Shown: positions 1 to 64,000 of the stretch, in pieces | Layout of the letters: each line of letters opens with the position of its first letter | Numbering within the stretch: position 1 is the first letter of the stretch | Assembly (NCBI GenBank): GCA_905182855.1 | Contig: CAJJDA010000009.1 | Coordinates: 189,309 to 253,308 of the forward strand | Origin: a gamma proteobacterium HTCC2207 | GTDB taxonomy: Bacteria; Pseudomonadota; Gammaproteobacteria; Pseudomonadales; Porticoccaceae | Direction of reading: 5' to 3' | Length of the DNA stretch: 64,000 nucleotides | Translations under genes and position numbers: made by a program | Notes under the pieces: model-generated | What the model saw: the letters and a program-made list of their open reading frames with translations, nothing else | What the model was told of the DNA's origin: nothing | Databases searched by the model: none

Positions 1-3
1 CAG

Positions 4-1012
4 TTAAATTAGCGGCCGGATTCCCACGGCACTGCGCACCATCCCAATCAACTCAGCGCTCTGTTCACGTGCCCTGATAGCGCCATGTTGTAAGATACGT
101 TCGATTTGCGCTGGATGTTCAAGTAATTCAAGATATTTCTCTCTCGGCCCTTTTATTTGCTCATTAACTAGCTCAAACAGCTGCTTCTTGGCATCGCCCC
201 AGCCAATGCCTTCCTCAAACTCGACGCGCATGGCTGCGGTTTGCTCTGGAGTGGCAAAGGCCTTCCATATCTGAAATACCGCGGAGCTATCAGGATCCTT
301 GACTTCACCAGGCTGGAGTAAATTAGTATTAATCTTATTAATGTGTTTTTTTAACTGCTTCTCAGTCAGAAATAGTGGAATGGTGTTGCCGTAGCTCTTG
401 CTCATTTTACGCCCATCAAGACCCTGTAAAATTGCTGCATCATCGTCAACCTGAGCGGCGGGTAAGACGAAGTGCTCACCGTAATGATGGTTAAATCGCT
501 GAGCAATATCTCGGGCCATCTCCACATGTTGAATCTGATCGCGTCCCAACAGGAATCTTATGAGCATTAAACATCAAAATATCTGCAGCCATCAGGATTG
601 GGTAGCTGAATAATCCCATACTAACGGCGGCATCATCATCCTCTCCCGCCTCGACATTGGCCTGCACTGCACCTTTGTAGGCATGCGCACGATTCATCAT
701 GCCCTTGGCTGTCATACAGGTCAGTAGCCAGGTTAACTCAGGAATCTCGGGGATATCTGATTGCCGATAAAACGTGACTCTATCTGTGTCTAGCCCCAAC
801 GCTAGCCAAGTCGCCGCAAGCTCAAGCGTAGACTGATAAACCAGATCTGCATCCTGACATTTAATCAATGCATGGTAGTCAGCCAAAAAGAAAAATGACT
901 CGTTATCGCCAGAAAGGCTGGCTTTGATCGCCGGACGAATCGCACCAACATAGTTACCTAGATGCGGCGTTCCAGAGGTGGTAATACCCGTTAGTACACG
1001 TTGCTTAATCAT
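4..1012 (-). CDS. trpS: Tryptophanyl-tRNA synthetase (split by a frameshift near 545, probably a sequencing error)
   Basis: HIGH-like motif PHLGN in ORF 491-1012 and KMSKS in ORF 4-567. The two halves join at VPVG/RDQIQH. Confidence 0.95.
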
Positions 1013-1061
1013 ATTAACTCTACTATTTAAGGCCGGTGGCTATCATAATCATTCTCTGAGG

Positions 1062-2357
1062 TTACTCAACCTCTATGCTCAAACTACTCGATCTATTAAA
1101 AAACGCGGCCAGTACATCGGTTAATCTGGCCGCATCTAGCGATCCAGTCACTTCTCTGCAAGAGTGCATGGCGAGTTGCGGTATACCAACATCTAAGGTT
1201 GCTACGCCGAGTCGAGCAGCGGTAATAGGTCCGATGGTACTGCCACAGGCAGTATCACTTCGTGACACAAAGCTTTGTACTGGCACATCGACATCTGCGC
1301 AGAGCTGACGAAACAGACTTGCGGTAAGGCTTGTCGTCGCATAGCGCTGTTTGACGTTAACCTTAATGACAGGACCGCCGTTTAATCTGGGGCTGTGCAA
1401 GCTATCATGTGTGCTGGGATAATTAGGATGCACGGCATGGGCGTTGTCACAAGAGATCATCAGTGACTTGTCAATCACAGCGTTGCGCTCATCAGATTCA
1501 GTCAGACGTGCCACCACGGCCTCAAGGAAAGGGCCGTCGGCTCCCACCGCAGAGACACTGCCAACTTCTTCGTGGTCATTACAGACCATAAGACAGGTAT
1601 TAGTCGCGTCAGCTTGGATCAGTGCCTGCGTGGTAACGAAACAGCTGAGCAAGTTATCTAAACGCGCCGACGCCAGTAATTCATTGTTGATGCCCAGCAT
1701 GGCAGCACCCTGAGTATCATAAAGACACATTTCATAATCCAAAACCTCTTCACCGTCCAATAGAAACTCGTCTGCCAACAGCTCCCTGAAGCTTTCCGCC
1801 TTATCTGTCATCATTAATAGCGGCGGCAGATCCGTCTGGGCATTAACCGTGCGATCACTGTTCGCCTTGCGGTCTAGGTGGATTGCCAAACTCGGGATGA
1901 TCGCCACTGGGCGCTTAAAATCTACTAAAGTTTGCTTGAGCTGTTGCCGCTTATTGCGATAAACCAGACGGCCGGCTATAGAGAGATCCCGGTCAAACCA
2001 TGGATTTAATAGTGCGCCACCATAGACCTCGACCCCTAACTGAAGATAGCCCTTCACAGCGATCTCTGGCTGCGGTTTAACCATTAAACAGGGGCTGTCT
2101 GTATGGGCTCCAGTCATTCTAAGACCGGCAGTAGTTAGCGGCGTTGAGCCCACCGTAAAGGCAATAATAGACGAACCATTGCGGCTTAAAAAATGTTTAT
2201 CTCCGGTCTTCAATGTCCAGTTATCGGATTCATTGAGTTCAGTAAAACCCGATTTGGCAAGTAATTCAGACATACATCTAACCGCATGAAATGGTGTCGG
2301 TGAGGCATCTAAAAATACCATCAAGTCACTGTTAAATTGATTGCCATCAGCCGTCAT
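1062..2357 (-). CDS. M18 family aspartyl aminopeptidase
   Basis: Motifs SPTPFHAV, AHTDSP, RLDNL, DHEEVGS, GSTIGP, MHSCRE. Confidence 0.92.
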   Translation of the reverse strand: MTADGNQFNSDLMVFLDASPTPFHAVRCMSELLAKSGFTELNESDNWTLKTGDKHFLSRNGSSIIAFTVGSTPLTTAGLRMTGAHTDSPCLMVKPQPEIAVKGYLQLGVEVYGGALLNPWFDRDLSIAGRLVYRNKRQQLKQTLVDFKRPVAIIPSLAIHLDRKANSDRTVNAQTDLPPLLMMTDKAESFRELLADEFLLDGEEVLDYEMCLYDTQGAAMLGINNELLASARLDNLLSCFVTTQALIQADATNTCLMVCNDHEEVGSVSAVGADGPFLEAVVARLTESDERNAVIDKSLMISCDNAHAVHPNYPSTHDSLHSPRLNGGPVIKVNVKQRYATTSLTASLFRQLCADVDVPVQSFVSRSDTACGSTIGPITAARLGVATLDVGIPQLAMHSCREVTGSLDAARLTDVLAAFFNRSSSLSIEVE

Positions 2358-2380
2358 TACGCCGCTCCTAATTAGTTAGA

Positions 2381-3250
2381 TTATACTTTTAATCGCGCCA
2401 GCAGGCTCGAAGTATCCCAGCGATTCCCACCCAGCTCCTGGACCTCCGCATAGTAACTATCGACTAGCCTAGTGACCGGCAATGAGCTGCCATTGTGCCC
2501 AGCCTCATCAAGGGCAAAGCCCAAATCCTTACGCATCCACTGCACCGCGAAGCCATGTTCATAATCGCCAGCCAGCATAGTTTCAAAACGATTTTCCATC
2601 TGCCAGGATTGCGCTGCCCCCTTGGAGATTACATCGACCACCTGATGAGCATCCAAACCGGCCCTCTCGGCGAAATTGAGGCCTTCGGCCAAGCCCTGTA
2701 CTAGCCCAGCAATACAAATCTGATTGACCATTTTACACAGCTGGCCGCTGCCAACTGGCCCCATCAATTGCACGGCTTTGGCAAAGCAGGTGATCGCGCT
2801 CTCAACCTGCCCGAAATACTCTAGCTGTCCGCCACACATGACTGTTAGTTGGCCATTTAAAGCACCCTGCTGCCCCCCAGAAACCGGCGCATCAATAAAT
2901 CCACAGTCTTGAGCGGACAGGGCGACCGCCAACCGTTTAGCCAAGCTGGCTGACGTGGTAGTATGGTCCACCACAATAGCATTAGGCTTTATGCCCGCTA
3001 AAATTCCATGCTCCGCTAATACTACCTCTTCCACATCTTTATCATTACCCAGGCAGAGAAAAATAATCTCGGCATTATGCACGGCGGTATCAGGAGTCAG
3101 AGCATACTTCCCAGAGTATTCAGCAATCCAGCGCTCTGCCACTGACGTGGTGCGATTGTACACAGTCACCTGATAGCCGTTACGACTCAGCCAGCCGGCC
3201 ATGGGATAGCCCATAACGCCAAGACCTAAAAATGCAATGCTTTTACCCAT
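2381..3250 (-). CDS. NAD(P)-dependent beta-hydroxyacid dehydrogenase (3-hydroxyisobutyrate DH/YihU family)
   Basis: Motifs FLGLGVMG, DAPVSGG, GSGQLCKMVNQ, WMRKDL. Confidence 0.9.
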   Translation of the reverse strand: MGKSIAFLGLGVMGYPMAGWLSRNGYQVTVYNRTTSVAERWIAEYSGKYALTPDTAVHNAEIIFLCLGNDKDVEEVVLAEHGILAGIKPNAIVVDHTTTSASLAKRLAVALSAQDCGFIDAPVSGGQQGALNGQLTVMCGGQLEYFGQVESAITCFAKAVQLMGPVGSGQLCKMVNQICIAGLVQGLAEGLNFAERAGLDAHQVVDVISKGAAQSWQMENRFETMLAGDYEHGFAVQWMRKDLGFALDEAGHNGSSLPVTRLVDSYYAEVQELGGNRWDTSSLLARLKV

Positions 3251-3253
3251 ACT

Positions 3254-4057
3254 CTACGACCACTCACCTACTAAAAGAACAATCAATAACGCACCCAATG
3301 CTAAACGATAAATAACAAAGGGCAACATTCCAACACGTTCCACTAAACGCAGAAAACTGTGTATACATAGATAGGCAGTAACAGCAGACAACACTGTACC
3401 AATAACAATGTCGGACCAGGGCACAGACGTCTGATCTAATAATTGTAGCCCTTTATAACCGCCACTCAGAGCAATGATAGGTACCGCTAACAAAAATGAA
3501 AAACGTGCTGCCGACATCCGATCAAATCCAAGCATCAATGCAGCTGTCATGGTGACACCTGATCTAGACGTACCTGGAATTAGTGCCAGCGCTTGAGCCA
3601 AGCCGATTAACAAAGCCGTTTTCCAGGTTAGCTCATACAGTGTCTTACCGCCACGAAAACGAAGATCTGCCCATCCTAACAGCAGCCCAAACAGAATGGT
3701 CGTTACAGCTATGACCGTCATAGATCTAAGATGCGCTTCGATAAAGCCACTAAAGACCAGTCCGGCGATACCAGCGGGAACCGTACCTAACACGAGATAC
3801 CAGGCCAGATCACTTTCAGGGGTTCGCGACTGCCCCAAGCTTTTTAACCAGGCCGCAGACAGAGTGCGAATGTCATGACGAAAATAAACCACTACCGCAA
3901 GAAAAGATCCCACATGCACAGCGACGTCAAAGGCAAGCCCCTGATCAGGCCAACCCAAAATTGTGGAGGGTAAGATAAGATGCGCTGAGCTCGAAATTGG
4001 AAGAAACTCAGATAAGCCTTGAATAATAGCCAGCCAAATAACATGCATAATATCCAT
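3254..4057 (-). CDS. uppP: Undecaprenyl-diphosphate phosphatase
   Basis: Motifs QGLSEFLPISSSAH and PGTSRSG; multiple TM segments. Confidence 0.95.
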   Translation of the reverse strand: MDIMHVIWLAIIQGLSEFLPISSSAHLILPSTILGWPDQGLAFDVAVHVGSFLAVVVYFRHDIRTLSAAWLKSLGQSRTPESDLAWYLVLGTVPAGIAGLVFSGFIEAHLRSMTVIAVTTILFGLLLGWADLRFRGGKTLYELTWKTALLIGLAQALALIPGTSRSGVTMTAALMLGFDRMSAARFSFLLAVPIIALSGGYKGLQLLDQTSVPWSDIVIGTVLSAVTAYLCIHSFLRLVERVGMLPFVIYRLALGALLIVLLVGEWS

Positions 4058-4060
4058 TGG

Positions 4061-4740
4061 TTACACTATCCTTATACGTTTACGTTTTTGCCAGGCATCC
4101 GCCCCACGTAAATAAACCAATTCGATCTCGTCAATTGGTCGGGCCAAATCCGTCACAAACCCCCGTTGCGCTATTTTCAACAAATCTACAGCATCGGGAT
4201 ACACATTAATAAAAGTTGGCAGCTCAAGTGCGGCGGCTTCACCAACAACAACGCAGTGCTCATAGCCATTTATTAGTTTTAAAGCCTCCTGGGCATTTAA
4301 AAGTTGATCATCTTTCATAGCGCTTAAATGACCATTTTCTTCAATTCGATAGCAGCCGCAGTTGAATTCTCCCATTCGGGCATCAAGTACTGCGACTATT
4401 ACCAGGCCATAACTCAGTCCCTGTTTGCGCACGGCGGTTTCTGCCATGACCTGAAGCGTCGAAATAGCTACAACAGGCAGCTCCAGACCAAATGCCAAAC
4501 CCTGAACGGCGGCAAAACCAATGCGCAGGCCAGTAAATGATCCGGGCCCTGCCCCAACAGCCAATAACCTGAATGTCTTGCTTTTATCCCTGCCTCTTTG
4601 AGCACCTCATCAACCATCGACATAACAAGCCGAGTGTGGGAGCGAGGCTCTTCCGAATACCTTGAGATCAATCTCTCACCCAAATTTAAAGCAACCGAGC
4701 AGGCCGGTGTCGAGGTTTCAATCGCTAAAACTGCGGTCAT
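4061..4740 (-). CDS. tsaB: tRNA t6A biosynthesis protein TsaB (frameshift near 4570)
   Basis: LAIETST...CSVAL N-terminus in ORF 4468-4740; GPGSFTGLRIG and LDARMGE in ORF 4061-4564. Confidence 0.92.
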
Positions 4741-4780
4741 GGTTATTCTCTGTCAGTGATATTATGCTTAATAGATGGGC

Positions 4781-4812
4781 AAAAAAAATCCCCCACAGAA
4801 GTGGAGGATTTT
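4781..4812 (-). terminator. Intrinsic terminator of the histone-like gene
   Basis: Hairpin AAAATCC-CCCAC-agaa-GTGG-AGGATTTT with an A8 run (U-tract on the minus strand). Confidence 0.75.
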
Positions 4813-4836
4813 ACAGCTATACCACAATTTAGACTA

Positions 4837-5659
4837 TCAGGATTTTGCTACTGGAGTCTTTTTTGCAGCAGACTTCTTCGCAGGTGCTTTTTTAGCTGCG
4901 ACTTTTTTAGCAGGTGCTTTTTTAGCTGCGGCTTTTTTAACAGGTGCTTTTTTACTGCGGCTTTTTTAACAGGTGCTTTCTTCACAGCTAGCTTTCTTCG
5001 CCAACGCTTTTTTAGCAATAGTCGCTCTCTTAGTCGACATTTTTACTGCTAGCCTTAGCCTTAGCCTTAGCTTTAGCTGCCGCTTTCGTAGCTTGAGCCT
5101 TTGCTTTAACGGCCTGAATTTTTGCTTTGGCTGCCGCTTTTTTCTCCGACGCCTTAACCTTTGCCGCCAATCGATTAGCTGCAGCTTTAACTTTTTTCGC
5201 ATTCTGCGCAGTGCGAGCCTTGGTCCAACGTAGCCCATACTTCTTAACCGCAGCAGCTAAATCAGAGACTACCTTGGCATTTAAGCTTGCTTCAAACGCA
5301 ACAAGCCCTTCTTTAGCCTTTGCTTCCGCTGCCAATAGTGAATCTGCAACCTGCGCTGAACGAAGTCCGTCCTTAGCTGTCTTCACAGCATTCTGCGCAG
5401 ACCTGTATGTTTCGTTGGTCGCTTTAAAACTCTTTCGTGCGGAGGCCAATGCTCTGCGTGCTGCCGGAGTCACTTTTAAGCCTAACTTTGCTTTAGCTGC
5501 AGATATTTTTTCACGGGCAGCGGTTAAACTTTTACCCTGCGCTGCAAGCCTAGATTGCGCAGAAGTAACCACGACGGCCGCTTTTTGAGCAGCAGTTATT
5601 TTAATTGCTTTTTTAGCGGGTGCTTTTTTCATAATCTTTTTCTTGGCAGGTTTTTTCAA
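4837..5659 (-). CDS. Lys/Ala-rich histone H1-like protein (about 270 aa once apparent frameshifts in the repeat tail are corrected)
   Basis: ORF 5030-5659 is extremely K/A-rich. The reading continues across frame slips into KKAPV/KKAAA/KKAPA repeats, ending KKTPVAKS-TGA at 4837-4839. Confidence 0.75.
4858..5020. repeat. Degenerate 15-bp tandem repeats encoding KKAxx pentapeptides
   Basis: Units such as AGGTGCTTTTTTAGC, TGCGACTTTTTTAGC and TGCGGCTTTTTTAAC. Confidence 0.85.
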
Positions 5660-5876
5660 TTTAACTCTCCGAGGCCTAGCTAGTTAAGAATTTAAAAATG
5701 AGTATTATTTTGGATGAACGATTTCTCAAAAGAGAGTTTAATCGCCACCCATTTGCTTTAGCAACCTTTAAGCCGAAATAACCCTAAAAATCCTTAAATT
5801 AAGCATTTTTAGGACAACTAGTTAGTAAAATGACAGTTTTTTGTCCGTTTTTTACAAATATTAAAAATAAATATAT

Positions 5877-6527
5877 CTATCCTAAAATACCTATAATTCG
5901 TGACTGCACGGCATCAAGTCGCCCTAAGCCGTCAATTGAGGCGAACACCGGAGCGGTATTTTCCTGCATTGAAAGATCGGTATAAAACTTGACTAGAGGC
6001 ATAGTTTGTTGATGATAGACATTTAGACGATTGCGGACAGTAGCTTCTTGGTCATCAACCCGCTGCATCAATGGTTCACCCGTTGCATCATCGATGCCTT
6101 CGGTTACAGGCGGATTATATTGGACATGGTATATGCGCCCAGAGCCCTCATGGACACGGCGGCCACTGAGTCTCGAGACAATCTCTTCATCGGCGACCGA
6201 AATTTCAATAACAAACTCAATATCTATTCCAGCATCAACCAGAGCCTCCGCCTGAGGAATCGTACGCGGAAAACCATCAAACAAAAAACCATTATCACAA
6301 TCTGACTGTTGGATACGTTCCTTTACTAGGGCAATAATAAGATCGTCCGACACCAGACCACCTGAGTCCATAACATCTTTGACCTGCATCCCCAGCTCAG
6401 ACTCAGATTTGACCGCTGCACGTAGCATGTCTCCAGTAGAAATTTGAGGCACATTGTATTTTTCAGTAATAAATTGTGCCTGCGTGCCTTTCCCTGCACC
6501 CGGTGGACCTAACAAAATCAATTTCAT
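5877..6527 (-). CDS. adk: Adenylate kinase
   Basis: Motifs [25 protein letters not shown]; LID domain. Confidence 0.97.
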
Positions 6528-6680
6528 TAATACGGTTCCTTCAATAGGTTCTTAGTGACAACGTGAGAGGGCAAAAAAACGGTTAATTTACAGTGGAAAC
6601 GCCCGCGCCGCCTCGAATAAAATGGTTGGTCACCATACAGGGTTTGCCCAAATCAGACAAGCGGCCGTAACGTAGCGCCT

Positions 6681-7487
6681 CTATTCGCGGGCCTTGACAG
6701 CGCACCACAGCGACTCGAGGTCATCGGCACTCATACTGCTAAGGCGCTCTCTCGAGGCCAAGCTTTCCATAGCTTCGAACCGACGCTTAAATTTGTTATT
6801 GGCAGAGCGCATGGCCTTCTCAGCATCTACTGACAAATGACGAGCAAGATTGACGCAACTGAAAAGTAAGTCGCCCATCTCATCTTCCATAGCAACTTTG
6901 TCCCCTCGCGTGATTTCCACCTCAAGTTCTGCGATTTCTTCTTTTACTTTGGCCAATACGTCTTTTAGGTCGGTCCAGTCAAAACCAACTGATGACGCTC
7001 TTTTTTGGAGTTTCTGGGCTCGATTTAATGCTGGCATCGCTAGCGGTATATCCGCCAGCACACCGTCCTCACCTTTACCTGCTCGCTCTCGCTTTTTTGT
7101 CTCCTCCCATTGTTTATTGATCGCTTTGACATCAAATACGAGATCTGGACTTCTAACCGACTGCAATGTGCCATCGGGGAATACATGAGGATGCCGCCTA
7201 ATAAGTTTTTCAGTGATCCCAGACACAATAATATCCCAATCAAAGACAGTATCTTCTGCACCCAACTGACTATAGAAAATTATTTGAAACAATAAGTCAC
7301 CCAACTCTTCACTAAGATGCTCTGTATCACCGCGCTCAACCGCGTCTACCACCTCATAAACTTCCTCAACCGTAAATGGTGCAATGGTTTTGAATGTTTG
7401 CTTAATATCCCAGGGACAACCTGTATCGCTGTCGCGCAGGCGCGACATCAAGTAGCGAAGATCGTCGATATTATAAGTATGGCTCAT
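6681..7487 (-). CDS. mazG: Nucleoside triphosphate pyrophosphohydrolase MazG
   Basis: Motifs GCPWD, EELGDLLFQ, RRHPHVF and a second EMGDLLF domain. Confidence 0.95.
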   Translation of the reverse strand: MSHTYNIDDLRYLMSRLRDSDTGCPWDIKQTFKTIAPFTVEEVYEVVDAVERGDTEHLSEELGDLLFQIIFYSQLGAEDTVFDWDIIVSGITEKLIRRHPHVFPDGTLQSVRSPDLVFDVKAINKQWEETKKRERAGKGEDGVLADIPLAMPALNRAQKLQKRASSVGFDWTDLKDVLAKVKEEIAELEVEITRGDKVAMEDEMGDLLFSCVNLARHLSVDAEKAMRSANNKFKRRFEAMESLASRERLSSMSADDLESLWCAVKARE

Positions 7488-8374
7488 TAACTATATATTC
7501 CGGAAGACAGATAACGATCGCCGCGATCACAGATAATCGTAACAATGGTGGCATTTTCAAGTTGCTGACTAAGACTGAGAGCAGCCGCCACCGACCCGCC
7601 CGCCGAGACGCCACAGAAGATGCCCTCTTCTCGCGCTAATCGACGCATAGCCTGCTCAGCATCGGCCTGTGAGATGTCCATCAGTTGGTCAACCTTGGCC
7701 GCATCAAAAATACCTGGCATATAAGCCTTCGGCCAACGCCGAATGCCGGGGATAGCAGCACCCTCCTCAGGTTGCAGACCGATAATTTGAATACTTGGAT
7801 TCTGGGTCTTTAAAAAAGCCGATGTTCCCATAATGGTGCCTGTGGTACCCATAGAACTCACAAAATGGGTGACGGTGCCCTGAGTATCACGCCAAATTTC
7901 TGGGCCAGTGCCCTCGTAGTGGGATAGTGGATTATCGGGATTATTAAATTGATCAAGGACAGTGCCCAAACCCTGGCGCTGCATTTTCTGGGCCAAATCT
8001 CGAGCACCTTCCATACCTTCACTTTGGCTTACTTCGATAAGCGTTGCACCGTAAGCCGTCATAGCCCACTTGCGCTCATCTGTGGCATTGTCAGGCATAA
8101 TAAGTGTCAGGCGATAGCCTTTCATAGCGGCCACCATTGCCAGTGCAATACCTGTGTTACCGCTCGTGGCCTCGATCAAACGGCCTCCTGGCTTTATCTC
8201 CCCACGTGCCTCAGCCTTACTTATCATGCCCAGAGCTGGCCGATCTTTGACACTGCCTGCTGGGTTGTCACCCTCGAGTTTGGCGAGAATGGTATTAGTA
8301 GTTTTGCCTGGCATGCGCTGCAGCTTAACTAGGCGAGTGTTACCAATGCAATGATCGATTGTAGGGTAATCCAT
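7487..8374 (-). CDS. cysM: Cysteine synthase B
   Basis: Motifs NPAGSVKDR (PLP Lys), EATSGNTG, CDRGDRYLS. Confidence 0.95.
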   Translation of the reverse strand: MDYPTIDHCIGNTRLVKLQRMPGKTTNTILAKLEGDNPAGSVKDRPALGMISKAEARGEIKPGGRLIEATSGNTGIALAMVAAMKGYRLTLIMPDNATDERKWAMTAYGATLIEVSQSEGMEGARDLAQKMQRQGLGTVLDQFNNPDNPLSHYEGTGPEIWRDTQGTVTHFVSSMGTTGTIMGTSAFLKTQNPSIQIIGLQPEEGAAIPGIRRWPKAYMPGIFDAAKVDQLMDISQADAEQAMRRLAREEGIFCGVSAGGSVAAALSLSQQLENATIVTIICDRGDRYLSSGIYS

Positions 8375-8533
8375 GTTAGTCCTTTTCTCGCTTAACTTTC
8401 TGACGAGCTATTGTGCCTGAAGCCTCCATGCAACGCGCCTCTAAGTAGGCTATAAGCAATAACTATTTAACATAAGGCGCAAGATTTTAGCTGCCATAGA
8501 GCGTGTCACACATTGAGTCATTAGAATCTGGGG

Positions 8534-8932
8534 CTAGGTAAGAACAGCGTAGGCAATCGCATACTGCGCCTCGTCAGCAAGGCTCAACAACACCTGACTC
8601 CCGCCCCGTCTGCGCATTACTGTCTCTGCACCACCTGATAGACTTATCGCTGGCGCACCTTTGTTATCGTTGATGACATTGATATCCTGAAAGCTGACGC
8701 CATGACCAATACCTGTCCCCAAGGCCTTAGCCACGGCTTCTTTGGCAGCGAAACGCTTGGCCAGAAATGCCACACTGTTGTCCAAGCGTGTAAATTCCTG
8801 CTGCTCCGCCGGTGTCAGTATCCGGTGCGCAAATTTTACACCCTGGCGCTCAATCACCTTAGCTATACGATCAATCTGGACTATATCTGTACCTATACCT
8901 ATTACCATTATCTTTATAACTCTTGTGGCCAC
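8534..8932 (-). CDS. acpS: Holo-ACP synthase (start may be about 8908)
   Basis: Motifs GIGTDIV and RFAAKEAVAKALGTG. Confidence 0.93.
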   Translation of the reverse strand: MATRVIKIMVIGIGTDIVQIDRIAKVIERQGVKFAHRILTPAEQQEFTRLDNSVAFLAKRFAAKEAVAKALGTGIGHGVSFQDINVINDNKGAPAISLSGGAETVMRRRGGSQVLLSLADEAQYAIAYAVLT

Positions 8933-8957
8933 ATTCTTATAGCGACACTATTAGCTC

Positions 8958-9686
8958 CTATTTCGGCGCTCTGGACAGCAGGTGCTGCCGATACAGCTCT
9001 CGACTGTGTAGTTGCCGACCGCCAAGGTAGAAGTTTATCACGCCGCGTAACAGTTGCTTGGCAGTTTTCATTACCGATCGTTGACTAAAATCTCCAGCGA
9101 TAAGACCCAAAATATCTTCGCCAAGATACACGCCTGACACCTGCTTGTGCTGGCTAGATAGTTCAACAAGACCCTGCTCCGGCATATAGTGATACAGCTT
9201 ACCAGCCACGACTGCTGTGCCATGAACCACTTCAGAATCCAATACTAGCCCGTAACCCAGTTCATCGAGCAGCGCCATTTCTAAATATCTTAGCATTAGC
9301 TCGTCGGGACCCTCGGTCACGAGCCGCAACATAAATGCAGAGTACTGTTGATAGAGATAATCATGAGCGTCATATTCAGGCAATAGTCGGTATAGCAGCT
9401 CGTTGACGTAGAGTCCCGTAAACAGACATTCTTGCTGTAAAAATGCGGGCGTATTTATGGCGTCAGCCTGGGTTAGAGTTTTTAGATCGCCGCGGCCCTG
9501 CCAGCTAAATTGATGCTCGGTGTAGGGAAAGATTGCGCGACTAATTCCACGTTTGTTTGGCTTTCGAAAGCCTTTGGCGACGCATCGAATCCGACCATGA
9601 CTTTTAGTAAAAAGGTCGACGAGTAAGCTGGTCTCACTATACGGTGTAGAGTGCAGGACAAAGCCTGCTTCGGCATCGACCCGCAC
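8958..9686 (-). CDS. recO: DNA repair protein RecO
   Basis: VLHSTPYSETSLLVDLFT motif; lies directly after era. Confidence 0.93.
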   Translation of the reverse strand: MRVDAEAGFVLHSTPYSETSLLVDLFTKSHGRIRCVAKGFRKPNKRGISRAIFPYTEHQFSWQGRGDLKTLTQADAINTPAFLQQECLFTGLYVNELLYRLLPEYDAHDYLYQQYSAFMLRLVTEGPDELMLRYLEMALLDELGYGLVLDSEVVHGTAVVAGKLYHYMPEQGLVELSSQHKQVSGVYLGEDILGLIAGDFSQRSVMKTAKQLLRGVINFYLGGRQLHSRELYRQHLLSRAPK

Positions 9687-9692
9687 GAGTAT

Positions 9693-10586
9693 TTAATCGT
9701 CCATGTAACCAAGACTGCGCAGCGCTCGCTCATCATCAGACCAGCCACTGCGAACCTTGACCCAGGTTCTAAGCATTACTTTACAACCCAACAAACTCTC
9801 TATGTCTGCACGGGCCTGCTCGCCTACTTTTTTAATCCGCTCGCCATTAGTCCCGATGATTATCTTTTTCTGGCCCTCGCGTTCGACCAGAATCAATGCG
9901 CTGATGTGGGTGATTTTCTTTTCCGCACGAAACTCTTCAATTTCAACCGTCACCTGGTACGGCACCTCGGCACCCAACTGTCGCATGATTTTTTCCCGCA
10001 CAATTTCCGAGGCCAGAAATCGCTCACTACGATCAGTAATCTGATCTTCAGGAAACGCATGCATCCGCTCTGGAATATACGCCTTAATTTTTTCTTGCAG
10101 CTCATCCAAATTAGTTTTGCGCAACGCGGAGAGTGGAATAAGCTCAACTGCATTGACCTTACTCTCTAAAAACTTCAAGTGCGGCAACAGTGCGGCCTTA
10201 TCTTCAATCATATCCACTTTGTTGATCGCGACAATTAGTGGCACTGGATTATTAGACAGATATTTGGCAACGTATTCATCGGCCTCGCTCCATTCAAAGC
10301 GATCCACCACAAACACCACCACATCCACATCCGCTATGACGCCGGCAGCGGAGCGATTCATAACTCGGTTAATCGCCCGCTCTTGATTAGTATGTATCCC
10401 AGGCGTATCGACAAAAATCATCTGCAGATCAGCTTCAGTCTTGATCCCCAGCAAGGTATGTCTGGTTGTCTGCGGCTTGCGCGAGGTAATGCAAAGCTTT
10501 TGACCCAGAATGTGATTCAATAATGTGGATTTACCCACATTAGGGCGGCCAATAATAGCCACATAGCCACAGCGAGGTTCCGTCAA
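9693..10586 (-). CDS. era: GTPase Era
   Basis: Motifs [17 protein letters not shown]; KH domain. Confidence 0.97.
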
Positions 10587-11263
10587 GATGACTTCTCCAA
10601 TTCAATTAATAGTTGTGCGGCTACCATTTGCTCCGCTTTGCGGACACTACTGGCGACGGCACTGATTTCTTTTTCAACAGCAGCAATCTTGCAGCTAACC
10701 GTAAACAGACGGCTATGGGCTTCACCACCCGTGTTGACCAACGTATACTCAGGCACTGGTTTACCTCGCTTCTGCAGCCACTCTTGCAAACTAGTCTTGG
10801 CATCTCTAATGGAGTCTGCCTCTGAGGCTGCGGCCAACAACTCATCAAACCAAAGGGCAATGCAGCTCTGTGCTGCCGCTAGACCTGTGTCCACGTAGAC
10901 GGCACCGATCAATGCTTCCACTGCGTCGCCTAAAATAGAGTCACGTCGATGGCCACCACTTTTCATTTCTCCTGGACCAAGCAGTAACTCTGAACCCAAT
11001 TCAAGCTGCTTAGCGACACCGGCTAGTGATTCTGCACGGACAATCTGTGAGCGCATACGACTTAACTCACCTTCTCGTGCTTTGGGAAATTTTCGATAAA
11101 GGATATCGGTAACTGAAAGACCGAGAATTGCATCACCAAGAAATTCTAGGCGTTCATTATTACTACTGCCACAACTGCGATGGGACAGAGCTAGCATCAA
11201 AACCGATTCGTCTTTGAAACTATAATTAAGACGCTCCTGGAGCTGCCGGACATTGCCTGTCAC
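10583..11263 (-). CDS. rnc: Ribonuclease III
   Basis: [10 protein letters not shown] signature and a dsRBD. Confidence 0.97.
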
Positions 11264-11689
11264 CTAATACCTCTATAATCAATTATGTCTATCGGCCCTG
11301 TTGCTATAGGAGTCATCGAAAAACGCCAATACCCAGAGTTCAGTTCGTTATTCATGTTCAAAGTGGATTGATACCTATGTGTTGCTCGTAATATCGTTGT
11401 AGCCGCCAAATGAACAACATTAATGCATTTACTCGCCACAGCACACATAACCTAGATAGACTACAGGATTTTAAATACTTAGTCAGCAAGGCCTCTGGGG
11501 TTCCCGGCCTTGTTAGCCAATCAAAGCTCGTAGCCTCGAGGCCCTATCCTTAATGCCAATCGAAAATATGAGCGACTCCACATGACCTAACGAGTTTATG
11601 TCACCGAGCTATACAGTGGTCACAGCTGTATCTTAAATACACTACCTAATACGATAAGTCTTGCCGCCAAAACCCTTCAACTAAAACCG

Positions 11690-12421
11690 TTACTGAATTT
11701 TACCCGCTCGCTCAAAACTCGGCACGCTTAAAAAGTCATTCCAAAACATCCAGCGGGCAAACGCCTTACCGACAATACGATCTTCGGGCACAGGGCCCCA
11801 GACACGACTATCACTGGAGTTATCTCGATTATCACCCATCATAAAGTAATGCCCCTCAGGCACGTCAGCAGCAAAATTATGGCTGAGCCGCGTAGCGACT
11901 GTGCGCCTCTGTAATCGGTGTTCAACGCCAGTCAGATTTTCGGACATCACCATTGACCTTGGGGCACCAGGTTTTTCAGCCACCGCTGACTGAACCATCT
12001 CATCGCCATTAATATAGACAACACCATTGAGAACACGTACCTCGTCACCAGGCAAGCCGACTAGACGTTTGATAAAGTATCGGTCCTCATGCGGCGGAAA
12101 AAAAACTAATACATCGCCACGCTGCGGGGAGCCAACCTCAAGCAGCTTCGTTCGCAATACCGGCAGCCGAATACCATAGGTCCACTTACTAACCAAAATA
12201 AAGTCACCCACTTTTAGCGTGGGCACCATTGACTGTGAGGGTATCTGAAAAGGCTCAATAACAAATGAACGAAGCAACAACACCAGACCGAGTACTGGTG
12301 CCAGACTACCTGTAAATTCAATAAGTCCTTCTTGCTGCTTAACAACAAATTTATTAAGCAGCCAGAACGCACCGGCCAGCAAAAATAAAATGCTAAGAAT
12401 TAGCTCAAAATTAAGATCCAT
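11690..12421 (-). CDS. lepB: Signal peptidase I
   Basis: Motifs IPSQSMVPTL, FIKRLVGLPGD, GDNRDNSSDSR. Confidence 0.96.
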   Translation of the reverse strand: MDLNFELILSILFLLAGAFWLLNKFVVKQQEGLIEFTGSLAPVLGLVLLLRSFVIEPFQIPSQSMVPTLKVGDFILVSKWTYGIRLPVLRTKLLEVGSPQRGDVLVFFPPHEDRYFIKRLVGLPGDEVRVLNGVVYINGDEMVQSAVAEKPGAPRSMVMSENLTGVEHRLQRRTVATRLSHNFAADVPEGHYFMMGDNRDNSSDSRVWGPVPEDRIVGKAFARWMFWNDFLSVPSFERAGKIQ

Positions 12422-12449
12422 CAGAGTTCAGCTCCATTAGGGTTGTCCA

Positions 12450-14242
12450 TTACGTGCGCAGTACCGCAAGGAAAGCATCTTGGGGTATTTCAACATTACC
12501 TACCTGTTTCATCCGTTTTTTACCGGCTTTTTGTTTTCTAATAATTTCTTTTTACGGCTGACATCCCCACCATAGCATTTCGCGGTCACATTCTTTCGTA
12601 GCGCTTTGACTGTAGTACGGGCGATAACGCTACCGCCGATAGCCGCTTGTATAGCCACGTCAAACATTTGCCGAGGAATCAGCTCTTTCATCTTATCAGC
12701 GAGATTACGACCCTTTTGCAAGGAGTACTCTCGGTGCGTAATCGCGGCCAACGCATCAACGCGATCGCCATTAATTAAGATATCTAACTTGACGAGATTG
12801 GCCATCTCAAAACGAACAAAGCTATAGTCTAGCGAAGCGAAGCCGCGGCTGACCGATTTAAGTCTGTCAAAGAAATCCATGACCACTTCGCTCATGGGTA
12901 ACTCGTAACGAATTGACACCTGACCGCCAATAAACTGCATATCTTTTTGTACGCCACGCTTCTCAACGCAGAGTGATATCACATTACCCACATAGTCTTT
13001 CGGCACCAATATATTAGCTTCGCAGATCGGCTCCCGCATTTCGGCAACCTGTCCTGGATCGGGCAGATTAGAGGGGTTAGAGACATACAATGTATCACCT
13101 TTGGCGGTAATAATTTCATACACCACCGTTGGGGCCGTTGTAATCAGATCTAGGTCATACTCTCGCTCAAGACGTTCTTGAATAATCTCCATATGCAGCA
13201 TGCCAAGGAACCCACAACGGAAACCAAAGCCCAGCGCGTCAGAGCTCTCCGGCTCGTAAAAAAGTGAGGCATCATTGACAGCCAGCTTAGCCAGCGCTTC
13301 TCGGAATTCTTCAAAATCGTCGGAATCAACCGGGAACATGCCGGCATAGACCTGCGGCTTAATCCGTTTAAACCCCGGCAGGGCATCGACATCAGACGTG
13401 CTGTGATGGGTCAATGTATCCCCCACCGGCGCGCCGAGAATATCTTTAATGCCCGCAACAACAAAACCCACTTCACCGGCACGCAAAACGCCCGTTGGTG
13501 TGCGTTTGGGCGTAAATACACCAACGCTATCTACCACATGCGGTTTGCCGATTGTTTTAGCAATAATTTTATTTTTGACCGAAAGCGTGCCCTGCATAAC
13601 TCGCACGAGCGAAACGACACCGAGATAGTTATCAAACCATGAATCAATAATTAGCGCCTGTAATGGCGCATCGACATCACCCAAAGGCGCCGGGACCTTT
13701 TTGACTAACTCTTCGAGAATATCCGTGATACCCTCGCCGGTTTTTGCGCTACAGCGGACAGCATCCGTAGCTTCAATACCAATAATGTTTTCAATTTCGT
13801 TTATAACTTGCTCTGGCTCTGCCTGGGGCAGGTCCATTTTGTTTAGCACCGGTATCACTTCCAAACCCTGAGTAATAGCCGTGTAACAGTTGGCCACCGA
13901 CTGCGCCTCGACGCCCTGAGCGGCATCAACAACCAGCAGCGCGCCTTCACAGGCTGCCAGCGATCGAGAGACTTCATAGCTGAAGTCTACATGGCCAGGC
14001 GTATCAATAAAGTTAAGCTGATAGGTCTTGCCATCTTGCGATGTGAACGGCAACGTAACGCTCTGAGACTTAATGGTAATACCGCGCTCACGCTCGATAG
14101 CCATGGAATCCAGTACTTGCGCAGCCATTTCGCGGTCTGCAAGGCCACCACAGAGCTGAATAAATCGATCCGCAATGGTCGATTTCCCATGGTCAATGTG
14201 TGCGATGATTGAAAAATTTCTAATATGACTGAGATCGGACAA
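12450..14242 (-). CDS. lepA: Elongation factor 4 (LepA); a frameshift in an A-run near 12535 hides the C-terminus [26 protein letters not shown]
   Basis: Motifs [16 protein letters not shown] and DTPGHVDF. The conserved C-terminal tail is present in the shifted frame. Confidence 0.96.
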
Positions 14243-14385
14243 AGGGTTTGTGCTGCCGTTAAAATTTTCGAGGGGATTCTAGCCTATTTGTAAGCCAGAC
14301 GCTATTAACCGCCTGATTTTACAGATCAAAATGCAAGCGGTTAAACCGCGCTATTAAGTCAAACGTCAAATAGCGCGGCGATGAT

Positions 14386-15801
14386 TTAATCAGCGAGTTG
14401 AATTGTCCGGAAAATAGCTCGCCCCTGACGGTAAAAGCGAATCGCCACTGGCATGTTTTTTGGCAATCCTTTGATAACCTTTCGATACTCAATAATATCA
14501 TCAATACGGCTGTAACCCAGTTGCACAATGATATCGTCAACTTGTAACATTGACTCGGACGCCGCTGAATCTGGGGAGACCTGCGTCACAAGTACACCAC
14601 CGCGAAGACGCAGTCTCAGGCGCTCTTCCTCTTGCAGGGTCTTAACTATTAGCCCCAGCGAGTCGGCGCCATCGGTACTTTTAGCAATACGCTCCTGGTC
14701 GCCATCAGCAAGAGAGCCAACGACTACTGTCAGAGTTTTTCGCCTGCCCTCGCGGTAAATATTTACCTTGGCTTTATCACCAGGCACTATCATCCCCACC
14801 ACATGAGGTAAATCGCCAGACTTAGCAATAGACTGCCCATTAACACGCACAACAACATCACCGGGCTGGATGCCACCCTTAGCGGCAGGACTGTCTTGCT
14901 CCACCGAAGTAATCAACGCCCCCTTTGGTGTGCCTAACTGCAGTGACTCCGCCAGACTGTTAGTGACCTCTTGAATGGCTACTCCGAACCAACCTCGCTG
15001 AACAATTCCACGATCTTTGAGTTGCTCAATGACCCCCATAGCAACTCTGGAAGGGATGGCAAAAGAGAGTCCAATTGAACCACCTGAGCGCGAATAAATT
15101 TGCGAGTTAATACCAACGACCTGCCCCTCAAGGTTAAACAAAGGGCCACCGGAATTACCGGGGTTAATCGCAACGTCTGTCTGAATAAAAGGTACGTAGT
15201 TCTCACCCTTTTCTGTAGGAATACTGCGCCCAATAGCACTGACGATCCCCGCAGTGACGGAGTAGTCGAGACCAAACGGCGATCCTATGGCCACCACCCA
15301 AGCACCGGCCCTTAGCGTATCTGAGTCGGCAAATTCAAGTGCGGATAGATTTTTAGCTTCAATTTTCAGGAGAGCTAAATCGGAGCGCCGGTCTGAGCTT
15401 AATTATTGGTGCTGTACTTGTCATTCATCAGAAAATAAAACCTGTATTTCATCCGCCTCATCCACCACATGGTGATTGGTCAAAATATAGCCGTCATCCG
15501 AGATCACAAACCCAGAGCCCATAGAGCGCGCAGGACGTCCTGTTTGGGGTCCTTGGCGCTGCTCAAATAGTTCGCGTAACCTCTCTGGAATTTGGTCCTG
15601 AGGCATCTGCGGCGATCGCTGCTGCTGGCCCCGACTCAGAGTATTGATTTTAACCACAGCGGGAGAAGCCGCCTCAACAAGATCGGTAAAATCTGGCAAT
15701 TGGGCATAAGCGGGCGAAAGGGTGACGAGGAACAATGCAGTAACAAAGATGAATTTCTTTAGCACAGGGTTATCTCCGATATAAAAAGGTAAAACTGACA
15801 A
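14386..15801 (-). CDS. mucD: DegP/MucD-like periplasmic serine endoprotease with two PDZ domains (garbled 10-codon stretch with two in-frame stops at 15403-15423)
   Basis: Motifs GSGFVIS, TNHHVV, SDLALLKI, NPGNSGGPL. Both ORFs are in the same frame, and the gene follows rseC. Confidence 0.88.
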
Positions 15802-15814
15802 TATGATGGCTGTT

Positions 15815-16273
15815 CTATTGGAAGTCTAGAGCCTGCTTTTCGCCAAGGTCACTAAGTAAGACCGGATTGAGACGTAAATCGTTCCGCAGTTTCTGACTTT
15901 GAAGGTTAACTAAAACCCCGCCGAGCAGTAGGCCACAAAAAGCGCCCAGCATGCTCTGCAACTCCCCCTGAGGTCCTGCAAGCCAAGCGCCAATCACCGA
16001 CGATATAACAGGCACCAGGTACACCAGAAGTGAACCCTTAACAATGACATCTTCGGGGATCCCTATTGTCACTGACTGGCCCGGCACAATATTTTTAGGC
16101 GACTGAGAATCAAAAAGAACCCGAATACGATTAGTTTTGCCTGTTAGCTTAGATAAAACGCGCTGCCCGCAGCCTTTTTCAGCAACACAGGTGTCGCAGG
16201 TAGAAGTCTGAATAGTCTCTACTAATAAGCTATCTGAATCGACTTGAACAACGGTCCCACTTTCGAGAATCAT
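15815..16273 (-). CDS. rseC: RseC/MucC family protein
   Basis: CxxC-x4-CG motif, two TM helices, position in the rpoE operon. Confidence 0.88.
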   Translation of the reverse strand: MILESGTVVQVDSDSLLVETIQTSTCDTCVAEKGCGQRVLSKLTGKTNRIRVLFDSQSPKNIVPGQSVTIGIPEDVIVKGSLLVYLVPVISSVIGAWLAGPQGELQSMLGAFCGLLLGGVLVNLQSQKLRNDLRLNPVLLSDLGEKQALDFQ

Positions 16274-16288
16274 TCCGCACTCACTCGT

Positions 16289-17269
16289 TTAACGGTTAAT
16301 TGGCAAACGCCGTATCGGTCCCATGGCAACAGCAATACGAGCCGCTGTACTACGCGGAATCTCTCCCACCACAGTAACGGCATACTGCCGATTATTAAAC
16401 TTAGCCTTTCTCAGAGCTACAACTGTAGCACCGACATTAGCCTCGACGCTAGGTAAGCTCTGGCTGCTTTCAGAAGCGTCTATGAAGACAGAGAACACTG
16501 CCAACCCGTCCGTATACATCATCGACTCCCGGCCGTCAGGATCGACCGGGCTAGAGGAAGACAAAACGAAGCCTGGCGGCCGCCATCTGGACTCCCATGC
16601 TGACGGCGATGGAGGAGTATTATCCTGCTGACAGACAGGCTCTTCGGCACCACCGGAGGTCATCAGTGACGGAAGCCATTCAACATTATTGGCACTGGCT
16701 CCAATGGCCACATCGATAAACTGGAACCGCTCCATGGGTTTACTATCATGATTCATTAATACGGACTGCAGCATCAGACCGGATTGCTTATCGATTGCGA
16801 CAATATAGCCATAACGAAAGCGGTCTTTGGGAATCACATGCACCACCGAAACTGAACGACCAGCGATACGCGCATCACCGCGAATATGGAAATCATACAA
16901 ATCTCTAAGATGGGCATAATTATCATCACCGCTTTTAAGAGGCCTGCCCCCCAACAGTAGGTCTGCCGCACGCATGCAGTCGGTATCATCCCCTCGACGG
17001 ACTACCTCACTCTCCGGCCCATCCATGTGCTGGATTCGCTCATAGGTTTTGCCATCACGCACTATATGCGCGACTTTAATACTGCGCAGATTACCGCGAT
17101 ACTCGTAGGTCACGAGGCCTGCATAGCTGAGGCTTTTAGACGCATTGGTCATGCCCGTCACAAGGTCATAGCCCGAGGACATTGGCTCTGCAAATATAGA
17201 CCCATGCACAAAAATGGCGGCTACAATAGCCGCCAGTTTTATATTTTTAAACCAAAATTTAACCAACAT
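16289..17269 (-). CDS. rseB: Sigma-E regulatory protein RseB/MucB
   Basis: Motifs PKDRFRYGY, YTDGLAVFSVFI, VTVVGEIP; signal peptide. Confidence 0.9.
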   Translation of the reverse strand: MLVKFWFKNIKLAAIVAAIFVHGSIFAEPMSSGYDLVTGMTNASKSLSYAGLVTYEYRGNLRSIKVAHIVRDGKTYERIQHMDGPESEVVRRGDDTDCMRAADLLLGGRPLKSGDDNYAHLRDLYDFHIRGDARIAGRSVSVVHVIPKDRFRYGYIVAIDKQSGLMLQSVLMNHDSKPMERFQFIDVAIGASANNVEWLPSLMTSGGAEEPVCQQDNTPPSPSAWESRWRPPGFVLSSSSPVDPDGRESMMYTDGLAVFSVFIDASESSQSLPSVEANVGATVVALRKAKFNNRQYAVTVVGEIPRSTAARIAVAMGPIRRLPINR

Positions 17270-17309
17270 CCGAATGGAATATCCTGTTTAGACGCAGCGC
17301 TACCTACCG

Positions 17310-18020
17310 TTACTCAGGTTCAGGAGCAACGCCGTTCATCGTAGCACGCGCAAATGGCAACATTCCCTGACTACTATTTAATGCAGCATGGCTAGAGTGA
17401 TCAAGTATAATATCATTTAAATAGCTGCGAAGCTCTACCTCTGAAAACTGCTTTTTGATCGGCTGTCCGACCTTAATAGTTTTGGCTATGGGCTGTCGAG
17501 AGGTTTGATTATTACTGCCAACGCTAACCGTACGGGCTTGAATATTTGGCTGAAAGCCTGCGGGGAACTGTAGTGCCGGCCCCGTATTTTGAAGAGCCTC
17601 ATCAACAGCGACTTCGGCAAACTGAATAGCATCTGCATTCTCAAGGCCGCCATTATTAAGCTGCTGCACTCCCAGAATAGCTACCATGGCCACAGATGCT
17701 GCAATGGCAAAACGACCCGCAGAACCAGCATGCCTTGTTAATGGATTTATACGATGAGCATTTTCTAGATCAATAGCAGCTGAAATAGCCCCAGACAAAT
17801 CTATTTTTGAGACAGGCTCTCCCGTCATTACTGACGACGCCATCTGATAGCGCTGCCATTTATCCCGCGCACTGCACCTTGCACCACTTGTATCGCCTAC
17901 TTCCTTGAGGATTCGATGGGTTTCAAACTCGGTGGCCTCGCCATCCATCAACGCGGAAACCGACTCCCCAAGACGATCTTCATAGTCGCTCATTTGTGGT
18001 CGCTCATTTATTGCCCTCAA
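17310..18020 (-). CDS. rseA: Anti-sigma-E factor RseA/MucA (start probably about 17993)
   Basis: Motifs ESVSALMDGE and WQRYQ, and an AIAASVA TM helix. Confidence 0.9.
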   Translation of the reverse strand: MRAINERPQMSDYEDRLGESVSALMDGEATEFETHRILKEVGDTSGARCSARDKWQRYQMASSVMTGEPVSKIDLSGAISAAIDLENAHRINPLTRHAGSAGRFAIAASVAMVAILGVQQLNNGGLENADAIQFAEVAVDEALQNTGPALQFPAGFQPNIQARTVSVGSNNQTSRQPIAKTIKVGQPIKKQFSEVELRSYLNDIILDHSSHAALNSSQGMLPFARATMNGVAPEPE

Positions 18021-18077
18021 TCCAATTAATTAAGTTATTACAGATAGAACAGGGTGTATCAGTAAAACGTCTCAGGC

Positions 18078-18104
18078 TTGGACCCACCGTTTAGCAAAAG
18101 GTTC
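18078..18104 (-). promoter_or_regulatory. Putative sigma-E promoter upstream of rseA
   Basis: Minus strand GAACCT-N16-TCCAA matches the sigmaE/AlgU consensus. Confidence 0.6.
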
Positions 18105-18113
18105 ACCAATGTT

Positions 18114-18704
18114 CTAACTACCTTCCATTAATTCTAATACTCTAATATCTATTGACTCACGTCCGCGGAAAATCCGCGATCTCACCGTACCCACAGGACA
18201 ATCCATTACTCCTGCGATGTCCTCATAACTTAGGCCTTCATATTCGCGCAAAGTTACTGCAGTCCGCAAATCTTCTGGCAGTTCTTCGATAGCTTTGTTG
18301 ATAACCGTCTCCAGCTCATCACGAAAGAGCTGATTTTCAGGCGTTCCCAAGTCTTTAAGCTGTTCACTGCCAGCATAAAATTCGGCGTCATCAAGATTAA
18401 CATCTGAAGACGGCGGACGCCTACTCCGCGCCACCAAATAATTTTTCGCAGTATTCACCGCAATTCTAAAGAGCCAGGTATAGAACTGACTATCGCCACG
18501 AAACCTAGGCAATGCGCGGTAGGCTTTTAAAAAGGCTTCTTGGGTAATATCCTCCACTTCATGACTGTCACGAATAAATCGCCCGACAATTGCATGCACT
18601 CTGTATTGATATTTGAGAACCAAAAGATCAAACGCCCGCTTATCGCCTTGCTGTACTCTAGTTACCAACTGCTGATCAGTTGAGCCTATTTTAGTTTCCG
18701 TCAT
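18114..18704 (-). CDS. rpoE: ECF sigma factor RpoE/AlgU
   Basis: Motifs DQQLVTRVQQGDKRAFDLLV and CPVGTVRSRIFR. Confidence 0.97.
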   Translation of the reverse strand: MTETKIGSTDQQLVTRVQQGDKRAFDLLVLKYQYRVHAIVGRFIRDSHEVEDITQEAFLKAYRALPRFRGDSQFYTWLFRIAVNTAKNYLVARSRRPPSSDVNLDDAEFYAGSEQLKDLGTPENQLFRDELETVINKAIEELPEDLRTAVTLREYEGLSYEDIAGVMDCPVGTVRSRIFRGRESIDIRVLELMEGS

Positions 18705-18797
18705 TTAACGATTCGTTCCCCAACCCTATGGGTTATATTTTTGTCCCTGCAAAACCAACGCTTTGTGCAACCATCGAAGTTTGCGTTGCTAACTTAG

Positions 18798-18824
18798 ACA
18801 GACCAGAATCTGACTAATAAGTTC
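18798..18824 (-). promoter_or_regulatory. Putative autoregulatory sigma-E promoter of rpoE
   Basis: Minus strand GAACTT-N16-TCTGT. Confidence 0.65.
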
Positions 18825-18876
18825 GCGCTTTTAGTTAGCTTGCGTTGGTTGCTTATACTATCATGCACGACCGTTT

Positions 18877-20513
18877 ATGTGTGGCCATCAAATGAAACCA
18901 ACCAATCTCTTCGACGTCCTGATTATCGGCAGCGGTGCCGCCGGCTTAACACTCGCACTGCAACTAGATAAACACCTACATATCGCGTTAATCAGCAAAG
19001 CAGCCCTGCAAGCAGGCGCCTCCTGGTATGCTCAGGGTGGCATCGCTGCCGTATTTGATGAGAATGATAGTCTTGATGCCCATATTGCAGACACCTTAGC
19101 TGCCGGCGCTGGCCTATGCCATGAGGATGCCGTGCGCTTTGTTGTTGAGCATGGCCCTGATGCCATTAATTGGCTCATCGAGCAGGGTGTCGACTTTACT
19201 AAAGACAGTGACCAAGAGAGTTATCATCTAACCCAAGAAGGCGGCCATAGCCACAGACGCATACTGCACACGGCTGATGCGACAGGTAAAGAAGTTACCG
19301 GCACGTTAGTCGACAAAGTGATAGCCGCCGATAATATCGAAATTTACGAACAGCACTGCGCCGTTGACTTGATATCTCAGGCCGATAAAGGCTCGCGTAA
19401 AATACGCTGCAGCGGCGCCTACATACTGGATATTGAAAAGGATACTGTCTCGCTCTTTCAGGCAAAGAGCGTGGTGTTAGCCTCCGGTGGCGCCAGTAAA
19501 GCTTATCTGTATACCAGCAATCCTGATGGTGCCAGCGGCGATGGCGTAGCTATGGCATGGCGCCGCGGCTGTCGTGTGGCAAATATGGAATTTAACCAGT
19601 TTCACCCCACCTGCCTCTACCACCCCAAAGCCAAGTCATTTCTGATTACCGAAGCGCTGCGTGGTGAAGGTGCGATACTGCGCCTACCCGACGGCAGTCC
19701 TTTTATGAAAAACTTCCACCCAGATGGTGAATTAGCCCCCAGAGATGTCGTCGCTCGCGCCATTGACCATGAAATGAAGCGCCTCGGAAGTGACTGCCTG
19801 TATTTAGATATCAGTCATAAACCAGCGGCCTTTATCACCGAACATTTTCCAACCATGTACGAGCATTGCCTGGGATTTGGCATAGACATCACTCAAGATC
19901 CCATTCCGATCGTGCCCGCTGCGCATTACACCTGTGGCGGCATCATGACAACAACTATGGTCAAACTGATCTGCTAAATCTCTATTCTATTGGCGAGAGT
20001 GCCTTCACTGGCCTGCACGGTGCCAACCGAATGGCCAGTAACTCCCTGCTGGAATGTTTGGTTTATGCCCGCTCAGCGGCAGGCGAAATTAATCGGCTTA
20101 GCCCTAACATTGCCCAGCCCGATTTCAAGCCCGACTGGGATGAGTCTCGGGTGAGCTCGTCAGATGAAGACGTGGTCATTTCGCACAACTGGGACGAGTT
20201 GCGTCGATTTATGTGGGATTATGTTGGCATTGTGCGCACCAACAAACGCCTAGAGCGCGCGCAGCACAGAGTTAAACTATTGCAAAAAGAGATTGCCGAA
20301 TACTATAGCAATTGCAAAGTGACCAGAGACCTACTTGAGCTGCGCAATCTGGCCACTGTCTCGGAGTTGATTATCCGCTGCGCGATGGAACGTAAAGAAA
20401 GTCGTGGCCTGCACTACACTATGGACTATCCCGAGATGTCACCGATAGCCAGCGACACCATTATGGTACCCATTAATTTCGCTGGACAGAATGTCATTAT
20501 CAACCGCGATTAA
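18877..20513 (+). CDS. nadB: L-aspartate oxidase (frameshift near 19950)
   Basis: Motifs [27 protein letters not shown], and [15 protein letters not shown] in the second ORF; divergent from rpoE. Confidence 0.95.
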
Positions 20514-20926
20514 CGGGCCATTATAAGTTGGCGTAGCAAACGATGCTCAGACGCCGACAGTGCATCTCGAGGCACCACTCGCAGCACCGGCTTACCTGCA
20601 GAGGTTTTAAAATACAGGATAACCAAAAAAGCCGTGACGAATTGACCCGCCTGCAAGCGCAACTCAACCCTCGTTTGGCCTGCAATCACGATCCAGAGGT
20701 CTGCTGCCGGTTTCCACCTTAGTATTTCAATGCCCCGGGAACGCCAAGCTTTCAGGTAACCCAAGCCTAGCATCATGGTTAGACCGATACTCGCCAGCCT
20801 CACCCACCATAGCAATGGCAGGCCAACAAGAATCACGGTCGCGAGAATTGCTAGTCCACATTGGCCTACCAAAAGGTAGTTCGAAGGATGGAGTCTAAAT
20901 TGTACCGGCGGGTTTTCGACTATCAC
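20510..20926 (-). CDS. YgfX-like membrane protein
   Basis: Two TM helices, C-terminal D..S..EHRLLR, located downstream of sdhE. Confidence 0.65.
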
Positions 20927-21146
20927 GAATTATCTGCACTATCCGTTTAATATCTGGATCAACTGCTACTTCACGATTCATTAACCAAAGGAATAAATCT
21001 TGATCTTCCAATTCGAGCAGTTCCTGAAAGCGCAGTTGATCAGACTCTTCGAGTAAATCGTAGTGGTTTTCAGTAAAAGGTTGAAGAATCAGATCGAGTT
21101 CTAACATGCCGCGGCGACTAGCCCACAGTAGACGGTTCTTATTCAT
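20895..21146 (-). CDS. sdhE: Succinate dehydrogenase flavinylation factor SdhE
   Basis: WASRRGMLELD motif. Confidence 0.95.
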   Translation of the reverse strand: MNKNRLLWASRRGMLELDLILQPFTENHYDLLEESDQLRFQELLELEDQDLFLWLMNREVAVDPDIKRIVQIIRDSRKPAGTI

Positions 21147-21222
21147 AGATAATCAGTCGTTGTAATAAAGCAGTATTATAAGAGACAATCGTTCGCCCAT
21201 CTACAGACACAGTAACAAAGAT

Positions 21223-21951
21223 ATGACGAACACCGCTGACCGACGCGCACACATACAATTGTCAGGCCCAGATAGTCGTAAATTCCTACAGGGGCAAGTC
21301 ACCTGCGATATGAGCTTAGTGACTGGCGATAGTGTCATTAATGGCGCCCACTGCACCCCAAAAGGGCGTATGATATTTCTGTTTAGAGCCACCTGTGATG
21401 AGCAGGATAATATCCTTTTACAGACTCACCAATCGGTCGCTGACATTGCCATAGCTAGCCTGACTAAATATGCCGTATTTTTTAAAACACAGATTACTGA
21501 TGTCTCTGAACAGTATGCAATGCAAAATAAGGAGAGTCATCTGGCAAGACTGCGAAGCGGCTGTGCCGATGTGGTGGCCGAAACCTCTGATATGTTTATC
21601 CCCCAGATGCTAAATCTCGACGCGCTGGGCTATATTAGCTTCAAAAAAGGCTGTTATACCGGACAGGAAATTATTGCTCGCGCGCATTATCGGGGGGCAG
21701 TAAAACGACGCATGCACCATCTCCAACTGGCGAGCACAGTTTTGCCCCAACCCGGTGATCCTATAAAGGATTCTGAAGGTAAAGCGATCGGCACTATTGC
21801 AAGCGCAGCCCAGACGGATGACGCCACCGTAGAAGTATTAGCGGTGCTCGCAGACAAATCCGCTGGCTGTACTGAAATTCAGGTTGGCCATGGCCCGCTG
21901 TCAGCCATCACGCATCTGCCATTGCCCTACGATATACCCGCCAGTCCGTGA
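21223..21951 (+). CDS. ygfZ: Folate-binding Fe-S repair protein YgfZ
   Basis: KGCYTGQE signature; FLQGQVTCD. Confidence 0.93.
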   Translation: MTNTADRRAHIQLSGPDSRKFLQGQVTCDMSLVTGDSVINGAHCTPKGRMIFLFRATCDEQDNILLQTHQSVADIAIASLTKYAVFFKTQITDVSEQYAMQNKESHLARLRSGCADVVAETSDMFIPQMLNLDALGYISFKKGCYTGQEIIARAHYRGAVKRRMHHLQLASTVLPQPGDPIKDSEGKAIGTIASAAQTDDATVEVLAVLADKSAGCTEIQVGHGPLSAITHLPLPYDIPASP

Positions 21952-22361
21952 GCAGACTTATAGATTGGTTGGTTCCATTTCAGCAATGGCTGCTGTGGGT
22001 AGGCGCAGCCTCATTACTCATCTTCACTCTGAGTCTCCTGTCTTTGCCCTGGCTTGTCGCACAGATTCCAGAAGATTATTTTTTGGCAAAACCTCGTCAT
22101 CTCGGTGATCGAGGCATAATAGGGTTGTTGGTAAAAAATCTGATTGGCTATGGTTTGATACTGGCAGGAATCCTAATGCTACTCCTGCCCGGGCAGGGTA
22201 TCCTCACGATGATCACAGGTCTGCTATTGATCGACTACCCCGGAAAATTTCGGCTTGAGCGTCAAATTGCGCGACAGCCCGCCATACTTAAGAGCCTCAA
22301 TTGGTTGCGCGCTAAAGCACAGAATTCGCCCTTACGTCCACCGATAATCCCTTCAACGTAA
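21948..22361 (+). CDS. PGPGW-family membrane protein
   Basis: LLPGQGILT motif and TM helices. Confidence 0.7.
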   Translation: MSRLIDWLVPFQQWLLWVGAASLLIFTLSLLSLPWLVAQIPEDYFLAKPRHLGDRGIIGLLVKNLIGYGLILAGILMLLLPGQGILTMITGLLLIDYPGKFRLERQIARQPAILKSLNWLRAKAQNSPLRPPIIPST

Positions 22362-23536
22362 GGTACCTTCCCAAACAAAACCTCATTGCCAGCACTGGGG
22401 GCGCTGGGAATATTGCGAGCCAACAACAGACTGAGCACCGACATACCGGAGCCCATCAGAAAAACGGCCATCGGTGACACCAGCCAGACTAGCCCAAATA
22501 GTGCCGGAATGACGACCGCTGCAACATGGTTAATAGTAAAGGCTACACTCGCAGTAGACGCCATATCGGCTTGATCAGCGATTTTTTGAAAATAAGTTTT
22601 GATCGCGATAGCGAGAGAAAAGAACAGATGATCCGCGACATACAAACCCGCAGCCCAGGTTGCATCATTAACAAAAGCATAGGCCGTAAACACGCAAAAC
22701 AGCCCACAGTACTCAAAGGTCAGTGCACGGCGCTCGCCGATACGGCCCACCAAAGCGCCAACACGTCCAGCAAATGCCCAATTGAAAAGATGGTTGATAA
22801 TAAATAGGGCCGCAATATCACTGACGCTATAGCCAAACTTTTCCACCATCAAAAACCCGGCAAACACGGTAAAGATCTGTCTGCGGGCGCCCCCCATAAA
22901 TGTCAGGGCATAATATAGCCAATAACGCTTGCGCATCAGCAGATGTTTGCGCTGCGGCGTCTTACTTTTAAACCGGGGAAAGGCGAGCCACGTAAATAGC
23001 GTGAGACACAAACAGACGGAACCTCCGACTAGGTAGATCGTGCGATAGCTGAGTCCTAGCTGGTCCATAGCTAGCCACAAAAAGCTATAGGCCGCCAAAG
23101 AAGCCGCCGAACTCGCCGCGATAAGCTTGCCTAGCATAGCGGGGGCCTCATCGATACTAAACCACTGCAATGACAGGGATTGTTTTAATGTTTCGTAGTA
23201 ATGAAAGCCAACAGACATAATAAAAGTCGAAAAGTACAGCCCAAATACCGAGGGTAAATAACCGGTTATCGCAACACCAATACCCAGCAATGCAAGCGAT
23301 AGATACGCAAAGGTCTGCTCTTTTAGTATCAGCAGTACAAACACCGCCGTAAAGGCCAAAAATCCGGGAATTTCGCGTATGCTCTGCAACAGGCCAATCT
23401 CGGCGCCGGTAAAGGCCGCCTTTTCGATAACAAAGTTATTCAGCAGCGCCATCCAGGTGGCAAACCCGATAGTCATAGCCACTGACATTAGAACAAGTAG
23501 GTTCTTTGGCGTCTGCCAAGCTTTATTGGTTGACAT
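22262..23536 (-). CDS. MFS transporter
   Basis: About 12 TM helices; [10 protein letters not shown] and GRIGERRAL. Likely start MSTNK at 23536. Confidence 0.85.
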
Positions 23537-24281
23537 TGTTCCTCTCAATCTGAAATTGAACATTGGCTTCCTGCGAATCCGGTAACTGCCATTCAATAGG
23601 CGCCTGAGCATTCATTTTTAAATAGCTGTTGGCTGAGGAGAAATGCTTACAGCCCAAAAACCCACGATGGGCTGACAGTGGCGACGGATGAGCGGAGCGC
23701 AAAACCAGATGGCGCGACTCATCAATAAATGCACCCTTCTTCTGCGCATAACTCCCCCATAAAAGAAAAACAATGCCATCGCGATGATCATTTAGGGCCT
23801 GAATAGCCCGGTCGGTAAACTGCTCCCAGCCTCTGCCTTGATGGGTGCCTGGGCAGGCCTGTTCGACAGTCAGCGTTGCATTTAACAACAAAACACCCTG
23901 CTCAGCCCAATGATTAAGACAGCCATGCGATGGCTTTGCAAAGCCCAAGTCAGACTCCAACTCTTTAAAAATGTTTAGTAAGGAAGGTGGGGGTTTCACC
24001 CCCGGCGGAACGGAGAAACATAATCCATGCGCCTGATCGGGACCATGGTAAGGATCCTGCCCGAGAATAACCACCCGCACCTTATTAAAAGCGGTGTTAT
24101 TAAAGGCTGCAAACCATACTGAACTCGGAGGATAGATAACCTTGCCCGCCTCTTTTTGACGCGTCAAAAATTCACTCAGCTCAGACATGTAACTTTTGTT
24201 AAACTCAGTGCCAAGTAACTTCCGCCAACTCGGGTCCTGTTTCGCCTCGCCTAGGCCAGCCATATCTAAATCAATCATCAA
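23523..24281 (-). CDS. ung: Uracil-DNA glycosylase
   Basis: Motifs [21 protein letters not shown]. Confidence 0.96.
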
Positions 24282-24333
24282 TCCAACCTAAATCTTTAAC
24301 TGCTTATACGTCGTCAATGATAACATATCACCC

Positions 24334-25668
24334 ATGATTACCGCTTCCACTTCGTCTATCTGGCGCCTGACTTGGCCGACCATCCTCAGCAATATTGCCT
24401 TTATGTTGATGGGACTTGTGTTTTTGAAAATAGCGGGTGGTATGGGTACCGATGAGGTAGCGGCAGCGACTACCGGACAGCGCCTATTTTTCATGTTCTA
24501 TGCCATTATGATGGGACTGTCCAGCGGCACAACGGCGATGGTCGGGCGCTACTGGGGAGCAGGTGACAAAAATCTCGCGGGTCGCTTGGCAGCTCTCTCG
24601 GTAGTCATTTTTTCCTTTGATGGCCTGCTACTGTGCTGGATCGCAATTCCCTTTCGTGAACAGCTCGTTGGTATCTTTGGCCTGACGCAGGAGAGTAATC
24701 GCCTCGCTGTCGAATTTGTATTTTGGACCATCCTCTTTGCGCCTGCGATGCTGGCTCAGATGGTACTTAGCTTTGCCCTGCGCGCTACGGGCGATACCGC
24801 TACGCCTTTGGCCATGGCGCTGATCAGCGTCATCCTTGGAGTCTATTGCGGTATAGCCTACACCTTTGGATGGCATGGCTTAGCGTCAAGAGGACTCTCT
24901 GGCCTGGCTATTGGAAGCGGTATTGGCGCCACGATTACTGTCGCTGGTTTTCTTGCTCTATGGGTCGGCGGCGCGCTGTCTTTTAAGCCTAAAAATCCGC
25001 TGCCAGACTTTATTTCTAATGGCAGAGCCTTGGTCAAAATTGGTATGCCCGCGGCCGCTGAGCAGATGTTTTTTCAAGCCGGCTTGCTAGTCTTTTTAGT
25101 CTTTCTGACCAGCTATGGCAACGCTGCATTCGCAACCTACGGCATTGGTTTGTCTATACTGGGCCTGATGATCGTTGTTGCCTACAGCTTTTCGATCTCC
25201 AGCGCTATATTGGTGAGCCAACATCTTGGCGCTGGCGACAAACAGGGTGCCTATGATGCGGCCAAAAAAACCGCCCGAACTAGCGTCTATTTAATGATCG
25301 TCGGCGGGGCTGTCATTAGTCTATTTGCCGAAGAGATCGCGCGCTTTATGATCGACGATCCAGAGGTAATTTCTCTGATGGTGCCCTTTATATATATCAT
25401 TAGCTGTAGCTTGCCGCTGATGGGTATAGAGTTCAGCATGGCTGGAGCTCTGCGTGGCGCCGGCGATACGCGCTATCCCATGATGGTTACCCTATTTAGT
25501 ATTGCCTTAAGCCGAGTATTGGTGCCATGGATACTGGTTAAGATGGGCGCAGATGTGATTTGGTTGTATGCCACTTCTCTGCTAGATTTTGGCATAAAAT
25601 CTAGTCTAAACACGATCCGATTCCGTAAGAAAGCGTGGTTAAACTTGAAAATTACGAACAACGAATGA
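24334..25668 (+). CDS. MATE family efflux transporter
   Basis: 12 TM helices; duplicated LRATGDT/LRGAGDT motifs. Confidence 0.9.
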   Translation: MITASTSSIWRLTWPTILSNIAFMLMGLVFLKIAGGMGTDEVAAATTGQRLFFMFYAIMMGLSSGTTAMVGRYWGAGDKNLAGRLAALSVVIFSFDGLLLCWIAIPFREQLVGIFGLTQESNRLAVEFVFWTILFAPAMLAQMVLSFALRATGDTATPLAMALISVILGVYCGIAYTFGWHGLASRGLSGLAIGSGIGATITVAGFLALWVGGALSFKPKNPLPDFISNGRALVKIGMPAAAEQMFFQAGLLVFLVFLTSYGNAAFATYGIGLSILGLMIVVAYSFSISSAILVSQHLGAGDKQGAYDAAKKTARTSVYLMIVGGAVISLFAEEIARFMIDDPEVISLMVPFIYIISCSLPLMGIEFSMAGALRGAGDTRYPMMVTLFSIALSRVLVPWILVKMGADVIWLYATSLLDFGIKSSLNTIRFRKKAWLNLKITNNE

Positions 25669-25677
25669 TTAGAGGTT

Positions 25678-26733
25678 ATGGTTAAAACTATTCAGTCCCC
25701 GAACCCGCAAGGCCAACACGATCGTCAAATTGCATACTGGCTTTTTTTCTGCGCAGCCGTTATTTTTGGGATGATTCTACTGGGCGGCATAACCCGCTTG
25801 ACTAGTTCAGGGCTTTCCATGGTCGATTGGAAGCCTATCATGGGTGTTATACCACCAATGACTCAGACCGACTGGCAAGAGATGTTTTTGAAATACCAGC
25901 AGTTTCCTGAGTACCAAAAAATCAACGTGGGCATGTCGCTAGAAGATTTTAAGCCGATCTTTATGTATGAGTATCTGCATCGAGTCCTTGGTAGACTTAT
26001 TGGTGTGATCTTCATCGTGCCCTTTTTATTCTTTTATTTCAGTCGCCGTATTAAGACTGGGCTCACGCCGAAGCTCGTTATTATGTTGATTGGCGGTGGT
26101 TGTCAGGGTTTGCTAGGCTGGTACATGGTTAAGAGTGGCTTGGTCGACAACCCCCATGTAAGTCAGTACAGACTTACGGCACATCTGGGCGCAGCAGTTC
26201 TGATCTACGGCTTTATTCTGTGGACGGCCTTCGGCTTAGTTCTAACAGCTCGGGCACAGCCGGTCGAGTTACAGCGATTTTCCATTGGGTTAAGTGCACT
26301 GATATATCTAATGATTCTGTCCGGTGGCCTGGTGGCTGGCACCCATGCCGGGAATGCCTATTCCACCTGGCCTCTGATGGGCGATAGCTTTGTACCCGCT
26401 GGGCTCTATGCCATGACGCCCGCTTGGCTATCCGCCTTTGAAGACATCACCACCATACAGTTTAACCACCGTATGTTCGCCTATTTAATTGTTGCACTGG
26501 TTGTGGCTTTTGCTATCAGGGCCTTTAGATTTGGCATCGTAGGCCGCCTCAAAGTAGGCATTTTTTGCCTCATAGGCTTACTCGGTATGCAAGTAACGCT
26601 GGGGATCAGTACATTGATTTTTTATGTTCCCATCCCCGTTGCAGCGGCCCATCAAGTTGGCGCTGTCGCGCTATTAACTGCATCCTTATTTATCAGCCAT
26701 TGCCTAAGTAATGGACTACGTCATTCGAATTAA
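25678..26733 (+). CDS. ctaA: Heme A synthase, COX15/CtaA type 2
   Basis: Motifs GGITRLTSSGLS, YEYLHR, QFNHR, AAHQ. Confidence 0.92.
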   Translation: MVKTIQSPNPQGQHDRQIAYWLFFCAAVIFGMILLGGITRLTSSGLSMVDWKPIMGVIPPMTQTDWQEMFLKYQQFPEYQKINVGMSLEDFKPIFMYEYLHRVLGRLIGVIFIVPFLFFYFSRRIKTGLTPKLVIMLIGGGCQGLLGWYMVKSGLVDNPHVSQYRLTAHLGAAVLIYGFILWTAFGLVLTARAQPVELQRFSIGLSALIYLMILSGGLVAGTHAGNAYSTWPLMGDSFVPAGLYAMTPAWLSAFEDITTIQFNHRMFAYLIVALVVAFAIRAFRFGIVGRLKVGIFCLIGLLGMQVTLGISTLIFYVPIPVAAAHQVGAVALLTASLFISHCLSNGLRHSN

Positions 26734-26749
26734 TCAACGGAGAAATACC

Positions 26750-27046
26750 ATGAAAAAACTTGTCATTACAATGTTCGTAGCCACCCTTTCACTGGGTGCC
26801 CTAGCCGGAGATCCGGTAGCAGGCAAAGCCAAATCAATGACCTGTGCGGGCTGTCACGGCGCGGCAGGAATCAGCAATAACGGTATGTGGCCAAATCTGG
26901 CGGGGCAAAAAGAAGCCTACCTCGCTAGCCAATTGAAAATGTTCAGAGATGGGAAACGCAACAATCCCATGATGTCCGCGATGTCTAAAGGCCTGTCCGA
27001 TGCCGATATTGCCAATCTTGCCGCCTACTATGCAGGCCTGAAGTAA
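26750..27046 (+). CDS. Monoheme cytochrome c (c553/c554-like)
   Basis: Signal peptide, CAGCHG, PNLAGQ, axial Met in NPMM. Confidence 0.9.
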   Translation: MKKLVITMFVATLSLGALAGDPVAGKAKSMTCAGCHGAAGISNNGMWPNLAGQKEAYLASQLKMFRDGKRNNPMMSAMSKGLSDADIANLAAYYAGLK

Positions 27047-27273
27047 GCCTGCGGGAGTGTGTACTTACAAATGCTGCATTACCTTCAAGGGGGGATCTTC
27101 GCAAAATCAGATGCTAGCTGCGGTGTTTTGACAATAGTGTTATTGTTTTCGGCCCTGATAAATGACTTTACCGGTTATATTGGGCCGCGTCCCCTTTACC
27201 TTAGTAGCCCTTAACCTCACCGCTCTATTTACCGAGATTAGACAAACACCTTGCTTAGCTCCCTTACAGCGAT

Positions 27274-27301
27274 TTGTTTGTTAATATAGACTGCGTATAA
27301 T
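27274..27301 (+). promoter_or_regulatory. Putative sigma70 promoter of the ferredoxin gene, overlapping an operator half-site (TGTTTGTT, 27275-27282)
   Basis: TTGTTT-N16-TATAAT. Confidence 0.45.
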
Positions 27302-27484
27302 GGGGCTCAGTTGCAATAAAAACGATTCGACAGGCACCAAGGCTTTTAGTCATTGGGTCATCTGGCGCCGACTCAATCTAAGGCACATCATTTATTATTC
27401 ACAATTGCTCATAGGCAATGGCAGCCCCCATTGCTTTGCATCATTGTTAACACATTTTAATTCATTTATTAACGGAGTTTAGGC

Positions 27485-27805
27485 ATGCCCACAGTCACCT
27501 ACATACAAGCCAATGGCAGCAGCCAAGAAATTGATCTCGCACCTGGCACTAGCCTGATGCAAGGCGCCATCGACAACCTAGTGGAGGGTATACTTGCCGA
27601 ATGCGGGGGCTCCTGTAGTTGTGCTACCTGCCACTGCTACATTGATGAGAGCTGGACCGATAAGCTTGAGCCACCGACTGACATGGAAGCCGACCTCCTG
27701 ACCTGTGTTACCGACCTCAGAGATGCTAGCCGTCTCTCCTGTCAAATTAACATTACTGAGGCCCTCGACGGTCTTGTAGTGCATTTACCTGAATCACAAT
27801 TTTAA
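27485..27805 (+). CDS. 2Fe-2S ferredoxin, putidaredoxin/adrenodoxin type
   Basis: Motifs ECGGSCSCATCHC and SRLSCQI. Confidence 0.93.
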   Translation: MPTVTYIQANGSSQEIDLAPGTSLMQGAIDNLVEGILAECGGSCSCATCHCYIDESWTDKLEPPTDMEADLLTCVTDLRDASRLSCQINITEALDGLVVHLPESQF

Positions 27806-28064
27806 CAGCCTCCTGTCACATTTCTGCAATAAGCCAGCTATCGCAAATAGTCATCCTACTTGTTCACACCGCAAGAAAGATGACTTAAAGACTTACGCTA
27901 CTATGCATAAAAAAATTATGGTGTCATTGTTTTTTAGTAGCTCACAGGCTGTCAAAATTCAGCGGCGCTTAGGCCTACTGCAACTCGCCTAAGAGGACAG
28001 AATATCAGCCGCTAAAAAAAAGACTCGCCGCATATCACTCAGGCTTTGCTGAGGGTTAGGCAAA

Positions 28065-28084
28065 AACCATCTTCTTTGTTTGTT
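28065..28084. promoter_or_regulatory. Putative operator, site 1 (AACCATCT-TCTT-TGTTTGTT), overlapping the -35 of TTGTTT-N16-TATAGT
   Basis: Matches the palindrome shared by six island promoter regions. Confidence 0.6.
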
Positions 28085-28146
28085 TTTTAATCGAAACAAG
28101 GTATAGTTTAAAACGCCTTCAACTAATAAATAAAAGGGGCATTTTA

Positions 28147-29118
28147 ATGCCATATCAAAAAGATTTTCTGCTCAAAGCCTACCGCTCGATGAAGACCATC
28201 CGAGAATTCGAAGAGCGCTGTGTCAAAGAGTTTGAGGGGGGTAATATTCCCGGTTTCGTCCATGTGTCAAATGGCCAAGAAGCCATTGCCGTTGCAGCCT
28301 GTATTGACCTCAGCGATAAAGATATCATCGGTAGCACCCACCGCGGGCACGGCCATTGCATTGCCAAAGGCTGTGACATTGGCGCCATGATGAAAGAAAT
28401 CATGGGTAGAGTTACCGGTCTTTGTAAAGGCAAAGGGGGCTCTATGCACATCGCCGATATAGACAAAGGGATGCTCGGTGCTAACGCCATTGTTGGAGGC
28501 GGTCCTCCTTTAGTGAATGGTGCTGCCCTAGCAGCCAAGACTCTAGGCACTAAAAATATCGCCCTCTCTTTTAATGGTGACGGAAGTGCCAATCAGGGGA
28601 CGGTAATGGAAGCCATGAATATGGCGGTTGTGTTGCAGCTACCCCATGTCTTTGTTTACGAAAACAATGGTTATGCCGAAGGCACTGCCGCTAACTATGG
28701 CTTGGGCTGCGACAGCCTGACCGATCGCAATGCCGGCTTTGGTATGCCAGCTGAGTGCATCGATGGCCTGGACTTCTTTGTCACCTATGAAGCGCTGAAA
28801 GTGGCGACCCAGCGTGCACGCGATGGCGGTGGCCCGTCGGCAATAGAAGCCATGTGCGTGCGCTTTGATGGTCACTTTATTGGCGACCCACAACTTTACC
28901 GCGGCACCAATGAGATTAAAGATGCACGTAAGACTCAGGATTGCTTAAAGATCTTCCGTCAGCGCGTTGTCGCCGAAGGCTGGCTAACAGCCGCAACCAT
29001 GAATGCAATTGATAAAGAAATCATGGTCGAAATAGAAAAAGCTGTTGCCGACGCTCTAACTGCGCCGCACCCAGATCCCGCCACGGACCTTATGTCCGAC
29101 GTCTACTGCTCTTACTAA
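28147..29118 (+). CDS. acoA: TPP-dependent dehydrogenase E1 alpha (acetoin dehydrogenase AcoA-like)
   Basis: Motifs IPGFVH, STHRGHGH, GKGGSMH, GDG...NN TPP motif, RFDGHFIGDPQ. Confidence 0.85.
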   Translation: MPYQKDFLLKAYRSMKTIREFEERCVKEFEGGNIPGFVHVSNGQEAIAVAACIDLSDKDIIGSTHRGHGHCIAKGCDIGAMMKEIMGRVTGLCKGKGGSMHIADIDKGMLGANAIVGGGPPLVNGAALAAKTLGTKNIALSFNGDGSANQGTVMEAMNMAVVLQLPHVFVYENNGYAEGTAANYGLGCDSLTDRNAGFGMPAECIDGLDFFVTYEALKVATQRARDGGGPSAIEAMCVRFDGHFIGDPQLYRGTNEIKDARKTQDCLKIFRQRVVAEGWLTAATMNAIDKEIMVEIEKAVADALTAPHPDPATDLMSDVYCSY

Positions 29119-29128
29119 TGGTGTCAAA

Positions 29129-30175
29129 ATGACTAACTATTCTAATGATCCAAAAATAGCCGGCAAGTCCTCATTAAAAACTATCCGCGAAGCGATAAAC
29201 GACGCACTCAGAGCTGAGATGCGCCGTGACCCGACTGTTATCGTACTCGGTGAAGAAGTGTCTGGTGGCGCGGGCTGCCCCGGAGAGGACGATGCCTACG
29301 GCGGTGTTTTCGGCGTTACCAAAGGTCTTATGCCTGAGTTTGGCCGCGAGAGAGTTATCGACACCCCCATCAGTGAAGCCGCCATTATTGGCGCTGCTGC
29401 CGGTGCCGCCAACAATGGTCTACGGCCGGTAGCAGAACTCATGTTCTTCGACTTTATCGGCGTCTCTTTTGATCAGATTTTTAACCAGACTGCTAAGTTT
29501 CGCTACATGTTCGGCGGCAAATCAAAGACTCCTCTGGTTATTCGAGCTACAGTCGGTGGCGGTTGGCGCGCTGGTGCTCAGCACTCCAGTATGCTGCATT
29601 CAATCGTTACCCATATAGCCGGATTAAAAGTGGTAATGCCCAGCAATGCCTACGATGCAAAAGGTTTAATGGTGCAGGCCATTCGCGATGACGATCCGAT
29701 TATTTTTCTCGAACACAAAACAATGTACGACAATACCTGTGAAGTGCCGGACGAGCAGTATGCCATTCCCTTTGGGGAAGCTGCATTCCCTAGGCACGGC
29801 ACAGACGTTACTATTGTTGCCATATCCAATATGGTCACTCGAGCTATTGAAGCGGCCGACATCCTGGCTAAAGAAGGAATCAGCTGCGAAGTAATAGATC
29901 CTCGCACCGTTTCTCCATTGGATGATGAAGCTATTCTTGAGAGCGTTGAAGTGACCGGCAGATTAGTGGTCGTAGACGAGGGTAATCCGCGCTGCGGGCT
30001 TGCCTCCGACATCGCTGGCATAGTCGCCGAGAAAGGTTTTCACAGCCTGATAGCGCCAATTCGCACTGTCACTGCGCCGCACACACCGGTTCCCTTTGCA
30101 CCAGAATTAGAAGATGCCTACATACCCAGTGTAGAAAAAATTCTTGCTGCAGTCCGCGAAGTAATAGGAGGTTAG
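29129..30175 (+). CDS. acoB: E1 beta (AcoB-like)
   Basis: Motifs DTPISE, RPVAELMF, AQHS, EHK, PHTPVPFAPELE. Confidence 0.85.
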   Translation: MTNYSNDPKIAGKSSLKTIREAINDALRAEMRRDPTVIVLGEEVSGGAGCPGEDDAYGGVFGVTKGLMPEFGRERVIDTPISEAAIIGAAAGAANNGLRPVAELMFFDFIGVSFDQIFNQTAKFRYMFGGKSKTPLVIRATVGGGWRAGAQHSSMLHSIVTHIAGLKVVMPSNAYDAKGLMVQAIRDDDPIIFLEHKTMYDNTCEVPDEQYAIPFGEAAFPRHGTDVTIVAISNMVTRAIEAADILAKEGISCEVIDPRTVSPLDDEAILESVEVTGRLVVVDEGNPRCGLASDIAGIVAEKGFHSLIAPIRTVTAPHTPVPFAPELEDAYIPSVEKILAAVREVIGG

Positions 30176-30177
30176 GC

Positions 30178-31911
30178 ATGACAGAAAACATCAAGGCAAT
30201 CAATATGCCCAAATGGGGCATGGAAATGTCAGAGGGCGATGTCACTGCCTGGCACGCCTCAATCGGTGATCAGGTTAGTGTCGGCGACGATTTAATCGAT
30301 GTCGAAACCAGCAAAATCGTCAACACAGTGACCTCTCCCGATAGTGGCATACTCAGAGCTATAGTGGCAGATCCTGGTGAGACCTGCGCTGTCGGGGACC
30401 TTCTGGGTGTGCTGGCATCTGCAGATACTAGCGATGAAGATATCAAGGCGTTTATAGCCAGCCGCTCAGCGGGAACAGTCGCCAAGGAGGCAGAACCTGC
30501 GCCAATAGTGCAGGAGCCCGCCCCTGCGGTGGCTGAGCCTGTACAAGAAATTGCGCTGGCGGCGCCAATTGCTCCAATTGCTGCAATGGTGTCGAGTGAA
30601 GCCACAGCTATGGCGACCCTCGCCGACGGCGACGATGACAGTGCTGTAGCTGCCTCTCCGGTAGCACGTCGTCTCGCAGAAGAGTACGGTGTGAATTTAA
30701 ATAATATTTCGGGTACAGGCCGCCATGGACGCGTATCTAAAAGCGACCTTGAATCTGCGATTACCGACGCTGGTGGCGTTTTAGCGGGCGCCAGCTCGGT
30801 TCGAGCTCCCGGCCTCACCGATTCGAAATCACTGGCCGACGGCGTCGATGATAGCAATGTCTCGGCCTCCCCAGTAGCCCGTCGTTTGGCAATAGAGTAT
30901 GGCGTGAATCTGAACAATATCTCGGGCACGGGCCGCCATGGTCGCGTATCCAAGAGCGATCTTGAAAATGCAGTAACTGCCGCCGGTGGAGAATTAATCC
31001 GTACTAACAACACGGCCAGTACTGTAGTGAAACTGGGTGATGATAGCCATATTAAAGCCACGCCAGTGGCACGGAGGTTGGCAGAAGAGTTAGGGGTCAA
31101 CTTATTAGAATGCCGCGTAAGTGGTGATCGAGGTCGGGTCTGTAAAGCCGATGTGGAAGCCGTTGCCGCTCGCAAAAATAAGCCGTTAGCGCCATCCATC
31201 GACACCTCTGGTTCAATCACTATTGAAAGTCCTTTTGAGTCTGAGGTTTTGACCGGCATGCGCAAGACTATCGCCGGTCGCCTGCAATCCTCTAAGCAAA
31301 CTGCACCCCATTTTCGCGTCCAAATCGATGCCGAAATAGACGCCCTTCTAGCGGTGCGAAAGCAAATAAATGCTGCAAACTCAGCGGCTAAAGTCTCGGT
31401 GAATGATTTTATGGTCAAGGCCTGCGCTGCGGCACTAATGCAAGTCCCTGCAATCAATGTTCAATTCGATGGTGAACAGGTCAAATATTTCAAAGATGCA
31501 GACATTTCCGTTGCCGTTGCCGTTGCCGATGGTTTGATAACACCTATAGTCAGCAGCGCTAATCACAAGGGTTTAATAGCCATCTCTAATGAAGTGCGTG
31601 ATCTGGCGACCAGAGCGAAAATTAACCGCCTCAAGCCTGCTGAATTTGTGGGCGGCAGTTTTTGTATTTCTAATCTCGGCATGTTTGGCATCAAACAATT
31701 TGACGCCATCATTAACCCCCCTCAGGGTGCCATTCTGGCCGTGGGTACCGGAGAACAGCGTCCAGTGGTGAAGGAGGGTCAACTCAGTATTGCGACTGTG
31801 GTCAGCCTGACTTTATCCAGCGATCATCGCATTATTGATGGCGCCGTAGCCGCACAATTTATGTCCATCCTCAAGGGCTATTTGGAACAACCAGCAACCA
31901 TGCTGGGTTAA
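30178..31911 (+). CDS. acoC: Dihydrolipoamide acyltransferase E2 (AcoC-like): one lipoyl domain, three E3/E1-binding domains, catalytic domain
   Basis: Lipoyl site VETSKI, three (S/T)PVARRLA..GR repeats, DHRIIDG. Confidence 0.85.
   Translation: MTENIKAINMPKWGMEMSEGDVTAWHASIGDQVSVGDDLIDVETSKIVNTVTSPDSGILRAIVADPGETCAVGDLLGVLASADTSDEDIKAFIASRSAGTVAKEAEPAPIVQEPAPAVAEPVQEIALAAPIAPIAAMVSSEATAMATLADGDDDSAVAASPVARRLAEEYGVNLNNISGTGRHGRVSKSDLESAITDAGGVLAGASSVRAPGLTDSKSLADGVDDSNVSASPVARRLAIEYGVNLNNISGTGRHGRVSKSDLENAVTAAGGELIRTNNTASTVVKLGDDSHIKATPVARRLAEELGVNLLECRVSGDRGRVCKADVEAVAARKNKPLAPSIDTSGSITIESPFESEVLTGMRKTIAGRLQSSKQTAPHFRVQIDAEIDALLAVRKQINAANSAAKVSVNDFMVKACAAALMQVPAINVQFDGEQVKYFKDADISVAVAVADGLITPIVSSANHKGLIAISNEVRDLATRAKINRLKPAEFVGGSFCISNLGMFGIKQFDAIINPPQGAILAVGTGEQRPVVKEGQLSIATVVSLTLSSDHRIIDGAVAAQFMSILKGYLEQPATMLG
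30619..30990 (+). repeat. Internal tandem duplication (period 213 bp) of the peripheral subunit-binding domain
   Basis: Near-identical ASPVARRLAxEYGVNLNNISGTGRHGRVSKSDLE units starting near 30619 and 30832. Confidence 0.9.
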
Positions 31912-31914
31912 GGA

Positions 31915-33312
31915 GTGGACATGCAACAGTATGATCTAATGATAGTTGGCGGCGGCCCAGGTGGCTATGTTGCAGCTATCCGTGGCGCTCAGTTAGGCTT
32001 CAAGACAGCATTGGTAGAACGAGAGCACCTCGGGGGTGTCTGCTTAAATTGGGGCTGTATACCCACCAAAGCCATGCTGCGGGGTGCCGATATCGCACAC
32101 ACGCTAAAAGAGGCCGAGCACTTCGGTTTCACCATTGATAATGTTAGCTTTGATATCAATAAACTGGTGCAGCACAGTCGTTCGGTGGCGAGCAAACTCA
32201 GTCAGGGTGTTGCCTACCTGATGCAAAAAAACAATATTACTGTGATTGACGGCACAGCTAGTCTGGCCGACAAATGTCGCCTCGAAGTGACCCACAATGG
32301 CGCAGTAACCCAATATAATGCCACGCATATTATCCTCGCTACTGGCGCTCGCGCTCGCAACCTGCCTAATATCGAGATCGACGGTGACTTTATCTGGGGT
32401 GCTCGAGAAGCCATGACACCCACTGCCCTGCCAAACAACCTTCTGGTTATTGGCGCTGGCGCTATTGGTGTCGAATTCGCCAGTATGTATAACGACTTAG
32501 GGACCAATGTCACTCTCGTTGAAGCAGAGACACGCATCACCCCTGCCGAAGACATTGAGATCTCACAGATCGCGGAAAAATCCTTTCAGAAGCGAGGTAT
32601 TAAAGTTCTTACCAACAGTCTGGTTGAATCCGTTGAGCGCGCTGGCACGGGCAGTGTGGCGAGAATTAACGGCCCCGACGGTAAACAGGAACTGGCGTTT
32701 GACCAAGTGATTTTAGCCGTGGGAATCAGAGGCAATATTGAGAGTCTAGGCCTGGAGAAACATGGAGTCCATATGGACAAGGGCTTTTTAATTGCCGACC
32801 AATTTGGCAAGACCAACCTAGCTGGTTTATACGCTGTTGGGGACGTCGCAGGGCCACCTTGGCTAGCCCATAAAGCGAGCCATGAAGCCGTTATCTGTGT
32901 CGAAAAAATAGCCGGTGTTGACGGAGTCAAGCCGCTAAATAAAGATCGCGTGCCGGGCTGTACCTATTGCCGCCCGCAAATAGCCAGTGTCGGACTCACG
33001 GAGGCGCAGGCTGCCGCGGCAGGCCACAGTACCAGAGTGGGCCGCTTTAATCTTAGTGCCAACGGTAAAGCTCTGGCCATTAATGAAGGCGAAGGAATGG
33101 TCAAAACAGTTTTCGATAGCAACACCGGCGAACTACTTGGCGCCCACATGATTGGTGCCGAAGTCACAGAACAGATTCAGGGGTTTGGTATCGCGCAACA
33201 GCTTGAGGCTACAGAGCAGGAACTAGCCCACACTATTTACGCACACCCCACAGTATCTGAAAGCATGCATGAGTCTGTATTAGACAGTCTCGGGCTTTCA
33301 ATTCATCAGTAG
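31915..33312 (+). CDS. lpdA: Dihydrolipoamide dehydrogenase E3
   Basis: Motifs GGGPGG, GGVCLNWGCIPTK, HPTVSE. Confidence 0.92.
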   Translation: MDMQQYDLMIVGGGPGGYVAAIRGAQLGFKTALVEREHLGGVCLNWGCIPTKAMLRGADIAHTLKEAEHFGFTIDNVSFDINKLVQHSRSVASKLSQGVAYLMQKNNITVIDGTASLADKCRLEVTHNGAVTQYNATHIILATGARARNLPNIEIDGDFIWGAREAMTPTALPNNLLVIGAGAIGVEFASMYNDLGTNVTLVEAETRITPAEDIEISQIAEKSFQKRGIKVLTNSLVESVERAGTGSVARINGPDGKQELAFDQVILAVGIRGNIESLGLEKHGVHMDKGFLIADQFGKTNLAGLYAVGDVAGPPWLAHKASHEAVICVEKIAGVDGVKPLNKDRVPGCTYCRPQIASVGLTEAQAAAAGHSTRVGRFNLSANGKALAINEGEGMVKTVFDSNTGELLGAHMIGAEVTEQIQGFGIAQQLEATEQELAHTIYAHPTVSESMHESVLDSLGLSIHQ

Positions 33313-33321
33313 AGTTTATTT

Positions 33322-33753
33322 ATGACCAGTCAAGTTCCATTACACGAGGGTCTATTTACCTGGCCTGCTACTAAACCTCAGTTGCTGGGCAGCCGCTGTA
33401 GCCAGTGCGCCGAAGCCGCTTTTCCAGCACAGCCCGACTGTCGTAGCTGCGGCTCGCGTGACACAACGATTGTCGAGTTGGGGGATCATGGCACGTTGTG
33501 GACCTGGACCATACAGACATTTTTGCCCAAGCATCCCTATCTCAGCGGCGAAACCGCAGACACATTTCGCCCTTACGGCGTTGGCTATGTGGAAATGCCA
33601 GGAGGTGTGCGCGTTGAAGCTCGCCTCAAACCTAATAGCCCGGACCAGCTGAAAATCGGTATGCCTATGCAATTAGATATTATCCCGTTCTGTACTGACG
33701 AAAACGGCGACCAGAGAATGACCTTTGCGTTTAGTGCAGTGGCGGAGGTATAA
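33322..33753 (+). CDS. DUF35 Zn-ribbon/OB-fold protein (thiolase partner)
   Basis: CxxC...CxxC followed by GTLWTWT and an OB fold; adjacent to a thiolase. Confidence 0.88.
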   Translation: MTSQVPLHEGLFTWPATKPQLLGSRCSQCAEAAFPAQPDCRSCGSRDTTIVELGDHGTLWTWTIQTFLPKHPYLSGETADTFRPYGVGYVEMPGGVRVEARLKPNSPDQLKIGMPMQLDIIPFCTDENGDQRMTFAFSAVAEV

Positions 33754-33756
33754 ATT

Positions 33757-34899
33757 ATGGATGTAGCAATTATAGGTATCGGACTTCACCGCTTTGGCCG
33801 CTCACCAGACATGTCAGGGATGCAACAGGGGGCTTCTGCTGTGCGCGCCGCTCTTGCAGATGCCGGTCTCGCCTGGAAGGATATGCAATTTGCCTATGGC
33901 GGCAGTCAAGACGGCGGTAACGCCGATGCGTTAGTTAATGAGCTCGGCCTAACTGGCCTACAGTTTACCAACATATGGAATGGCTGCGCCACCGGCGGAA
34001 GTTCATTACACGCCGCCTATACCGCGATTAAATCTGGCGAATACGATATGGGTGTGGTTGTCGGTTTCGACAAGCATCCCCGCGGAGCCTTCAACCCTCA
34101 ACCCAAAGAATGGGGCTTGGATGAATGGTACGGCGAAACCGGATTAATGCTCACCACGCAGTTTTTTGCTCTCAAAACTCAGCGCTATATGTACGATCAT
34201 GGCATTACTGAAGACGCGTTGATTCGAGTATCTGAGAAAGCCTTTAACAATGGCTCAATTACACCGACTGCATGGCGCCAGCAGGCCTTGAGCTATGAAG
34301 AGATTGCCAGCTCGACCATGGTAAGCGATCCGCTTAGGAAATATATGTTCTGTAGTCCGGCCGAAGGTGGTGCGGCGCTGATTGTTTGTAATGCCGACAA
34401 AGCACATCAGTACTGTAGTAATCCATTATTTATAAAAGCTGCGGCAGTGCGAACTCGGCATTACGGTAGTTTTGAGGTGTTTTCGCCGTCGCAGGCGATG
34501 ACTGTGGCCGATGCACCGACAGTGACGGCTTCAAAGGCGGCTTTTGAGTTAGCCGGTATTGGCCCCGAAGATGTCGACGTGATTCAATTGCAGGATACCG
34601 ACAGCGGTACCGAAATTATGCATATGGCCGAGAACGGATTCTGCGAGCATGGGGAGCAAGAGAAACTCCTGCGCGAAGGTGCCACACAAATAGATGGCCG
34701 CATGCCGGTTAATACTGATGGTGGCTGTCTCGCTAATGGCGAACCCGTAGGCGCATCTGGGCTTCGACAGATCTACGAAGTCTGTGTGCAGCTTCGCGGT
34801 GAGGGCGGCGCAAGACAGGTCGCAAATAACCCTAAAGTGGGATACACCCATGTCTATGGTGCCCCTGGTATTAGTGGCGTCAATATTATTACCAAATAA
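33757..34899 (+). CDS. SCP2-type thiolase-like protein with a non-canonical active site
   Basis: Motifs NGCATGG, NTDGGCLANGEPVGASG, THVYGAPG. Confidence 0.88.
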   Translation: MDVAIIGIGLHRFGRSPDMSGMQQGASAVRAALADAGLAWKDMQFAYGGSQDGGNADALVNELGLTGLQFTNIWNGCATGGSSLHAAYTAIKSGEYDMGVVVGFDKHPRGAFNPQPKEWGLDEWYGETGLMLTTQFFALKTQRYMYDHGITEDALIRVSEKAFNNGSITPTAWRQQALSYEEIASSTMVSDPLRKYMFCSPAEGGAALIVCNADKAHQYCSNPLFIKAAAVRTRHYGSFEVFSPSQAMTVADAPTVTASKAAFELAGIGPEDVDVIQLQDTDSGTEIMHMAENGFCEHGEQEKLLREGATQIDGRMPVNTDGGCLANGEPVGASGLRQIYEVCVQLRGEGGARQVANNPKVGYTHVYGAPGISGVNIITK

Positions 34900-34928
34900 T
34901 TAACATAACGATAAGTAGGAGCTAATCT

Positions 34929-36311
34929 ATGTCTGATTTAATCAAAGTAAAGCAACAGGGCGAAGAACGCTGTGAAGGCATCAGCTATCAGGATCTACTC
35001 AATGACGAAATCATTGATGTGCCCCCTTACTTGCGTGAAAATACTAACCCCTATATGGGTGATGAAGACATTGATGTAGCCCGATGGATTTCACGTGATT
35101 TTCATGAACAAGAAAAAGAAAAGCTATGGCCCAAAGTCTGGCAGATGGCCTGTCGAGAAGAGGATATTGCTGAAATCGGTGATCATCATATTTATGAGAT
35201 CATAGACCAATCTATTATTGTCACCCGCACCGGTGAAAATGAATTTAAAGCCTTTATTAATTCCTGCTTGCACCGCGGCCGTATACTGCGCGACTGCGAT
35301 GGCCATGCTGAAGAATTCGTCTGCCCCTTTCACGGCGCAACCTGGGACATTAACGGCGAATTCAAAGGCATTCCCTGTAAGTGGGACTTTAGCCATTTAG
35401 ACCAAAAGGATATGAGCCTGCCACAGGTCAAAGTCGGCAACTGGGGTGGCTTCGTGTTTATTAATTTCGATGAGAACTGTGTCCCTCTAGAGGATTATCT
35501 CAGCCCATTGCCAGAGCATTTCGCGCGCTTCCCACTGCATGACTACTACAAAGGTGCCCATGTTCAGCGCGTAGTTCAGTGTAACTGGAAAGTAGGAGCG
35601 GAAGCGTTTATGGAATCATTTCATACACTGGAAACCCATAGTGAGATTTTGACTTTTACCGGTGACGCTAATTCACAGTACGACACCTTCGGCGATCATG
35701 TCAGCCGCTCGGTTACCCCTATGGGTGTAGCCAGCCCACATATGCCTGACGTGACTGAAGCCGAAATCATGCGCGATATTCTCGAACTGTCTGGTCGTAT
35801 GGCCACCGATAGTGCAGAGGGCCATGAAATGCCTGAGGGGCTAACCGCGCGTGCCTATGTGGCAGAGACCAACCGTGAAATGTTTAGTGAGATTATCGGT
35901 GAATCCCTAGACCATGCAACTAAGTCAGAGTTGGAAGACGCCATACTCTATATGCTTTTCCCAAATACTCAGGTCTGGACAGGTTATCACGGTAACATTG
36001 TCTATCGTTTTCTGCCCAATGGTGACGACCATAGCAGCTGTATCTTCGAAACCATGATACTACTGCGCTACGCAAAAGGAACCAAGCGGCCGGACCCTGC
36101 AGAGAAAAACATTTTACGCCCAGACCAGGCTTTCAGTGAGGCCCCAGAAATTGGCGGACTGGGACCCGTTTTCGATCAGGATGACAGCAATATGGCCGCT
36201 GTACAAAGAGGTATGATGGCCTCTAAGAAAGGCGCAGTCAGTCTGGCCAGCTATCAAGAAAGTCGTATCCGTCACCTACATCAGACAATAGATAAGTACC
36301 TTAACGCTTAA
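34929..36311 (+). CDS. Rieske non-heme iron oxygenase alpha subunit (1)
   Basis: Rieske ligands CLH...CPFH; iron site ESFHTLETH. Confidence 0.92.
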   Translation: MSDLIKVKQQGEERCEGISYQDLLNDEIIDVPPYLRENTNPYMGDEDIDVARWISRDFHEQEKEKLWPKVWQMACREEDIAEIGDHHIYEIIDQSIIVTRTGENEFKAFINSCLHRGRILRDCDGHAEEFVCPFHGATWDINGEFKGIPCKWDFSHLDQKDMSLPQVKVGNWGGFVFINFDENCVPLEDYLSPLPEHFARFPLHDYYKGAHVQRVVQCNWKVGAEAFMESFHTLETHSEILTFTGDANSQYDTFGDHVSRSVTPMGVASPHMPDVTEAEIMRDILELSGRMATDSAEGHEMPEGLTARAYVAETNREMFSEIIGESLDHATKSELEDAILYMLFPNTQVWTGYHGNIVYRFLPNGDDHSSCIFETMILLRYAKGTKRPDPAEKNILRPDQAFSEAPEIGGLGPVFDQDDSNMAAVQRGMMASKKGAVSLASYQESRIRHLHQTIDKYLNA

Positions 36312-36401
36312 ACTATTTGAGTCGTGCCCCTGCTATTGCAACCCGACGGCTTTTAGATTCTTCGATAGCCCAGACGGGTATGTCGACCTATCTCTGTAGC
36401 A

Positions 36402-36752
36402 ATGACTGACAACAATGTAATTTACGAGTATTTTATGGCAACCACTACACATACCCTATTCCCCGCAGAAGACTTAGCCGATAACGAAAGTGTAGCTGTA
36501 ATGGTCGAGGGCAATGACATCCTCGTCTGTAAAGCTAATGGTAGCTATTACGCAGTAGCTAATAACTGCACTCACCAGAGAGCTAAGCTCGCAGGCGGTC
36601 GGATCAGAAACTGTTTCCTATCCTGCCCACTGCATGGCGTGCGTTTTGACTTGCGCACAGGGGTCCCTCTTGGAGAGCTCACCCGAGTTGGCTTGAAGAC
36701 CTACCCCATTCGCTTAGCAGATGATGGTAATCTGCAGTTGGACATCGATTAG
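36402..36752 (+). CDS. Rieske-type ferredoxin (start possibly 36435)
   Basis: Motifs CTHQ...CPLHG and FDLRTG. Confidence 0.9.
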   Translation: MTDNNVIYEYFMATTTHTLFPAEDLADNESVAVMVEGNDILVCKANGSYYAVANNCTHQRAKLAGGRIRNCFLSCPLHGVRFDLRTGVPLGELTRVGLKTYPIRLADDGNLQLDID

Positions 36753-36754
36753 TT

Positions 36755-37780
36755 ATGAATAAAAACCGCCAGATTGTACTAGCCTCTTATGTCAATGATG
36801 CCGCGCTGCCTGAGAACTTTGCACTGACCGAAGGCCCCATGCCCAAGCCGGGCAAGGGTGAATTTCTACTGCGTAATATGTACTTTTCAATGGAACCTGC
36901 CATACGTGGTTGGGTAGATGGCAAGGCCAATTATTTGCCGCCAATCCCCATCGGAGGCGTGATTCGAGGCCCCTCTGTCGGTCAGGTTATCACCTCTCAT
37001 AATAAGGATTTTGCCGAGGGAGATATCGTTTTTGCCCTCAATCAATGGGAAGATTATTCCGTCTGCCATAGCGATGCTATCCTACTGAAAAAACTGCAAC
37101 CTGAGGCAGACATCCCTCTGTCATACTACGTTGGCTCCCTTGGTGGCGCTGGAACCACGGCGTATATTGGTTTGCATGAGGTGGGGCTAGTTAAGCCCGG
37201 ACAGACCGTTGTGGTCAGTGCAGCGGCCGGCGCTACAGGTAGTATGGTCGGCCAGATAGCCAAGCTATGCGGCTGTAAGGTCATCGGTATTGTCGGCAGT
37301 GATACCAAGGCCCAGCTGATCATTGACCAGTTCGGTTTCGACGCCGCCATCAACTACAAAACAGAAGATGTTACCGCAGCGGTCATAGCCATTGCACCAG
37401 AGGGTGTCGATATTTATTTCGATAATGTTGGCGGCCCAGTCCTCAATGCCCTACTTCTCGCAATGAACGTTTATGGACGTATTGTCAGCTGCGGAATGAT
37501 CGCTGATTACAATCGTACCGACAACCCAAATCCCATTACTAATCTTTGGGAAATGGTGTCGCGGCAGCTGACTATGCAGGGATTTTTATTGCCCACCTAT
37601 CAAGATAAAGTGCCCGCGGCAATGGCCCAACTCGAGGAATGGATTCGCGCAGGCAAGATTACCGTGTTAGAAAATATTACCAGCGGACTGGCCAGCACCC
37701 CGGCCGCATTTTGCGAGATGATGTCTGGTAAGACTGTTGGTAAGGCGCTGGTAAAAGTTGACTGGCCGGTTGATGACTAG
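36755..37780 (+). CDS. NADP-dependent ene-reductase (MDR, prostaglandin reductase/CurA-like) (1)
   Basis: Motifs SMEPAIRGW, VSAAAGATG, YFDNVGG, GKALVKV. Confidence 0.9.
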   Translation: MNKNRQIVLASYVNDAALPENFALTEGPMPKPGKGEFLLRNMYFSMEPAIRGWVDGKANYLPPIPIGGVIRGPSVGQVITSHNKDFAEGDIVFALNQWEDYSVCHSDAILLKKLQPEADIPLSYYVGSLGGAGTTAYIGLHEVGLVKPGQTVVVSAAAGATGSMVGQIAKLCGCKVIGIVGSDTKAQLIIDQFGFDAAINYKTEDVTAAVIAIAPEGVDIYFDNVGGPVLNALLLAMNVYGRIVSCGMIADYNRTDNPNPITNLWEMVSRQLTMQGFLLPTYQDKVPAAMAQLEEWIRAGKITVLENITSGLASTPAAFCEMMSGKTVGKALVKVDWPVDD

Positions 37781-38048
37781 GCGTGTGTCCGCCGCTGATA
37801 TTGGCTCTCAACACACACCATTGCTGCTTGACTGTCACGCGATATTGCCATGTGTTTAGGTCACAGCTAGCGGAGTACTCTAAAGGATAATAGTGTAGAT
37901 GAGCGCGATAAAGATGCGGGGATTAAAAGTAAAAAATTTGAAACGATTTAACCGAAGTGCTTTAGCTTGTCTGACACTGTCGTAAGGCCCACTTAGATCA
38001 TTTCTAGCATGAATAGTGATTACCTTGCTAGGCCAACCCTAGAGGCTG

Positions 38049-38462
38049 TTATTCACGCTCTAGTTGAACCTGATCTTCCGCCAACGTTAACCAGCAATGC
38101 TTTCTTTCTGTCCAGACATGGACTGTGGGTTGCAAGTCATCAACCTCATCTAAGGTGCCGGCCTTGATAAAAATTAGACCCATCTCTGGCGCATTTTCAG
38201 TATCAGTGATCACCGGTGAACCACAGGTGCCGCAGAAGCGACGATAGACGATTTGCCCGCTAGTGCCTTTATCCTCATAGGTCTGTAATTCACCCGTGAG
38301 TTCTAGGCTGTCACGGGAGAAAAAGGCCACCAGTGAGAAAGCTGAGCCTGCCTGCTTTTGGCAATTCAGGCAGTGGCAGACCACGGTTTGCAGGGGTTTT
38401 GCTGAAACTTTGTAGCGAATCTGGCCACAGAGACAGCCGCCCCCTCTTGTTTCTTCGCTCAT
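38049..38462 (-). CDS. GFA/CENP-V family Zn-binding protein
   Basis: Motifs GGCLCG, CHCxxCQK, RFCGTCGS. Confidence 0.9.
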   Translation of the reverse strand: MSEETRGGGCLCGQIRYKVSAKPLQTVVCHCLNCQKQAGSAFSLVAFFSRDSLELTGELQTYEDKGTSGQIVYRRFCGTCGSPVITDTENAPEMGLIFIKAGTLDEVDDLQPTVHVWTERKHCWLTLAEDQVQLERE

Positions 38463-38484
38463 TGTCTTCGCCTCCCCGTAATAC

Positions 38485-39253
38485 TCAGTTAATACTCAGT
38501 GCACCATCGACAATAAAGTCAGCGCCGGTTATAAAAGATGCCTCTTCACCGGCCAGAAATACCGCCATGGACGCTACATCTTTGGTCTCACCGATACGGC
38601 CGATCGGATGCATAGCCTTGTAACTGTCCATCAGGGCTTCGCCATCTTCGACCTGACCGATAACCTTTTCTAGCATCTGGGTCTGAATAACACCGGGACT
38701 GATCGAATTAACATTGATACCATAACCATTGTGAGCACAGTGCAAGGCGACCGACTTAGTCATCATTTCAACCCCAGCCTTAGACGCGTTATAGGCAACC
38801 AGCTCAGCCTTGGGTCTTGAGGCAGAGACAGAGGCCATATTAATAATTAGCGCCCCCCCCATCGGCCTTCATTAGTTTGATCGCACCCTGACAACCTAGA
38901 AAGCAACTGCGTAAGTTGATCGCCATGGTCTTATCCCAGGTTGCAACATCGAGTTCTTCAATGTTGCCCATCAGTGTCACACCAGCCACATTGACAAGAA
39001 TATCCAGACCAGAAAATTTGCCCTGGGCAATAACAAACAACGCATTCCAATGCTCCGGGACCGACACATCGTGACGCACAAACTGACAGTGATCTCCTAA
39101 CGCCAACGCCGCACGCGTACCCCCAGTCTCATCGATATCGGTGATAATAACGTTGGCACCCTCAGCAATAAATCGCTCAGCAATACCATAACCAATCCCT
39201 GTCGCGCCACCCGTGACTATGGCGCGTTTACCGAGGAGCTTTTGTTCGGCCAT
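38485..39253 (-). CDS. Short-chain dehydrogenase/reductase (frameshift at the C8 run 38853-38860)
   Basis: TGGATGIG in the first part, YNASK in the second. Confidence 0.88.
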
Positions 39254-39257
39254 AAGA

Positions 39258-40268
39258 CTACACCTTAAGCATTAGTTTACCGGTGTTGCTGCCATCAAAG
39301 AGTTTATGGAAGGCGACAAGCGTGTTGTCAAAACCATCGACAATCTCATACTTAAATTGAATTTTATCCTCAGTCAGTAACGCGGCAATCGCACTGGCAC
39401 CCTCTTCAAACTGTGGGAAATAGTTGCTGATTAAAAACCCTTTAACCGTGGCACTCTTGGCCAGTATCTGCCACCAATTGTAAGGTCCAGGAACTGGCTC
39501 AGAGGCATTGTAGGTTGAAATAGACCCGCAAAAAACAATCCGTGCATTGCTGTTGATATTCAATAGTGCCGCATCGAGAATTTCGCCACCGACGTTGTCA
39601 AAATAAACATCAACTCCTTCAGGACAGGCTGCCGCAATAGCAGCATTGAGATTTCCTTTTTCAGTTTTGTAGTTGATCACCGCATCAAATCCAAGATCCT
39701 CTTTGAGCCACTGACATTTGTCGTCAGTACCAGCGAGACCCACCACACGACAACCCATGTTTTTTGCCAGCTGTCCACCCAATGATCCAACCGCACCAGC
39801 AGCCGCACTCATCAGCAGAGTATCCCCCGGTTTTAAGTCCGCCGCATCGGTAATACCAAAATAGGCAGTGAGACCCACAGCACCAAAGGCACTAAGATAA
39901 TAATGCAGAGGAAATGGATTGTCTTCCGGCACTTTGGTCAGAAAATATCCCACCGACAAACTGTATTCTTCCCAGCCATTGAGACCATAGACCTTGTCAC
40001 CCACAGCGAAATCCGAGTTCCGACTCTCTACAACAGTGCCTACCGTCGAGCTGCGAATAACGTCTCCCAATTCGATCGGAGGCATATAGCTGGGTTCATC
40101 GCTCATCCAGCCACGAATCGCGGGATCCAGTGAGAAATACTCATTTTTAATTAATAATTCTCCTTCAGCCAAACCATCAACTTCGACTGTCCGAACCTTA
40201 ACGTCGTTATCAGTAGTAGGACCGTTTGGGCGCTGGTGGAGGTAGTATTGCTTGTACTTTGTTGACAT
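39258..40268 (-). CDS. NADP-dependent ene-reductase (2)
   Basis: Motifs SLDPAIRGW, SAAAGAVG, YFDNVGG. Likely start MSTKY. Confidence 0.9.
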   Translation of the reverse strand: MSTKYKQYYLHQRPNGPTTDNDVKVRTVEVDGLAEGELLIKNEYFSLDPAIRGWMSDEPSYMPPIELGDVIRSSTVGTVVESRNSDFAVGDKVYGLNGWEEYSLSVGYFLTKVPEDNPFPLHYYLSAFGAVGLTAYFGITDAADLKPGDTLLMSAAAGAVGSLGGQLAKNMGCRVVGLAGTDDKCQWLKEDLGFDAVINYKTEKGNLNAAIAAACPEGVDVYFDNVGGEILDAALLNINSNARIVFCGSISTYNASEPVPGPYNWWQILAKSATVKGFLISNYFPQFEEGASAIAALLTEDKIQFKYEIVDGFDNTLVAFHKLFDGSNTGKLMLKV

Positions 40269-40361
40269 GTGTTCTTCCATTTTGATGTGAATTAATTGGC
40301 TGCCCACGATCTGCTGATTCGAAGACTGAAATCTAGCCTTTAAGGTACCCCTTTAAGAATA

Positions 40362-40381
40362 AAAAATCAACTGAGATTGTT
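40362..40381. promoter_or_regulatory. Putative operator, site 2 (AAAAATCA-ACTG-AGATTGTT), in a divergent promoter region
   Basis: Shared palindrome; overlaps TTGTTT-N18-TATAGT. Confidence 0.65.
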
Positions 40382-40447
40382 TTCTTGGCATTCTATCCTG
40401 TATAGTCATTTGCGGGTAATAGAGCCAATAACAGGAAGGATAATACT

Positions 40448-40861
40448 ATGACTTTTTCAGGATCAACTGAAGATCGTCTCGCTATACGCGAGCTGATGGA
40501 TATTTATGCCGACGCAGTCAACCAAAGAGATACTGACCTTTGGGCCTCGACTTGGACAGAAGATTCAAGTTGGAAACTGCCTGTTATTCCGGGTATGGAA
40601 AATGTTAGTGGGAAGGACAATATCGTCAGTGCATGGCAGGCTGGCATGGCTATGTTTCCGTTTATTTTTATGTCGATTTCTGTCGGCTTTATTCGGGTCG
40701 ATGGCGACACCGCAACAGCCAGATGCTACACCACCGAGGTGGGCACTACGGTCGACGGCACCGAAATTAGACCTCGCGGGCAATATGACGACATGTTAGT
40801 CAAGGTCGGCGGCCAGTGGTTTTTCAAAGAACGTATTTTCAATTCTCTCTACGGTGAATAA
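40448..40861 (+). CDS. SnoaL-like/NTF2 family protein
   Basis: EDRLAIRELMDIYADAV...GQYDD...GQWFFKER pattern. Confidence 0.85.
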   Translation: MTFSGSTEDRLAIRELMDIYADAVNQRDTDLWASTWTEDSSWKLPVIPGMENVSGKDNIVSAWQAGMAMFPFIFMSISVGFIRVDGDTATARCYTTEVGTTVDGTEIRPRGQYDDMLVKVGGQWFFKERIFNSLYGE

Positions 40862-40884
40862 TCTTACAGACTGAGGGTATTCGT

Positions 40885-41229
40885 ATGACCGTACTAATTA
40901 ATGGAACAGTGGATTTTAAACCGGAAGATGCGATTAGAGTCTTGCCGGAAACAGCGCAGTTAATGGCGGATACACGCGCACAAAAAGGCTGTCGACACTA
41001 TGTATGGAGCCTCGACCCCGTGGTGCCGGGAAGAATCTATGTGCATGAGAATTGGGAGTCTGTTGAGCATTTGCGCGCGCATCTAGCCAGTCATTTTTAT
41101 ACGGATATGTTGGAAATTCTGTATCAGTATGAGATTTTCGCTACAGACATACTTAAATACAGAATAGATCACTGCGAACCGGTGTATGACGATACCGGTA
41201 CCGCGCGCGCCGATTTCTTTACCGACTAA
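40885..41229 (+). CDS. ABM (antibiotic biosynthesis monooxygenase/quinol monooxygenase) domain protein
   Basis: TRAQKGCRHY...ENWES..L.AHL pattern. Confidence 0.82.
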   Translation: MTVLINGTVDFKPEDAIRVLPETAQLMADTRAQKGCRHYVWSLDPVVPGRIYVHENWESVEHLRAHLASHFYTDMLEILYQYEIFATDILKYRIDHCEPVYDDTGTARADFFTD

Positions 41230-41272
41230 ATAAAAGGCTATTGGCTGATAGCTCTGACGGGAGATTAACAGC

Positions 41273-41704
41273 ATGTCGACACTCGAAGAACGCATCAAAA
41301 TCATTGAGGACCGTCAGGAACTGCAACAGCTCTTTAGCAGTTATCTTGTCGCTCTAGATGACCTATCAGACATCGAGCTTACGCTCAGTTTTTTCACCCA
41401 AGATGCGGTGTTTGATCTGAGCGCTATGGCCTACACGAGCTGTCATGGTATAGACGCTTTGCGAGAATTCTTTACAGGAGTATTTTCCAACTTAACACAC
41501 AGCGCACATTTTGCGACTAACTTTAAGATAAAGTCGTTAGAGGAGAACAGCGCGAGCGCCCAAAGCCACGCCATTGTCATGGGACCGCCAGCTGAGGGCG
41601 AACTTGTGATGGTCTATGTCCAATATCATCTCGAATTTAAACGGGTAGACTGCAGCTGGAGAATACAGTTATTCAGCGGAGAGCCTTTGATGCCCCTAGA
41701 GTAG
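41273..41704 (+). CDS. SnoaL-like/NTF2 family protein (BaiE/LinA-like)
   Basis: LEERIKIIEDRQEL..., H..TN, WRI. Confidence 0.82.
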   Translation: MSTLEERIKIIEDRQELQQLFSSYLVALDDLSDIELTLSFFTQDAVFDLSAMAYTSCHGIDALREFFTGVFSNLTHSAHFATNFKIKSLEENSASAQSHAIVMGPPAEGELVMVYVQYHLEFKRVDCSWRIQLFSGEPLMPLE

Positions 41705-41875
41705 GGCCGACGGTCAAACCCTATGGACTTCTGAGTCTAGTTCGCGAGAGATTGTGTCATTGCATCTAAAAGACTCAATTGCTGACATAAGCCTCGTTTG
41801 AGGTCAGATCGACATCAGGGACTCCGCTATAACTCAACAATAACCCTCAATGACGCTATTATGACTCTAATACGA

Positions 41876-41908
41876 CAAAACCCTCTGCACGGCATGCGGA
41901 GGGTTTTG
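41876..41908. terminator. Bidirectional intrinsic terminator
   Basis: 14-bp stem CAAAACCCTCTGCA/TGCGGAGGGTTTTG between convergent genes. Confidence 0.75.
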
Positions 41909-41963
41909 AAGTGATCGAGATTGGGGGAGATCTCTCGCTCTAAGTTGACTATTGGTCCGAGTA

Positions 41964-42980
41964 TTAAAGCTTGACCAGACATTTGCCTAAATTGTTGCCT
42001 GCCAACATATCAATAAAGCCCTGCCCTGTGGTTTCAATACCCTCTGACCAGTTAACGGGGCTTACCATTGAGCCTGCCTTCAGCATGTCAGTTATATAAT
42101 TAATAGCCTCGGGATAGCGATCCACATAGTCTGAAAACATAAAGCCCTCAGCTTTGGCTCGTTTAGTAATCAGCTCCCACATATTGGCAACTGGCTCATG
42201 GCCACCCTCTCTCTCGTATTGAGAGACAGCCCCACAGAGAATTACGCGGGCATTTTCTGCCAGCTGTCCCAGCATAGTGCCCAGCATGGGGCCACCGACA
42301 TTGTCATAAACAATATCCATGCCGTCGGGCGCTACTCGTTGTAGCTGCTGTTCAAGGGTCTCTGACGATTTGTAGTCGATAACCTGATCATAGCCCAGAG
42401 TCTCCTGTAACCAGTCACATTTAGCCGCTCCACCGGCAATACCCACGGTGCTACAACCCTCGGCCTTGGCTATCTGTCCGGCGATACAGCCAATACCACC
42501 AGCGGCGGCATTAATCACAAATAGATCACCGGCTTTGGGCTCACCTATATCCATAATGCCAAAATAGGCGGTCATACCAGAGGGCCCGAGACTGCAGAGA
42601 TACTCATGCAGCTCTACAGCGGGATCTGGGTCAATAATACTCATAAAATCTGATCCGTCAGCAATACTGTACTGCTCCCAAGCCGTGCGGCCCATCACAA
42701 TACTGCCCTCAGGAAAGTCTGCATGGCGAGACTCAATCACCGTACCCATAATAATGCTCTGTACAGGCTCACCAATCGGCATCGAAGAGAGATAATTGTC
42801 CCCTGAGCCCTCACTCATCCATTGACGGAAACCGGCGTCCAAAGACAGGTAAGTATTCTTCACCATGAACTGCCCTTCGCCAACACTGCCCAATGGCTGA
42901 GTATCTACCTCAAAATCGGCCGCCACCAGCTGCGCCGCTGGTCTACGGGCTAGCAATACGCGAGTATTCATCTGTGTCAT
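41964..42980 (-). CDS. NADP-dependent ene-reductase (3)
   Basis: Motifs LSLDAGFRQW, NAAAGGIG, YDNVGG, GKCLVKL. Confidence 0.9.
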   Translation of the reverse strand: MTQMNTRVLLARRPAAQLVAADFEVDTQPLGSVGEGQFMVKNTYLSLDAGFRQWMSEGSGDNYLSSMPIGEPVQSIIMGTVIESRHADFPEGSIVMGRTAWEQYSIADGSDFMSIIDPDPAVELHEYLCSLGPSGMTAYFGIMDIGEPKAGDLFVINAAAGGIGCIAGQIAKAEGCSTVGIAGGAAKCDWLQETLGYDQVIDYKSSETLEQQLQRVAPDGMDIVYDNVGGPMLGTMLGQLAENARVILCGAVSQYEREGGHEPVANMWELITKRAKAEGFMFSDYVDRYPEAINYITDMLKAGSMVSPVNWSEGIETTGQGFIDMLAGNNLGKCLVKL

Positions 42981-43074
42981 AAGTTAAGTTCCATTACAAT
43001 TATTGAGTTCCACGACAGGATATTTGCCGTCTTCCAAGGCGTTCATGTTACCTCAGCGAATTGGCAAGGTAAAT

Positions 43075-43094
43075 AACAATCATGTTTGATGGTT
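43075..43094. promoter_or_regulatory. Putative operator, site 3 (AACAATCA-TGTT-TGATGGTT)
   Basis: Best match to the palindrome; 5 bp upstream of TTGACT-N17-TACTAT (43100-43128). Confidence 0.7.
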
Positions 43095-43239
43095 TTTTAT
43101 TGACTGAGGTAATATGCCAAAGTACTATAAAGCTCAATTAAGCTTTTTAGCGGCAATAGACAGCAACTAACAGGCACCCTTCGTCAACGCTGATTTCGAG
43201 TCAGAGTTAGCGCAGACACCTACATTATGGAGGCCCGAA

Positions 43240-43680
43240 ATGGCGACTAACGAACCACAGAACTTTGCTGATCACCTAGAAATTCAATCGGTAATTAACC
43301 TCTATGCCTCAGCGCTCGACAAGCAGCAATGGTCGGCACTAGAAGGTGTATTTACCGAAGATGCTGTAGCCGACTTTGTTGGTATCGGTGCATGCGAGGG
43401 TCGTCAGGCCATTACAGACCTGGTCACCAGCGTGCTAACTCAATGCGCGGCGACTCAGCATCTGCTGGGCAATATTTCTATTCAAGTGAGCGGCGACAGG
43501 GCTACGGCGACCTGCTATCTGTCGGCCATGCACGCGGGCCTCGGTGACTATGCCAGCGATATCTTTACCGTCTGGGGCGAGTATGCCGACCAGTTGATCC
43601 GTACGTCCGAAGGCTGGCGTATTGCCCATCGCACATTGACAACGATGCATGCGACAGGTGATATTGGCCTCAACGGATAA
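43240..43680 (+). CDS. SnoaL-like/NTF2 family protein
   Basis: Y..ALD..QW, TQHLLGN, GEYADQL.RT..GWRI. Confidence 0.87.
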   Translation: MATNEPQNFADHLEIQSVINLYASALDKQQWSALEGVFTEDAVADFVGIGACEGRQAITDLVTSVLTQCAATQHLLGNISIQVSGDRATATCYLSAMHAGLGDYASDIFTVWGEYADQLIRTSEGWRIAHRTLTTMHATGDIGLNG

Positions 43681-43741
43681 GACACCTTACCGCCGTCTTC
43701 GATTGGACAATAAATTAATAATTAATAACGAGTAATTAAAT

Positions 43742-44191
43742 ATGGTACACCTGCATTCCCACCATGATATCAGTGCACCCAGAGAAACGATTTGGGCCCT
43801 GCTCATGGACTTTGGCAATATCGAAGCCTGGTGGCCAAAAAATGCCCCCATCGATATTGAACGTGTAGAACTGGAGGGAAGTGGTGTCGGTATGACAAGA
43901 CATATCTACAACGTTGGTTTTGATAATGCCGTCAGCGAACGCCTCGACGCCCTAGACACAGAGAATTTTACGCTGCAGCTGTCCATTGTCGGTGAACGCC
44001 CGGCGGGACTGCTGCACTATCAGGCAACGGGTAAGCTAACTGCATTGGATGATGGCGGCTGCCGACTGACCTACGATTCAGAATTTCGTGCCGAGCAGGG
44101 CGGCGAAGATGACGCTAAAGCCTTCCTATTGGGCGCCTATGAACTGATGTACCTAGGCCTCGATGGCGTAGCCAATCAAAGCGCCAAGTAA
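43742..44191 (+). CDS. SRPBCC/START (polyketide cyclase/dehydrase-like) protein
   Basis: ISAPRETIWALLMDF, GVGMTR, VSERL. Confidence 0.82.
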   Translation: MVHLHSHHDISAPRETIWALLMDFGNIEAWWPKNAPIDIERVELEGSGVGMTRHIYNVGFDNAVSERLDALDTENFTLQLSIVGERPAGLLHYQATGKLTALDDGGCRLTYDSEFRAEQGGEDDAKAFLLGAYELMYLGLDGVANQSAK

Positions 44192-44250
44192 ACCGCGCAT
44201 CAAGACAATGAGCGTCCATCATAACCTTACTATTAAAAAGGAATTCGACC

Positions 44251-44567
44251 ATGTTAGCTATCTCCGCAAGAATTGAACTAGCCCCTAAAGACGCCGCTTC
44301 CTATATTGCCAGCCGCCCAAAAAATCATTGCACCGACCCGGGCAGAATCTGGTTGTCAGCTTTATTCTATCGGTGTGGATATCAGCCTGTCCAATGTCAT
44401 CTGGATAACGGAGCAGTGGGCAGAGTGAAGCCGCGCTTATGGCGCATTTAGGCATGCCCCATATTGTGGATTTTATGGCGTTTTGTGGCACCGTCGAGAT
44501 CACGGATATGAGTATCGTTAAATACGACGTATCAGCCGCTGGCCCGCTGGTACTGCCAGAGAATTAA
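44251..44567 (+). CDS. ABM domain protein (two apparent frameshifts, near 44310 and 44422)
   Basis: Reconstructed as ...PTRAESGCQLY...ITEQW.SEAALMAHLGMPHI...VLPEN*; good RBS upstream. Confidence 0.72.
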
Positions 44568-44607
44568 GCAGTGCGCTAAACCCTGAATCAGGCGAGGAAT
44601 CAAAAGC

Positions 44608-45783
44608 ATGACTATTGCAGAAAACTATAACCGCATTGTTGCCCGCATCATTGATGACGTTGACAACAACACCACAGACCAGACTGAAAGCACCTTATCG
44701 GTCCCCTCCAAATCGTATACCGATCCGGACCTCTGGAATCAGGAAATGGATCTTATATTTAAAAAAGTGCCCATTTTTGTCGCCCTAACCCAAGAGCTAC
44801 CCAATGCGGGCGACTACAAAACATTTCAGTTTCTGGATAAGCCGCTGCTGATCACTCGTCTAAAAGATGGCTCTGCGAGGGTGATGCTCAATGTTTGTGC
44901 CCATCGTGCCATGACCATAGCCACCGAGCAATGTGGTAACAAGTCGCGATTTACCTGCCCCTATCATGGCTGGATGTACAGTAATGATGGTGTGCTGCGC
45001 GGGGTTGCCGATCAGGACAAATTTGGTGATTTTGACAAGCAGACTAATGGCTTAACCCAACTCCCCGTCTACGAGCGCGGCGGTATGATATTTACCGTTT
45101 TGGAACCCGGTGACGAAGCGGTAGATTTTGATGGTTTTTTAGGGGGCATGATGGAAGACATCGGTCGTCTAGGAATGGAAAGCTGGCATTACTGCGGTCA
45201 ACGTAAGATCGAGGGAGCCAACTGGAAAGTCGCCTATGACGGCTATCTAGAGGGTTATCATTTTGCGGCGGCGCATCCAGATACGATCGCGCAACGCACC
45301 TACTCAAACGTCATGCAATTTGATTCCTATGGGCCCCACACCTTGATCTGTTTTCCACACTTGGCGATTAAAGAAAACCTCGGTGGGGTGGCACCAGAGG
45401 ATTATCACAAACACGAAAACAACGGTTATGATTTTATCCGGACACTCTTCCCAAATATCTCCGTCTTTGTGGCACCAGAGATCACACTAATCAGTCAGAT
45501 TGTTCCCGGCCCCAAACCTAATCAGAACACCACGTACCTGAACTTTATTCATCCCAGTAAGCCCGACGGAGAAGATACGGCATTGCAAGAGATGATGGAC
45601 TTCTTTCAGGATGTCGTGGATGTCGAAGACTACCAAGTGGGTCTGGCCATCCAGAAAGGTCTAGAAGCGAACGCTCATGCCAATGTCACGTTCGGTCGCA
45701 ATGAAGCCGGAAATCAGCTGTTCCACAAGTGGGTTGAATGGTATCTAGGCAAAGACCCCACTGCGCCAAAACCCACACTGTAG
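44608..45783 (+). CDS. Rieske non-heme iron oxygenase alpha subunit (2)
   Basis: CAH...CPYHGW; EGYHFAAAH. Confidence 0.92.
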   Translation: MTIAENYNRIVARIIDDVDNNTTDQTESTLSVPSKSYTDPDLWNQEMDLIFKKVPIFVALTQELPNAGDYKTFQFLDKPLLITRLKDGSARVMLNVCAHRAMTIATEQCGNKSRFTCPYHGWMYSNDGVLRGVADQDKFGDFDKQTNGLTQLPVYERGGMIFTVLEPGDEAVDFDGFLGGMMEDIGRLGMESWHYCGQRKIEGANWKVAYDGYLEGYHFAAAHPDTIAQRTYSNVMQFDSYGPHTLICFPHLAIKENLGGVAPEDYHKHENNGYDFIRTLFPNISVFVAPEITLISQIVPGPKPNQNTTYLNFIHPSKPDGEDTALQEMMDFFQDVVDVEDYQVGLAIQKGLEANAHANVTFGRNEAGNQLFHKWVEWYLGKDPTAPKPTL

Positions 45784-45816
45784 ACGAGTAGGCACACTAA
45801 CGCTAAAGGGTGAACA

Positions 45817-46623
45817 ATGAGTATTCATGAGAAGCGCGCAGGTAGAATAAATTGCTTACTGATCGCGGGAGGTGTCTGGCATGACATTGATCATGCGCGA
45901 TTGGAGTTACTGAAATTACTCTCAGAAGACGAACGCTTTCGCGTGCGCGTTTTTGAGGACTATGAAAATCTGCAAGCCATCGAAGAAGCGGACTTTATTG
46001 TTAGCTATACCTGTAATGTTGTGCCCTCTCTCGGCGCCCAGGAAGCCCTCAAAGCCTGGGTCGAAAAAGGCGGCCGCTGGTACGCACTGCACGGCACTAA
46101 TTCAATCATCCGGCTGATGTCCAGCGGTCTGTATGGCACACCAGACTGGGCACCGCTATTTGTGGAGACTCTAGGGTCTATGTTTCGCTCGCACCCTCCA
46201 ATCGCACCCTATCAGGTATCGGTTGCTGATCCACATCACCGCTTGGCTCAGGGTATTGAGCCCTTTGAATCCGACGATGAACTGTATCTAATGAAAACCT
46301 ATGGCGACCTCCATGTGATATTGGACACAGAGTATGGCGGTAAGGCAGAAGGCTTTGAAGAAGATGAGTGGGAACATGCCCGCCATCCAGTTTTCTATAC
46401 CCACAATGTTGGCGAAGGCGAGGTTCTGTATTTGACCCTGGGCCACTGTCGGCATCATCATGACATGCAGCCAATGCTCGACTATTGGCCGACTATGGAA
46501 CGCGGCTCATGGGACTTACCAGTGTTTTATCAGCTGTTAAGACGAGGTATTCAATGGGCTATAGAGCCTATCGACAAGGCGACGGCTGATGCCTTAGCTA
46601 AGGCCCGCGCTGCAGTGAAATAA
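45817..46623 (+). CDS. ThuA-like domain protein
   Basis: GGRWYALHG, F.SHPP, DELY, GEVLYLTLGH. Confidence 0.8.
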   Translation: MSIHEKRAGRINCLLIAGGVWHDIDHARLELLKLLSEDERFRVRVFEDYENLQAIEEADFIVSYTCNVVPSLGAQEALKAWVEKGGRWYALHGTNSIIRLMSSGLYGTPDWAPLFVETLGSMFRSHPPIAPYQVSVADPHHRLAQGIEPFESDDELYLMKTYGDLHVILDTEYGGKAEGFEEDEWEHARHPVFYTHNVGEGEVLYLTLGHCRHHHDMQPMLDYWPTMERGSWDLPVFYQLLRRGIQWAIEPIDKATADALAKARAAVK

Positions 46624-46639
46624 AATTCAAGACGTCACA

Positions 46640-46678
46640 GCTATAAAAAAGGGACTTTTTTATAGCCCCTTTTTTTAT
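46640..46678. terminator. Bidirectional terminator between the ThuA-like and P450 genes
   Basis: GCTATAAAAAAG/CTTTTTTATAGC stem, with an alternative ATAAAAAAGGG/CCCTTTTTTTAT pairing. Confidence 0.6.
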
Positions 46679-46694
46679 ATGGCTGCGGTGCTCG

Positions 46695-47895
46695 CTACCA
46701 GCGTAAATTTAGCTCGTTGACTACCCCAACAATACCACTGCTAAAACTGACTGTACTACTTTCATCAACATGGAAATTCGGAATCCGTTTCAACCACTCT
46801 TCTAGGGCAATCCTCAACTCAACTCGAGCGAGGTTCTTACCTGGACAGGTGTGGGCTCCGCGGCCAAACGTCAAACTATTGCCCTGCTTACGACCAAACT
46901 CTACCGCCATCGCATTCGGGGTGAAAGTGTTGTCCATACCCGCCAGTGGTGTCGGTGCCGCAACCATATCTCCAGCTTTGAGTTGTACGCCATGAAATTC
47001 CATGTCCTCGGTCACTTCTCTGGCCACAGTGACTATTGGGAAACGTCTAAGGATCTCTTCTACCGCTTGCGCGGCAGAGGTCTCGCCCTGAGATATCTGT
47101 GAGCGGTGCTTTTCACTTTTCGCCAAGAATAGAAAGACAAATCCCAATAAGTTAACTACGGTATCTACACCAGCAATAAACACCTGAATGGACAATTTAA
47201 TCGCTTCATCACGACTCAGGCGTCGGCCGTTGGTTTCGGTGTTAATCATTCGGCTGAGCATATCTGTGCCATCACTGCCCATCCGCTGGTCAACATAGGG
47301 CGCTATATAGTCTTTCAAGTTTTGCAGCGCGTCGGCAAACGTAATAGTCCCGTCCGGTCTTATTAATTGGTCGGTCCAGTACTTGGTTTGCGGTATGTCA
47401 TCTTCTGGCAGATCCATCATCGATAGGAATACACGGATGGGCAGTATGTCAGCGAAGTCACGCGTGAAATTACAGCTCCCTTTGTCGATAAAGCCATCAA
47501 TAAGTGACGTGACAATAGCGCGAATATCATCGCCCATCGCATTTACCGAGGCCGGGGCCATCGTATGATTGAGTGTCTTGCGATAAAAATGATGCTCTGG
47601 GGGATCGATGGTGGTCGGCAATAGGCCATGATCGGCACTGTGGCTCTTGGGAAGGATAATACTGCGACTGGAGAAACGGGTGTAATCGGTCAGTACTTCT
47701 TCGATGATTGCCGACCTTGTGGGCAACCAATGCCCCTCATTGGCCTGAGTCCAGACAAGAGGGCAGCTGTCATCCTCTTGTAGTAAGGTCGCCCAGGCCT
47801 GATGAAAGTCTTCATCTAATGCCAGGAGGCATATAGATATTAAAATCGCGGACCAGATACTCTGGAACATGACTAGGCAATCCTTGAGTATCCAT
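46695..47895 (-). CDS. Cytochrome P450, CYP101(B)-like (true start 47895, frameshift near 47820)
   Basis: Reconstructed N-terminus MDTQGLPSHVPEYLVRDFNIYMPPG with RBS; I-helix AGVDTV; EEILRR; heme motif FGRGAHTCPG. Confidence 0.9.
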
Positions 47896-47912
47896 CACAT
47901 TCTCCAAAAGTA

Positions 47913-48683
47913 TTATCCCAATCTTACCGAATGGGCAGCATCCACTGTTATAAGCGAACCGCTCATGTAGCTCGCCGCGTTACTGGCTAGCAATAAGATA
48001 GCACCATCAAGCTCTGATAACTGCCCTGCTCGCTTCAGGGGTAAGTTAGCCAAATCAGCCTGACCCTGAAGCGTCGCATAATAATCGGCAACTAGGTCGG
48101 TATGCAGAAAGCCTGGGGCTAGCGCATTAACGCGAATTCCGTGTTCCGCAAGTTCGTGGCCCATCACGCAGGTCAACTGGTTAACGGCGCCTTTGGAGGC
48201 ACTGTAATGTGTAAGACCCATGAACGATGAGACGGCGCAAATCGATGAGATGTTAATAATATTACCTGGTATTCCAGCCGCTACCATTCGCTGAGCACCC
48301 TCTTGACCTAGGTTAAACACACCTTTGACGTTGACATTCAGCACATGATCCCAATTGGTCTCTTCCATCTCTAGAAAGGGCTGACGACCCGTAGCACCCG
48401 CGTTGCAAACAACAATATCTGGCGTGCCAAATTCTTTTTCCGCAAGATCAAAGCCTGCCTTAACCGAGGCGCGGTCAGTGACATCCATAGTCACTGCCAT
48501 CGCTTTCCCGCCTTTCGCTTTGATACGATCAGCCAGCTTCTGCAACAGATCCATCCTGCGCGCAGCACAGATCACGGCAACGCCCTTATCTGCAAGCATT
48601 TCTGCTATATGCTCACCCAAACCACTCGAGGCACCACTGACTAACGCTATCCTACCCTTCACAGAAAAAATATTATCTGTCAC
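47913..48683 (-). CDS. Short-chain dehydrogenase/reductase
   Basis: Motifs SGASSGLG, NAG, YSASK. Confidence 0.9.
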   Translation of the reverse strand: MTDNIFSVKGRIALVSGASSGLGEHIAEMLADKGVAVICAARRMDLLQKLADRIKAKGGKAMAVTMDVTDRASVKAGFDLAEKEFGTPDIVVCNAGATGRQPFLEMEETNWDHVLNVNVKGVFNLGQEGAQRMVAAGIPGNIINISSICAVSSFMGLTHYSASKGAVNQLTCVMGHELAEHGIRVNALAPGFLHTDLVADYYATLQGQADLANLPLKRAGQLSELDGAILLLASNAASYMSGSLITVDAAHSVRLG

Positions 48684-48730
48684 GATATTTACCTATTTTT
48701 TTATTTAACTAAGGCTCTCAAGAGGCCCAC

Positions 48731-49492
48731 TTAGAATTGGATGCGTTTGGTGAATCCACCATCAACAACCACATTAGTACCCGTGGTATAGGCCGCGAGA
48801 GGACTCAACAGCAGTGCAACTTGTGCGCAGACCTCTGCCGGTGAACCCATGCGTCCCGCAGGGATGTTCGCTACAGTTGACTCATAAATCTCCGGCATAG
48901 CCGCCCTAATCTCTTCCCAGGCACCGCCAGCAAAATAGATAGGTCCGGGACTCACGCTATTAACACGGATACCAACCGGCGCAAGCTCTTGAGCTAGGTT
49001 GCCAAAATAATTAAGCAGTGCCGCCTTCATTGCGCCATAGGGCACAGCCCCTGCAAATGCTTCAAGAGAGGCGGTCGATCCAATGCTGACAATAGCGCCA
49101 CAATCAGAGGCTTCGAGATAGGGCTTTACCGCATTAACCGCTTTCCAGCTCGCCAGCACATCGGCTTCGAAATTACCTCTCCAACCCGATTCTCCATTAT
49201 CAGCACCACCTGCACTCACATTGGCAACAAAACCATCGACCCCACCCAGCGCGTCGGCACAGGCTTTAATCCAGTTCTCCAAGGATGCGGAGTCAGTGAC
49301 GTCAACCACCTCACCATGAGCCTTGACACCCAATGCCTGGACAGCCTCGACGGCGGCCTTTACCTCGTCGGCATTACGCGCGCAGATACCGACATTACAG
49401 CCCTCGGCAGCCAGCGTTTTGGCCATCACAAAACCAATACCTTTAGACGAGCCTGTAATCAAAACTGTTTTATTTTTTAACTGAAGATCCAT
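48731..49492 (-). CDS. Short-chain dehydrogenase/reductase
   Basis: Motifs TGSSKGIG and YGAMK. Confidence 0.9.
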   Translation of the reverse strand: MDLQLKNKTVLITGSSKGIGFVMAKTLAAEGCNVGICARNADEVKAAVEAVQALGVKAHGEVVDVTDSASLENWIKACADALGGVDGFVANVSAGGADNGESGWRGNFEADVLASWKAVNAVKPYLEASDCGAIVSIGSTASLEAFAGAVPYGAMKAALLNYFGNLAQELAPVGIRVNSVSPGPIYFAGGAWEEIRAAMPEIYESTVANIPAGRMGSPAEVCAQVALLLSPLAAYTTGTNVVVDGGFTKRIQF

Positions 49493-49533
49493 AATAATCG
49501 CTCCTTATTAATCGAATGTAATGACGGCAACTG

Positions 49534-50664
49534 TTAAAGTTGGTTATAGCGTGAAAGGTGAGAATCTCTCGATCCAAACATCACACTAATTGCCGCCAAG
49601 CGTTTAAAATAATGACCGACATTAAATTCGTCGGTCGTACCAATACCGCCGTGCAGCTGTATCGCATTATGCGAAACAAACCGCCCAGCCTTTCCCATTT
49701 TTGCTTTTAATGCGCTGACGCACTGCGCCGCATCGGGCGCCGAATTATCTAATTTCCACGCCGTAGCCATAAGTAGCGAGCGCGTTAATTCAATCTCCAT
49801 ATACATATCGGCCATGCGATGGCGCAATACCTGAAAACTTGAGAGGGGTTGGCCAAATTGCTTACGCTGTTTGGTATAGTCCACGGTGGCCGCCATCAGA
49901 GCATCCATAGCACCTACCGCCTCGGCACAGACCGCGACCACCGCACGATGAAACACTGGCAGCGCCAGTTCGTAGGCATCGCCTACCTCACCCAAGACGG
50001 CGTCTGGACCAACACTGACATTATTAAGCTCCAGTTCGCAGGCCGACCGCCCATCGTAGGTTTTATAATTTTTCCTGCTTAGTCCAATCGCGTTTTTATC
50101 CAACACAAACAGGCTAATACCTTGGCCAGAGCTCTGGTCTGTAGCCTCTGTGCGCGCCGTCACGAGAAAAAAATCAGCCTCAGGGCCGTTGAGCACCACC
50201 GTCTTCTTACCCGATAGCAGAAACCCGCCAGCGCTCGATTCCGCGCGCATCTGCACCTGTAACGGATCGCCAACGCTGCCCTCTTCAAGGTACGCCAACG
50301 CGCCTTGCAACTGGCCGGCAATCAAGCCCGAAAGATACTGTTCTCTGATAGCAGTCTGGCCACCAACCTCAATTAAGCCACCGACCAAGACAACGGATTC
50401 CAGGTAGGGCTCAAGCACGAGATACTTCCCAAACTGCTCACATAAAATCATAGTCTCCAATGCGCCGCCTCCGAATCCACCAGCGTCCTCTTGGAAAGTC
50501 ATTGCCAACCAGCCTAGATCCGCAAAGGTCTGCCACTGATCAGCATTAAATCCAGCTGACTCTTTAACCGTAGCCTGACGATTTTCAAAGCTGTAATTAT
50601 CACGAAGATACTTTTCGGCGCTGTCCCGCAGCATCGTTTGTTCTTCGCTGTATTCAATAAACAT
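49534..50664 (-). CDS. Acyl-CoA dehydrogenase, second subunit of a heteromeric pair (PimD/FadE-like)
   Basis: RKQFGQPL and IQLHGGIG; lacks the C-terminal catalytic Glu motif. Likely start MFIEYSEEQ. Confidence 0.88.
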   Translation of the reverse strand: MFIEYSEEQTMLRDSAEKYLRDNYSFENRQATVKESAGFNADQWQTFADLGWLAMTFQEDAGGFGGGALETMILCEQFGKYLVLEPYLESVVLVGGLIEVGGQTAIREQYLSGLIAGQLQGALAYLEEGSVGDPLQVQMRAESSAGGFLLSGKKTVVLNGPEADFFLVTARTEATDQSSGQGISLFVLDKNAIGLSRKNYKTYDGRSACELELNNVSVGPDAVLGEVGDAYELALPVFHRAVVAVCAEAVGAMDALMAATVDYTKQRKQFGQPLSSFQVLRHRMADMYMEIELTRSLLMATAWKLDNSAPDAAQCVSALKAKMGKAGRFVSHNAIQLHGGIGTTDEFNVGHYFKRLAAISVMFGSRDSHLSRYNQL

Positions 50665-50692
50665 ATTGTTAGATACCCGACTTAAAGTTTTG

Positions 50693-51880
50693 TTAAAGGA
50701 GCAGAACGCGCTTAGCAATAATGTCTCTTTGAATTTCTGCGGTACCGCCATAAATCGTTGCAGACCGGTTATTAATGTACTCGGGCATCGTAGTCAGGCC
50801 GCAAGCGGGACCTATGACCTCGCCCTCAAAGCTAGGCGTCAAGGCATCCAGCTGTTTGACAAACGCGTGCTCAGCCATGATTTCAAGACTTAGCTCATTA
50901 AATCGCTGACCAATTTCTGTACCCATAACCTTGGTTAAAGATGAGAGAGGTCCTGCATTTTCACCCGCTTCAAAGGCACCCTTAACGCGCAATTCTGTGA
51001 ACTCCAAAGCAAGAGCGTCCACAGCAACGTCGGCGAATTTGGCGCTAAAAACCGGATTGTCTTTCCACAGCACCCGATTCGCTGAATACTGCGAATTAGC
51101 CTGACGCCTAATTTTTGCCATTTGCTTTTTATGGTCGATCGCGTAGTTGTGACCTCCGCGCTCAAATTCGAGGAGAGACTTGGCCACTTGCCAGCCCTGA
51201 TTTTCTTCACCAACGAGATTAGCCGCAGGTACACGTACGTCAACAAAATGAATGTGCATGTGACCGTGTGGTGCGTCGAGACCTACGATGGGCTCAACCG
51301 TTAAGCCCTCGGTATCCATATCGATCAAGATGAAGCTAATACCCGCTTGCGGTTTCCCCTCCTTAGAGGTTCTCACCAAACAAAAGATGCGATTGGAATG
51401 CTGCGCATAACTGGTCCATATTTTCGAGCCATTGATAATATAATCATCGCCCTCACGCACCGCAGCCGTCATCAAAGATGCAAGATCGGATCCGGCACCT
51501 GGCTCAGAATAGCCCTGACACCAGGCATCCTCGCCGGACAGTATTTTTGGTAGATACTGCTGTTTCTGGGCCTCAGTACCACATTGCATAAGCATAGGGC
51601 CCAGCATCTGCAGACCCAGAGCAAAAAGCGCGGGCGCATTGGCCAATTTGCACTCTTCTTGAAAGATATAGCGCTGACTCAGTGACCATCCCGTACCGCC
51701 ATATTCAAGTGGCCAATCGGGTGCCACCCAGCCTTTTTTATACAAAATTTTGTGCCAGGCTAAACCGGCGTCAAAATCTGAAAACACACTGGTCATGAGT
51801 TCGCCTGCACGCTTGATTTCCGGCGTCAGTGACTCTCTTAGAAAGGCCTGAACTTCACCACGAAAACTACTGTCTTTCAT
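50693..51880 (-). CDS. Acyl-CoA dehydrogenase, catalytic subunit (PimC/FadE-like)
   Basis: Motifs WCQGYSEPGAGSDLA, NGSKIWTS, IYGGTAEIQR. Confidence 0.9.
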   Translation of the reverse strand: MKDSSFRGEVQAFLRESLTPEIKRAGELMTSVFSDFDAGLAWHKILYKKGWVAPDWPLEYGGTGWSLSQRYIFQEECKLANAPALFALGLQMLGPMLMQCGTEAQKQQYLPKILSGEDAWCQGYSEPGAGSDLASLMTAAVREGDDYIINGSKIWTSYAQHSNRIFCLVRTSKEGKPQAGISFILIDMDTEGLTVEPIVGLDAPHGHMHIHFVDVRVPAANLVGEENQGWQVAKSLLEFERGGHNYAIDHKKQMAKIRRQANSQYSANRVLWKDNPVFSAKFADVAVDALALEFTELRVKGAFEAGENAGPLSSLTKVMGTEIGQRFNELSLEIMAEHAFVKQLDALTPSFEGEVIGPACGLTTMPEYINNRSATIYGGTAEIQRDIIAKRVLLL

Positions 51881-51918
51881 AAATCATCTCTGTTAGAACC
51901 CGCTCCACCTGAACATTA

Positions 51919-51966
51919 AACAAACAAACTTGTTTTTATTCTATGGTTAATGTGTAGGTATTGCAA
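51919..51966 (-). promoter_or_regulatory. Sigma70 promoter TTGCAA-N17-TAGAAT with operator site 4 (AACAAACA-AACT-TGTTTTTA, 51919-51938) over the start site
   Basis: Near-consensus -35/-10 on the minus strand; the palindrome abuts the -10. Confidence 0.65.
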
Positions 51967-52146
51967 TGTAATTACGTATTGCCTGGGACCAATCGTTAAC
52001 CCTCTTATACACATTAATTGTTAAAGGATGGAGCACCATCTCACAACAATCGAATACTTAGATTATTTGATTTTATTGTGCGGTAAAACCAAGGAAATGT
52101 GCTGGCAACTACAAAGCCTCGCGGGACCGATCCGCGCCAGTGATTG

Positions 52147-53727
52147 TCAGTTCCCAGAGCCTATAAGCGCGGTCACTTTTTTCCGCAAGACGTCTTTACG
52201 TACCTTACCTGAGGCCGTTTTCTCCAACACATCACAGAGCTCAATCCGCTGAGGCCATTTTTGCTTGGCCAAGCCACTCTGCTCTAGAAATAACTGCAGC
52301 TCAGGCAGGCTCATTCCTGCCGCATCTCGCATAACCAGGTAGACGCAGACGCCCTCACCTAGACGTTCATGAGGCATGGCGACTACTGCAGCCTCGCTGA
52401 TCATCTGGTGCTGATGCAACACATCTTCTATCTCCCGAGCGGAGATGTTTTCGCCACCGCGAATAATAATGTCCTTTTTGCGATCTGTGATGACAATCGC
52501 GCCGTCAGTGGTGATGTGTCCGATGTCGCCGGTTGAAAAGTATCCATTGCTGTCAATGGCATCTCGCGTTTGCTCTTCTTCACCATAGCCAAGCATAAGC
52601 GCGGGGCCCTTCACTAAAATTTCTCCGTCAGCACCTTGGGTCAACTGATTGCCCTCATCATCGACAACAATCACCTCCCAGTTACTTATTCGACCGTCGG
52701 TGGTGGCCGCAAGACTCTCCTCTTCAGGCTGCAGCCAACCGACGGTAATCAGCGGCGCCTCAGTGCAGCCATACACCCTAAACGCCCGACAGTTAGCAAA
52801 CACCTGATGGGCATCGCTGATCAGTGTTGGTGGCACCGAGGCGCCGCCACAGGCAAAAAAACGTAATGTGGGCAGATCCAATGAATCCCGCTTAGCCTTT
52901 TCAACTAATTCTTGTAAAAATGGCGTTGCGCTGACGCATCCCGTCGCTCCAACTTCCTCAATATATGCCGCAGCCTTATTGACATCCCAGCGTTCCATAA
53001 ATGCCGTCTTGCAGTCACTTAAAAACGGCAGCTCAATGCCGTTGGCAAAACCGGTGATGTGCGTCACTGGTGACGGCATTAACATCACATCACCGGCGCC
53101 CAACCCCCAACCATCAATGCCATTGTCGATCGCCCGCGCCAACGAACGATGCGAATGCTTGACTGCCTTAGCGCGGCCCGTCGTGCCCGACGTATACATA
53201 ACCACTTTAACTGCCTCCATATCGGTCGGCTGTTTAATTGGTAGGCTGCTCCCAGTTGGCTGAATCAAATCCTCATAGCGTGACGGGCTATCTGCAGTAG
53301 GCCCCTGACGTACGGAAATTACATGATCTAAATTAGGCAACTGCGGTAACAGGCGGTCAATCATCTCGGGGAAATTGTGACCACGATAGACTCCCGGAAT
53401 AAAGAGACAGCGCGAACGACTGTCGGCAAGAATAAAGGCTAGCTCTCGATCACGATAGATCGGTATGACAGGATTAATTATCAGGCCAAGCCACACCGCC
53501 GCTATATCGATCGCAACGGTCTCTCGCCAATTGGGTAACTGAAAGCTAATGACATCGCCCGCCTGCAGCCCCATCTTGGACAGAGATGACGCGAGAGCCA
53601 TAGCCTCCTCAAATATGCTGCCAAAACGAATATGCTCGCCCCCCTCAAGATAGACAACCACATCATTCGGCGAACTTATCGCCTTCTCTTGAGCAAAATC
53701 AGCGAGATTTTTAGTACGTAGCTGCAT
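52147..53727 (-). CDS. AMP-dependent acyl-CoA ligase (cyclohexanecarboxylate-CoA ligase/FadK-like)
   Basis: Motifs YTSGTTG, YGCTE, TGD, IIRGGENIS, SGKVRK; FQLPNW N-terminal motif. Confidence 0.88.
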   Translation of the reverse strand: MQLRTKNLADFAQEKAISSPNDVVVYLEGGEHIRFGSIFEEAMALASSLSKMGLQAGDVISFQLPNWRETVAIDIAAVWLGLIINPVIPIYRDRELAFILADSRSRCLFIPGVYRGHNFPEMIDRLLPQLPNLDHVISVRQGPTADSPSRYEDLIQPTGSSLPIKQPTDMEAVKVVMYTSGTTGRAKAVKHSHRSLARAIDNGIDGWGLGAGDVMLMPSPVTHITGFANGIELPFLSDCKTAFMERWDVNKAAAYIEEVGATGCVSATPFLQELVEKAKRDSLDLPTLRFFACGGASVPPTLISDAHQVFANCRAFRVYGCTEAPLITVGWLQPEEESLAATTDGRISNWEVIVVDDEGNQLTQGADGEILVKGPALMLGYGEEEQTRDAIDSNGYFSTGDIGHITTDGAIVITDRKKDIIIRGGENISAREIEDVLHQHQMISEAAVVAMPHERLGEGVCVYLVMRDAAGMSLPELQLFLEQSGLAKQKWPQRIELCDVLEKTASGKVRKDVLRKKVTALIGSGN

Positions 53728-53855
53728 CGTTATCCTTTAATCTAATCGTCGGGGTTATTGAGGTCGATTGAGCGCGATCTAAACTGGATAGTCAGTCGCC
53801 AGTTCTGACGATATCGCCGTACATGTTGCGTCGGTAAGTTACCCCAATTGCGAAA

Positions 53856-53875
53856 AACATACAACATTGATTGTT
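53856..53875. promoter_or_regulatory. Putative operator, site 5 (AACATACA-ACAT-TGATTGTT)
   Basis: Shared palindrome upstream of the CoA ligase. Confidence 0.6.
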
Positions 53876-54046
53876 TGTGGCTAATCCAGCATAGCTAGTC
53901 ACTGACTCATTGATTAGAGTCTAGAACGCCATGCTACCTTTACTGAGCCAAGCCACTACGCATATTACTACGCCTTGGCAAATTTACCGCAAGATCGAAA
54001 TATGCAGCATCTATGTCAGTCTACTGATTTTGGCCGTTAAAATAGG

Positions 54047-54130
54047 TTGAAATCTAACGTCAGTAGGTTTATATTCGACGGGCTATAACAAAAAAAGCAG
54101 GTGCGATTGTTTTAAAGTACGCTGATTGTT
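54047..54130 (+). promoter_or_regulatory. Sigma70 promoter TTGAAA-N17-TATATT, followed by operator site 6 (AAAAAGCA-GGTG-CGATTGTT, 54092-54111) and an extra half-site TGATTGTT (54123-54130)
   Basis: Promoter spacing and palindrome read directly from the sequence. Confidence 0.62.
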
Positions 54131-54223
54131 TTTTTTGTAGCCTAAAGGGGATTGATACAGGACAACAATATTGGGTCTGTATCAGCTTTCATCAATAATA
54201 ATGTTATGCCGAGGAACTAATTC

Positions 54224-56437
54224 ATGAAATCTCAAAATAGCTTTAAAAAATCACTGCTACCCGCTCTGATTTCCGTGTTGGTACTGCCAATATGCGCCCA
54301 AGGGGCCTATGGTGCTACGACGCTGGAAGAAATTGTTGTTACAGCGCGTAAGCGCCAAGAGTCTATCCAAGACGTCCCTGTTGCGGTTACCGCATTAAGC
54401 CCTGGGCAATTAGAGCGTGGATCTATTACCAGCTCGCTCGATCTAGCCAAGTTGGCGCCAAACGTACAACTTCATGAAACCGCTATTGGATCAGAATCAC
54501 TGAGTGCTTCCATCCGTGGGTTGAGCTACGACGATATTGAAAAATCGATCGAACCAACTGTGGGCGTGTCTATAGACGGTGTCTTTTTAGCCAGTAATTC
54601 CGGCGGTGTTTTCGACATGTTTGATGTCGAATCGGTTGAAGTTCTGCGCGGCCCTCAGGGCACGCTATTTGGTCGTAATACGATTGGTGGTGTAATCAGC
54701 GTCAATAGAACGCAGCCAACTGGCGAGTGGGGCGGTAAGGTAGAAGTCACCTCTGGCGACGAAAACATGACCGACGTCAAGGCCATCCTTAATATGCCTT
54801 TAGGCGCCAATGGTGGCATCAAAATAGCCGTCAAGGACAAGCAATCAGATTCCCATGTCTACAATACGACACTGAAAATGCATCGTCCAATGAAGGACTC
54901 TGAGACCTTTACTCTGTCGGCCAAATATAACTTCACCGACAATACCTCTGCCCAATTTACCTATGATTCATATGATCATAACACCACTGCGGCCGATAAT
55001 GTGTTTGTAGCGACCGGGTTTCTGGCATCGATTGGGTTCGGAGATGGCGCCATAGCGTCGGAAAAAAATGACTGGAAGACCTCTCCTCAGTTGAACCCGC
55101 TAACAGCGACCTTAGAAGGTGACAATTACACCGCTAAAGTGACCCATACTGGCGAGAACTACGAGATCAAATATATTATGGGCATAATGGACTACGAAGA
55201 AGAAGTCCATGAGTCTTCGTGGGGTATTAACGGGGTATTCTTCCCAGTTGATAGAAACCAGGAGTTCAAACAGACGTCTCACGAAGTTCAGTTTATTTCT
55301 GACTTTGATGGTCCTATGAACGTTGTAGCTGGTGTCTACATGATGGAAGCTGACTCTTGGATCACGTCAGGGCCTGCAGTGCAGTTCACCGCAGACCACA
55401 ACGTAGAGACTACCGCGGTGTTTGGTGAAATCAACTATGATCTCAGCGACGTCTGGTCCTTAACCGTAGGTGCTAGATACACCGAAGAAGATAAAGACCT
55501 GGATTCGCGATCTTGGGTGACAGGCAGCAGCAATGTACCCCGCCTTTCGAATAGCAGAGATCCATCGCTTTTACTCAATGCCGGTACGCCAAGCTTTAGC
55601 GACGACAACATTTCTTACAGAGTGGTTCTGCAGAGAGAATTTGAACTGGGCATGATGTATGCCTCGTACTCCACTGGCTTTCGCAGTGGGGGTTTCTTTA
55701 ACCGCGGGTCCACTGACTCCGAATTGGCGCCGTTTCAATCCGAAGAAGTGGAAAGTATGGAAATCGGTATGCGCAGCAACCCCACTGACAATTCGCAGTT
55801 GAACCTAACCTACTTCATGGCCGATTATAGCGACAAGCAAACTACGATCATTACCGCCGGTAATGACCCAGTCTGTGGTAAATCAAATGAATTTGTAGCA
55901 GGCGTAACCTGTTCATTTGTTCGCAACGCAGGTGAAGTTAGCATGGAAGGCTTAGAGCTTGAGTATGTATTGATGCCGACTGAAGAACTGACCCTAAGAG
56001 CCACCGTCGGCACCTTGGATACAGATATTGACGAGTTCAATTATAATGGCGTCGATATATCCAACAAAGCTCACATGCTGTATGCGCCCGAGTTAACTGC
56101 GTATTTTGGTGCGGAGCACACATCTGATCTTGGCGGCGGCACACTCACCATCAATGCAGGTTGGAGCTACAAGGACGACATGTACACCCAAGCGGACTGG
56201 TCCACCTACGATCCAGCAACGGGTCCAGAGACCGTTATTGAGAGTTATGAGAGCTTAGATCTGTCAGCCACCTACCTTAAGGACATGGGCGCTGGGACTC
56301 TCAAGGTACGGCTCTACGGTACCGACATTCTAGAAGAGGGCAACAGAGTCAGTCGTCGATATGATGCAGGCGCCTTTGCTTGGGCAGAACTTGCTGCACG
56401 TCGTCAGTTTGGTGTGACCGTAGGATTTGAGTTCTAA
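54224..56437 (+). CDS. TonB-dependent receptor
   Basis: Signal peptide, LEEIVVTARKR TonB box, EVLRGPQGTLFGRNT plug, C-terminal Phe. Confidence 0.95.
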   Translation: MKSQNSFKKSLLPALISVLVLPICAQGAYGATTLEEIVVTARKRQESIQDVPVAVTALSPGQLERGSITSSLDLAKLAPNVQLHETAIGSESLSASIRGLSYDDIEKSIEPTVGVSIDGVFLASNSGGVFDMFDVESVEVLRGPQGTLFGRNTIGGVISVNRTQPTGEWGGKVEVTSGDENMTDVKAILNMPLGANGGIKIAVKDKQSDSHVYNTTLKMHRPMKDSETFTLSAKYNFTDNTSAQFTYDSYDHNTTAADNVFVATGFLASIGFGDGAIASEKNDWKTSPQLNPLTATLEGDNYTAKVTHTGENYEIKYIMGIMDYEEEVHESSWGINGVFFPVDRNQEFKQTSHEVQFISDFDGPMNVVAGVYMMEADSWITSGPAVQFTADHNVETTAVFGEINYDLSDVWSLTVGARYTEEDKDLDSRSWVTGSSNVPRLSNSRDPSLLLNAGTPSFSDDNISYRVVLQREFELGMMYASYSTGFRSGGFFNRGSTDSELAPFQSEEVESMEIGMRSNPTDNSQLNLTYFMADYSDKQTTIITAGNDPVCGKSNEFVAGVTCSFVRNAGEVSMEGLELEYVLMPTEELTLRATVGTLDTDIDEFNYNGVDISNKAHMLYAPELTAYFGAEHTSDLGGGTLTINAGWSYKDDMYTQADWSTYDPATGPETVIESYESLDLSATYLKDMGAGTLKVRLYGTDILEEGNRVSRRYDAGAFAWAELAARRQFGVTVGFEF

Positions 56438-56460
56438 ATATCTGAGCTCAAGAAAGACCC

Positions 56461-56497
56461 AAAGGCGGTTGAACTCAGGTTCAACCGCCTTTTTTTT
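56461..56497 (+). terminator. Intrinsic terminator of the TBDR gene
   Basis: 14-bp stem AAAGGCGGTTGAAC/GTTCAACCGCCTTT followed by a T-run. Confidence 0.88.
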
Positions 56498-56651
56498 AGC
56501 GGTGATAAAGGATGTCTTAATACTTGGATCAGCAGTCCGACCAAGGCGACTACTTAAAAGCACGTAGCCACGTTCCAGACAATACTGCACTAGGCAGGCA
56601 AAGTCTGAGGCTCAGCGGCAGCTTTGATTAGACCACACTCAAACTGACGGC

Positions 56652-56682
56652 AAAAAAAAGCCGCTGAATAGAGCGGCTTTTT
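56652..56682 (-). terminator. Intrinsic terminator of the leftward operon
   Basis: A8-GCCGCT-loop-AGCGGC-T5. Confidence 0.8.
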
Positions 56683-56722
56683 CTGTTACTGCGGATGTTT
56701 GACTGCTCACATCAAGACTTAC

Positions 56723-57490
56723 TCAAAAGCCCATTTCTGTCGCGGTTGGAATCCGACGAAGAGTTTGACCACCTGAAATATCCAACATCCGGCCGGTCAT
56801 AAATGACTCATCAGACAGTAGCCACAGCGCTGCATTGGCCATATCATCAGTGGACGGCAATCTTCCCAGGGGTATCTCATTGGTAAATGCCTGTTCAATA
56901 GCCGGCATTGCAAGAAAACCTGCCGTCATAGCGCTGGGGGTAAAGCCAGGAGACAGCGAATTGACACGAATATTTTGCGCACCGTACTCAACGGCCGCTA
57001 TACGCACGATATGATCTGCGCCACTCTTGGTACCCGCGTAAGCCGCAAGCCCTGGAGGCGCCAATAGAGCCGTCTGTGAGGAGGTTGTTACCACCGAGCC
57101 ACCCTCGGTCATGCGCGCAGTCATATGCTTGATAAACAGCGTCGTGCCAATTAGGTGAACATCGCAATTCTGTTGCAATACCTCACGACTGATATCGGCA
57201 ATCGCTGAGGAGGTTTCGATACCCGCGAAATTAATCGCGCCATCGAGCTTGCCATAGTTTGAGATAGCGGCCTCAGCCAATGCTGCCAATTGCTGTTCAT
57301 TGGTAATATCGCAACCGATCGACACAGCGTCAATACTATCGGCAATAGCCTGAACCCTATCAAGTCTGCGAGCAGCCAATACTAGTTTAGCACCCTCCTC
57401 GCTGCAACGCCGCGCTGTTGCGGCGCCCATGCTGCGCTCATCTGACGCGCCCAAAATAACGATTACTTTGCCGTCTAATCTACCTGCCAT
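56723..57490 (-). CDS. Short-chain dehydrogenase/reductase (atypical GASDERSMG cofactor loop)
   Basis: NFAG, YAGTK, RVNSLSPG. Confidence 0.87.
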   Translation of the reverse strand: MAGRLDGKVIVILGASDERSMGAATARRCSEEGAKLVLAARRLDRVQAIADSIDAVSIGCDITNEQQLAALAEAAISNYGKLDGAINFAGIETSSAIADISREVLQQNCDVHLIGTTLFIKHMTARMTEGGSVVTTSSQTALLAPPGLAAYAGTKSGADHIVRIAAVEYGAQNIRVNSLSPGFTPSAMTAGFLAMPAIEQAFTNEIPLGRLPSTDDMANAALWLLSDESFMTGRMLDISGGQTLRRIPTATEMGF

Positions 57491-57534
57491 ATCTGTACCT
57501 CTTTAAACTCGTTAATATTAGTGACTGACAGCAA

Positions 57535-58551
57535 TTAAATTTTAACCAATTGCTTGCCAAAATTGTGACCCGAAAAAAGGCCCGCTAAAGCAGCAGGACA
57601 TTGCTCTATCCCCTCTAGCACATGCTCTTTGACTAGAATTTTTCCATCATCAACCCATTGCTTTAATTGCGTTATTGCCTCGGGGTAACGTTCGACATGA
57701 TCGAGCACGATAAACCCTTCCATATGGGCCCGGCGAATCACCAGCTGCATATAATTTTTTGGCCCCGGCGGCAATGCTTTGGTTTGATAACCGCTAGAAA
57801 TACCGCCGCAGAGAACCACCCGTGCATGGTTAGACAAATTCACAAGGGCCGAATCGAGGATTTCTCCACCCACATTATCAAAAAAGACATTGATGCTGTT
57901 TTTGCACAACTGGCTCATGCGCTCATCGACCGATTCCGACTTGTAGTCGATCACGGCATCGTAGCCAAGCTCATCGACCAACCACCGGCACTTGGCCTGA
58001 CCTCCCGCGATACCCACAACATGACAACCCATCAACTTAGCAATCTGGCCCACAGTAGATCCTGTTGCCCCAGCGGCACCAGAAATCACTACCGTATCAC
58101 CGGCCTTTGGCGCGCCAATATCCAGCAGCCCAAAGTACGCAGTAAGGCCCGTAAGACCATAAATATGCAGTGGATAAGACATTGGTATGCCGTCGGGTAT
58201 TTTGGCCACAGGAAATAACCCAGTGCCATCACTGATGGCATACTCCTGCCAGCCAAAACCGCCCTGCACTCGCTCTCCAACATTATAATCACTGTGTTTG
58301 CTTGCAATGACTTCACCAACCGCCATAGAGCGCATCACTTCACCAATGGCAACGGGCGGCACGTAGCTGCGAACATCGTTTAGCCATCCGCGCTGGGCGG
58401 GTTCAAATGAAAGGTAGTGATTCTTAACCAGAAACTCGCCATCCGCTAAGTCGCGAACAGGTTCAGTCTCGAAGTTAAAATGCTCCTCACTGGCGGTTGT
58501 TTCCGGACGTGACTTTAATGTCCATTTTTTGTTGCTTAACGGTGCTGTCAT
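57535..58551 (-). CDS. NADP-dependent ene-reductase (4)
   Basis: Motifs SFEPAQRGW, SGAAGATG, FFDNVGG, GKQLVKI. Confidence 0.9.
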   Translation of the reverse strand: MTAPLSNKKWTLKSRPETTASEEHFNFETEPVRDLADGEFLVKNHYLSFEPAQRGWLNDVRSYVPPVAIGEVMRSMAVGEVIASKHSDYNVGERVQGGFGWQEYAISDGTGLFPVAKIPDGIPMSYPLHIYGLTGLTAYFGLLDIGAPKAGDTVVISGAAGATGSTVGQIAKLMGCHVVGIAGGQAKCRWLVDELGYDAVIDYKSESVDERMSQLCKNSINVFFDNVGGEILDSALVNLSNHARVVLCGGISSGYQTKALPPGPKNYMQLVIRRAHMEGFIVLDHVERYPEAITQLKQWVDDGKILVKEHVLEGIEQCPAALAGLFSGHNFGKQLVKI

Positions 58552-58721
58552 GGGTTGTACCTAATAAGTGATGAGTCTGTGTGATGGAGATTGGCACCAT
58601 CCAGATGTCTGGTGCAGCCATCACAAGCGATGTCGATCGATAGAGACGTCGTGTCATTATTATCCTTAATTAACATTTCCTACTGTGACTGCAGGTGAGG
58701 CTCAAACATCACAGCAAACCG

Positions 58722-60493
58722 TTAATCAGCCACCTCGACGCGAATCAGCTGACCATGGTTTTTATTCGGTAACCAGACCGTAATGCGGTCGGCGCTATTA
58801 TCCACTACGACCTTGCGTGCGTCATAAGGCACTGGCATTAGGTACTTAACCACCTTTCCCGTGGCAGGGTCGAGTCGCAGCAGACGGTCGGAGCCAGTGC
58901 TGGATATCCAAATTTTTCCAGTGCGGTCTGGACGCGCATAATAAGGCGAAATATGCCTCGGCTGCAGCGGGTACTCAGTAATCTTGTCACTGTTCAAGTC
59001 GATCATGGCTACATTGTCAGCAAAAAATTCGGTAAACCAGAAATGATTGTTGGTATCTCTATAACCCCGCCTTGGGTAGGCATTGGGCGTTGGTGTGGGT
59101 ACCAACCGCACATTGCCCTCGCCATCTGAACGCGCAATGGCAGAGGCCTCAGGGGCGGTACAAAGGAAGTTGCCTTGAGCATCCTGATCCATCATGTAGC
59201 AGTAGTTTAACTGACCGAAACGATTGGGGTCGCTGGGCAATGGCTTGTCGTCAAACAGCATAATACCCTCGCCTAATTCACCCGTCTCAATATCTAAGCG
59301 GAAAGCATGCTCATGGCGTATTGGCCATCGGGAAAGGTGGTAATACCGGTGGCCCAGAGACCTTTTTCATTTGCCCGTACTGGCCCGAGAAAGGGATTTT
59401 TCCATACCACAGGCAAGTCAAAGGTCTGCCAGGTTTCAGTGGCAGGTGTAAACGCCGCATGTTTATTACCACCGACCCCTACCCAGACCGTATCACTGCC
59501 GTCGACCTGTATATCCTGAACGCCAACAATCCGACTGAGACCCTCAGCTGCCTCTGGTAAAAAGTTGGGCGCGGGCCATTCGGAGAAGGCCCCCGTGCGG
59601 GGGTCGAGCTTACCAATAAAGTCCCAGCCGGTATTGCCGTACCAGACATTGCCTTTTGAATCCACATCCAAATCATGGATCACACTGGGCTGGCGGGGAA
59701 TCGGAAATACGGTAACGGTAGCATTGGTACCTTCACCAGAGGGCCGCGGCAAGGTCTTTAGCGGATAGTCCCACTGCGACTCTCCATCACTCAAATTGAC
59801 GGTGGCCAGAAACTCCGCAATGTCAGCGGCTTGACGACCGTACCAGACGAGGCCTTCAAGAGGCTGCGGCTTTGAAACTACCTGAATGCGACTTGCCGAG
59901 GCATGGTCTGTTTCATAGGTTTTCATACGCTGAATAACACTGAGAAATTGTTCAGCCGAATAGCCTGACCGCGCCACCCTTTCGAGTGAATGGCAGAAAC
60001 CACAGTTGACCATATTACGGACCAATAAATCTTTTTGAGCTTCGCTCCCAGGAAAGCTTTTAACCCAGTCCAGCGACGTCAGCTGAGAGGCGAGGCGCAG
60101 TGGATCAGTAACGGCGATTAACGACAGATCGAGCCGTGCCGAATTGTTATCCTTAATGACAACAATTTGTGGCGCATCAGACACCGACATTTGATAACCC
60201 GCGGCCCTCACGCTAATCACATATCTACCGGAGGTAACTCGGTCTCGTTGAAATTGGTATTGACCCAAGGCATCCGAGGTGACCGCTGTCAATATTGTCT
60301 CGTCGACAGCTCGCAACATTACCACCACGCCTTCCATAGGACCCTCTTCACTCGACAAAACAGCTCCGTGCAGGGCGATACTAGCCGACTGAGCATGCTG
60401 TTTGTCAGTGCAACCAGAACCCGCCAGCAATAGGATTAACACAAGATGCCTGATACCCCAACCTTGGGAGATTAACTTAATACCCTTAAACAA
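58722..60493 (-). CDS. Putative exported lipoprotein: carboxypeptidase-regulatory-like domain + c-type heme + Vgb-like beta-propeller (frameshift near 59320)
   Basis: Lipobox-like LLAGSGC; G.V...EGPMEGVVV...TSDALGQYQF; CGFCH; repeats such as DSKGNVWY and GKLDPRTGAFSEW. The two ORFs join through RHEHAFRLDIETGELGEG. Confidence 0.75.
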
Positions 60494-60757
60494 GCGCCAC
60501 AGCCAGTTGCCTGAGGAACATTGGTTTGTCAGAAACGGGATTAGGCTGAAATAGACTCATAGTAAATCCTCAAAGGCGGTTAAGGGCTACAATATCGACA
60601 AGATTGCTACCGTTGTTGAGGACAATCACTGTTCGAAGCCCAACATCAAAAAAATGAGTCCCTGTGCGTAAGGGTGAACGCTCGAGTCCTCCGGCAGCAT
60701 TAGCCACAGTAACCAGCGGGGACGACCAGCCGATAAAACTGTGCATCAACATCGAGG

Positions 60758-62101
60758 CTACGTTAACGCTTCAGTATTGATGGTATCGGTATCGACATAA
60801 TCATTGAGTAACTCGTGGAACCGCTGCACGCGCTTTTCCTGGTAGGTAAGAAAGCAGCTGTTAAAGCCACGAGAATTCAGTCCCTGCTGCTGACTGGCGC
60901 CTATGCTCAGGTCCTGGTCTGCAACAAACCCCACTGACTGCCCATCACCGTAGACACTATGCCGATGTTCGGCCCATTCCATAGGCACAGGACCAATAGG
61001 CGTCACAACTTCTTTCATCCCCTCGACCGGCGGAACGATTACCCAATGGTGAAAGATGCATTTTTGCGGGTCGGTTGGATGAGGTTCTGTGCTCATTATC
61101 TGACATTGTTCCGGCGACATGGTAATCGTGAGATTGGGGAACAGCGTGCAGTGAAAATAATCCACCAACTGCTGGTCGCTCATGTTGACGTAGTTACTGT
61201 ACCCTCGCTCAGGGCCCAAACGTCGCTTGGCCTCAATAATGGCCTCTCGTATATCCGCCGACCGGCCTTCAAAATCTGCTGGATCAAGATCCCAGGCGCG
61301 CGCTACATCATCCAGAGGACTGGGCACCTCTCCCGACTGAAAAGAAGGATTCCGAGTAGAGGCTTGATGCCCCTTCATCCACATGGAGTTATGTCCACTT
61401 TCATACATTTCGAACAACGTGTCAGGTAGACCGTCGTTGATGATCGTCGACAGTTCCGGGTGAATAGTCGGCAAGTGATAACTCTCATTAAAGTTGTCAC
61501 GTATGATTTTCCAATTAAAATCGGCGTCCGCCGACAGATACATCACTCGAATCCAGTTATCCAGACCGTAGTCCTTTAATCGTTCAGGTAATGGTGCCAG
61601 CCATTCCAATAATGGTTTTACGTCAGTATCCATACAATAGAAAACAAAAGGGCCCCATGTCTCACAGCGCACTTCACTGAGACTAACCTTGCCGCAGGGA
61701 TCGCCTCCAGGGAAGTCATCCGGATCCTGCACGTGCACCAGTAGACCATCTGAAGAATATTGCCAGCCGTGATAACCGCAAGTAATCCTTTCACTGCCAC
61801 CTATGTCGCCCAGAATCAATCGATTACCGCGGTGCGGACAGGTATTATAAAAAGCCTTAATCGAGTCATCCGCTTGACGAACCATAATGACCGACTCTTT
61901 GCCGAGATTGTGTCGAACATAATCACCCTCTTGCTCAAACTCAGCGACCATAGCCCCAAGCAGCCAAACCCGCGGCCACAGATGCTCACTTTCTCGCTCC
62001 ATGAACGCAGTAGAAATATAACGCTCCGCGGTGATAGCATCGCCCCGTAACGGAAGATCAAATTCCGCGGAATATCGCGAACTCCCAGATTCTGCCGCCA
62101 T
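60758..62101 (-). CDS. Rieske non-heme iron oxygenase alpha subunit (3)
   Basis: CPH...CGYHGW; ESYHLPTIH. Confidence 0.92.
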   Translation of the reverse strand: MAAESGSSRYSAEFDLPLRGDAITAERYISTAFMERESEHLWPRVWLLGAMVAEFEQEGDYVRHNLGKESVIMVRQADDSIKAFYNTCPHRGNRLILGDIGGSERITCGYHGWQYSSDGLLVHVQDPDDFPGGDPCGKVSLSEVRCETWGPFVFYCMDTDVKPLLEWLAPLPERLKDYGLDNWIRVMYLSADADFNWKIIRDNFNESYHLPTIHPELSTIINDGLPDTLFEMYESGHNSMWMKGHQASTRNPSFQSGEVPSPLDDVARAWDLDPADFEGRSADIREAIIEAKRRLGPERGYSNYVNMSDQQLVDYFHCTLFPNLTITMSPEQCQIMSTEPHPTDPQKCIFHHWVIVPPVEGMKEVVTPIGPVPMEWAEHRHSVYGDGQSVGFVADQDLSIGASQQQGLNSRGFNSCFLTYQEKRVQRFHELLNDYVDTDTINTEALT

Positions 62102-62219
62102 GATATAGCCCCTGTGTTGCCGCCCCGTCTGAGAGAGCGTTGATTAATAATTTGCGTATTTATCGGTCTGAGGCGATCAAACCCTTAAAATACTTCGAGT
62201 TGACGCTGAGCTCAATACA

Positions 62220-62981
62220 TTACCCAGCAATAAGGCCGCCATCGACGACTAGTTCTGCACCAGTCACATAACTGGCCTCATCAGACGCAAGAAATAGAAC
62301 ACAGTTAGCCACTTCCTCTGGGTATCCCATCCGACCGAATGGCACCATAGTGCCCAGCTGTGCATGCCCCTCTGGATTATCCCGCCGCGCATCGTTTTGA
62401 ATGTTAGTTTCAATCAAACCGGGATGCAGGGAATTACAACGCACACCGTCCGCAGCATGCTCAATGGCAACGCATTTACTCAATATTTGTACGCCGGCTT
62501 TAGCCATGCCATAGACCGACACAGCTGCCATAGCACGCATCCCGGCCACCGATGACATGTTGACAATAGAACCGCCGCCAGAGTCTTTCATCGCCGGTAC
62601 TGCTTTCTGGCAACCGAGAAAAACACTGCGAAGATTAACGTCCATCTGCATATTATAATCTGCCTGCGTATACTCATTAATCGGCTTGAGCACGGCAATA
62701 CCTGCATTGTTGACGAGGACATCCAGTCCCCCAAAGCGCTCCACAGTCGCATCAATAACTTCCTGCCAACGCTGCTCATCAACAACATTTTGTTCCATAG
62801 TCAGCACTTCGGCACCCATAGCAGTTAGCTCTTTTTCAACTGCGGCCAACCCGACCATATCAATGTCGGTGATAACCAACTTGGCGCCTTCTTGAGCAAA
62901 GCGCATAACCGTAGAATAACCCAGACCTGGATTAGAGGCTGCGCCGGTAATAATGGCAATCTTATTTAGCATTCTAGACAT
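62220..62981 (-). CDS. Short-chain dehydrogenase/reductase
   Basis: Motifs TGAASNPGLG, NNAG, YGMAK. Confidence 0.9.
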   Translation of the reverse strand: MSRMLNKIAIITGAASNPGLGYSTVMRFAQEGAKLVITDIDMVGLAAVEKELTAMGAEVLTMEQNVVDEQRWQEVIDATVERFGGLDVLVNNAGIAVLKPINEYTQADYNMQMDVNLRSVFLGCQKAVPAMKDSGGGSIVNMSSVAGMRAMAAVSVYGMAKAGVQILSKCVAIEHAADGVRCNSLHPGLIETNIQNDARRDNPEGHAQLGTMVPFGRMGYPEEVANCVLFLASDEASYVTGAELVVDGGLIAG

Positions 62982-63024
62982 CGAAATTTTCCTTATAATT
63001 AGGTTTAAACACAGGATGTATTAG

Positions 63025-63807
63025 TTATATAGCGTTCCAGCCCCCATCAACTTCAAGCAGACTTCCAGTGCTAAAAGACGATAGATCAGATGCGAGAAAC
63101 ATTGCGCCATTGGCAACTTCTTCAGGGGTACCAAGGCGGTTCATAGCATGCTTTTTTGCTAACACCGATAGGTCATCAACTAGGCTGACTACCAAAGGCG
63201 TCGCGACATTACCCGGGCAGATCGCGTTAATGCGAATGTCGCGATTAGCATATTCTACCGCTACCGTGCGGGTCAAACCTGCCACGGCAAATTTACTAGT
63301 GACGTAGGGCGAGGCATTGGGATACGTATTGCGGCTGGTGGCAGAGGCCATATTGACAATGCGTCCACGGCCCTGTTTGAGCATTTGACGAATCTCAGCC
63401 TGCATGCAAAGCCAGACCCCTTTTAAGTTAACCGCCATTACACGATCAAATTCAGCCTCACTAACCTCATGAAATTCCTGCAATGGTGTCGCTATGCCGG
63501 CATTGTTAACCGCGATATCAAGACGACCAAAACGCCTCACAATTGCCTCAAGCATTGCATTAACATCAGAAGAATGAGTGACATCATTAAGCAATCCTAG
63601 GACTTCAGTACCGGAGTTCTCTAACTCTTGGACCACTTTATCTAAGCCTTCTCGAGAGATATCAGTGACCACCAGTTTGGCCCCCGCATTGGCGAAGGCC
63701 ACCGCACAGGAATAGCCTAAGCCCGCACCTGCACCTGTTACAAGGACCACCTGGTCTGTGAAGTCAATTGCCATAGTCGGATTGATCGTCTTTTTAGTAT
63801 AAGTCAT
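63025..63807 (-). CDS. Short-chain dehydrogenase/reductase
   Basis: Motifs TGAGAGLG, NNAG, YVTSK. Confidence 0.9.
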   Translation of the reverse strand: MTYTKKTINPTMAIDFTDQVVLVTGAGAGLGYSCAVAFANAGAKLVVTDISREGLDKVVQELENSGTEVLGLLNDVTHSSDVNAMLEAIVRRFGRLDIAVNNAGIATPLQEFHEVSEAEFDRVMAVNLKGVWLCMQAEIRQMLKQGRGRIVNMASATSRNTYPNASPYVTSKFAVAGLTRTVAVEYANRDIRINAICPGNVATPLVVSLVDDLSVLAKKHAMNRLGTPEEVANGAMFLASDLSSFSTGSLLEVDGGWNAI

Positions 63808-63945
63808 TTACAGCCTAGGGCCCTTACGCGCAAAGCCATTGATTAAAAGTAGTAGGCCAAGTTACCGCCATCCACCCTATAGATACCACCTTATGATGGA
63901 GTTTCATCTTCCGCCCTTTCACTGTTAGTATTTTCCTTTAGAGCA

Positions 63946-64000
63946 TTAAGCGGCGGGAATTTCACCGGCAGCCACCATGGCATCAAACAGCTCGGTGCCC
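63946..64000 (-). CDS. Probable 3' end of an upstream gene running off the window (...GTELFDAMVAAGEIPAA*)
   Basis: Open frame from the window edge with coding-like codons, ending TAA at 63946-63948. Confidence 0.4.
   Translation of the reverse strand, partial: GTELFDAMVAAGEIPAA

Follow-up and report, generated by a model that had tools for sequence, protein, structure and literature searches.

A TetR-associated genomic island of the SAR92 clade with a predicted role in the catabolism of carotenoid-derived fragments

SAR92 bacteria are abundant marine members of the Porticoccaceae, and in the genome of gamma proteobacterium HTCC2207 a long run of oxygenase, reductase, and acyl-CoA genes raises the question of whether these genes form one unit and, if so, on which compound they act. 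A first-pass annotation of the window (the whole 64,000-nucleotide stretch of DNA analyzed) had described a co-regulated catabolic island of more than 36 kb and about 35 genes. Contiguity was confirmed, but the block does not end with the window; it continues for ~4.5 kb through a seventh SDR (SDR7, L001:146-946), a TetR gene (L001:1345-2052), an APH kinase (L001:2262-3290), and a third ACAD (ACAD3, L001:3290-4519), with lysS and prfB next, giving ~41 kb and ~42 genes between the cytochrome c gene and lysS. In genomes G016 and G019, cox15 and the cytochrome c gene likewise border the island on one side and lysS-prfB on the other, and in three genus-mates (G024, G023, and G015) the site is empty, the flanking genes being adjacent with ~2 kb between them. 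Orthologs of the P450, Rieske alpha 1, and E1alpha occurred in the same 5 to 6 of 25 SAR92 genomes, indicating all-or-none inheritance, and island synteny was kept in G016, G019, G020, and G002; the cultured strains MOLA455 and H921 also carry the island. Synteny, empty sites, and the shared genome set thus show one co-inherited block, and its presence or absence at a single chromosomal site with conserved flanks makes it a genuine flexible genomic island in SAR92 bacteria. No tRNA, flanking repeats, or integrase domain was found in the island as a mark of mobility, and its GC content (0.46 to 0.52) does not deviate from that of the rest of the genome.

Pfam and NCBIfam profiles confirmed the gene list, recovering in place every class that had been named, and the window part of the island holds six SDRs, three Rieske alpha subunits, two ferredoxins, four MDR reductases, one TBDR, and one P450. 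Between the genes discussed below lie a GFA-domain protein, a frameshift-split SDR, and MDR reductase 2 on the reverse strand (38049..40307), two SnoaL_4 (NTF2-like) proteins on either side of an ABM monooxygenase-like protein (40448..41704, forward), and a forward run of SnoaL_4, SRPBCC, an ABM-like ORF, Rieske alpha 2 (44608-45783), and a ThuA-like protein (43240..46623). To the right are the TonB-dependent outer-membrane receptor (TBDR; 54224..56437, forward) and, all on the reverse strand, an SDR with MDR reductase 4 (56723..58551), a frameshift-split CarboxypepD_reg plus Vgb-lyase-like beta-propeller lipoprotein (58722..60493), Rieske alpha 3 (60758..62101), and two SDRs (62220..63807).

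The annotation had also proposed that the promoters share one operator, and an inverted repeat, AAACAA-N6-TTGTTT, was indeed found at five island promoters and is conserved across species. With up to one mismatch, the repeat has 10 matches in the 1.64-Mb genome, five of them in the island and all of these at promoters; the pattern was defined after the sites had been seen, but it is conserved in orthologous promoters and in other genera. The sites lie in the E1alpha promoter (28064..28081), followed by a conserved TGTATAGT -10 box, in a block kept in G016, G019, and G020; in the divergent MDR2/SnoaL promoter region (40365..40382), where 11 species share an unchanged surrounding block; ahead of the ACAD/P450 operon (51918..51935), as a perfect copy kept in 10 species; in the divergent ligase/TBDR region (53859..53876), within a block invariant across species; and past the window, at window-equivalent position 68451. 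A variant palindrome in the divergent MDR3/SnoaL promoter (43076..43089) has one mismatch in this genome and reads CAAACATGTTTG in relatives, being invariant in 13 other species. Of six other genomes checked, five have the AAACAA-N6-TTGTTT repeat next to their orthologous TetR gene, and it adjoins the TetR gene or the core operon described below in G290, G077, G110, G155, G063, and G147. The island is apparently controlled by one TetR-type repressor through this shared putative operator. The arrangement resembles PsrA-type regulation of fatty-acid catabolism in combining a TetR-family repressor with an AT-rich, AAAC...GTTT-type inverted repeat before lipid-catabolic operons; the island differs in its half-site spacing (AAACAA-N6-TTGTTT) and in the concentration of sites within the island in this genome. 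Matches of the island TetR to solved TetR proteins were confined to the DNA-binding domain.

A common operator argues against a reading in which there is no single pathway and independent detoxifying or scavenging oxidoreductases merely travel together through physical linkage, as do the tight packing of the core operon and the colocalization of the same gene families in at least four other families despite rearrangement. In its favor, module content differs by species: L039, L046, and L048 have no ligase-ACAD module, the islands of G016 and G020 lack the lipoprotein gene, and the APH gene occurs only in the island of this genome, being absent from those of G016 and G019. Nor can a complete chemical route be written from the island alone, which has no gene for an aldehyde dehydrogenase, enoyl-CoA hydratase, Baeyer-Villiger monooxygenase, or hydrolase, so that any complete route needs genes from elsewhere. 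On balance we consider independent co-travelers improbable.

The core operon of the island is a tightly packed set encoding E1/E2/E3, DUF35, thiolase-fold, Rieske, and CoA ligase proteins that has orthologs in other marine families at 47 to 86% identity with gene order kept. On the forward strand, domain profiles identified E1alpha, E1beta, E2, and E3 of an extra 2-oxoacid/acetoin-dehydrogenase-type complex (28147..33312), followed by DUF35 (OB/zinc-ribbon) and a noncanonical thiolase-fold protein (33322..34899), Rieske alpha subunit 1 (34929-36311), and a Rieske-type ferredoxin (36402-36752), the last two spanning 34929..36752. All components of a complete complex are present, including lipoyl, subunit-binding, and catalytic domains in E2, which has one lipoyl domain and three E3-binding domains. 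E2 passed the PDH-E2 model TIGR01349 (458.7 bits, cut-off 445), and E1alpha fell below TIGR03182 (304.6 bits, cut-off 393.85). AcoABCL and E1alpha-beta-type PDH complexes have the same full E1alpha/E1beta/E2/E3 set, and names of homologs alternate between acetoin and pyruvate dehydrogenase. Unlike these, the island set is additional to an AceE-type PDH, with housekeeping aceE located elsewhere in relatives, and this accessory set is always operon-fused with DUF35, thiolase-fold, Rieske, and CoA ligase genes.

The thiolase-fold protein keeps the nucleophilic Cys (NGCATG), whereas HDCF is changed to QDTD and GHP to GEP, so the catalytic His and the acid/base Cys of the SCP2-type thiolase triad are both replaced. 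Every ortholog shows these changes, the set covering six or more genomes beyond SAR92. A thiolase-fold/DUF35 pair together with a heteromeric ACAD is also seen in the Ltp2-ChsH2(DUF35) retro-aldolase, FadE-type alpha2beta2 ACAD, and BbsAB benzoylsuccinyl-CoA thiolase systems, but the island protein has low identity to BbsB, SCP2-thiolase, and Ltp2 (E 1e-40 to 1e-25), and its QDTD/GEP pattern is unlike both true thiolases and Ltp2. The beta-oxidation sequence assigned to the island in the first-pass annotation is therefore incomplete, with no enoyl-CoA hydratase and a thiolase-fold protein lacking the catalytic His and second Cys; the island, the operator, and the CYP101 family assignment stood.

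That P450 (46695-47870) belongs to one reverse-strand operon (46695..51880) with two SDRs and PimD-like and PimC-like ACADs (49534-51880), a P450-SDR-ACAD order kept in ~20 SAR92 species. Its identity to CYP101J2 is ~43% (a manual count over 371 aligned residues), with E-values of 1e-104 to CYP101J2 and 1e-98 to P450cam and further closeness to CYP101D/C. At more than 40% identity over the full length, the family limit of P450 nomenclature, it belongs to the terpenoid-hydroxylating CYP101 family; membership of the CYP101B subfamily, to which the first-pass annotation had likened it and which contains the Novosphingobium ionone hydroxylase CYP101B1, would require more than 55% identity to that enzyme. 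A [2Fe-2S] ferredoxin (Fer2, PF00111; 27485..27805, forward), the first gene after the cytochrome c gene at the left end of the island, is its likely redox partner. The search for a ferredoxin reductase that had been suggested found a putidaredoxin-reductase-type FAD enzyme elsewhere in the genome, on contig C1, and in G020 a ferredoxin reductase gene adjoins the island ferredoxin. Known CYP101 systems (P450cam camCAB of Pseudomonas putida, the CYP101J2 cineole hydroxylase, and Novosphingobium CYP101B1/C1/D) are comparable in that the island P450 aligns full-length to P450cam and a ferredoxin lies in the island; in contrast to the cam operon, there are no Baeyer-Villiger monooxygenases, the reductase is on another contig, and a His replaces Tyr96 of P450cam.

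Camphor and cineole hydroxylases are the nearest P450s of solved structure, and the island might instead degrade another alicyclic or polycyclic terpenoid, such as monoterpenes, diterpenoid resin acids, sterols, or hopanoid fragments. Its parts list (TetR, heteromeric ACADs, thiolase-fold/DUF35, Rieske, NTF2-like, P450, and SDRs) is like that of steroid and abietane (dit) clusters, and a homologous cluster in G077 adds a KstD-like FAD enzyme. However, KshA was not among the solved-structure matches of the island Rieske alpha subunits, the island has no Baeyer-Villiger monooxygenase, and the KshA/KstD/HsaC/HsaD signature of a steroid pathway was not found, with no FAD_binding_2, extradiol dioxygenase, or MCP-hydrolase domain in the island, whose ~42 genes are far below what a sterol pathway needs. 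Such terpenoids would also leave the recurrent RPE65 adjacency described below unexplained, and we regard them as unlikely substrates.

The four MDR double-bond reductases (CurA/PTGR1-like MDR1, 36755..37780, forward; MDR2, from 39258; MDR3, 41964..42980, reverse; MDR4, from 57535) all have the ADH_N_2 plus ADH_zinc_N architecture of CurA/LTB4DH-like proteins. They scored 276 to 366 bits against CurA (cut-off 440) and 185 to 234 bits against B4_12hDH (cut-off 580), and are classed by these profiles as relatives, not equivalogs, of PTGR1, LTB4-12-HD, and CurA reductases. The PimC- and PimD-like ACADs similarly reached 339 bits each (cut-offs 624 for TIGR03204 and 653 for TIGR03203) and share with PimCD no more than the general heteromeric ACAD type, and the medium-chain/cyclohexanecarboxylate-CoA-ligase-like acyl-CoA ligase (52147..53727, reverse) was below equivalog cut-offs. 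Likeness of all four reductases to LTB4 dehydrogenase, 15-oxoprostaglandin reductase, and CurA, along with the many SDRs, the CoA ligase, and the ACADs, is what could be expected if the island degraded diatom oxylipins, polyunsaturated aldehydes, or prostaglandin-like lipids. By analogy with eicosanoid breakdown in animals, hydroxyls would then be oxidized by the SDRs and enones saturated by the PTGR1-type reductases, leaving the rest of the chain to the P450, the CoA ligase, and the ACADs. The APH-kinase and ACAD pair of this genome points the same way, as it resembles LvaA/LvaC and ACAD10/11, which process 4-hydroxyacyl-CoAs, but the APH gene is one that the G016 and G019 islands lack. CYP101 enzymes act on compact cyclic terpenoids, straight-chain lipids offer no obvious role for three Rieske oxygenases, NTF2-like proteins, and an extra E1/E2/E3 complex, and homologous operons are linked to RPE65 oxygenases, all of which make oxylipins a rather doubtful substrate. 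The three Rieske oxygenases match solved structures only distantly and give no substrate clue; in every related operon, the Rieske alpha 1 ortholog comes after the thiolase gene.

A link to carotenoids came from relatives. Carotenoid-cleavage oxygenase genes head the homologous operon in three genera of other marine families, RPE65-family genes being placed immediately 5' of E1alpha and in the same orientation in G155, G063, G064, and G110, the last with two copies. In G110, nine RPE65 genes are interleaved with island-gene homologs over 135 kb, and three of these adjoin Rieske alpha 1-like genes. Of 14 non-SAR92 genomes with the thiolase, 10 carried RPE65 genes, mostly in 4 to 12 copies, compared with 75 of 286 others, an association overstated by the relatedness of the genomes. 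The carotenoid oxygenase that the first-pass annotation had proposed to look for was thus found indirectly, upstream of the homologous operon in G110, G155/G064, and G063; no RPE65 gene was detected in the island, this genome (76% complete, 1.64 Mb), G016 (94%), or G002 (96%). Among SAR92 genomes, RPE65 genes do not follow the distribution of the island, and G290 and G147 have the core operon and no RPE65 gene. In G077, the TetR, TBDR, reductase, Rieske, thiolase, and ACAD genes all recur in a rearranged cluster of 26 kb, alongside an unrelated P450. The SAR92 island shares the core operon, TetR, and an AAACA-N8-TGTTT-type operator with the RPE65-linked, carotenoid-type regulon of marine Cellvibrionales seen in G110, G155, and G063 and has no in-cluster cleavage oxygenase; from this gene content, it is a putative compact SAR92 version of that regulon.

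The linked oxygenase has as its best solved match the apocarotenoid oxygenase of Synechocystis (ACO, PDB 2biw; 1e-57). Its match to the lignostilbene dioxygenase LsdA (1e-46), in a family that includes lignostilbene- and isoeugenol-cleaving enzymes, would accord with a regulon acting on stilbenoid or lignin-derived aromatic alkenes, the SAR92 island processing the resulting aromatic aldehydes and acids, and Rieske oxygenases are typical of aromatic catabolism. We judge this very unlikely, given the better match to ACO, an open-ocean planktonic setting, and enone reductases and a CYP101 enzyme that suit nonaromatic substrates. A ring-cleavage dioxygenase is absent from both the island and the G077 cluster; for the island, the domain search found no extradiol or intradiol dioxygenase, as had been noted from the sequence. 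TetR-type control is shared with the carotenoid-breakdown oxygenase locus of Mycobacterium kansasii, where a TetR/AcrR regulator controls breakdown of the cell's own pigment (PMC9861118). As described, the ACO and M. kansasii systems cover the cleavage step only, and not catabolism of the fragments.

Taken together, we propose, at about even odds (a probability near 0.5), that the island, apparently under TetR control, serves the uptake and catabolism of carotenoid-derived fragments (apocarotenoids/norisoprenoids) or close methyl-branched isoprenoid enones and acids. We infer this substrate class, with oxylipins and other terpenoids as less probable candidates; the individual substrates suggested in the first-pass annotation, beta-ionone and beta-cyclocitral, gained no specific support. 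Having no cleavage oxygenase in its island, SAR92 probably imports ready-made cleavage products and would live on fragments that light, algae, or other bacteria have generated. The TBDR would import the compound. Hydroxylation could then fall to the CYP101 P450, served by the Fer2 ferredoxin and by a reductase from outside the island, and to the three Rieske monooxygenases, served by the Rieske ferredoxin. SDRs would convert alcohols to ketones, and conjugated C=C bonds would be saturated by the four PTGR/CurA-type reductases. The acid would pass to the CoA ligase and the heteromeric ACADs, with C-C bonds cleaved by the noncanonical thiolase-fold/DUF35 pair and the additional E1/E2/E3 complex. 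We found no paper describing such a pathway.

At least four island genes are broken by single-base indels in this assembly, and all are intact in relatives. These are the SDR at 38485-39253, whose counterpart in G016 and G019 is one unbroken frame of 261 aa; the ABM-like ORF at ~44250-44560, with two 1-base insertions in this genome; the lipoprotein at 58722-60493, a single 586-aa frame in G019; and the P450 N terminus. The most conserved island protein is the ThuA-like one, at 88 to 96% identity.

The catabolic block, a run of about 42 genes over some 41 kb that starts with a Fer2 ferredoxin at window position 27485 and ends past the window end, qualifies as a genomic island under a strict definition. 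A synteny comparison, which the first-pass annotation had proposed, showed it to be syntenic in relatives. The entire block was colinear in two other SAR92 genomes (G016 and G019), at 65-94% protein identity and with identical flanks, and gene order was the same up to the contig ends in two more (G020 and G002). The corresponding empty site, at which cox15 and a cytochrome c gene directly adjoin lysS-prfB, was found in three genomes (G024, G023, and G015). Orthologs of the island P450 occurred in 5 of the 25 genomes of the genus, orthologs of the oxygenase subunit Rieske alpha 1 and of E1alpha were found in those same genomes, and pieces of Rieske alpha 1 were present in the fragmented genome G001. 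No tRNA gene, integrase, or flanking repeat was found at the island borders, and GC content was ordinary. The P450 was also present at 80-94% identity, with conserved neighbors, in 22 SAR92/Porticoccaceae records, including the cultured strains MOLA455 and SAR92 H921. Gene content varied among islands: the ligase-ACAD module was missing from three loci (L039, L046, and L048), a lipoprotein gene was missing from the G016 and G020 islands, and an APH-type kinase gene was seen in the source genome alone. Among SAR92 species, the ThuA-like protein (45817-46623) was the most conserved island protein (88-96%, vs. 80-94% for the P450), and its homologs accompany those of SDR3 and PimC in G147, G063, G304, and G110. 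In G008, cox15-cytochrome c is followed by neither the island nor lysS (G008:C3:11903-51902; L026-L027), the genes there being a different TonB-dependent receptor (TBDR), SDRs, and a CoA ligase of 24-36% identity; the insertion site may therefore be a hot spot that accepts alternative cargo.

Pfam and NCBIfam scans of the source assembly (1.64 Mb, 14 contigs, 76% complete) recovered all gene classes claimed for 27485-63807. These comprised a [2Fe-2S] ferredoxin, all subunits of an E1alpha/E1beta/E2/E3 complex, a DUF35 protein and a thiolase-fold protein, three Rieske oxygenase alpha subunits with one Rieske-type ferredoxin, one P450, six SDRs, four ADH_N_2-domain reductases (MDR1-4), an acyl-CoA ligase, a TBDR, a CarboxypepD_reg/Vgb-lyase-like protein, three SnoaL_4 proteins, and one each of ABM, SRPBCC, GFA-domain, and ThuA-like proteins. 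A PimC/PimD-like ACAD pair scored 339 bits each, below the cut-offs. The domain scans of the island contained no ring-cleavage dioxygenase, as had been noted before, and likewise no Rieske beta subunit, Baeyer-Villiger monooxygenase, enoyl-CoA hydratase, or aldehyde dehydrogenase. The left limit of the proposed block, where cox15 and the cytochrome c gene precede 27485, was upheld along with its gene content; the right limit was not, as a further 4.5 kb directly right of the window (L001) holds a seventh SDR, a TetR regulator, the APH-type kinase, and a third ACAD (ACAD3), followed by the housekeeping genes lysS and prfB. The kinase and ACAD3 genes overlap by 1 base (L001:2262-4519, equivalent to window 66062-68319), and the two resemble LvaA/LvaC and human ACAD10/11, enzymes that process 4-hydroxyacyl-CoAs. 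In the G016 and G019 islands, which lack the kinase, TetR directly abuts the ACAD gene. The best models for MDR1-4 were curcumin reductase CurA and LTB4-12-hydroxydehydrogenase/15-oxoprostaglandin reductase, with scores of 276-366 bits where the cut-off is 440. Oxylipin or prostaglandin-type lipids would match both this reductase family and the APH/ACAD pair, and we regard them as an unlikely island substrate.

Judged by its best solved relatives, namely CYP101J2 (1e-104, ~43% identity by hand count), P450cam (1e-98), CYP101D1/D2/D5, and CYP101C1, the island P450 is a CYP101-family enzyme. It carries His at the position aligned with Tyr96 of P450cam. Cyclic terpenoids other than carotenoid cleavage products were weighed as a substrate class and seem improbable. 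A search for a ferredoxin reductase, suggested at first pass, located a putidaredoxin-reductase-type FAD reductase on contig C1, outside the island; its ortholog adjoins the island ferredoxin in G020, and none was found in the island-less G024. The genome has no other ferredoxin reductase of the Reductase_C type, and this enzyme sits in a second small catabolic cluster (C1:22518-34798; L053:1964-14244) together with a CoA ligase, a fourth Rieske alpha subunit (36% identical to Rieske alpha 2), two SDRs, two amidohydrolases, and a ChrR-cupin protein. The island Rieske alpha subunits matched solved oxygenases only distantly (1e-25 to 1e-27, across the N-terminal half) and offer no substrate clue. 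Identity of the Rieske genes with steroid 9alpha-hydroxylase was rejected, KshA being absent among the solved-structure matches.

Outside SAR92, the island genes recur in other combinations. Rieske alpha 2 orthologs were rare in the order (2 of 300 sampled genomes), and orthologs of the thiolase-fold protein (55-86% identity) were found in 14 of the 300, spread over seven genera. A rearranged 26-kb cluster in G077 holds a TBDR, a GFA protein, three reductases, a Rieske ferredoxin, Rieske alpha 2, a SnoaL protein, a TetR gene divergent from DUF35-thiolase-Rieske alpha 1, ACAD3, a ligase, PimCD, and an SDR, in addition to an unrelated P450, a KstD-like flavoenzyme, and an esterase. G110, G155, G063, and G290 retain the order E1alpha-E1beta-E2-E3-DUF35-thiolase-Rieske alpha 1, which in the first three runs on into an SDR and a CoA ligase. 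In these same three genomes E1alpha is immediately preceded, on its own strand, by a gene of the RPE65 carotenoid-cleavage oxygenase family, with two tandem copies in G110; in G064 the same arrangement was judged by coordinates. This operon-linked oxygenase best matched Synechocystis apocarotenoid-15,15'-oxygenase (1e-57), then plant and archaeal carotenoid dioxygenases, and then lignostilbene dioxygenases (1e-46). Stilbenoid aromatics as the island substrate, a reading on which the last of these matches bears, are very unlikely.

In G110, nine RPE65 genes are interleaved over 135 kb with homologs of island genes (TetR-ACAD, ABM-reductase, SnoaL, SDR-ThuA-PimC, Rieske alpha 1/2/3-like, and P450), three of them adjoining Rieske alpha 1-like genes; the region amounts to a far larger version of the island system. 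The stretch G110:C1:3695000-3820000 (L078, L067, L068, and L079-L082) accounts for 9 of the 12 RPE65 genes of this complete 4.5-Mb genome, and the region also holds hydratase, SDR, ACAD, and E1/E2/E3 genes. Across the sample, 10 of 14 thiolase-positive genomes had RPE65 genes, most of them 4-12 copies, vs. 75 of the 286 others, a co-occurrence among kin genomes that is suggestive only. Within SAR92 the association of RPE65 with the island fails: a carotenoid oxygenase, sought on the advice of the first-pass annotation, was not found in the 76% complete source genome, G016 and G002 have none either, G019 and G020 carry such genes away from the island, and four island-less SAR92 genomes carry at least one.

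The annotation had also held that the island promoters share one operator. Searches of intergenic regions for exact shared 10-mers and exact gapped palindromes (5-6-nt arms) returned nothing, and a AAGGATAA motif in four intergenic regions was set aside as ribosome-binding-site-like, at least two of its four copies directly preceding a start codon. The operator emerged from alignment of orthologous promoters from up to 14 species, in which invariant blocks at MDR2/SnoaL, MDR3/SnoaL, ligase/TBDR, PimC, and E1alpha each showed AAACA/TGTTT arms beside clear -35/-10 boxes. A shared repeat, AAACAA-N6-TTGTTT with at most one mismatch, had 10 matches genome-wide, 5 of them in the island, which makes up 2.5% of the genome; all five (28064, 40365, 51918 [perfect], 53859, and 68451) lie in promoter regions. 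With spacers of 4-8 nt, 6 noncoding matches were observed vs. 0.5 expected, a contrast whose probability is optimistic since the pattern was defined post hoc from the sites seen. Occurrences in other genera lend independent support. In G290 a perfect copy separates the orthologous TetR gene from the E1alpha operon, and in G077 the repeat separates TetR from the DUF35 operon. G110, G155, and G063 have it immediately upstream of the TetR gene, and G147 has it ahead of the DUF35 operon. Because the island promoters carry a repeat that is placed beside orthologous TetR genes elsewhere, the TetR protein encoded at the island's right end probably represses all of it. At the MDR3/SnoaL promoter a tighter variant, CAAACATGTTTG, was invariant in 13 species, and the corresponding palindrome ACAAAC-N2-GTTTGT was only weakly enriched (3 sites vs. 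1.1 expected) and was set aside. That the block is a mixed bag of unrelated functions serving no single pathway is unlikely.

The SAR92 island appears to be a compact version of a conserved, putatively TetR-controlled catabolic set of marine Cellvibrionales-type bacteria, which in larger genomes seems to be built around carotenoid-cleavage-type enzymes and in SAR92 does without them. The most economical explanation is that island-bearing SAR92 strains use the TBDR to take up ready-made cleavage products, which they then degrade. From family chemistry, the P450 and Rieske enzymes would hydroxylate the substrate, the SDRs would oxidize alcohols, and the four MDR reductases would saturate conjugated double bonds; CoA activation and dehydrogenation would follow, and the thiolase-fold/DUF35 pair and the E1/E2/E3 complex would cleave C-C bonds.

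This complex is an accessory copy, since its E1alpha ortholog is limited to island-bearing genomes and the relatives G016, G019, G020, and G024 possess an AceE-type pyruvate dehydrogenase, which led us to reject a housekeeping role. In its E2 subunit (30178-31911), Pfam finds a single lipoyl domain but three that bind E3 (peripheral subunit-binding domains); the G110 ortholog, at ~486 codons, probably has fewer of the latter. The thiolase-fold protein is no canonical thiolase: the nucleophile Cys is retained, HDCF is replaced by QDTD and GHP by GEP, and both changes are kept in orthologs from at least six genomes outside SAR92. The nearest structures, BbsB and SCP2-thiolase, are both distant from it. 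We tentatively suggest, while thinking it rather doubtful, that the core operon encodes an undescribed carboxylase-free route for dismantling methyl-branched isoprenoid skeletons. The thiolase-fold/DUF35 enzyme would make a retro-aldol or retro-Claisen cut yielding a methyl ketone, a Rieske monooxygenase would hydroxylate beside the carbonyl to give an acyloin, the acetoin-dehydrogenase-like E1/E2/E3 complex would split this into an acyl-CoA and an aldehyde, and the aldehyde would re-enter through the CoA ligase. Such a scheme, speculative as it is, would account for the constant fusion of the core genes in one operon.

Carotenoids are among the most abundant lipids produced in the sunlit ocean, blooms release their cleavage products (ionones, cyclocitral, loliolide, and apocarotenals), and SAR92 is a dominant clade responding to blooms. 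Combined with the P450, the enone reductases, and the TBDR, the proposed core-operon route would allow streamlined SAR92 cells to subsist on what remains of carotenoids broken down in phytoplankton blooms, and dissolved organic carbon derived from pigments would gain a new sink. An accessory island setting which strains use this carbon would also explain niche differences among near-identical strains, and new C-C cleavage chemistry may reside in the core enzymes, among which the thiolase-fold protein has a rewired active site, the E1/E2/E3 complex is an additional one, and the Rieske oxygenases are divergent. In the literature searched, we found no description of the island, of a bacterial apocarotenoid-catabolism pathway, or of a bacterial pathway consuming carotenoid cleavage products. 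One study describes a TetR-controlled carotenoid-breakdown oxygenase in Mycobacterium kansasii that acts on the cell's own pigment (PMC9861118). As the island is present in cultured MOLA455 and H921, the hypothesis is directly testable.

Single-base indels split the SDR at 38485-39253, an ABM-like ORF at ~44250-44560, the lipoprotein at 58722-60493, and the P450 N terminus. All of these genes are intact in relatives, and sequencing error seems more likely than decay. Outside the island, a nadB-like L-aspartate oxidase (18877-20513) is divided into two overlapping ORFs (FAD_binding_2, then Succ_DH_flav_C), and a DegP/HtrA-like ORF (14386-15297) matches the C-terminal part of the protease domain only; together with the at least four split island genes, these suggest assembly indel errors. 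Beside nadB and the rpoE-rseA-rseB locus lies an ORF (20510-20926) of a CptA-like membrane toxin family (Pfam Cpta_toxin).

Follow-up and report, generated by a model that had tools for sequence, protein, structure and literature searches.

The question raised by this locus is whether a 20-bp palindrome repeated at the promoters of a catabolic gene cluster is the operator of a common regulator and, if so, which protein binds it. The cluster comprises about 40 genes in about 42 kb of the genome of a SAR92-clade (Porticoccaceae) bacterium; positions below are those of the window, that is, the whole stretch of 64,000 nucleotides analysed. Judging from the sequence, the palindrome is probably (about 80%) the operator of a TetR-family repressor controlling this cluster, which would form one regulon of the motif. 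The island is an accessory block present in 18 of the 60 genus genomes searched, always located between ctaA/cytC and lysS/prfB in the four genomes compared and with the same base composition as the rest of the window.

The island encodes a 2-oxoacid-dehydrogenase-like complex, a thiolase-like protein with a DUF35 partner, three Rieske oxygenases, one P450, a PimC/D-like acyl-CoA dehydrogenase (ACAD) pair, several SDRs, CurA-like ene reductases, SnoaL-fold proteins, an acyl-CoA ligase, a TonB-dependent receptor and an ACAD-kinase-tetR unit. No equivalog-level NCBIfam match was obtained for the key enzymes. Steroid-catabolism gene matches and cholesterol-degrading isolates have been described in Cellvibrionales (PMC5790920). 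We do not call the island a steroid cluster, as neither an extradiol dioxygenase nor a meta-cleavage hydrolase nor a KstD-type gene was seen among its Pfam-scanned genes.

An earlier note on this DNA described six sites of the form AACAAWCA-N4-TGWTTGTT and proposed that they define a regulon of the island. All six were found exactly where it had placed them, with one to three mismatches, and the regulon is supported by the specificity and conservation of the motif, but the count was too low: two further intergenic sites were identified 0.8 and 4.4 kb to the right of the window, giving at least eight operators, which between them account for essentially all of the island's transcription units. 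All eight sites are intergenic and precede a transcription unit; the housekeeping half of the window has none, in line with the earlier observation. The dyad consensus is aaAACAAnCA-N4-TGnTTGTTtt, with invariant positions A2, C7, G14 and T19 and a 4-bp spacer that is constant in all 29 sites aligned. Including its A/T-rich flanks the conserved element spans about 24-26 bp, and the columns outside these flanks carry about 0.1 bit or less (29 sites). When exact dyads were counted in island versus other intergenic DNA, AAAC-N10-GTTT and AAACA-N8-TGTTT were the most enriched; their register, offset by -1 or +3 from that of the earlier note, was rejected as a separate motif and reflects an internal AACA/AnCA repeat in each half-site.

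Specificity was evaluated with a 26-bp matrix trained on three related genomes only and scanned over the 1.64-Mb assembly. The eight island sites were the top eight matches of the genome (21.9-31.5 bits); the ninth, of 18 bits, lies within a gene, and no intergenic match outside the island scored above 14.6 bits. The earlier note had allowed that a matrix might score equally often in core intergenic DNA, and this is not the case. With the consensus, seven matches at three or fewer mismatches were counted in the window against 1.05 expected, a number reached in none of 100 shuffles. In the whole assembly eight matches were found at two or fewer mismatches, all of them on contig C9 at 217-314 kb and seven within 41 kb, while the 29 genome-wide matches at three or fewer are near the chance expectation. 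One of three Markov simulations yielded a chance match of 28.5 bits, so single sites alone are no proof.

Operator 1 (28065..28084, 28.4 bits with the relatives' matrix) is located 62 bp upstream of the E1alpha start, a distance of 57-64 bp in four genomes, and precedes the plus-strand operon E1a-E1b-E2-E3-DUF35-thiolase-Rieske oxygenase-ferredoxin-ene reductase (28147-37780). A conserved TATAGT follows 16-17 nt after its right half, TTTGTT, which is thus in the -35 position. Operator 2 (40362..40381, 23.0 bits) separates two divergent units, ER349-SDR-GFA (40307-38049, minus) and SnoaL-ABM-SnoaL (40448-41704, plus); in four genomes its half-sites are nearly invariant (one variable column) and its spacer is variable. 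Its halves TTGTTT (rightward) and TTGATT (leftward) are, read by eye, 17-18 nt from the conserved -10-like TATAGT and TACCTT. The promoter search predicted none on the gene's strand for the E1a and ER349/SnoaL1 units. Operator 3 (43075..43094), kept in four genomes and with 31.5 bits the best match of the genome, separates ER338a (42980-41964, minus) from the divergent SnoaL-cyclase-Rieske oxygenase-ThuA unit (43240-46623, plus) and stops 5 nt short of the conserved -35 TTGACT (43100) of a TTGACT-17-TACTAT promoter.

Operator 4 (51919..51938, 26.0 bits) is found 38 bp upstream of ACAD395, the first element of the minus-strand operon ACAD-ACAD-SDR-SDR-P450 (51880-46695). It begins at the final -10 base of a conserved TTGCAA-17-TAGAAT promoter (51966-51938, minus strand) and therefore covers the predicted start site. 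Operator 5 (53856..53875, 28.7 bits) precedes the acyl-CoA ligase gene (53727-52147, minus) by 128 bp, the distance being 117-128 bp in four genomes, and a conserved minus-strand TAACTT is, by eye, 17 nt from the operator half TTGTAT. Operator 6 (54092..54111, 21.9 bits) precedes the TonB-dependent receptor gene (54224-56437, plus) by 112 bp and falls at about +10 to +30 relative to a conserved TTGAAA-17-TATATT promoter (54047-54075), 16 nt downstream of the promoter's -10. Operator 7 (L001:821-840, extrapolated window position 64821, 24.5 bits) is 75 bp upstream of the first gene of a minus-strand SDR unit; both the operator and this gene sit just right of the window, which contains a seven-gene part of the unit (SDR-SDR-SDR-Rieske oxygenase-lipoprotein-ene reductase-SDR by Pfam, 56723..64000). 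Nearly all same-genus tetR loci that reach far enough contain operator 7 at 22-28 bits. The eighth site is at extrapolated position 68448. The operator upstream of the SDR266 unit shows no clear overlap with a core promoter. The hexamers are consensus matches or by-eye readings and the start sites predictions; on these, several operators overlap conserved -35, -10 or start-site positions, an arrangement compatible with the repressor geometry proposed earlier.

Two half-sites had also been listed. The one at 27275..27282, upstream of a ferredoxin gene (27485-27805, plus), scores below 10 bits in the genome under study, and full sites with one and three mismatches occupy the corresponding place in relatives G033 and G035; by this comparison it is a decayed remnant of a full site. 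The one at 54123 is not conserved and was not counted.

Conservation in orthologous promoters, which the earlier note had proposed to examine, was found for seven of the eight sites, whose distances to the orthologous gene starts match in three other species of the genus. Between orthologous copies in the four genomes the varying columns amount to 12% in the half-sites, 61% in the 4-bp spacer and 76% in the outer flanks. The arms fit the consensus independently of each other. Because none of 48 departures from consensus is compensated on the opposite arm, the element is, as read from these copies, a dyad and not a hairpin.

As to the regulator, its placement elsewhere by the earlier note has to be corrected: the same island has a TetR-family gene of 235 aa (L001:1145-1852, minus) at its right edge, 1.1 kb past the window's right end. 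Its product contains a PF00440 (TetR_N) helix-turn-helix at residues 44-89 (42.5 bits against a cut-off of 24), in agreement with the genome search, and its AlphaFold model comprises nine helices (pLDDT 83, pTM 0.74). With Foldseek, 106 PDB matches were obtained at E<=0.001, of which those listed are all TetR-family regulators with probability 1.0. All database homologues are named TetR/AcrR family, and NCBIfam gave sub-threshold matches only. No other DNA-binding gene was found among the approximately 42 island genes, nor any credible small regulator ORF in the island gaps.

Orthologues of this tetR (52-76% identity) were identified in Porticoccaceae, Zhongshania, Pseudomaricurvus and Halieaceae, and adjoin the same catabolic genes. 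Among 80 tetR-orthologue loci from several families, nearly all present a site of 19-28 bits located 60-240 bp upstream of the tetR match, and the 485 kb that they total contain 144 matches of at least 16 bits. Sites are clustered round tetR in Pseudomaricurvus, Luminiphilus, Zhongshania and Parahaliea, the first three with perfect 20/20 matches. Five genus genomes with tetR contain 9-14 sites versus 1-6 in the control, and five without it contain 1-4 versus 1-4. The tetR gene and an island oxygenase also co-occur. Outside the genus, the tetR-upstream site is shared with the divergent E1a or DUF35 operon and therefore alone does not show which protein binds. From co-localisation and co-occurrence, the island TetR protein is most likely the regulator of the motif, and the earlier guess of a dimeric TetR-type repressor fits this evidence.

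We infer that in the absence of inducer a TetR dimer, or a pair of dimers, would occupy operators placed over the -35, the -10/start site or the first part of the transcript and so keep RNA polymerase out. Its release would follow when a substrate of the pathway, or a CoA-thioester intermediate, binds to the C-terminal domain.

The operator could be real and yet belong to another transcription factor, with its gene beyond the island or in the 24% of the genome that is unassembled, the island TetR acting on something else. The assembly is 76% complete, and further regulon members or another regulator may fall in the missing DNA; it also contains five other TetR genes, and the pairing of TetR and motif is a prediction from sequence. 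Within the SAR92 genus the site upstream of tetR is weaker than in other genera (8-19 bits). The organism's own tetR promoter region contains only a 13-bit site, no stronger than background, so autoregulation there would need the operator upstream of the ACAD-kinase-tetR unit. Against another factor, the motif follows the tetR orthologue across families, directly upstream in nearly all 80 loci, and drops to control counts in congeners without this tetR, and no DNA-binding gene besides tetR was found in the island. This explanation is consequently regarded as unlikely.

Somewhat less likely still is that the palindrome is an activator site or a special promoter part, such as the element of an alternative sigma factor or an UP element. 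At several promoters the TTG-containing half-sites do fall on the -35, the flanks are A/T-rich like UP elements, and the SDR266-unit operator lacks a clear core-promoter overlap; however, placement relative to the conserved -10 varies by site (-35, start site, +10 to +30), unlike that of a promoter element, and the dyad symmetry, the fixed spacer and the mostly repressive role of TetR-family members also speak against this reading. Chance A/T-rich intergenic matches, a dispersed repeat (REP/MITE) or an RNA hairpin are very improbable. The motif is A/T-rich, its loose matches are near chance in number and one Markov simulation produced 28.5 bits by chance, but eight strong matches fall within 41 kb of 1.64 Mb and none in the remaining 174 kb of intergenic sequence, the half-sites alone are conserved, and orthologous positions are kept across species and genera. 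Copies share no sequence beyond the core, with spacer and outer flanks variable, on which grounds a repeat was rejected. At the level of sequence comparison this explanation is already refuted by conservation, matrix specificity, column variation and lack of compensation between arms.

A TetR repressor of the cluster would be conventional in its circuit design, although the regulon itself is previously undescribed: searches of the literature for the half-site strings, or for TetR in SAR92/Cellvibrionales, returned nothing relevant. SAR92 and OM60/NOR5 are abundant coastal heterotrophs whose regulation is almost unstudied, and the operator delimits a coherent accessory regulon of about 40 genes without any annotation, occurring in about one third of the SAR92-genus genomes examined as well as in several further families. 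At roughly even odds, this is an unrecognised regulon for a hydrophobic, probably alicyclic or isoprenoid-like substrate, common to several Cellvibrionales families including SAR92 and OM60/NOR5 (Luminiphilus), in which TTG half-sites double as -35 hexamers of divergent promoters and one repressor unit shuts two of them. Experimental handles are the repressor, whose ligand is expected to be either the substrate or an intermediate formed early, the cultured hosts H921, HTCC2207, Zhongshania and Luminiphilus syltensis, and the motif as a means of searching metagenomes for regulon members.

The arrangement resembles those of CamR (camphor operon), KstR/KstR2 (steroid catabolism), PaaR and Bacillus FadR, where the repressor gene likewise lies in or beside the catabolic cluster and imperfect palindromes occur at many cluster promoters, overlapping core promoter elements. 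As in catabolic TetR systems, tetR is divergent from a regulated operon in most genera here. The island protein shares the N-terminal helix-turn-helix and nine-helix fold of these repressors but no sequence orthology, PDB matches covering the helix-turn-helix only (E >= 1e-7) and fold matches to known TetR structures reaching TM 0.4-0.69. Its operator sequence seems to differ from those of CamR, KstR/KstR2, PaaR and FadR.

PsrA, the TetR regulator of fatty-acid degradation in Pseudomonas and Shewanella, with the motif AAAC-N2-4-GTTT, is alike in its AAAC/GTTT-rich half-sites, in the acyl-CoA dehydrogenases and CoA ligase of its regulon and in its length of about 235 aa. The AAAC-GTTT cores are, however, 10 bp apart here (AAACA-N8-TGTTT register) versus 2-4 bp in PsrA, and the genes of the island are rich in oxygenases and not those of plain beta-oxidation. 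Orthology to PsrA was rejected: the match to 2fbq (PA3006), of E 6e-4, is confined to the helix-turn-helix (residues 40-91), and the TM is 0.38. A footprint of 24-26 bp is larger than the usual contact of a single TetR dimer; with about 10-12 conserved bases per half and the internal AACA/AnCA repeat, it may suggest a QacR-type likeness. Finally, a basic disordered N-terminal arm, KRPKRNEK (residues ~22-30), precedes helix 1 in the predicted model, which may point to a SimR-type likeness.

The six palindromes of the form AACAAWCA-N4-TGWTTGTT which the earlier note had placed at promoters of the catabolic island (operators 1 to 6, at window 28065, 40362, 43075, 51919, 53856 and 54092) are all present, with one to three mismatches each. 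The window, positions 189309-253308 of contig C9, contains seven matches at up to three mismatches against 1.05 expected, a number attained by none of 100 dinucleotide shuffles. The whole assembly (1.64 Mb in 14 contigs, 76% complete) contains 29 such matches, approximately the chance number, and eight at up to two mismatches, every one on the same contig (C9) between 217 and 314 kb and seven of them inside 41 kb. Two intergenic sites of this last stringency lie in the DNA directly right of the window (L001): AACAGTCAaggaTGTTTCTT at L001:821-840 (extrapolated window 64821; operator 7) and AACAAACAttacGGATTGTT at L001:4448-4467 (extrapolated window 68448). A 26-bp matrix, trained on three relatives of the same genus only (G016, G033 and G035) and then run over the studied genome, returned the eight island sites as its top eight matches (21.9-31.5 bits). 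The ninth match (18.0 bits) is intragenic and the best one in intergenic DNA outside the island scores 14.6 bits; the genome minus the island holds about 5 matches per Mb above 14 bits, and the maximum scores in three simulated third-order Markov genomes were 17.9, 20.1 and 28.5 bits. The palindromic sites are real, specific and conserved.

The entire block is syntenic in G033, G016 and G035 (SAR92 clade bacterium H921), between ctaA/cytC and lysS/prfB. Seven operators recur there at orthologous promoters, each at a comparable distance from the start of the orthologous gene: 57-64 bp for E1a, 34-38 bp for ACAD395 and 101-112 bp for the receptor gene in the four genomes. In the seven site families 12% of the half-site columns are variable, 61% of the spacer columns and 76% of those in the outer flanks (Fisher p ~1e-19, a figure inflated by kinship). 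The eighth site, upstream of the acyl-CoA dehydrogenase (ACAD) gene ACAD409, has a weaker counterpart in the relatives (19-22 bits), located ahead of an additional open frame, enoyl-CoA-hydratase-like by eye, that the studied genome does not have. G033 (L016-L019) also carries inserts of ~1.1-2 kb in the Fer2-E1a and ACAD409-LysS intervals, formed by tandem ~100-bp units in which GATCTCTCACATGCGTTCGAGATGACA occurs; these inserts are absent from the studied genome and look like MITE/REP elements.

The motif profile, symmetrised from 29 sites, has A2, C7, G14 and T19 as invariant positions and A1, A4, A5 and A8 as strong ones; A or T stands at position 6, the 4-bp spacer carries no information and A/T-rich flanks reach positions -3 and +24. 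The same element was reached independently by exact-dyad counting. Of 48 positions that deviate from the half-site consensus, not one has a compensating change on the opposite arm, which rules out a hairpin and argues for dyad symmetry of the protein-binding type. A fixed promoter element is at odds with the operator placements. The promoter tool identified TTGACT-17-TACTAT beginning 5 nt past operator 3; a minus-strand TTGCAA-17-TAGAAT whose -10 ends where operator 4 begins, so that this operator covers the start site; and TTGAAA-17-TATATT ending 16 nt before operator 6, which therefore lies at about +10 to +30. Each of these promoters is kept in the four genomes. For operators 1 and 2 the tool returned no promoter in the direction of the gene, and none was assignable at operator 7, ahead of the SDR266 unit. 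By eye, conserved -10-like boxes were identified in the four-genome alignments at a spacing of 16-18 nt from those half-sites of operators 1, 2 and 5 that contain TTG (TATAGT before E1a and SnoaL1, TACCTT before the ene reductase ER349, TAACTT before the ligase gene); these half-sites would double as -35 hexamers, and the single dyad of operator 2 would serve two divergent promoters. The placements fit steric repression. The reading put forward in the earlier note, a repressor operator that defines a regulon, is supported.

That note had also guessed a repressor of TetR type, and the guess is supported by a concrete candidate gene inside the island, outside the DNA then available. Six TetR_N genes were found in the genome search, and one of them (C9:254453-255160, L001:1145-1852, minus strand) lies 1.1 kb past the window end, downstream of an ACAD-kinase pair on the same strand. 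A domain search found no further DNA-binding domain among the island genes, and no credible small ORF was found in the island gaps. The protein starts with 22 residues predicted as disordered, followed by a basic KRPKRNEK stretch, and is predicted to fold into nine helices (pLDDT 83) with the PF00440 helix-turn-helix at residues 44-89. Residues 31-40, GWQAEKS..T, directly before helix 1 and behind the basic arm, are invariant across the entire TetR subfamily alignment (A1) and could contact the A/T-rich operator flanks. Foldseek returned many TetR structures at probability 1.0, none of them close (TM 0.4-0.69), and database homologues have generic names throughout. Sequence matches in the PDB are confined to the helix-turn-helix, and PsrA (2fbq) is not an orthologue. 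A tetR orthologue (70-75% identity) was identified in 9 of 36 genus genomes, and HTCC2207 has the protein too. One island oxygenase was found in 18 of 60 genus genomes; within G001-G036 these are the nine tetR-bearing ones and one fragmentary assembly.

The association of motif and tetR extends to other genera. Among 145 relatives of this TetR, from one genome per species, the best 80 loci (52-76% identity) belong to Porticoccaceae, Oceanicoccus, Pseudomaricurvus, Zhongshania, Halioxenophilus, Halieaceae/Luminiphilus, Parahaliea and Chromatocurvus. In nearly all of these 80 a site scoring 19-28 bits lies 60-240 bp ahead of the tetR match, and their 485 kb hold 144 matches of at least 16 bits, compared with the ~5 per Mb above 14 bits in the studied genome outside the island. 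The tetR gene of these genera is transcribed divergently from E1a-E1b-E2 or DUF35-thiolase-oxygenase, and SDR, SnoaL and oxygenase genes from the island's set come after it. A whole-genome pattern search located 9 of 13 sites around tetR in Pseudomaricurvus alcaniphilus, 10 of 13 in Zhongshania borealis, 5 of 10 in Luminiphilus syltensis and 6 of 6 in Parahaliea aestuarii, with perfect 20/20 matches in the first three genomes. In five tetR-bearing genus genomes the site count is 9-14, where the reversed control gives 1-6; in five that lack tetR, pattern and control both give 1-4. The upstream region of tetR itself has a weaker site in the SAR92 genus (8-19 bits; 13 in the studied genome), where autoregulation would act mostly through the site ahead of the ACAD-(kinase)-tetR unit. 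With a TetR regulator and predicted operators, the system represents a new case of a very common type; its value is that the motif ties together a large, widespread accessory catabolic cluster in abundant marine bacteria.

The island (Pfam gene calls from 28147 to ~68300, extrapolated window coordinates) lies between housekeeping genes, with matE, ctaA and a cytochrome c gene to its left and lysS and prfB to its right, and no distinct base composition was found for it. It comprises a 2-oxoacid-dehydrogenase-like complex (E1alpha/E1beta/E2/E3), a DUF35/thiolase-like pair, a P450 and three Rieske oxygenase alpha subunits accompanied by a Rieske ferredoxin. Numerous SDRs and four CurA-like ene reductases are also encoded, together with four SnoaL-fold proteins, ABM and cyclase-fold proteins, an acyl-CoA ligase and a TonB-dependent receptor. 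None of the key enzymes received an equivalog-level name from NCBIfam. Two adjacent minus-strand ACADs (window 49534-51880) score ~339 bits with the PimC and PimD models (large and small subunit), whose cut-offs of 624 and 653 they do not reach; the matches suggest a heteromeric ACAD for bulky or dicarboxylic acyl-CoA. The receptor promoter is flanked by two operators (window 53856-54111), separated by only ~65 bp in G016 and G035, a gap that would leave room for cooperative binding or looping. The ACAD with an APH-type kinase upstream of tetR (L001:2062-4319, minus strand) resembles the kinase-plus-ACAD arrangement of ACAD10/11 and LvaA/LvaC for 4-hydroxyacyl-CoA; the kinase gene is absent from G016 and G035. 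One minus-strand SDR gene is broken into two overlapping ORFs (window 38485-38862 and 38840-39253), contiguous in the relatives, and could represent a frameshift or an assembly error. The E2 subunit (window 30178-31911) has one lipoyl domain and three separate E3-binding-domain matches.
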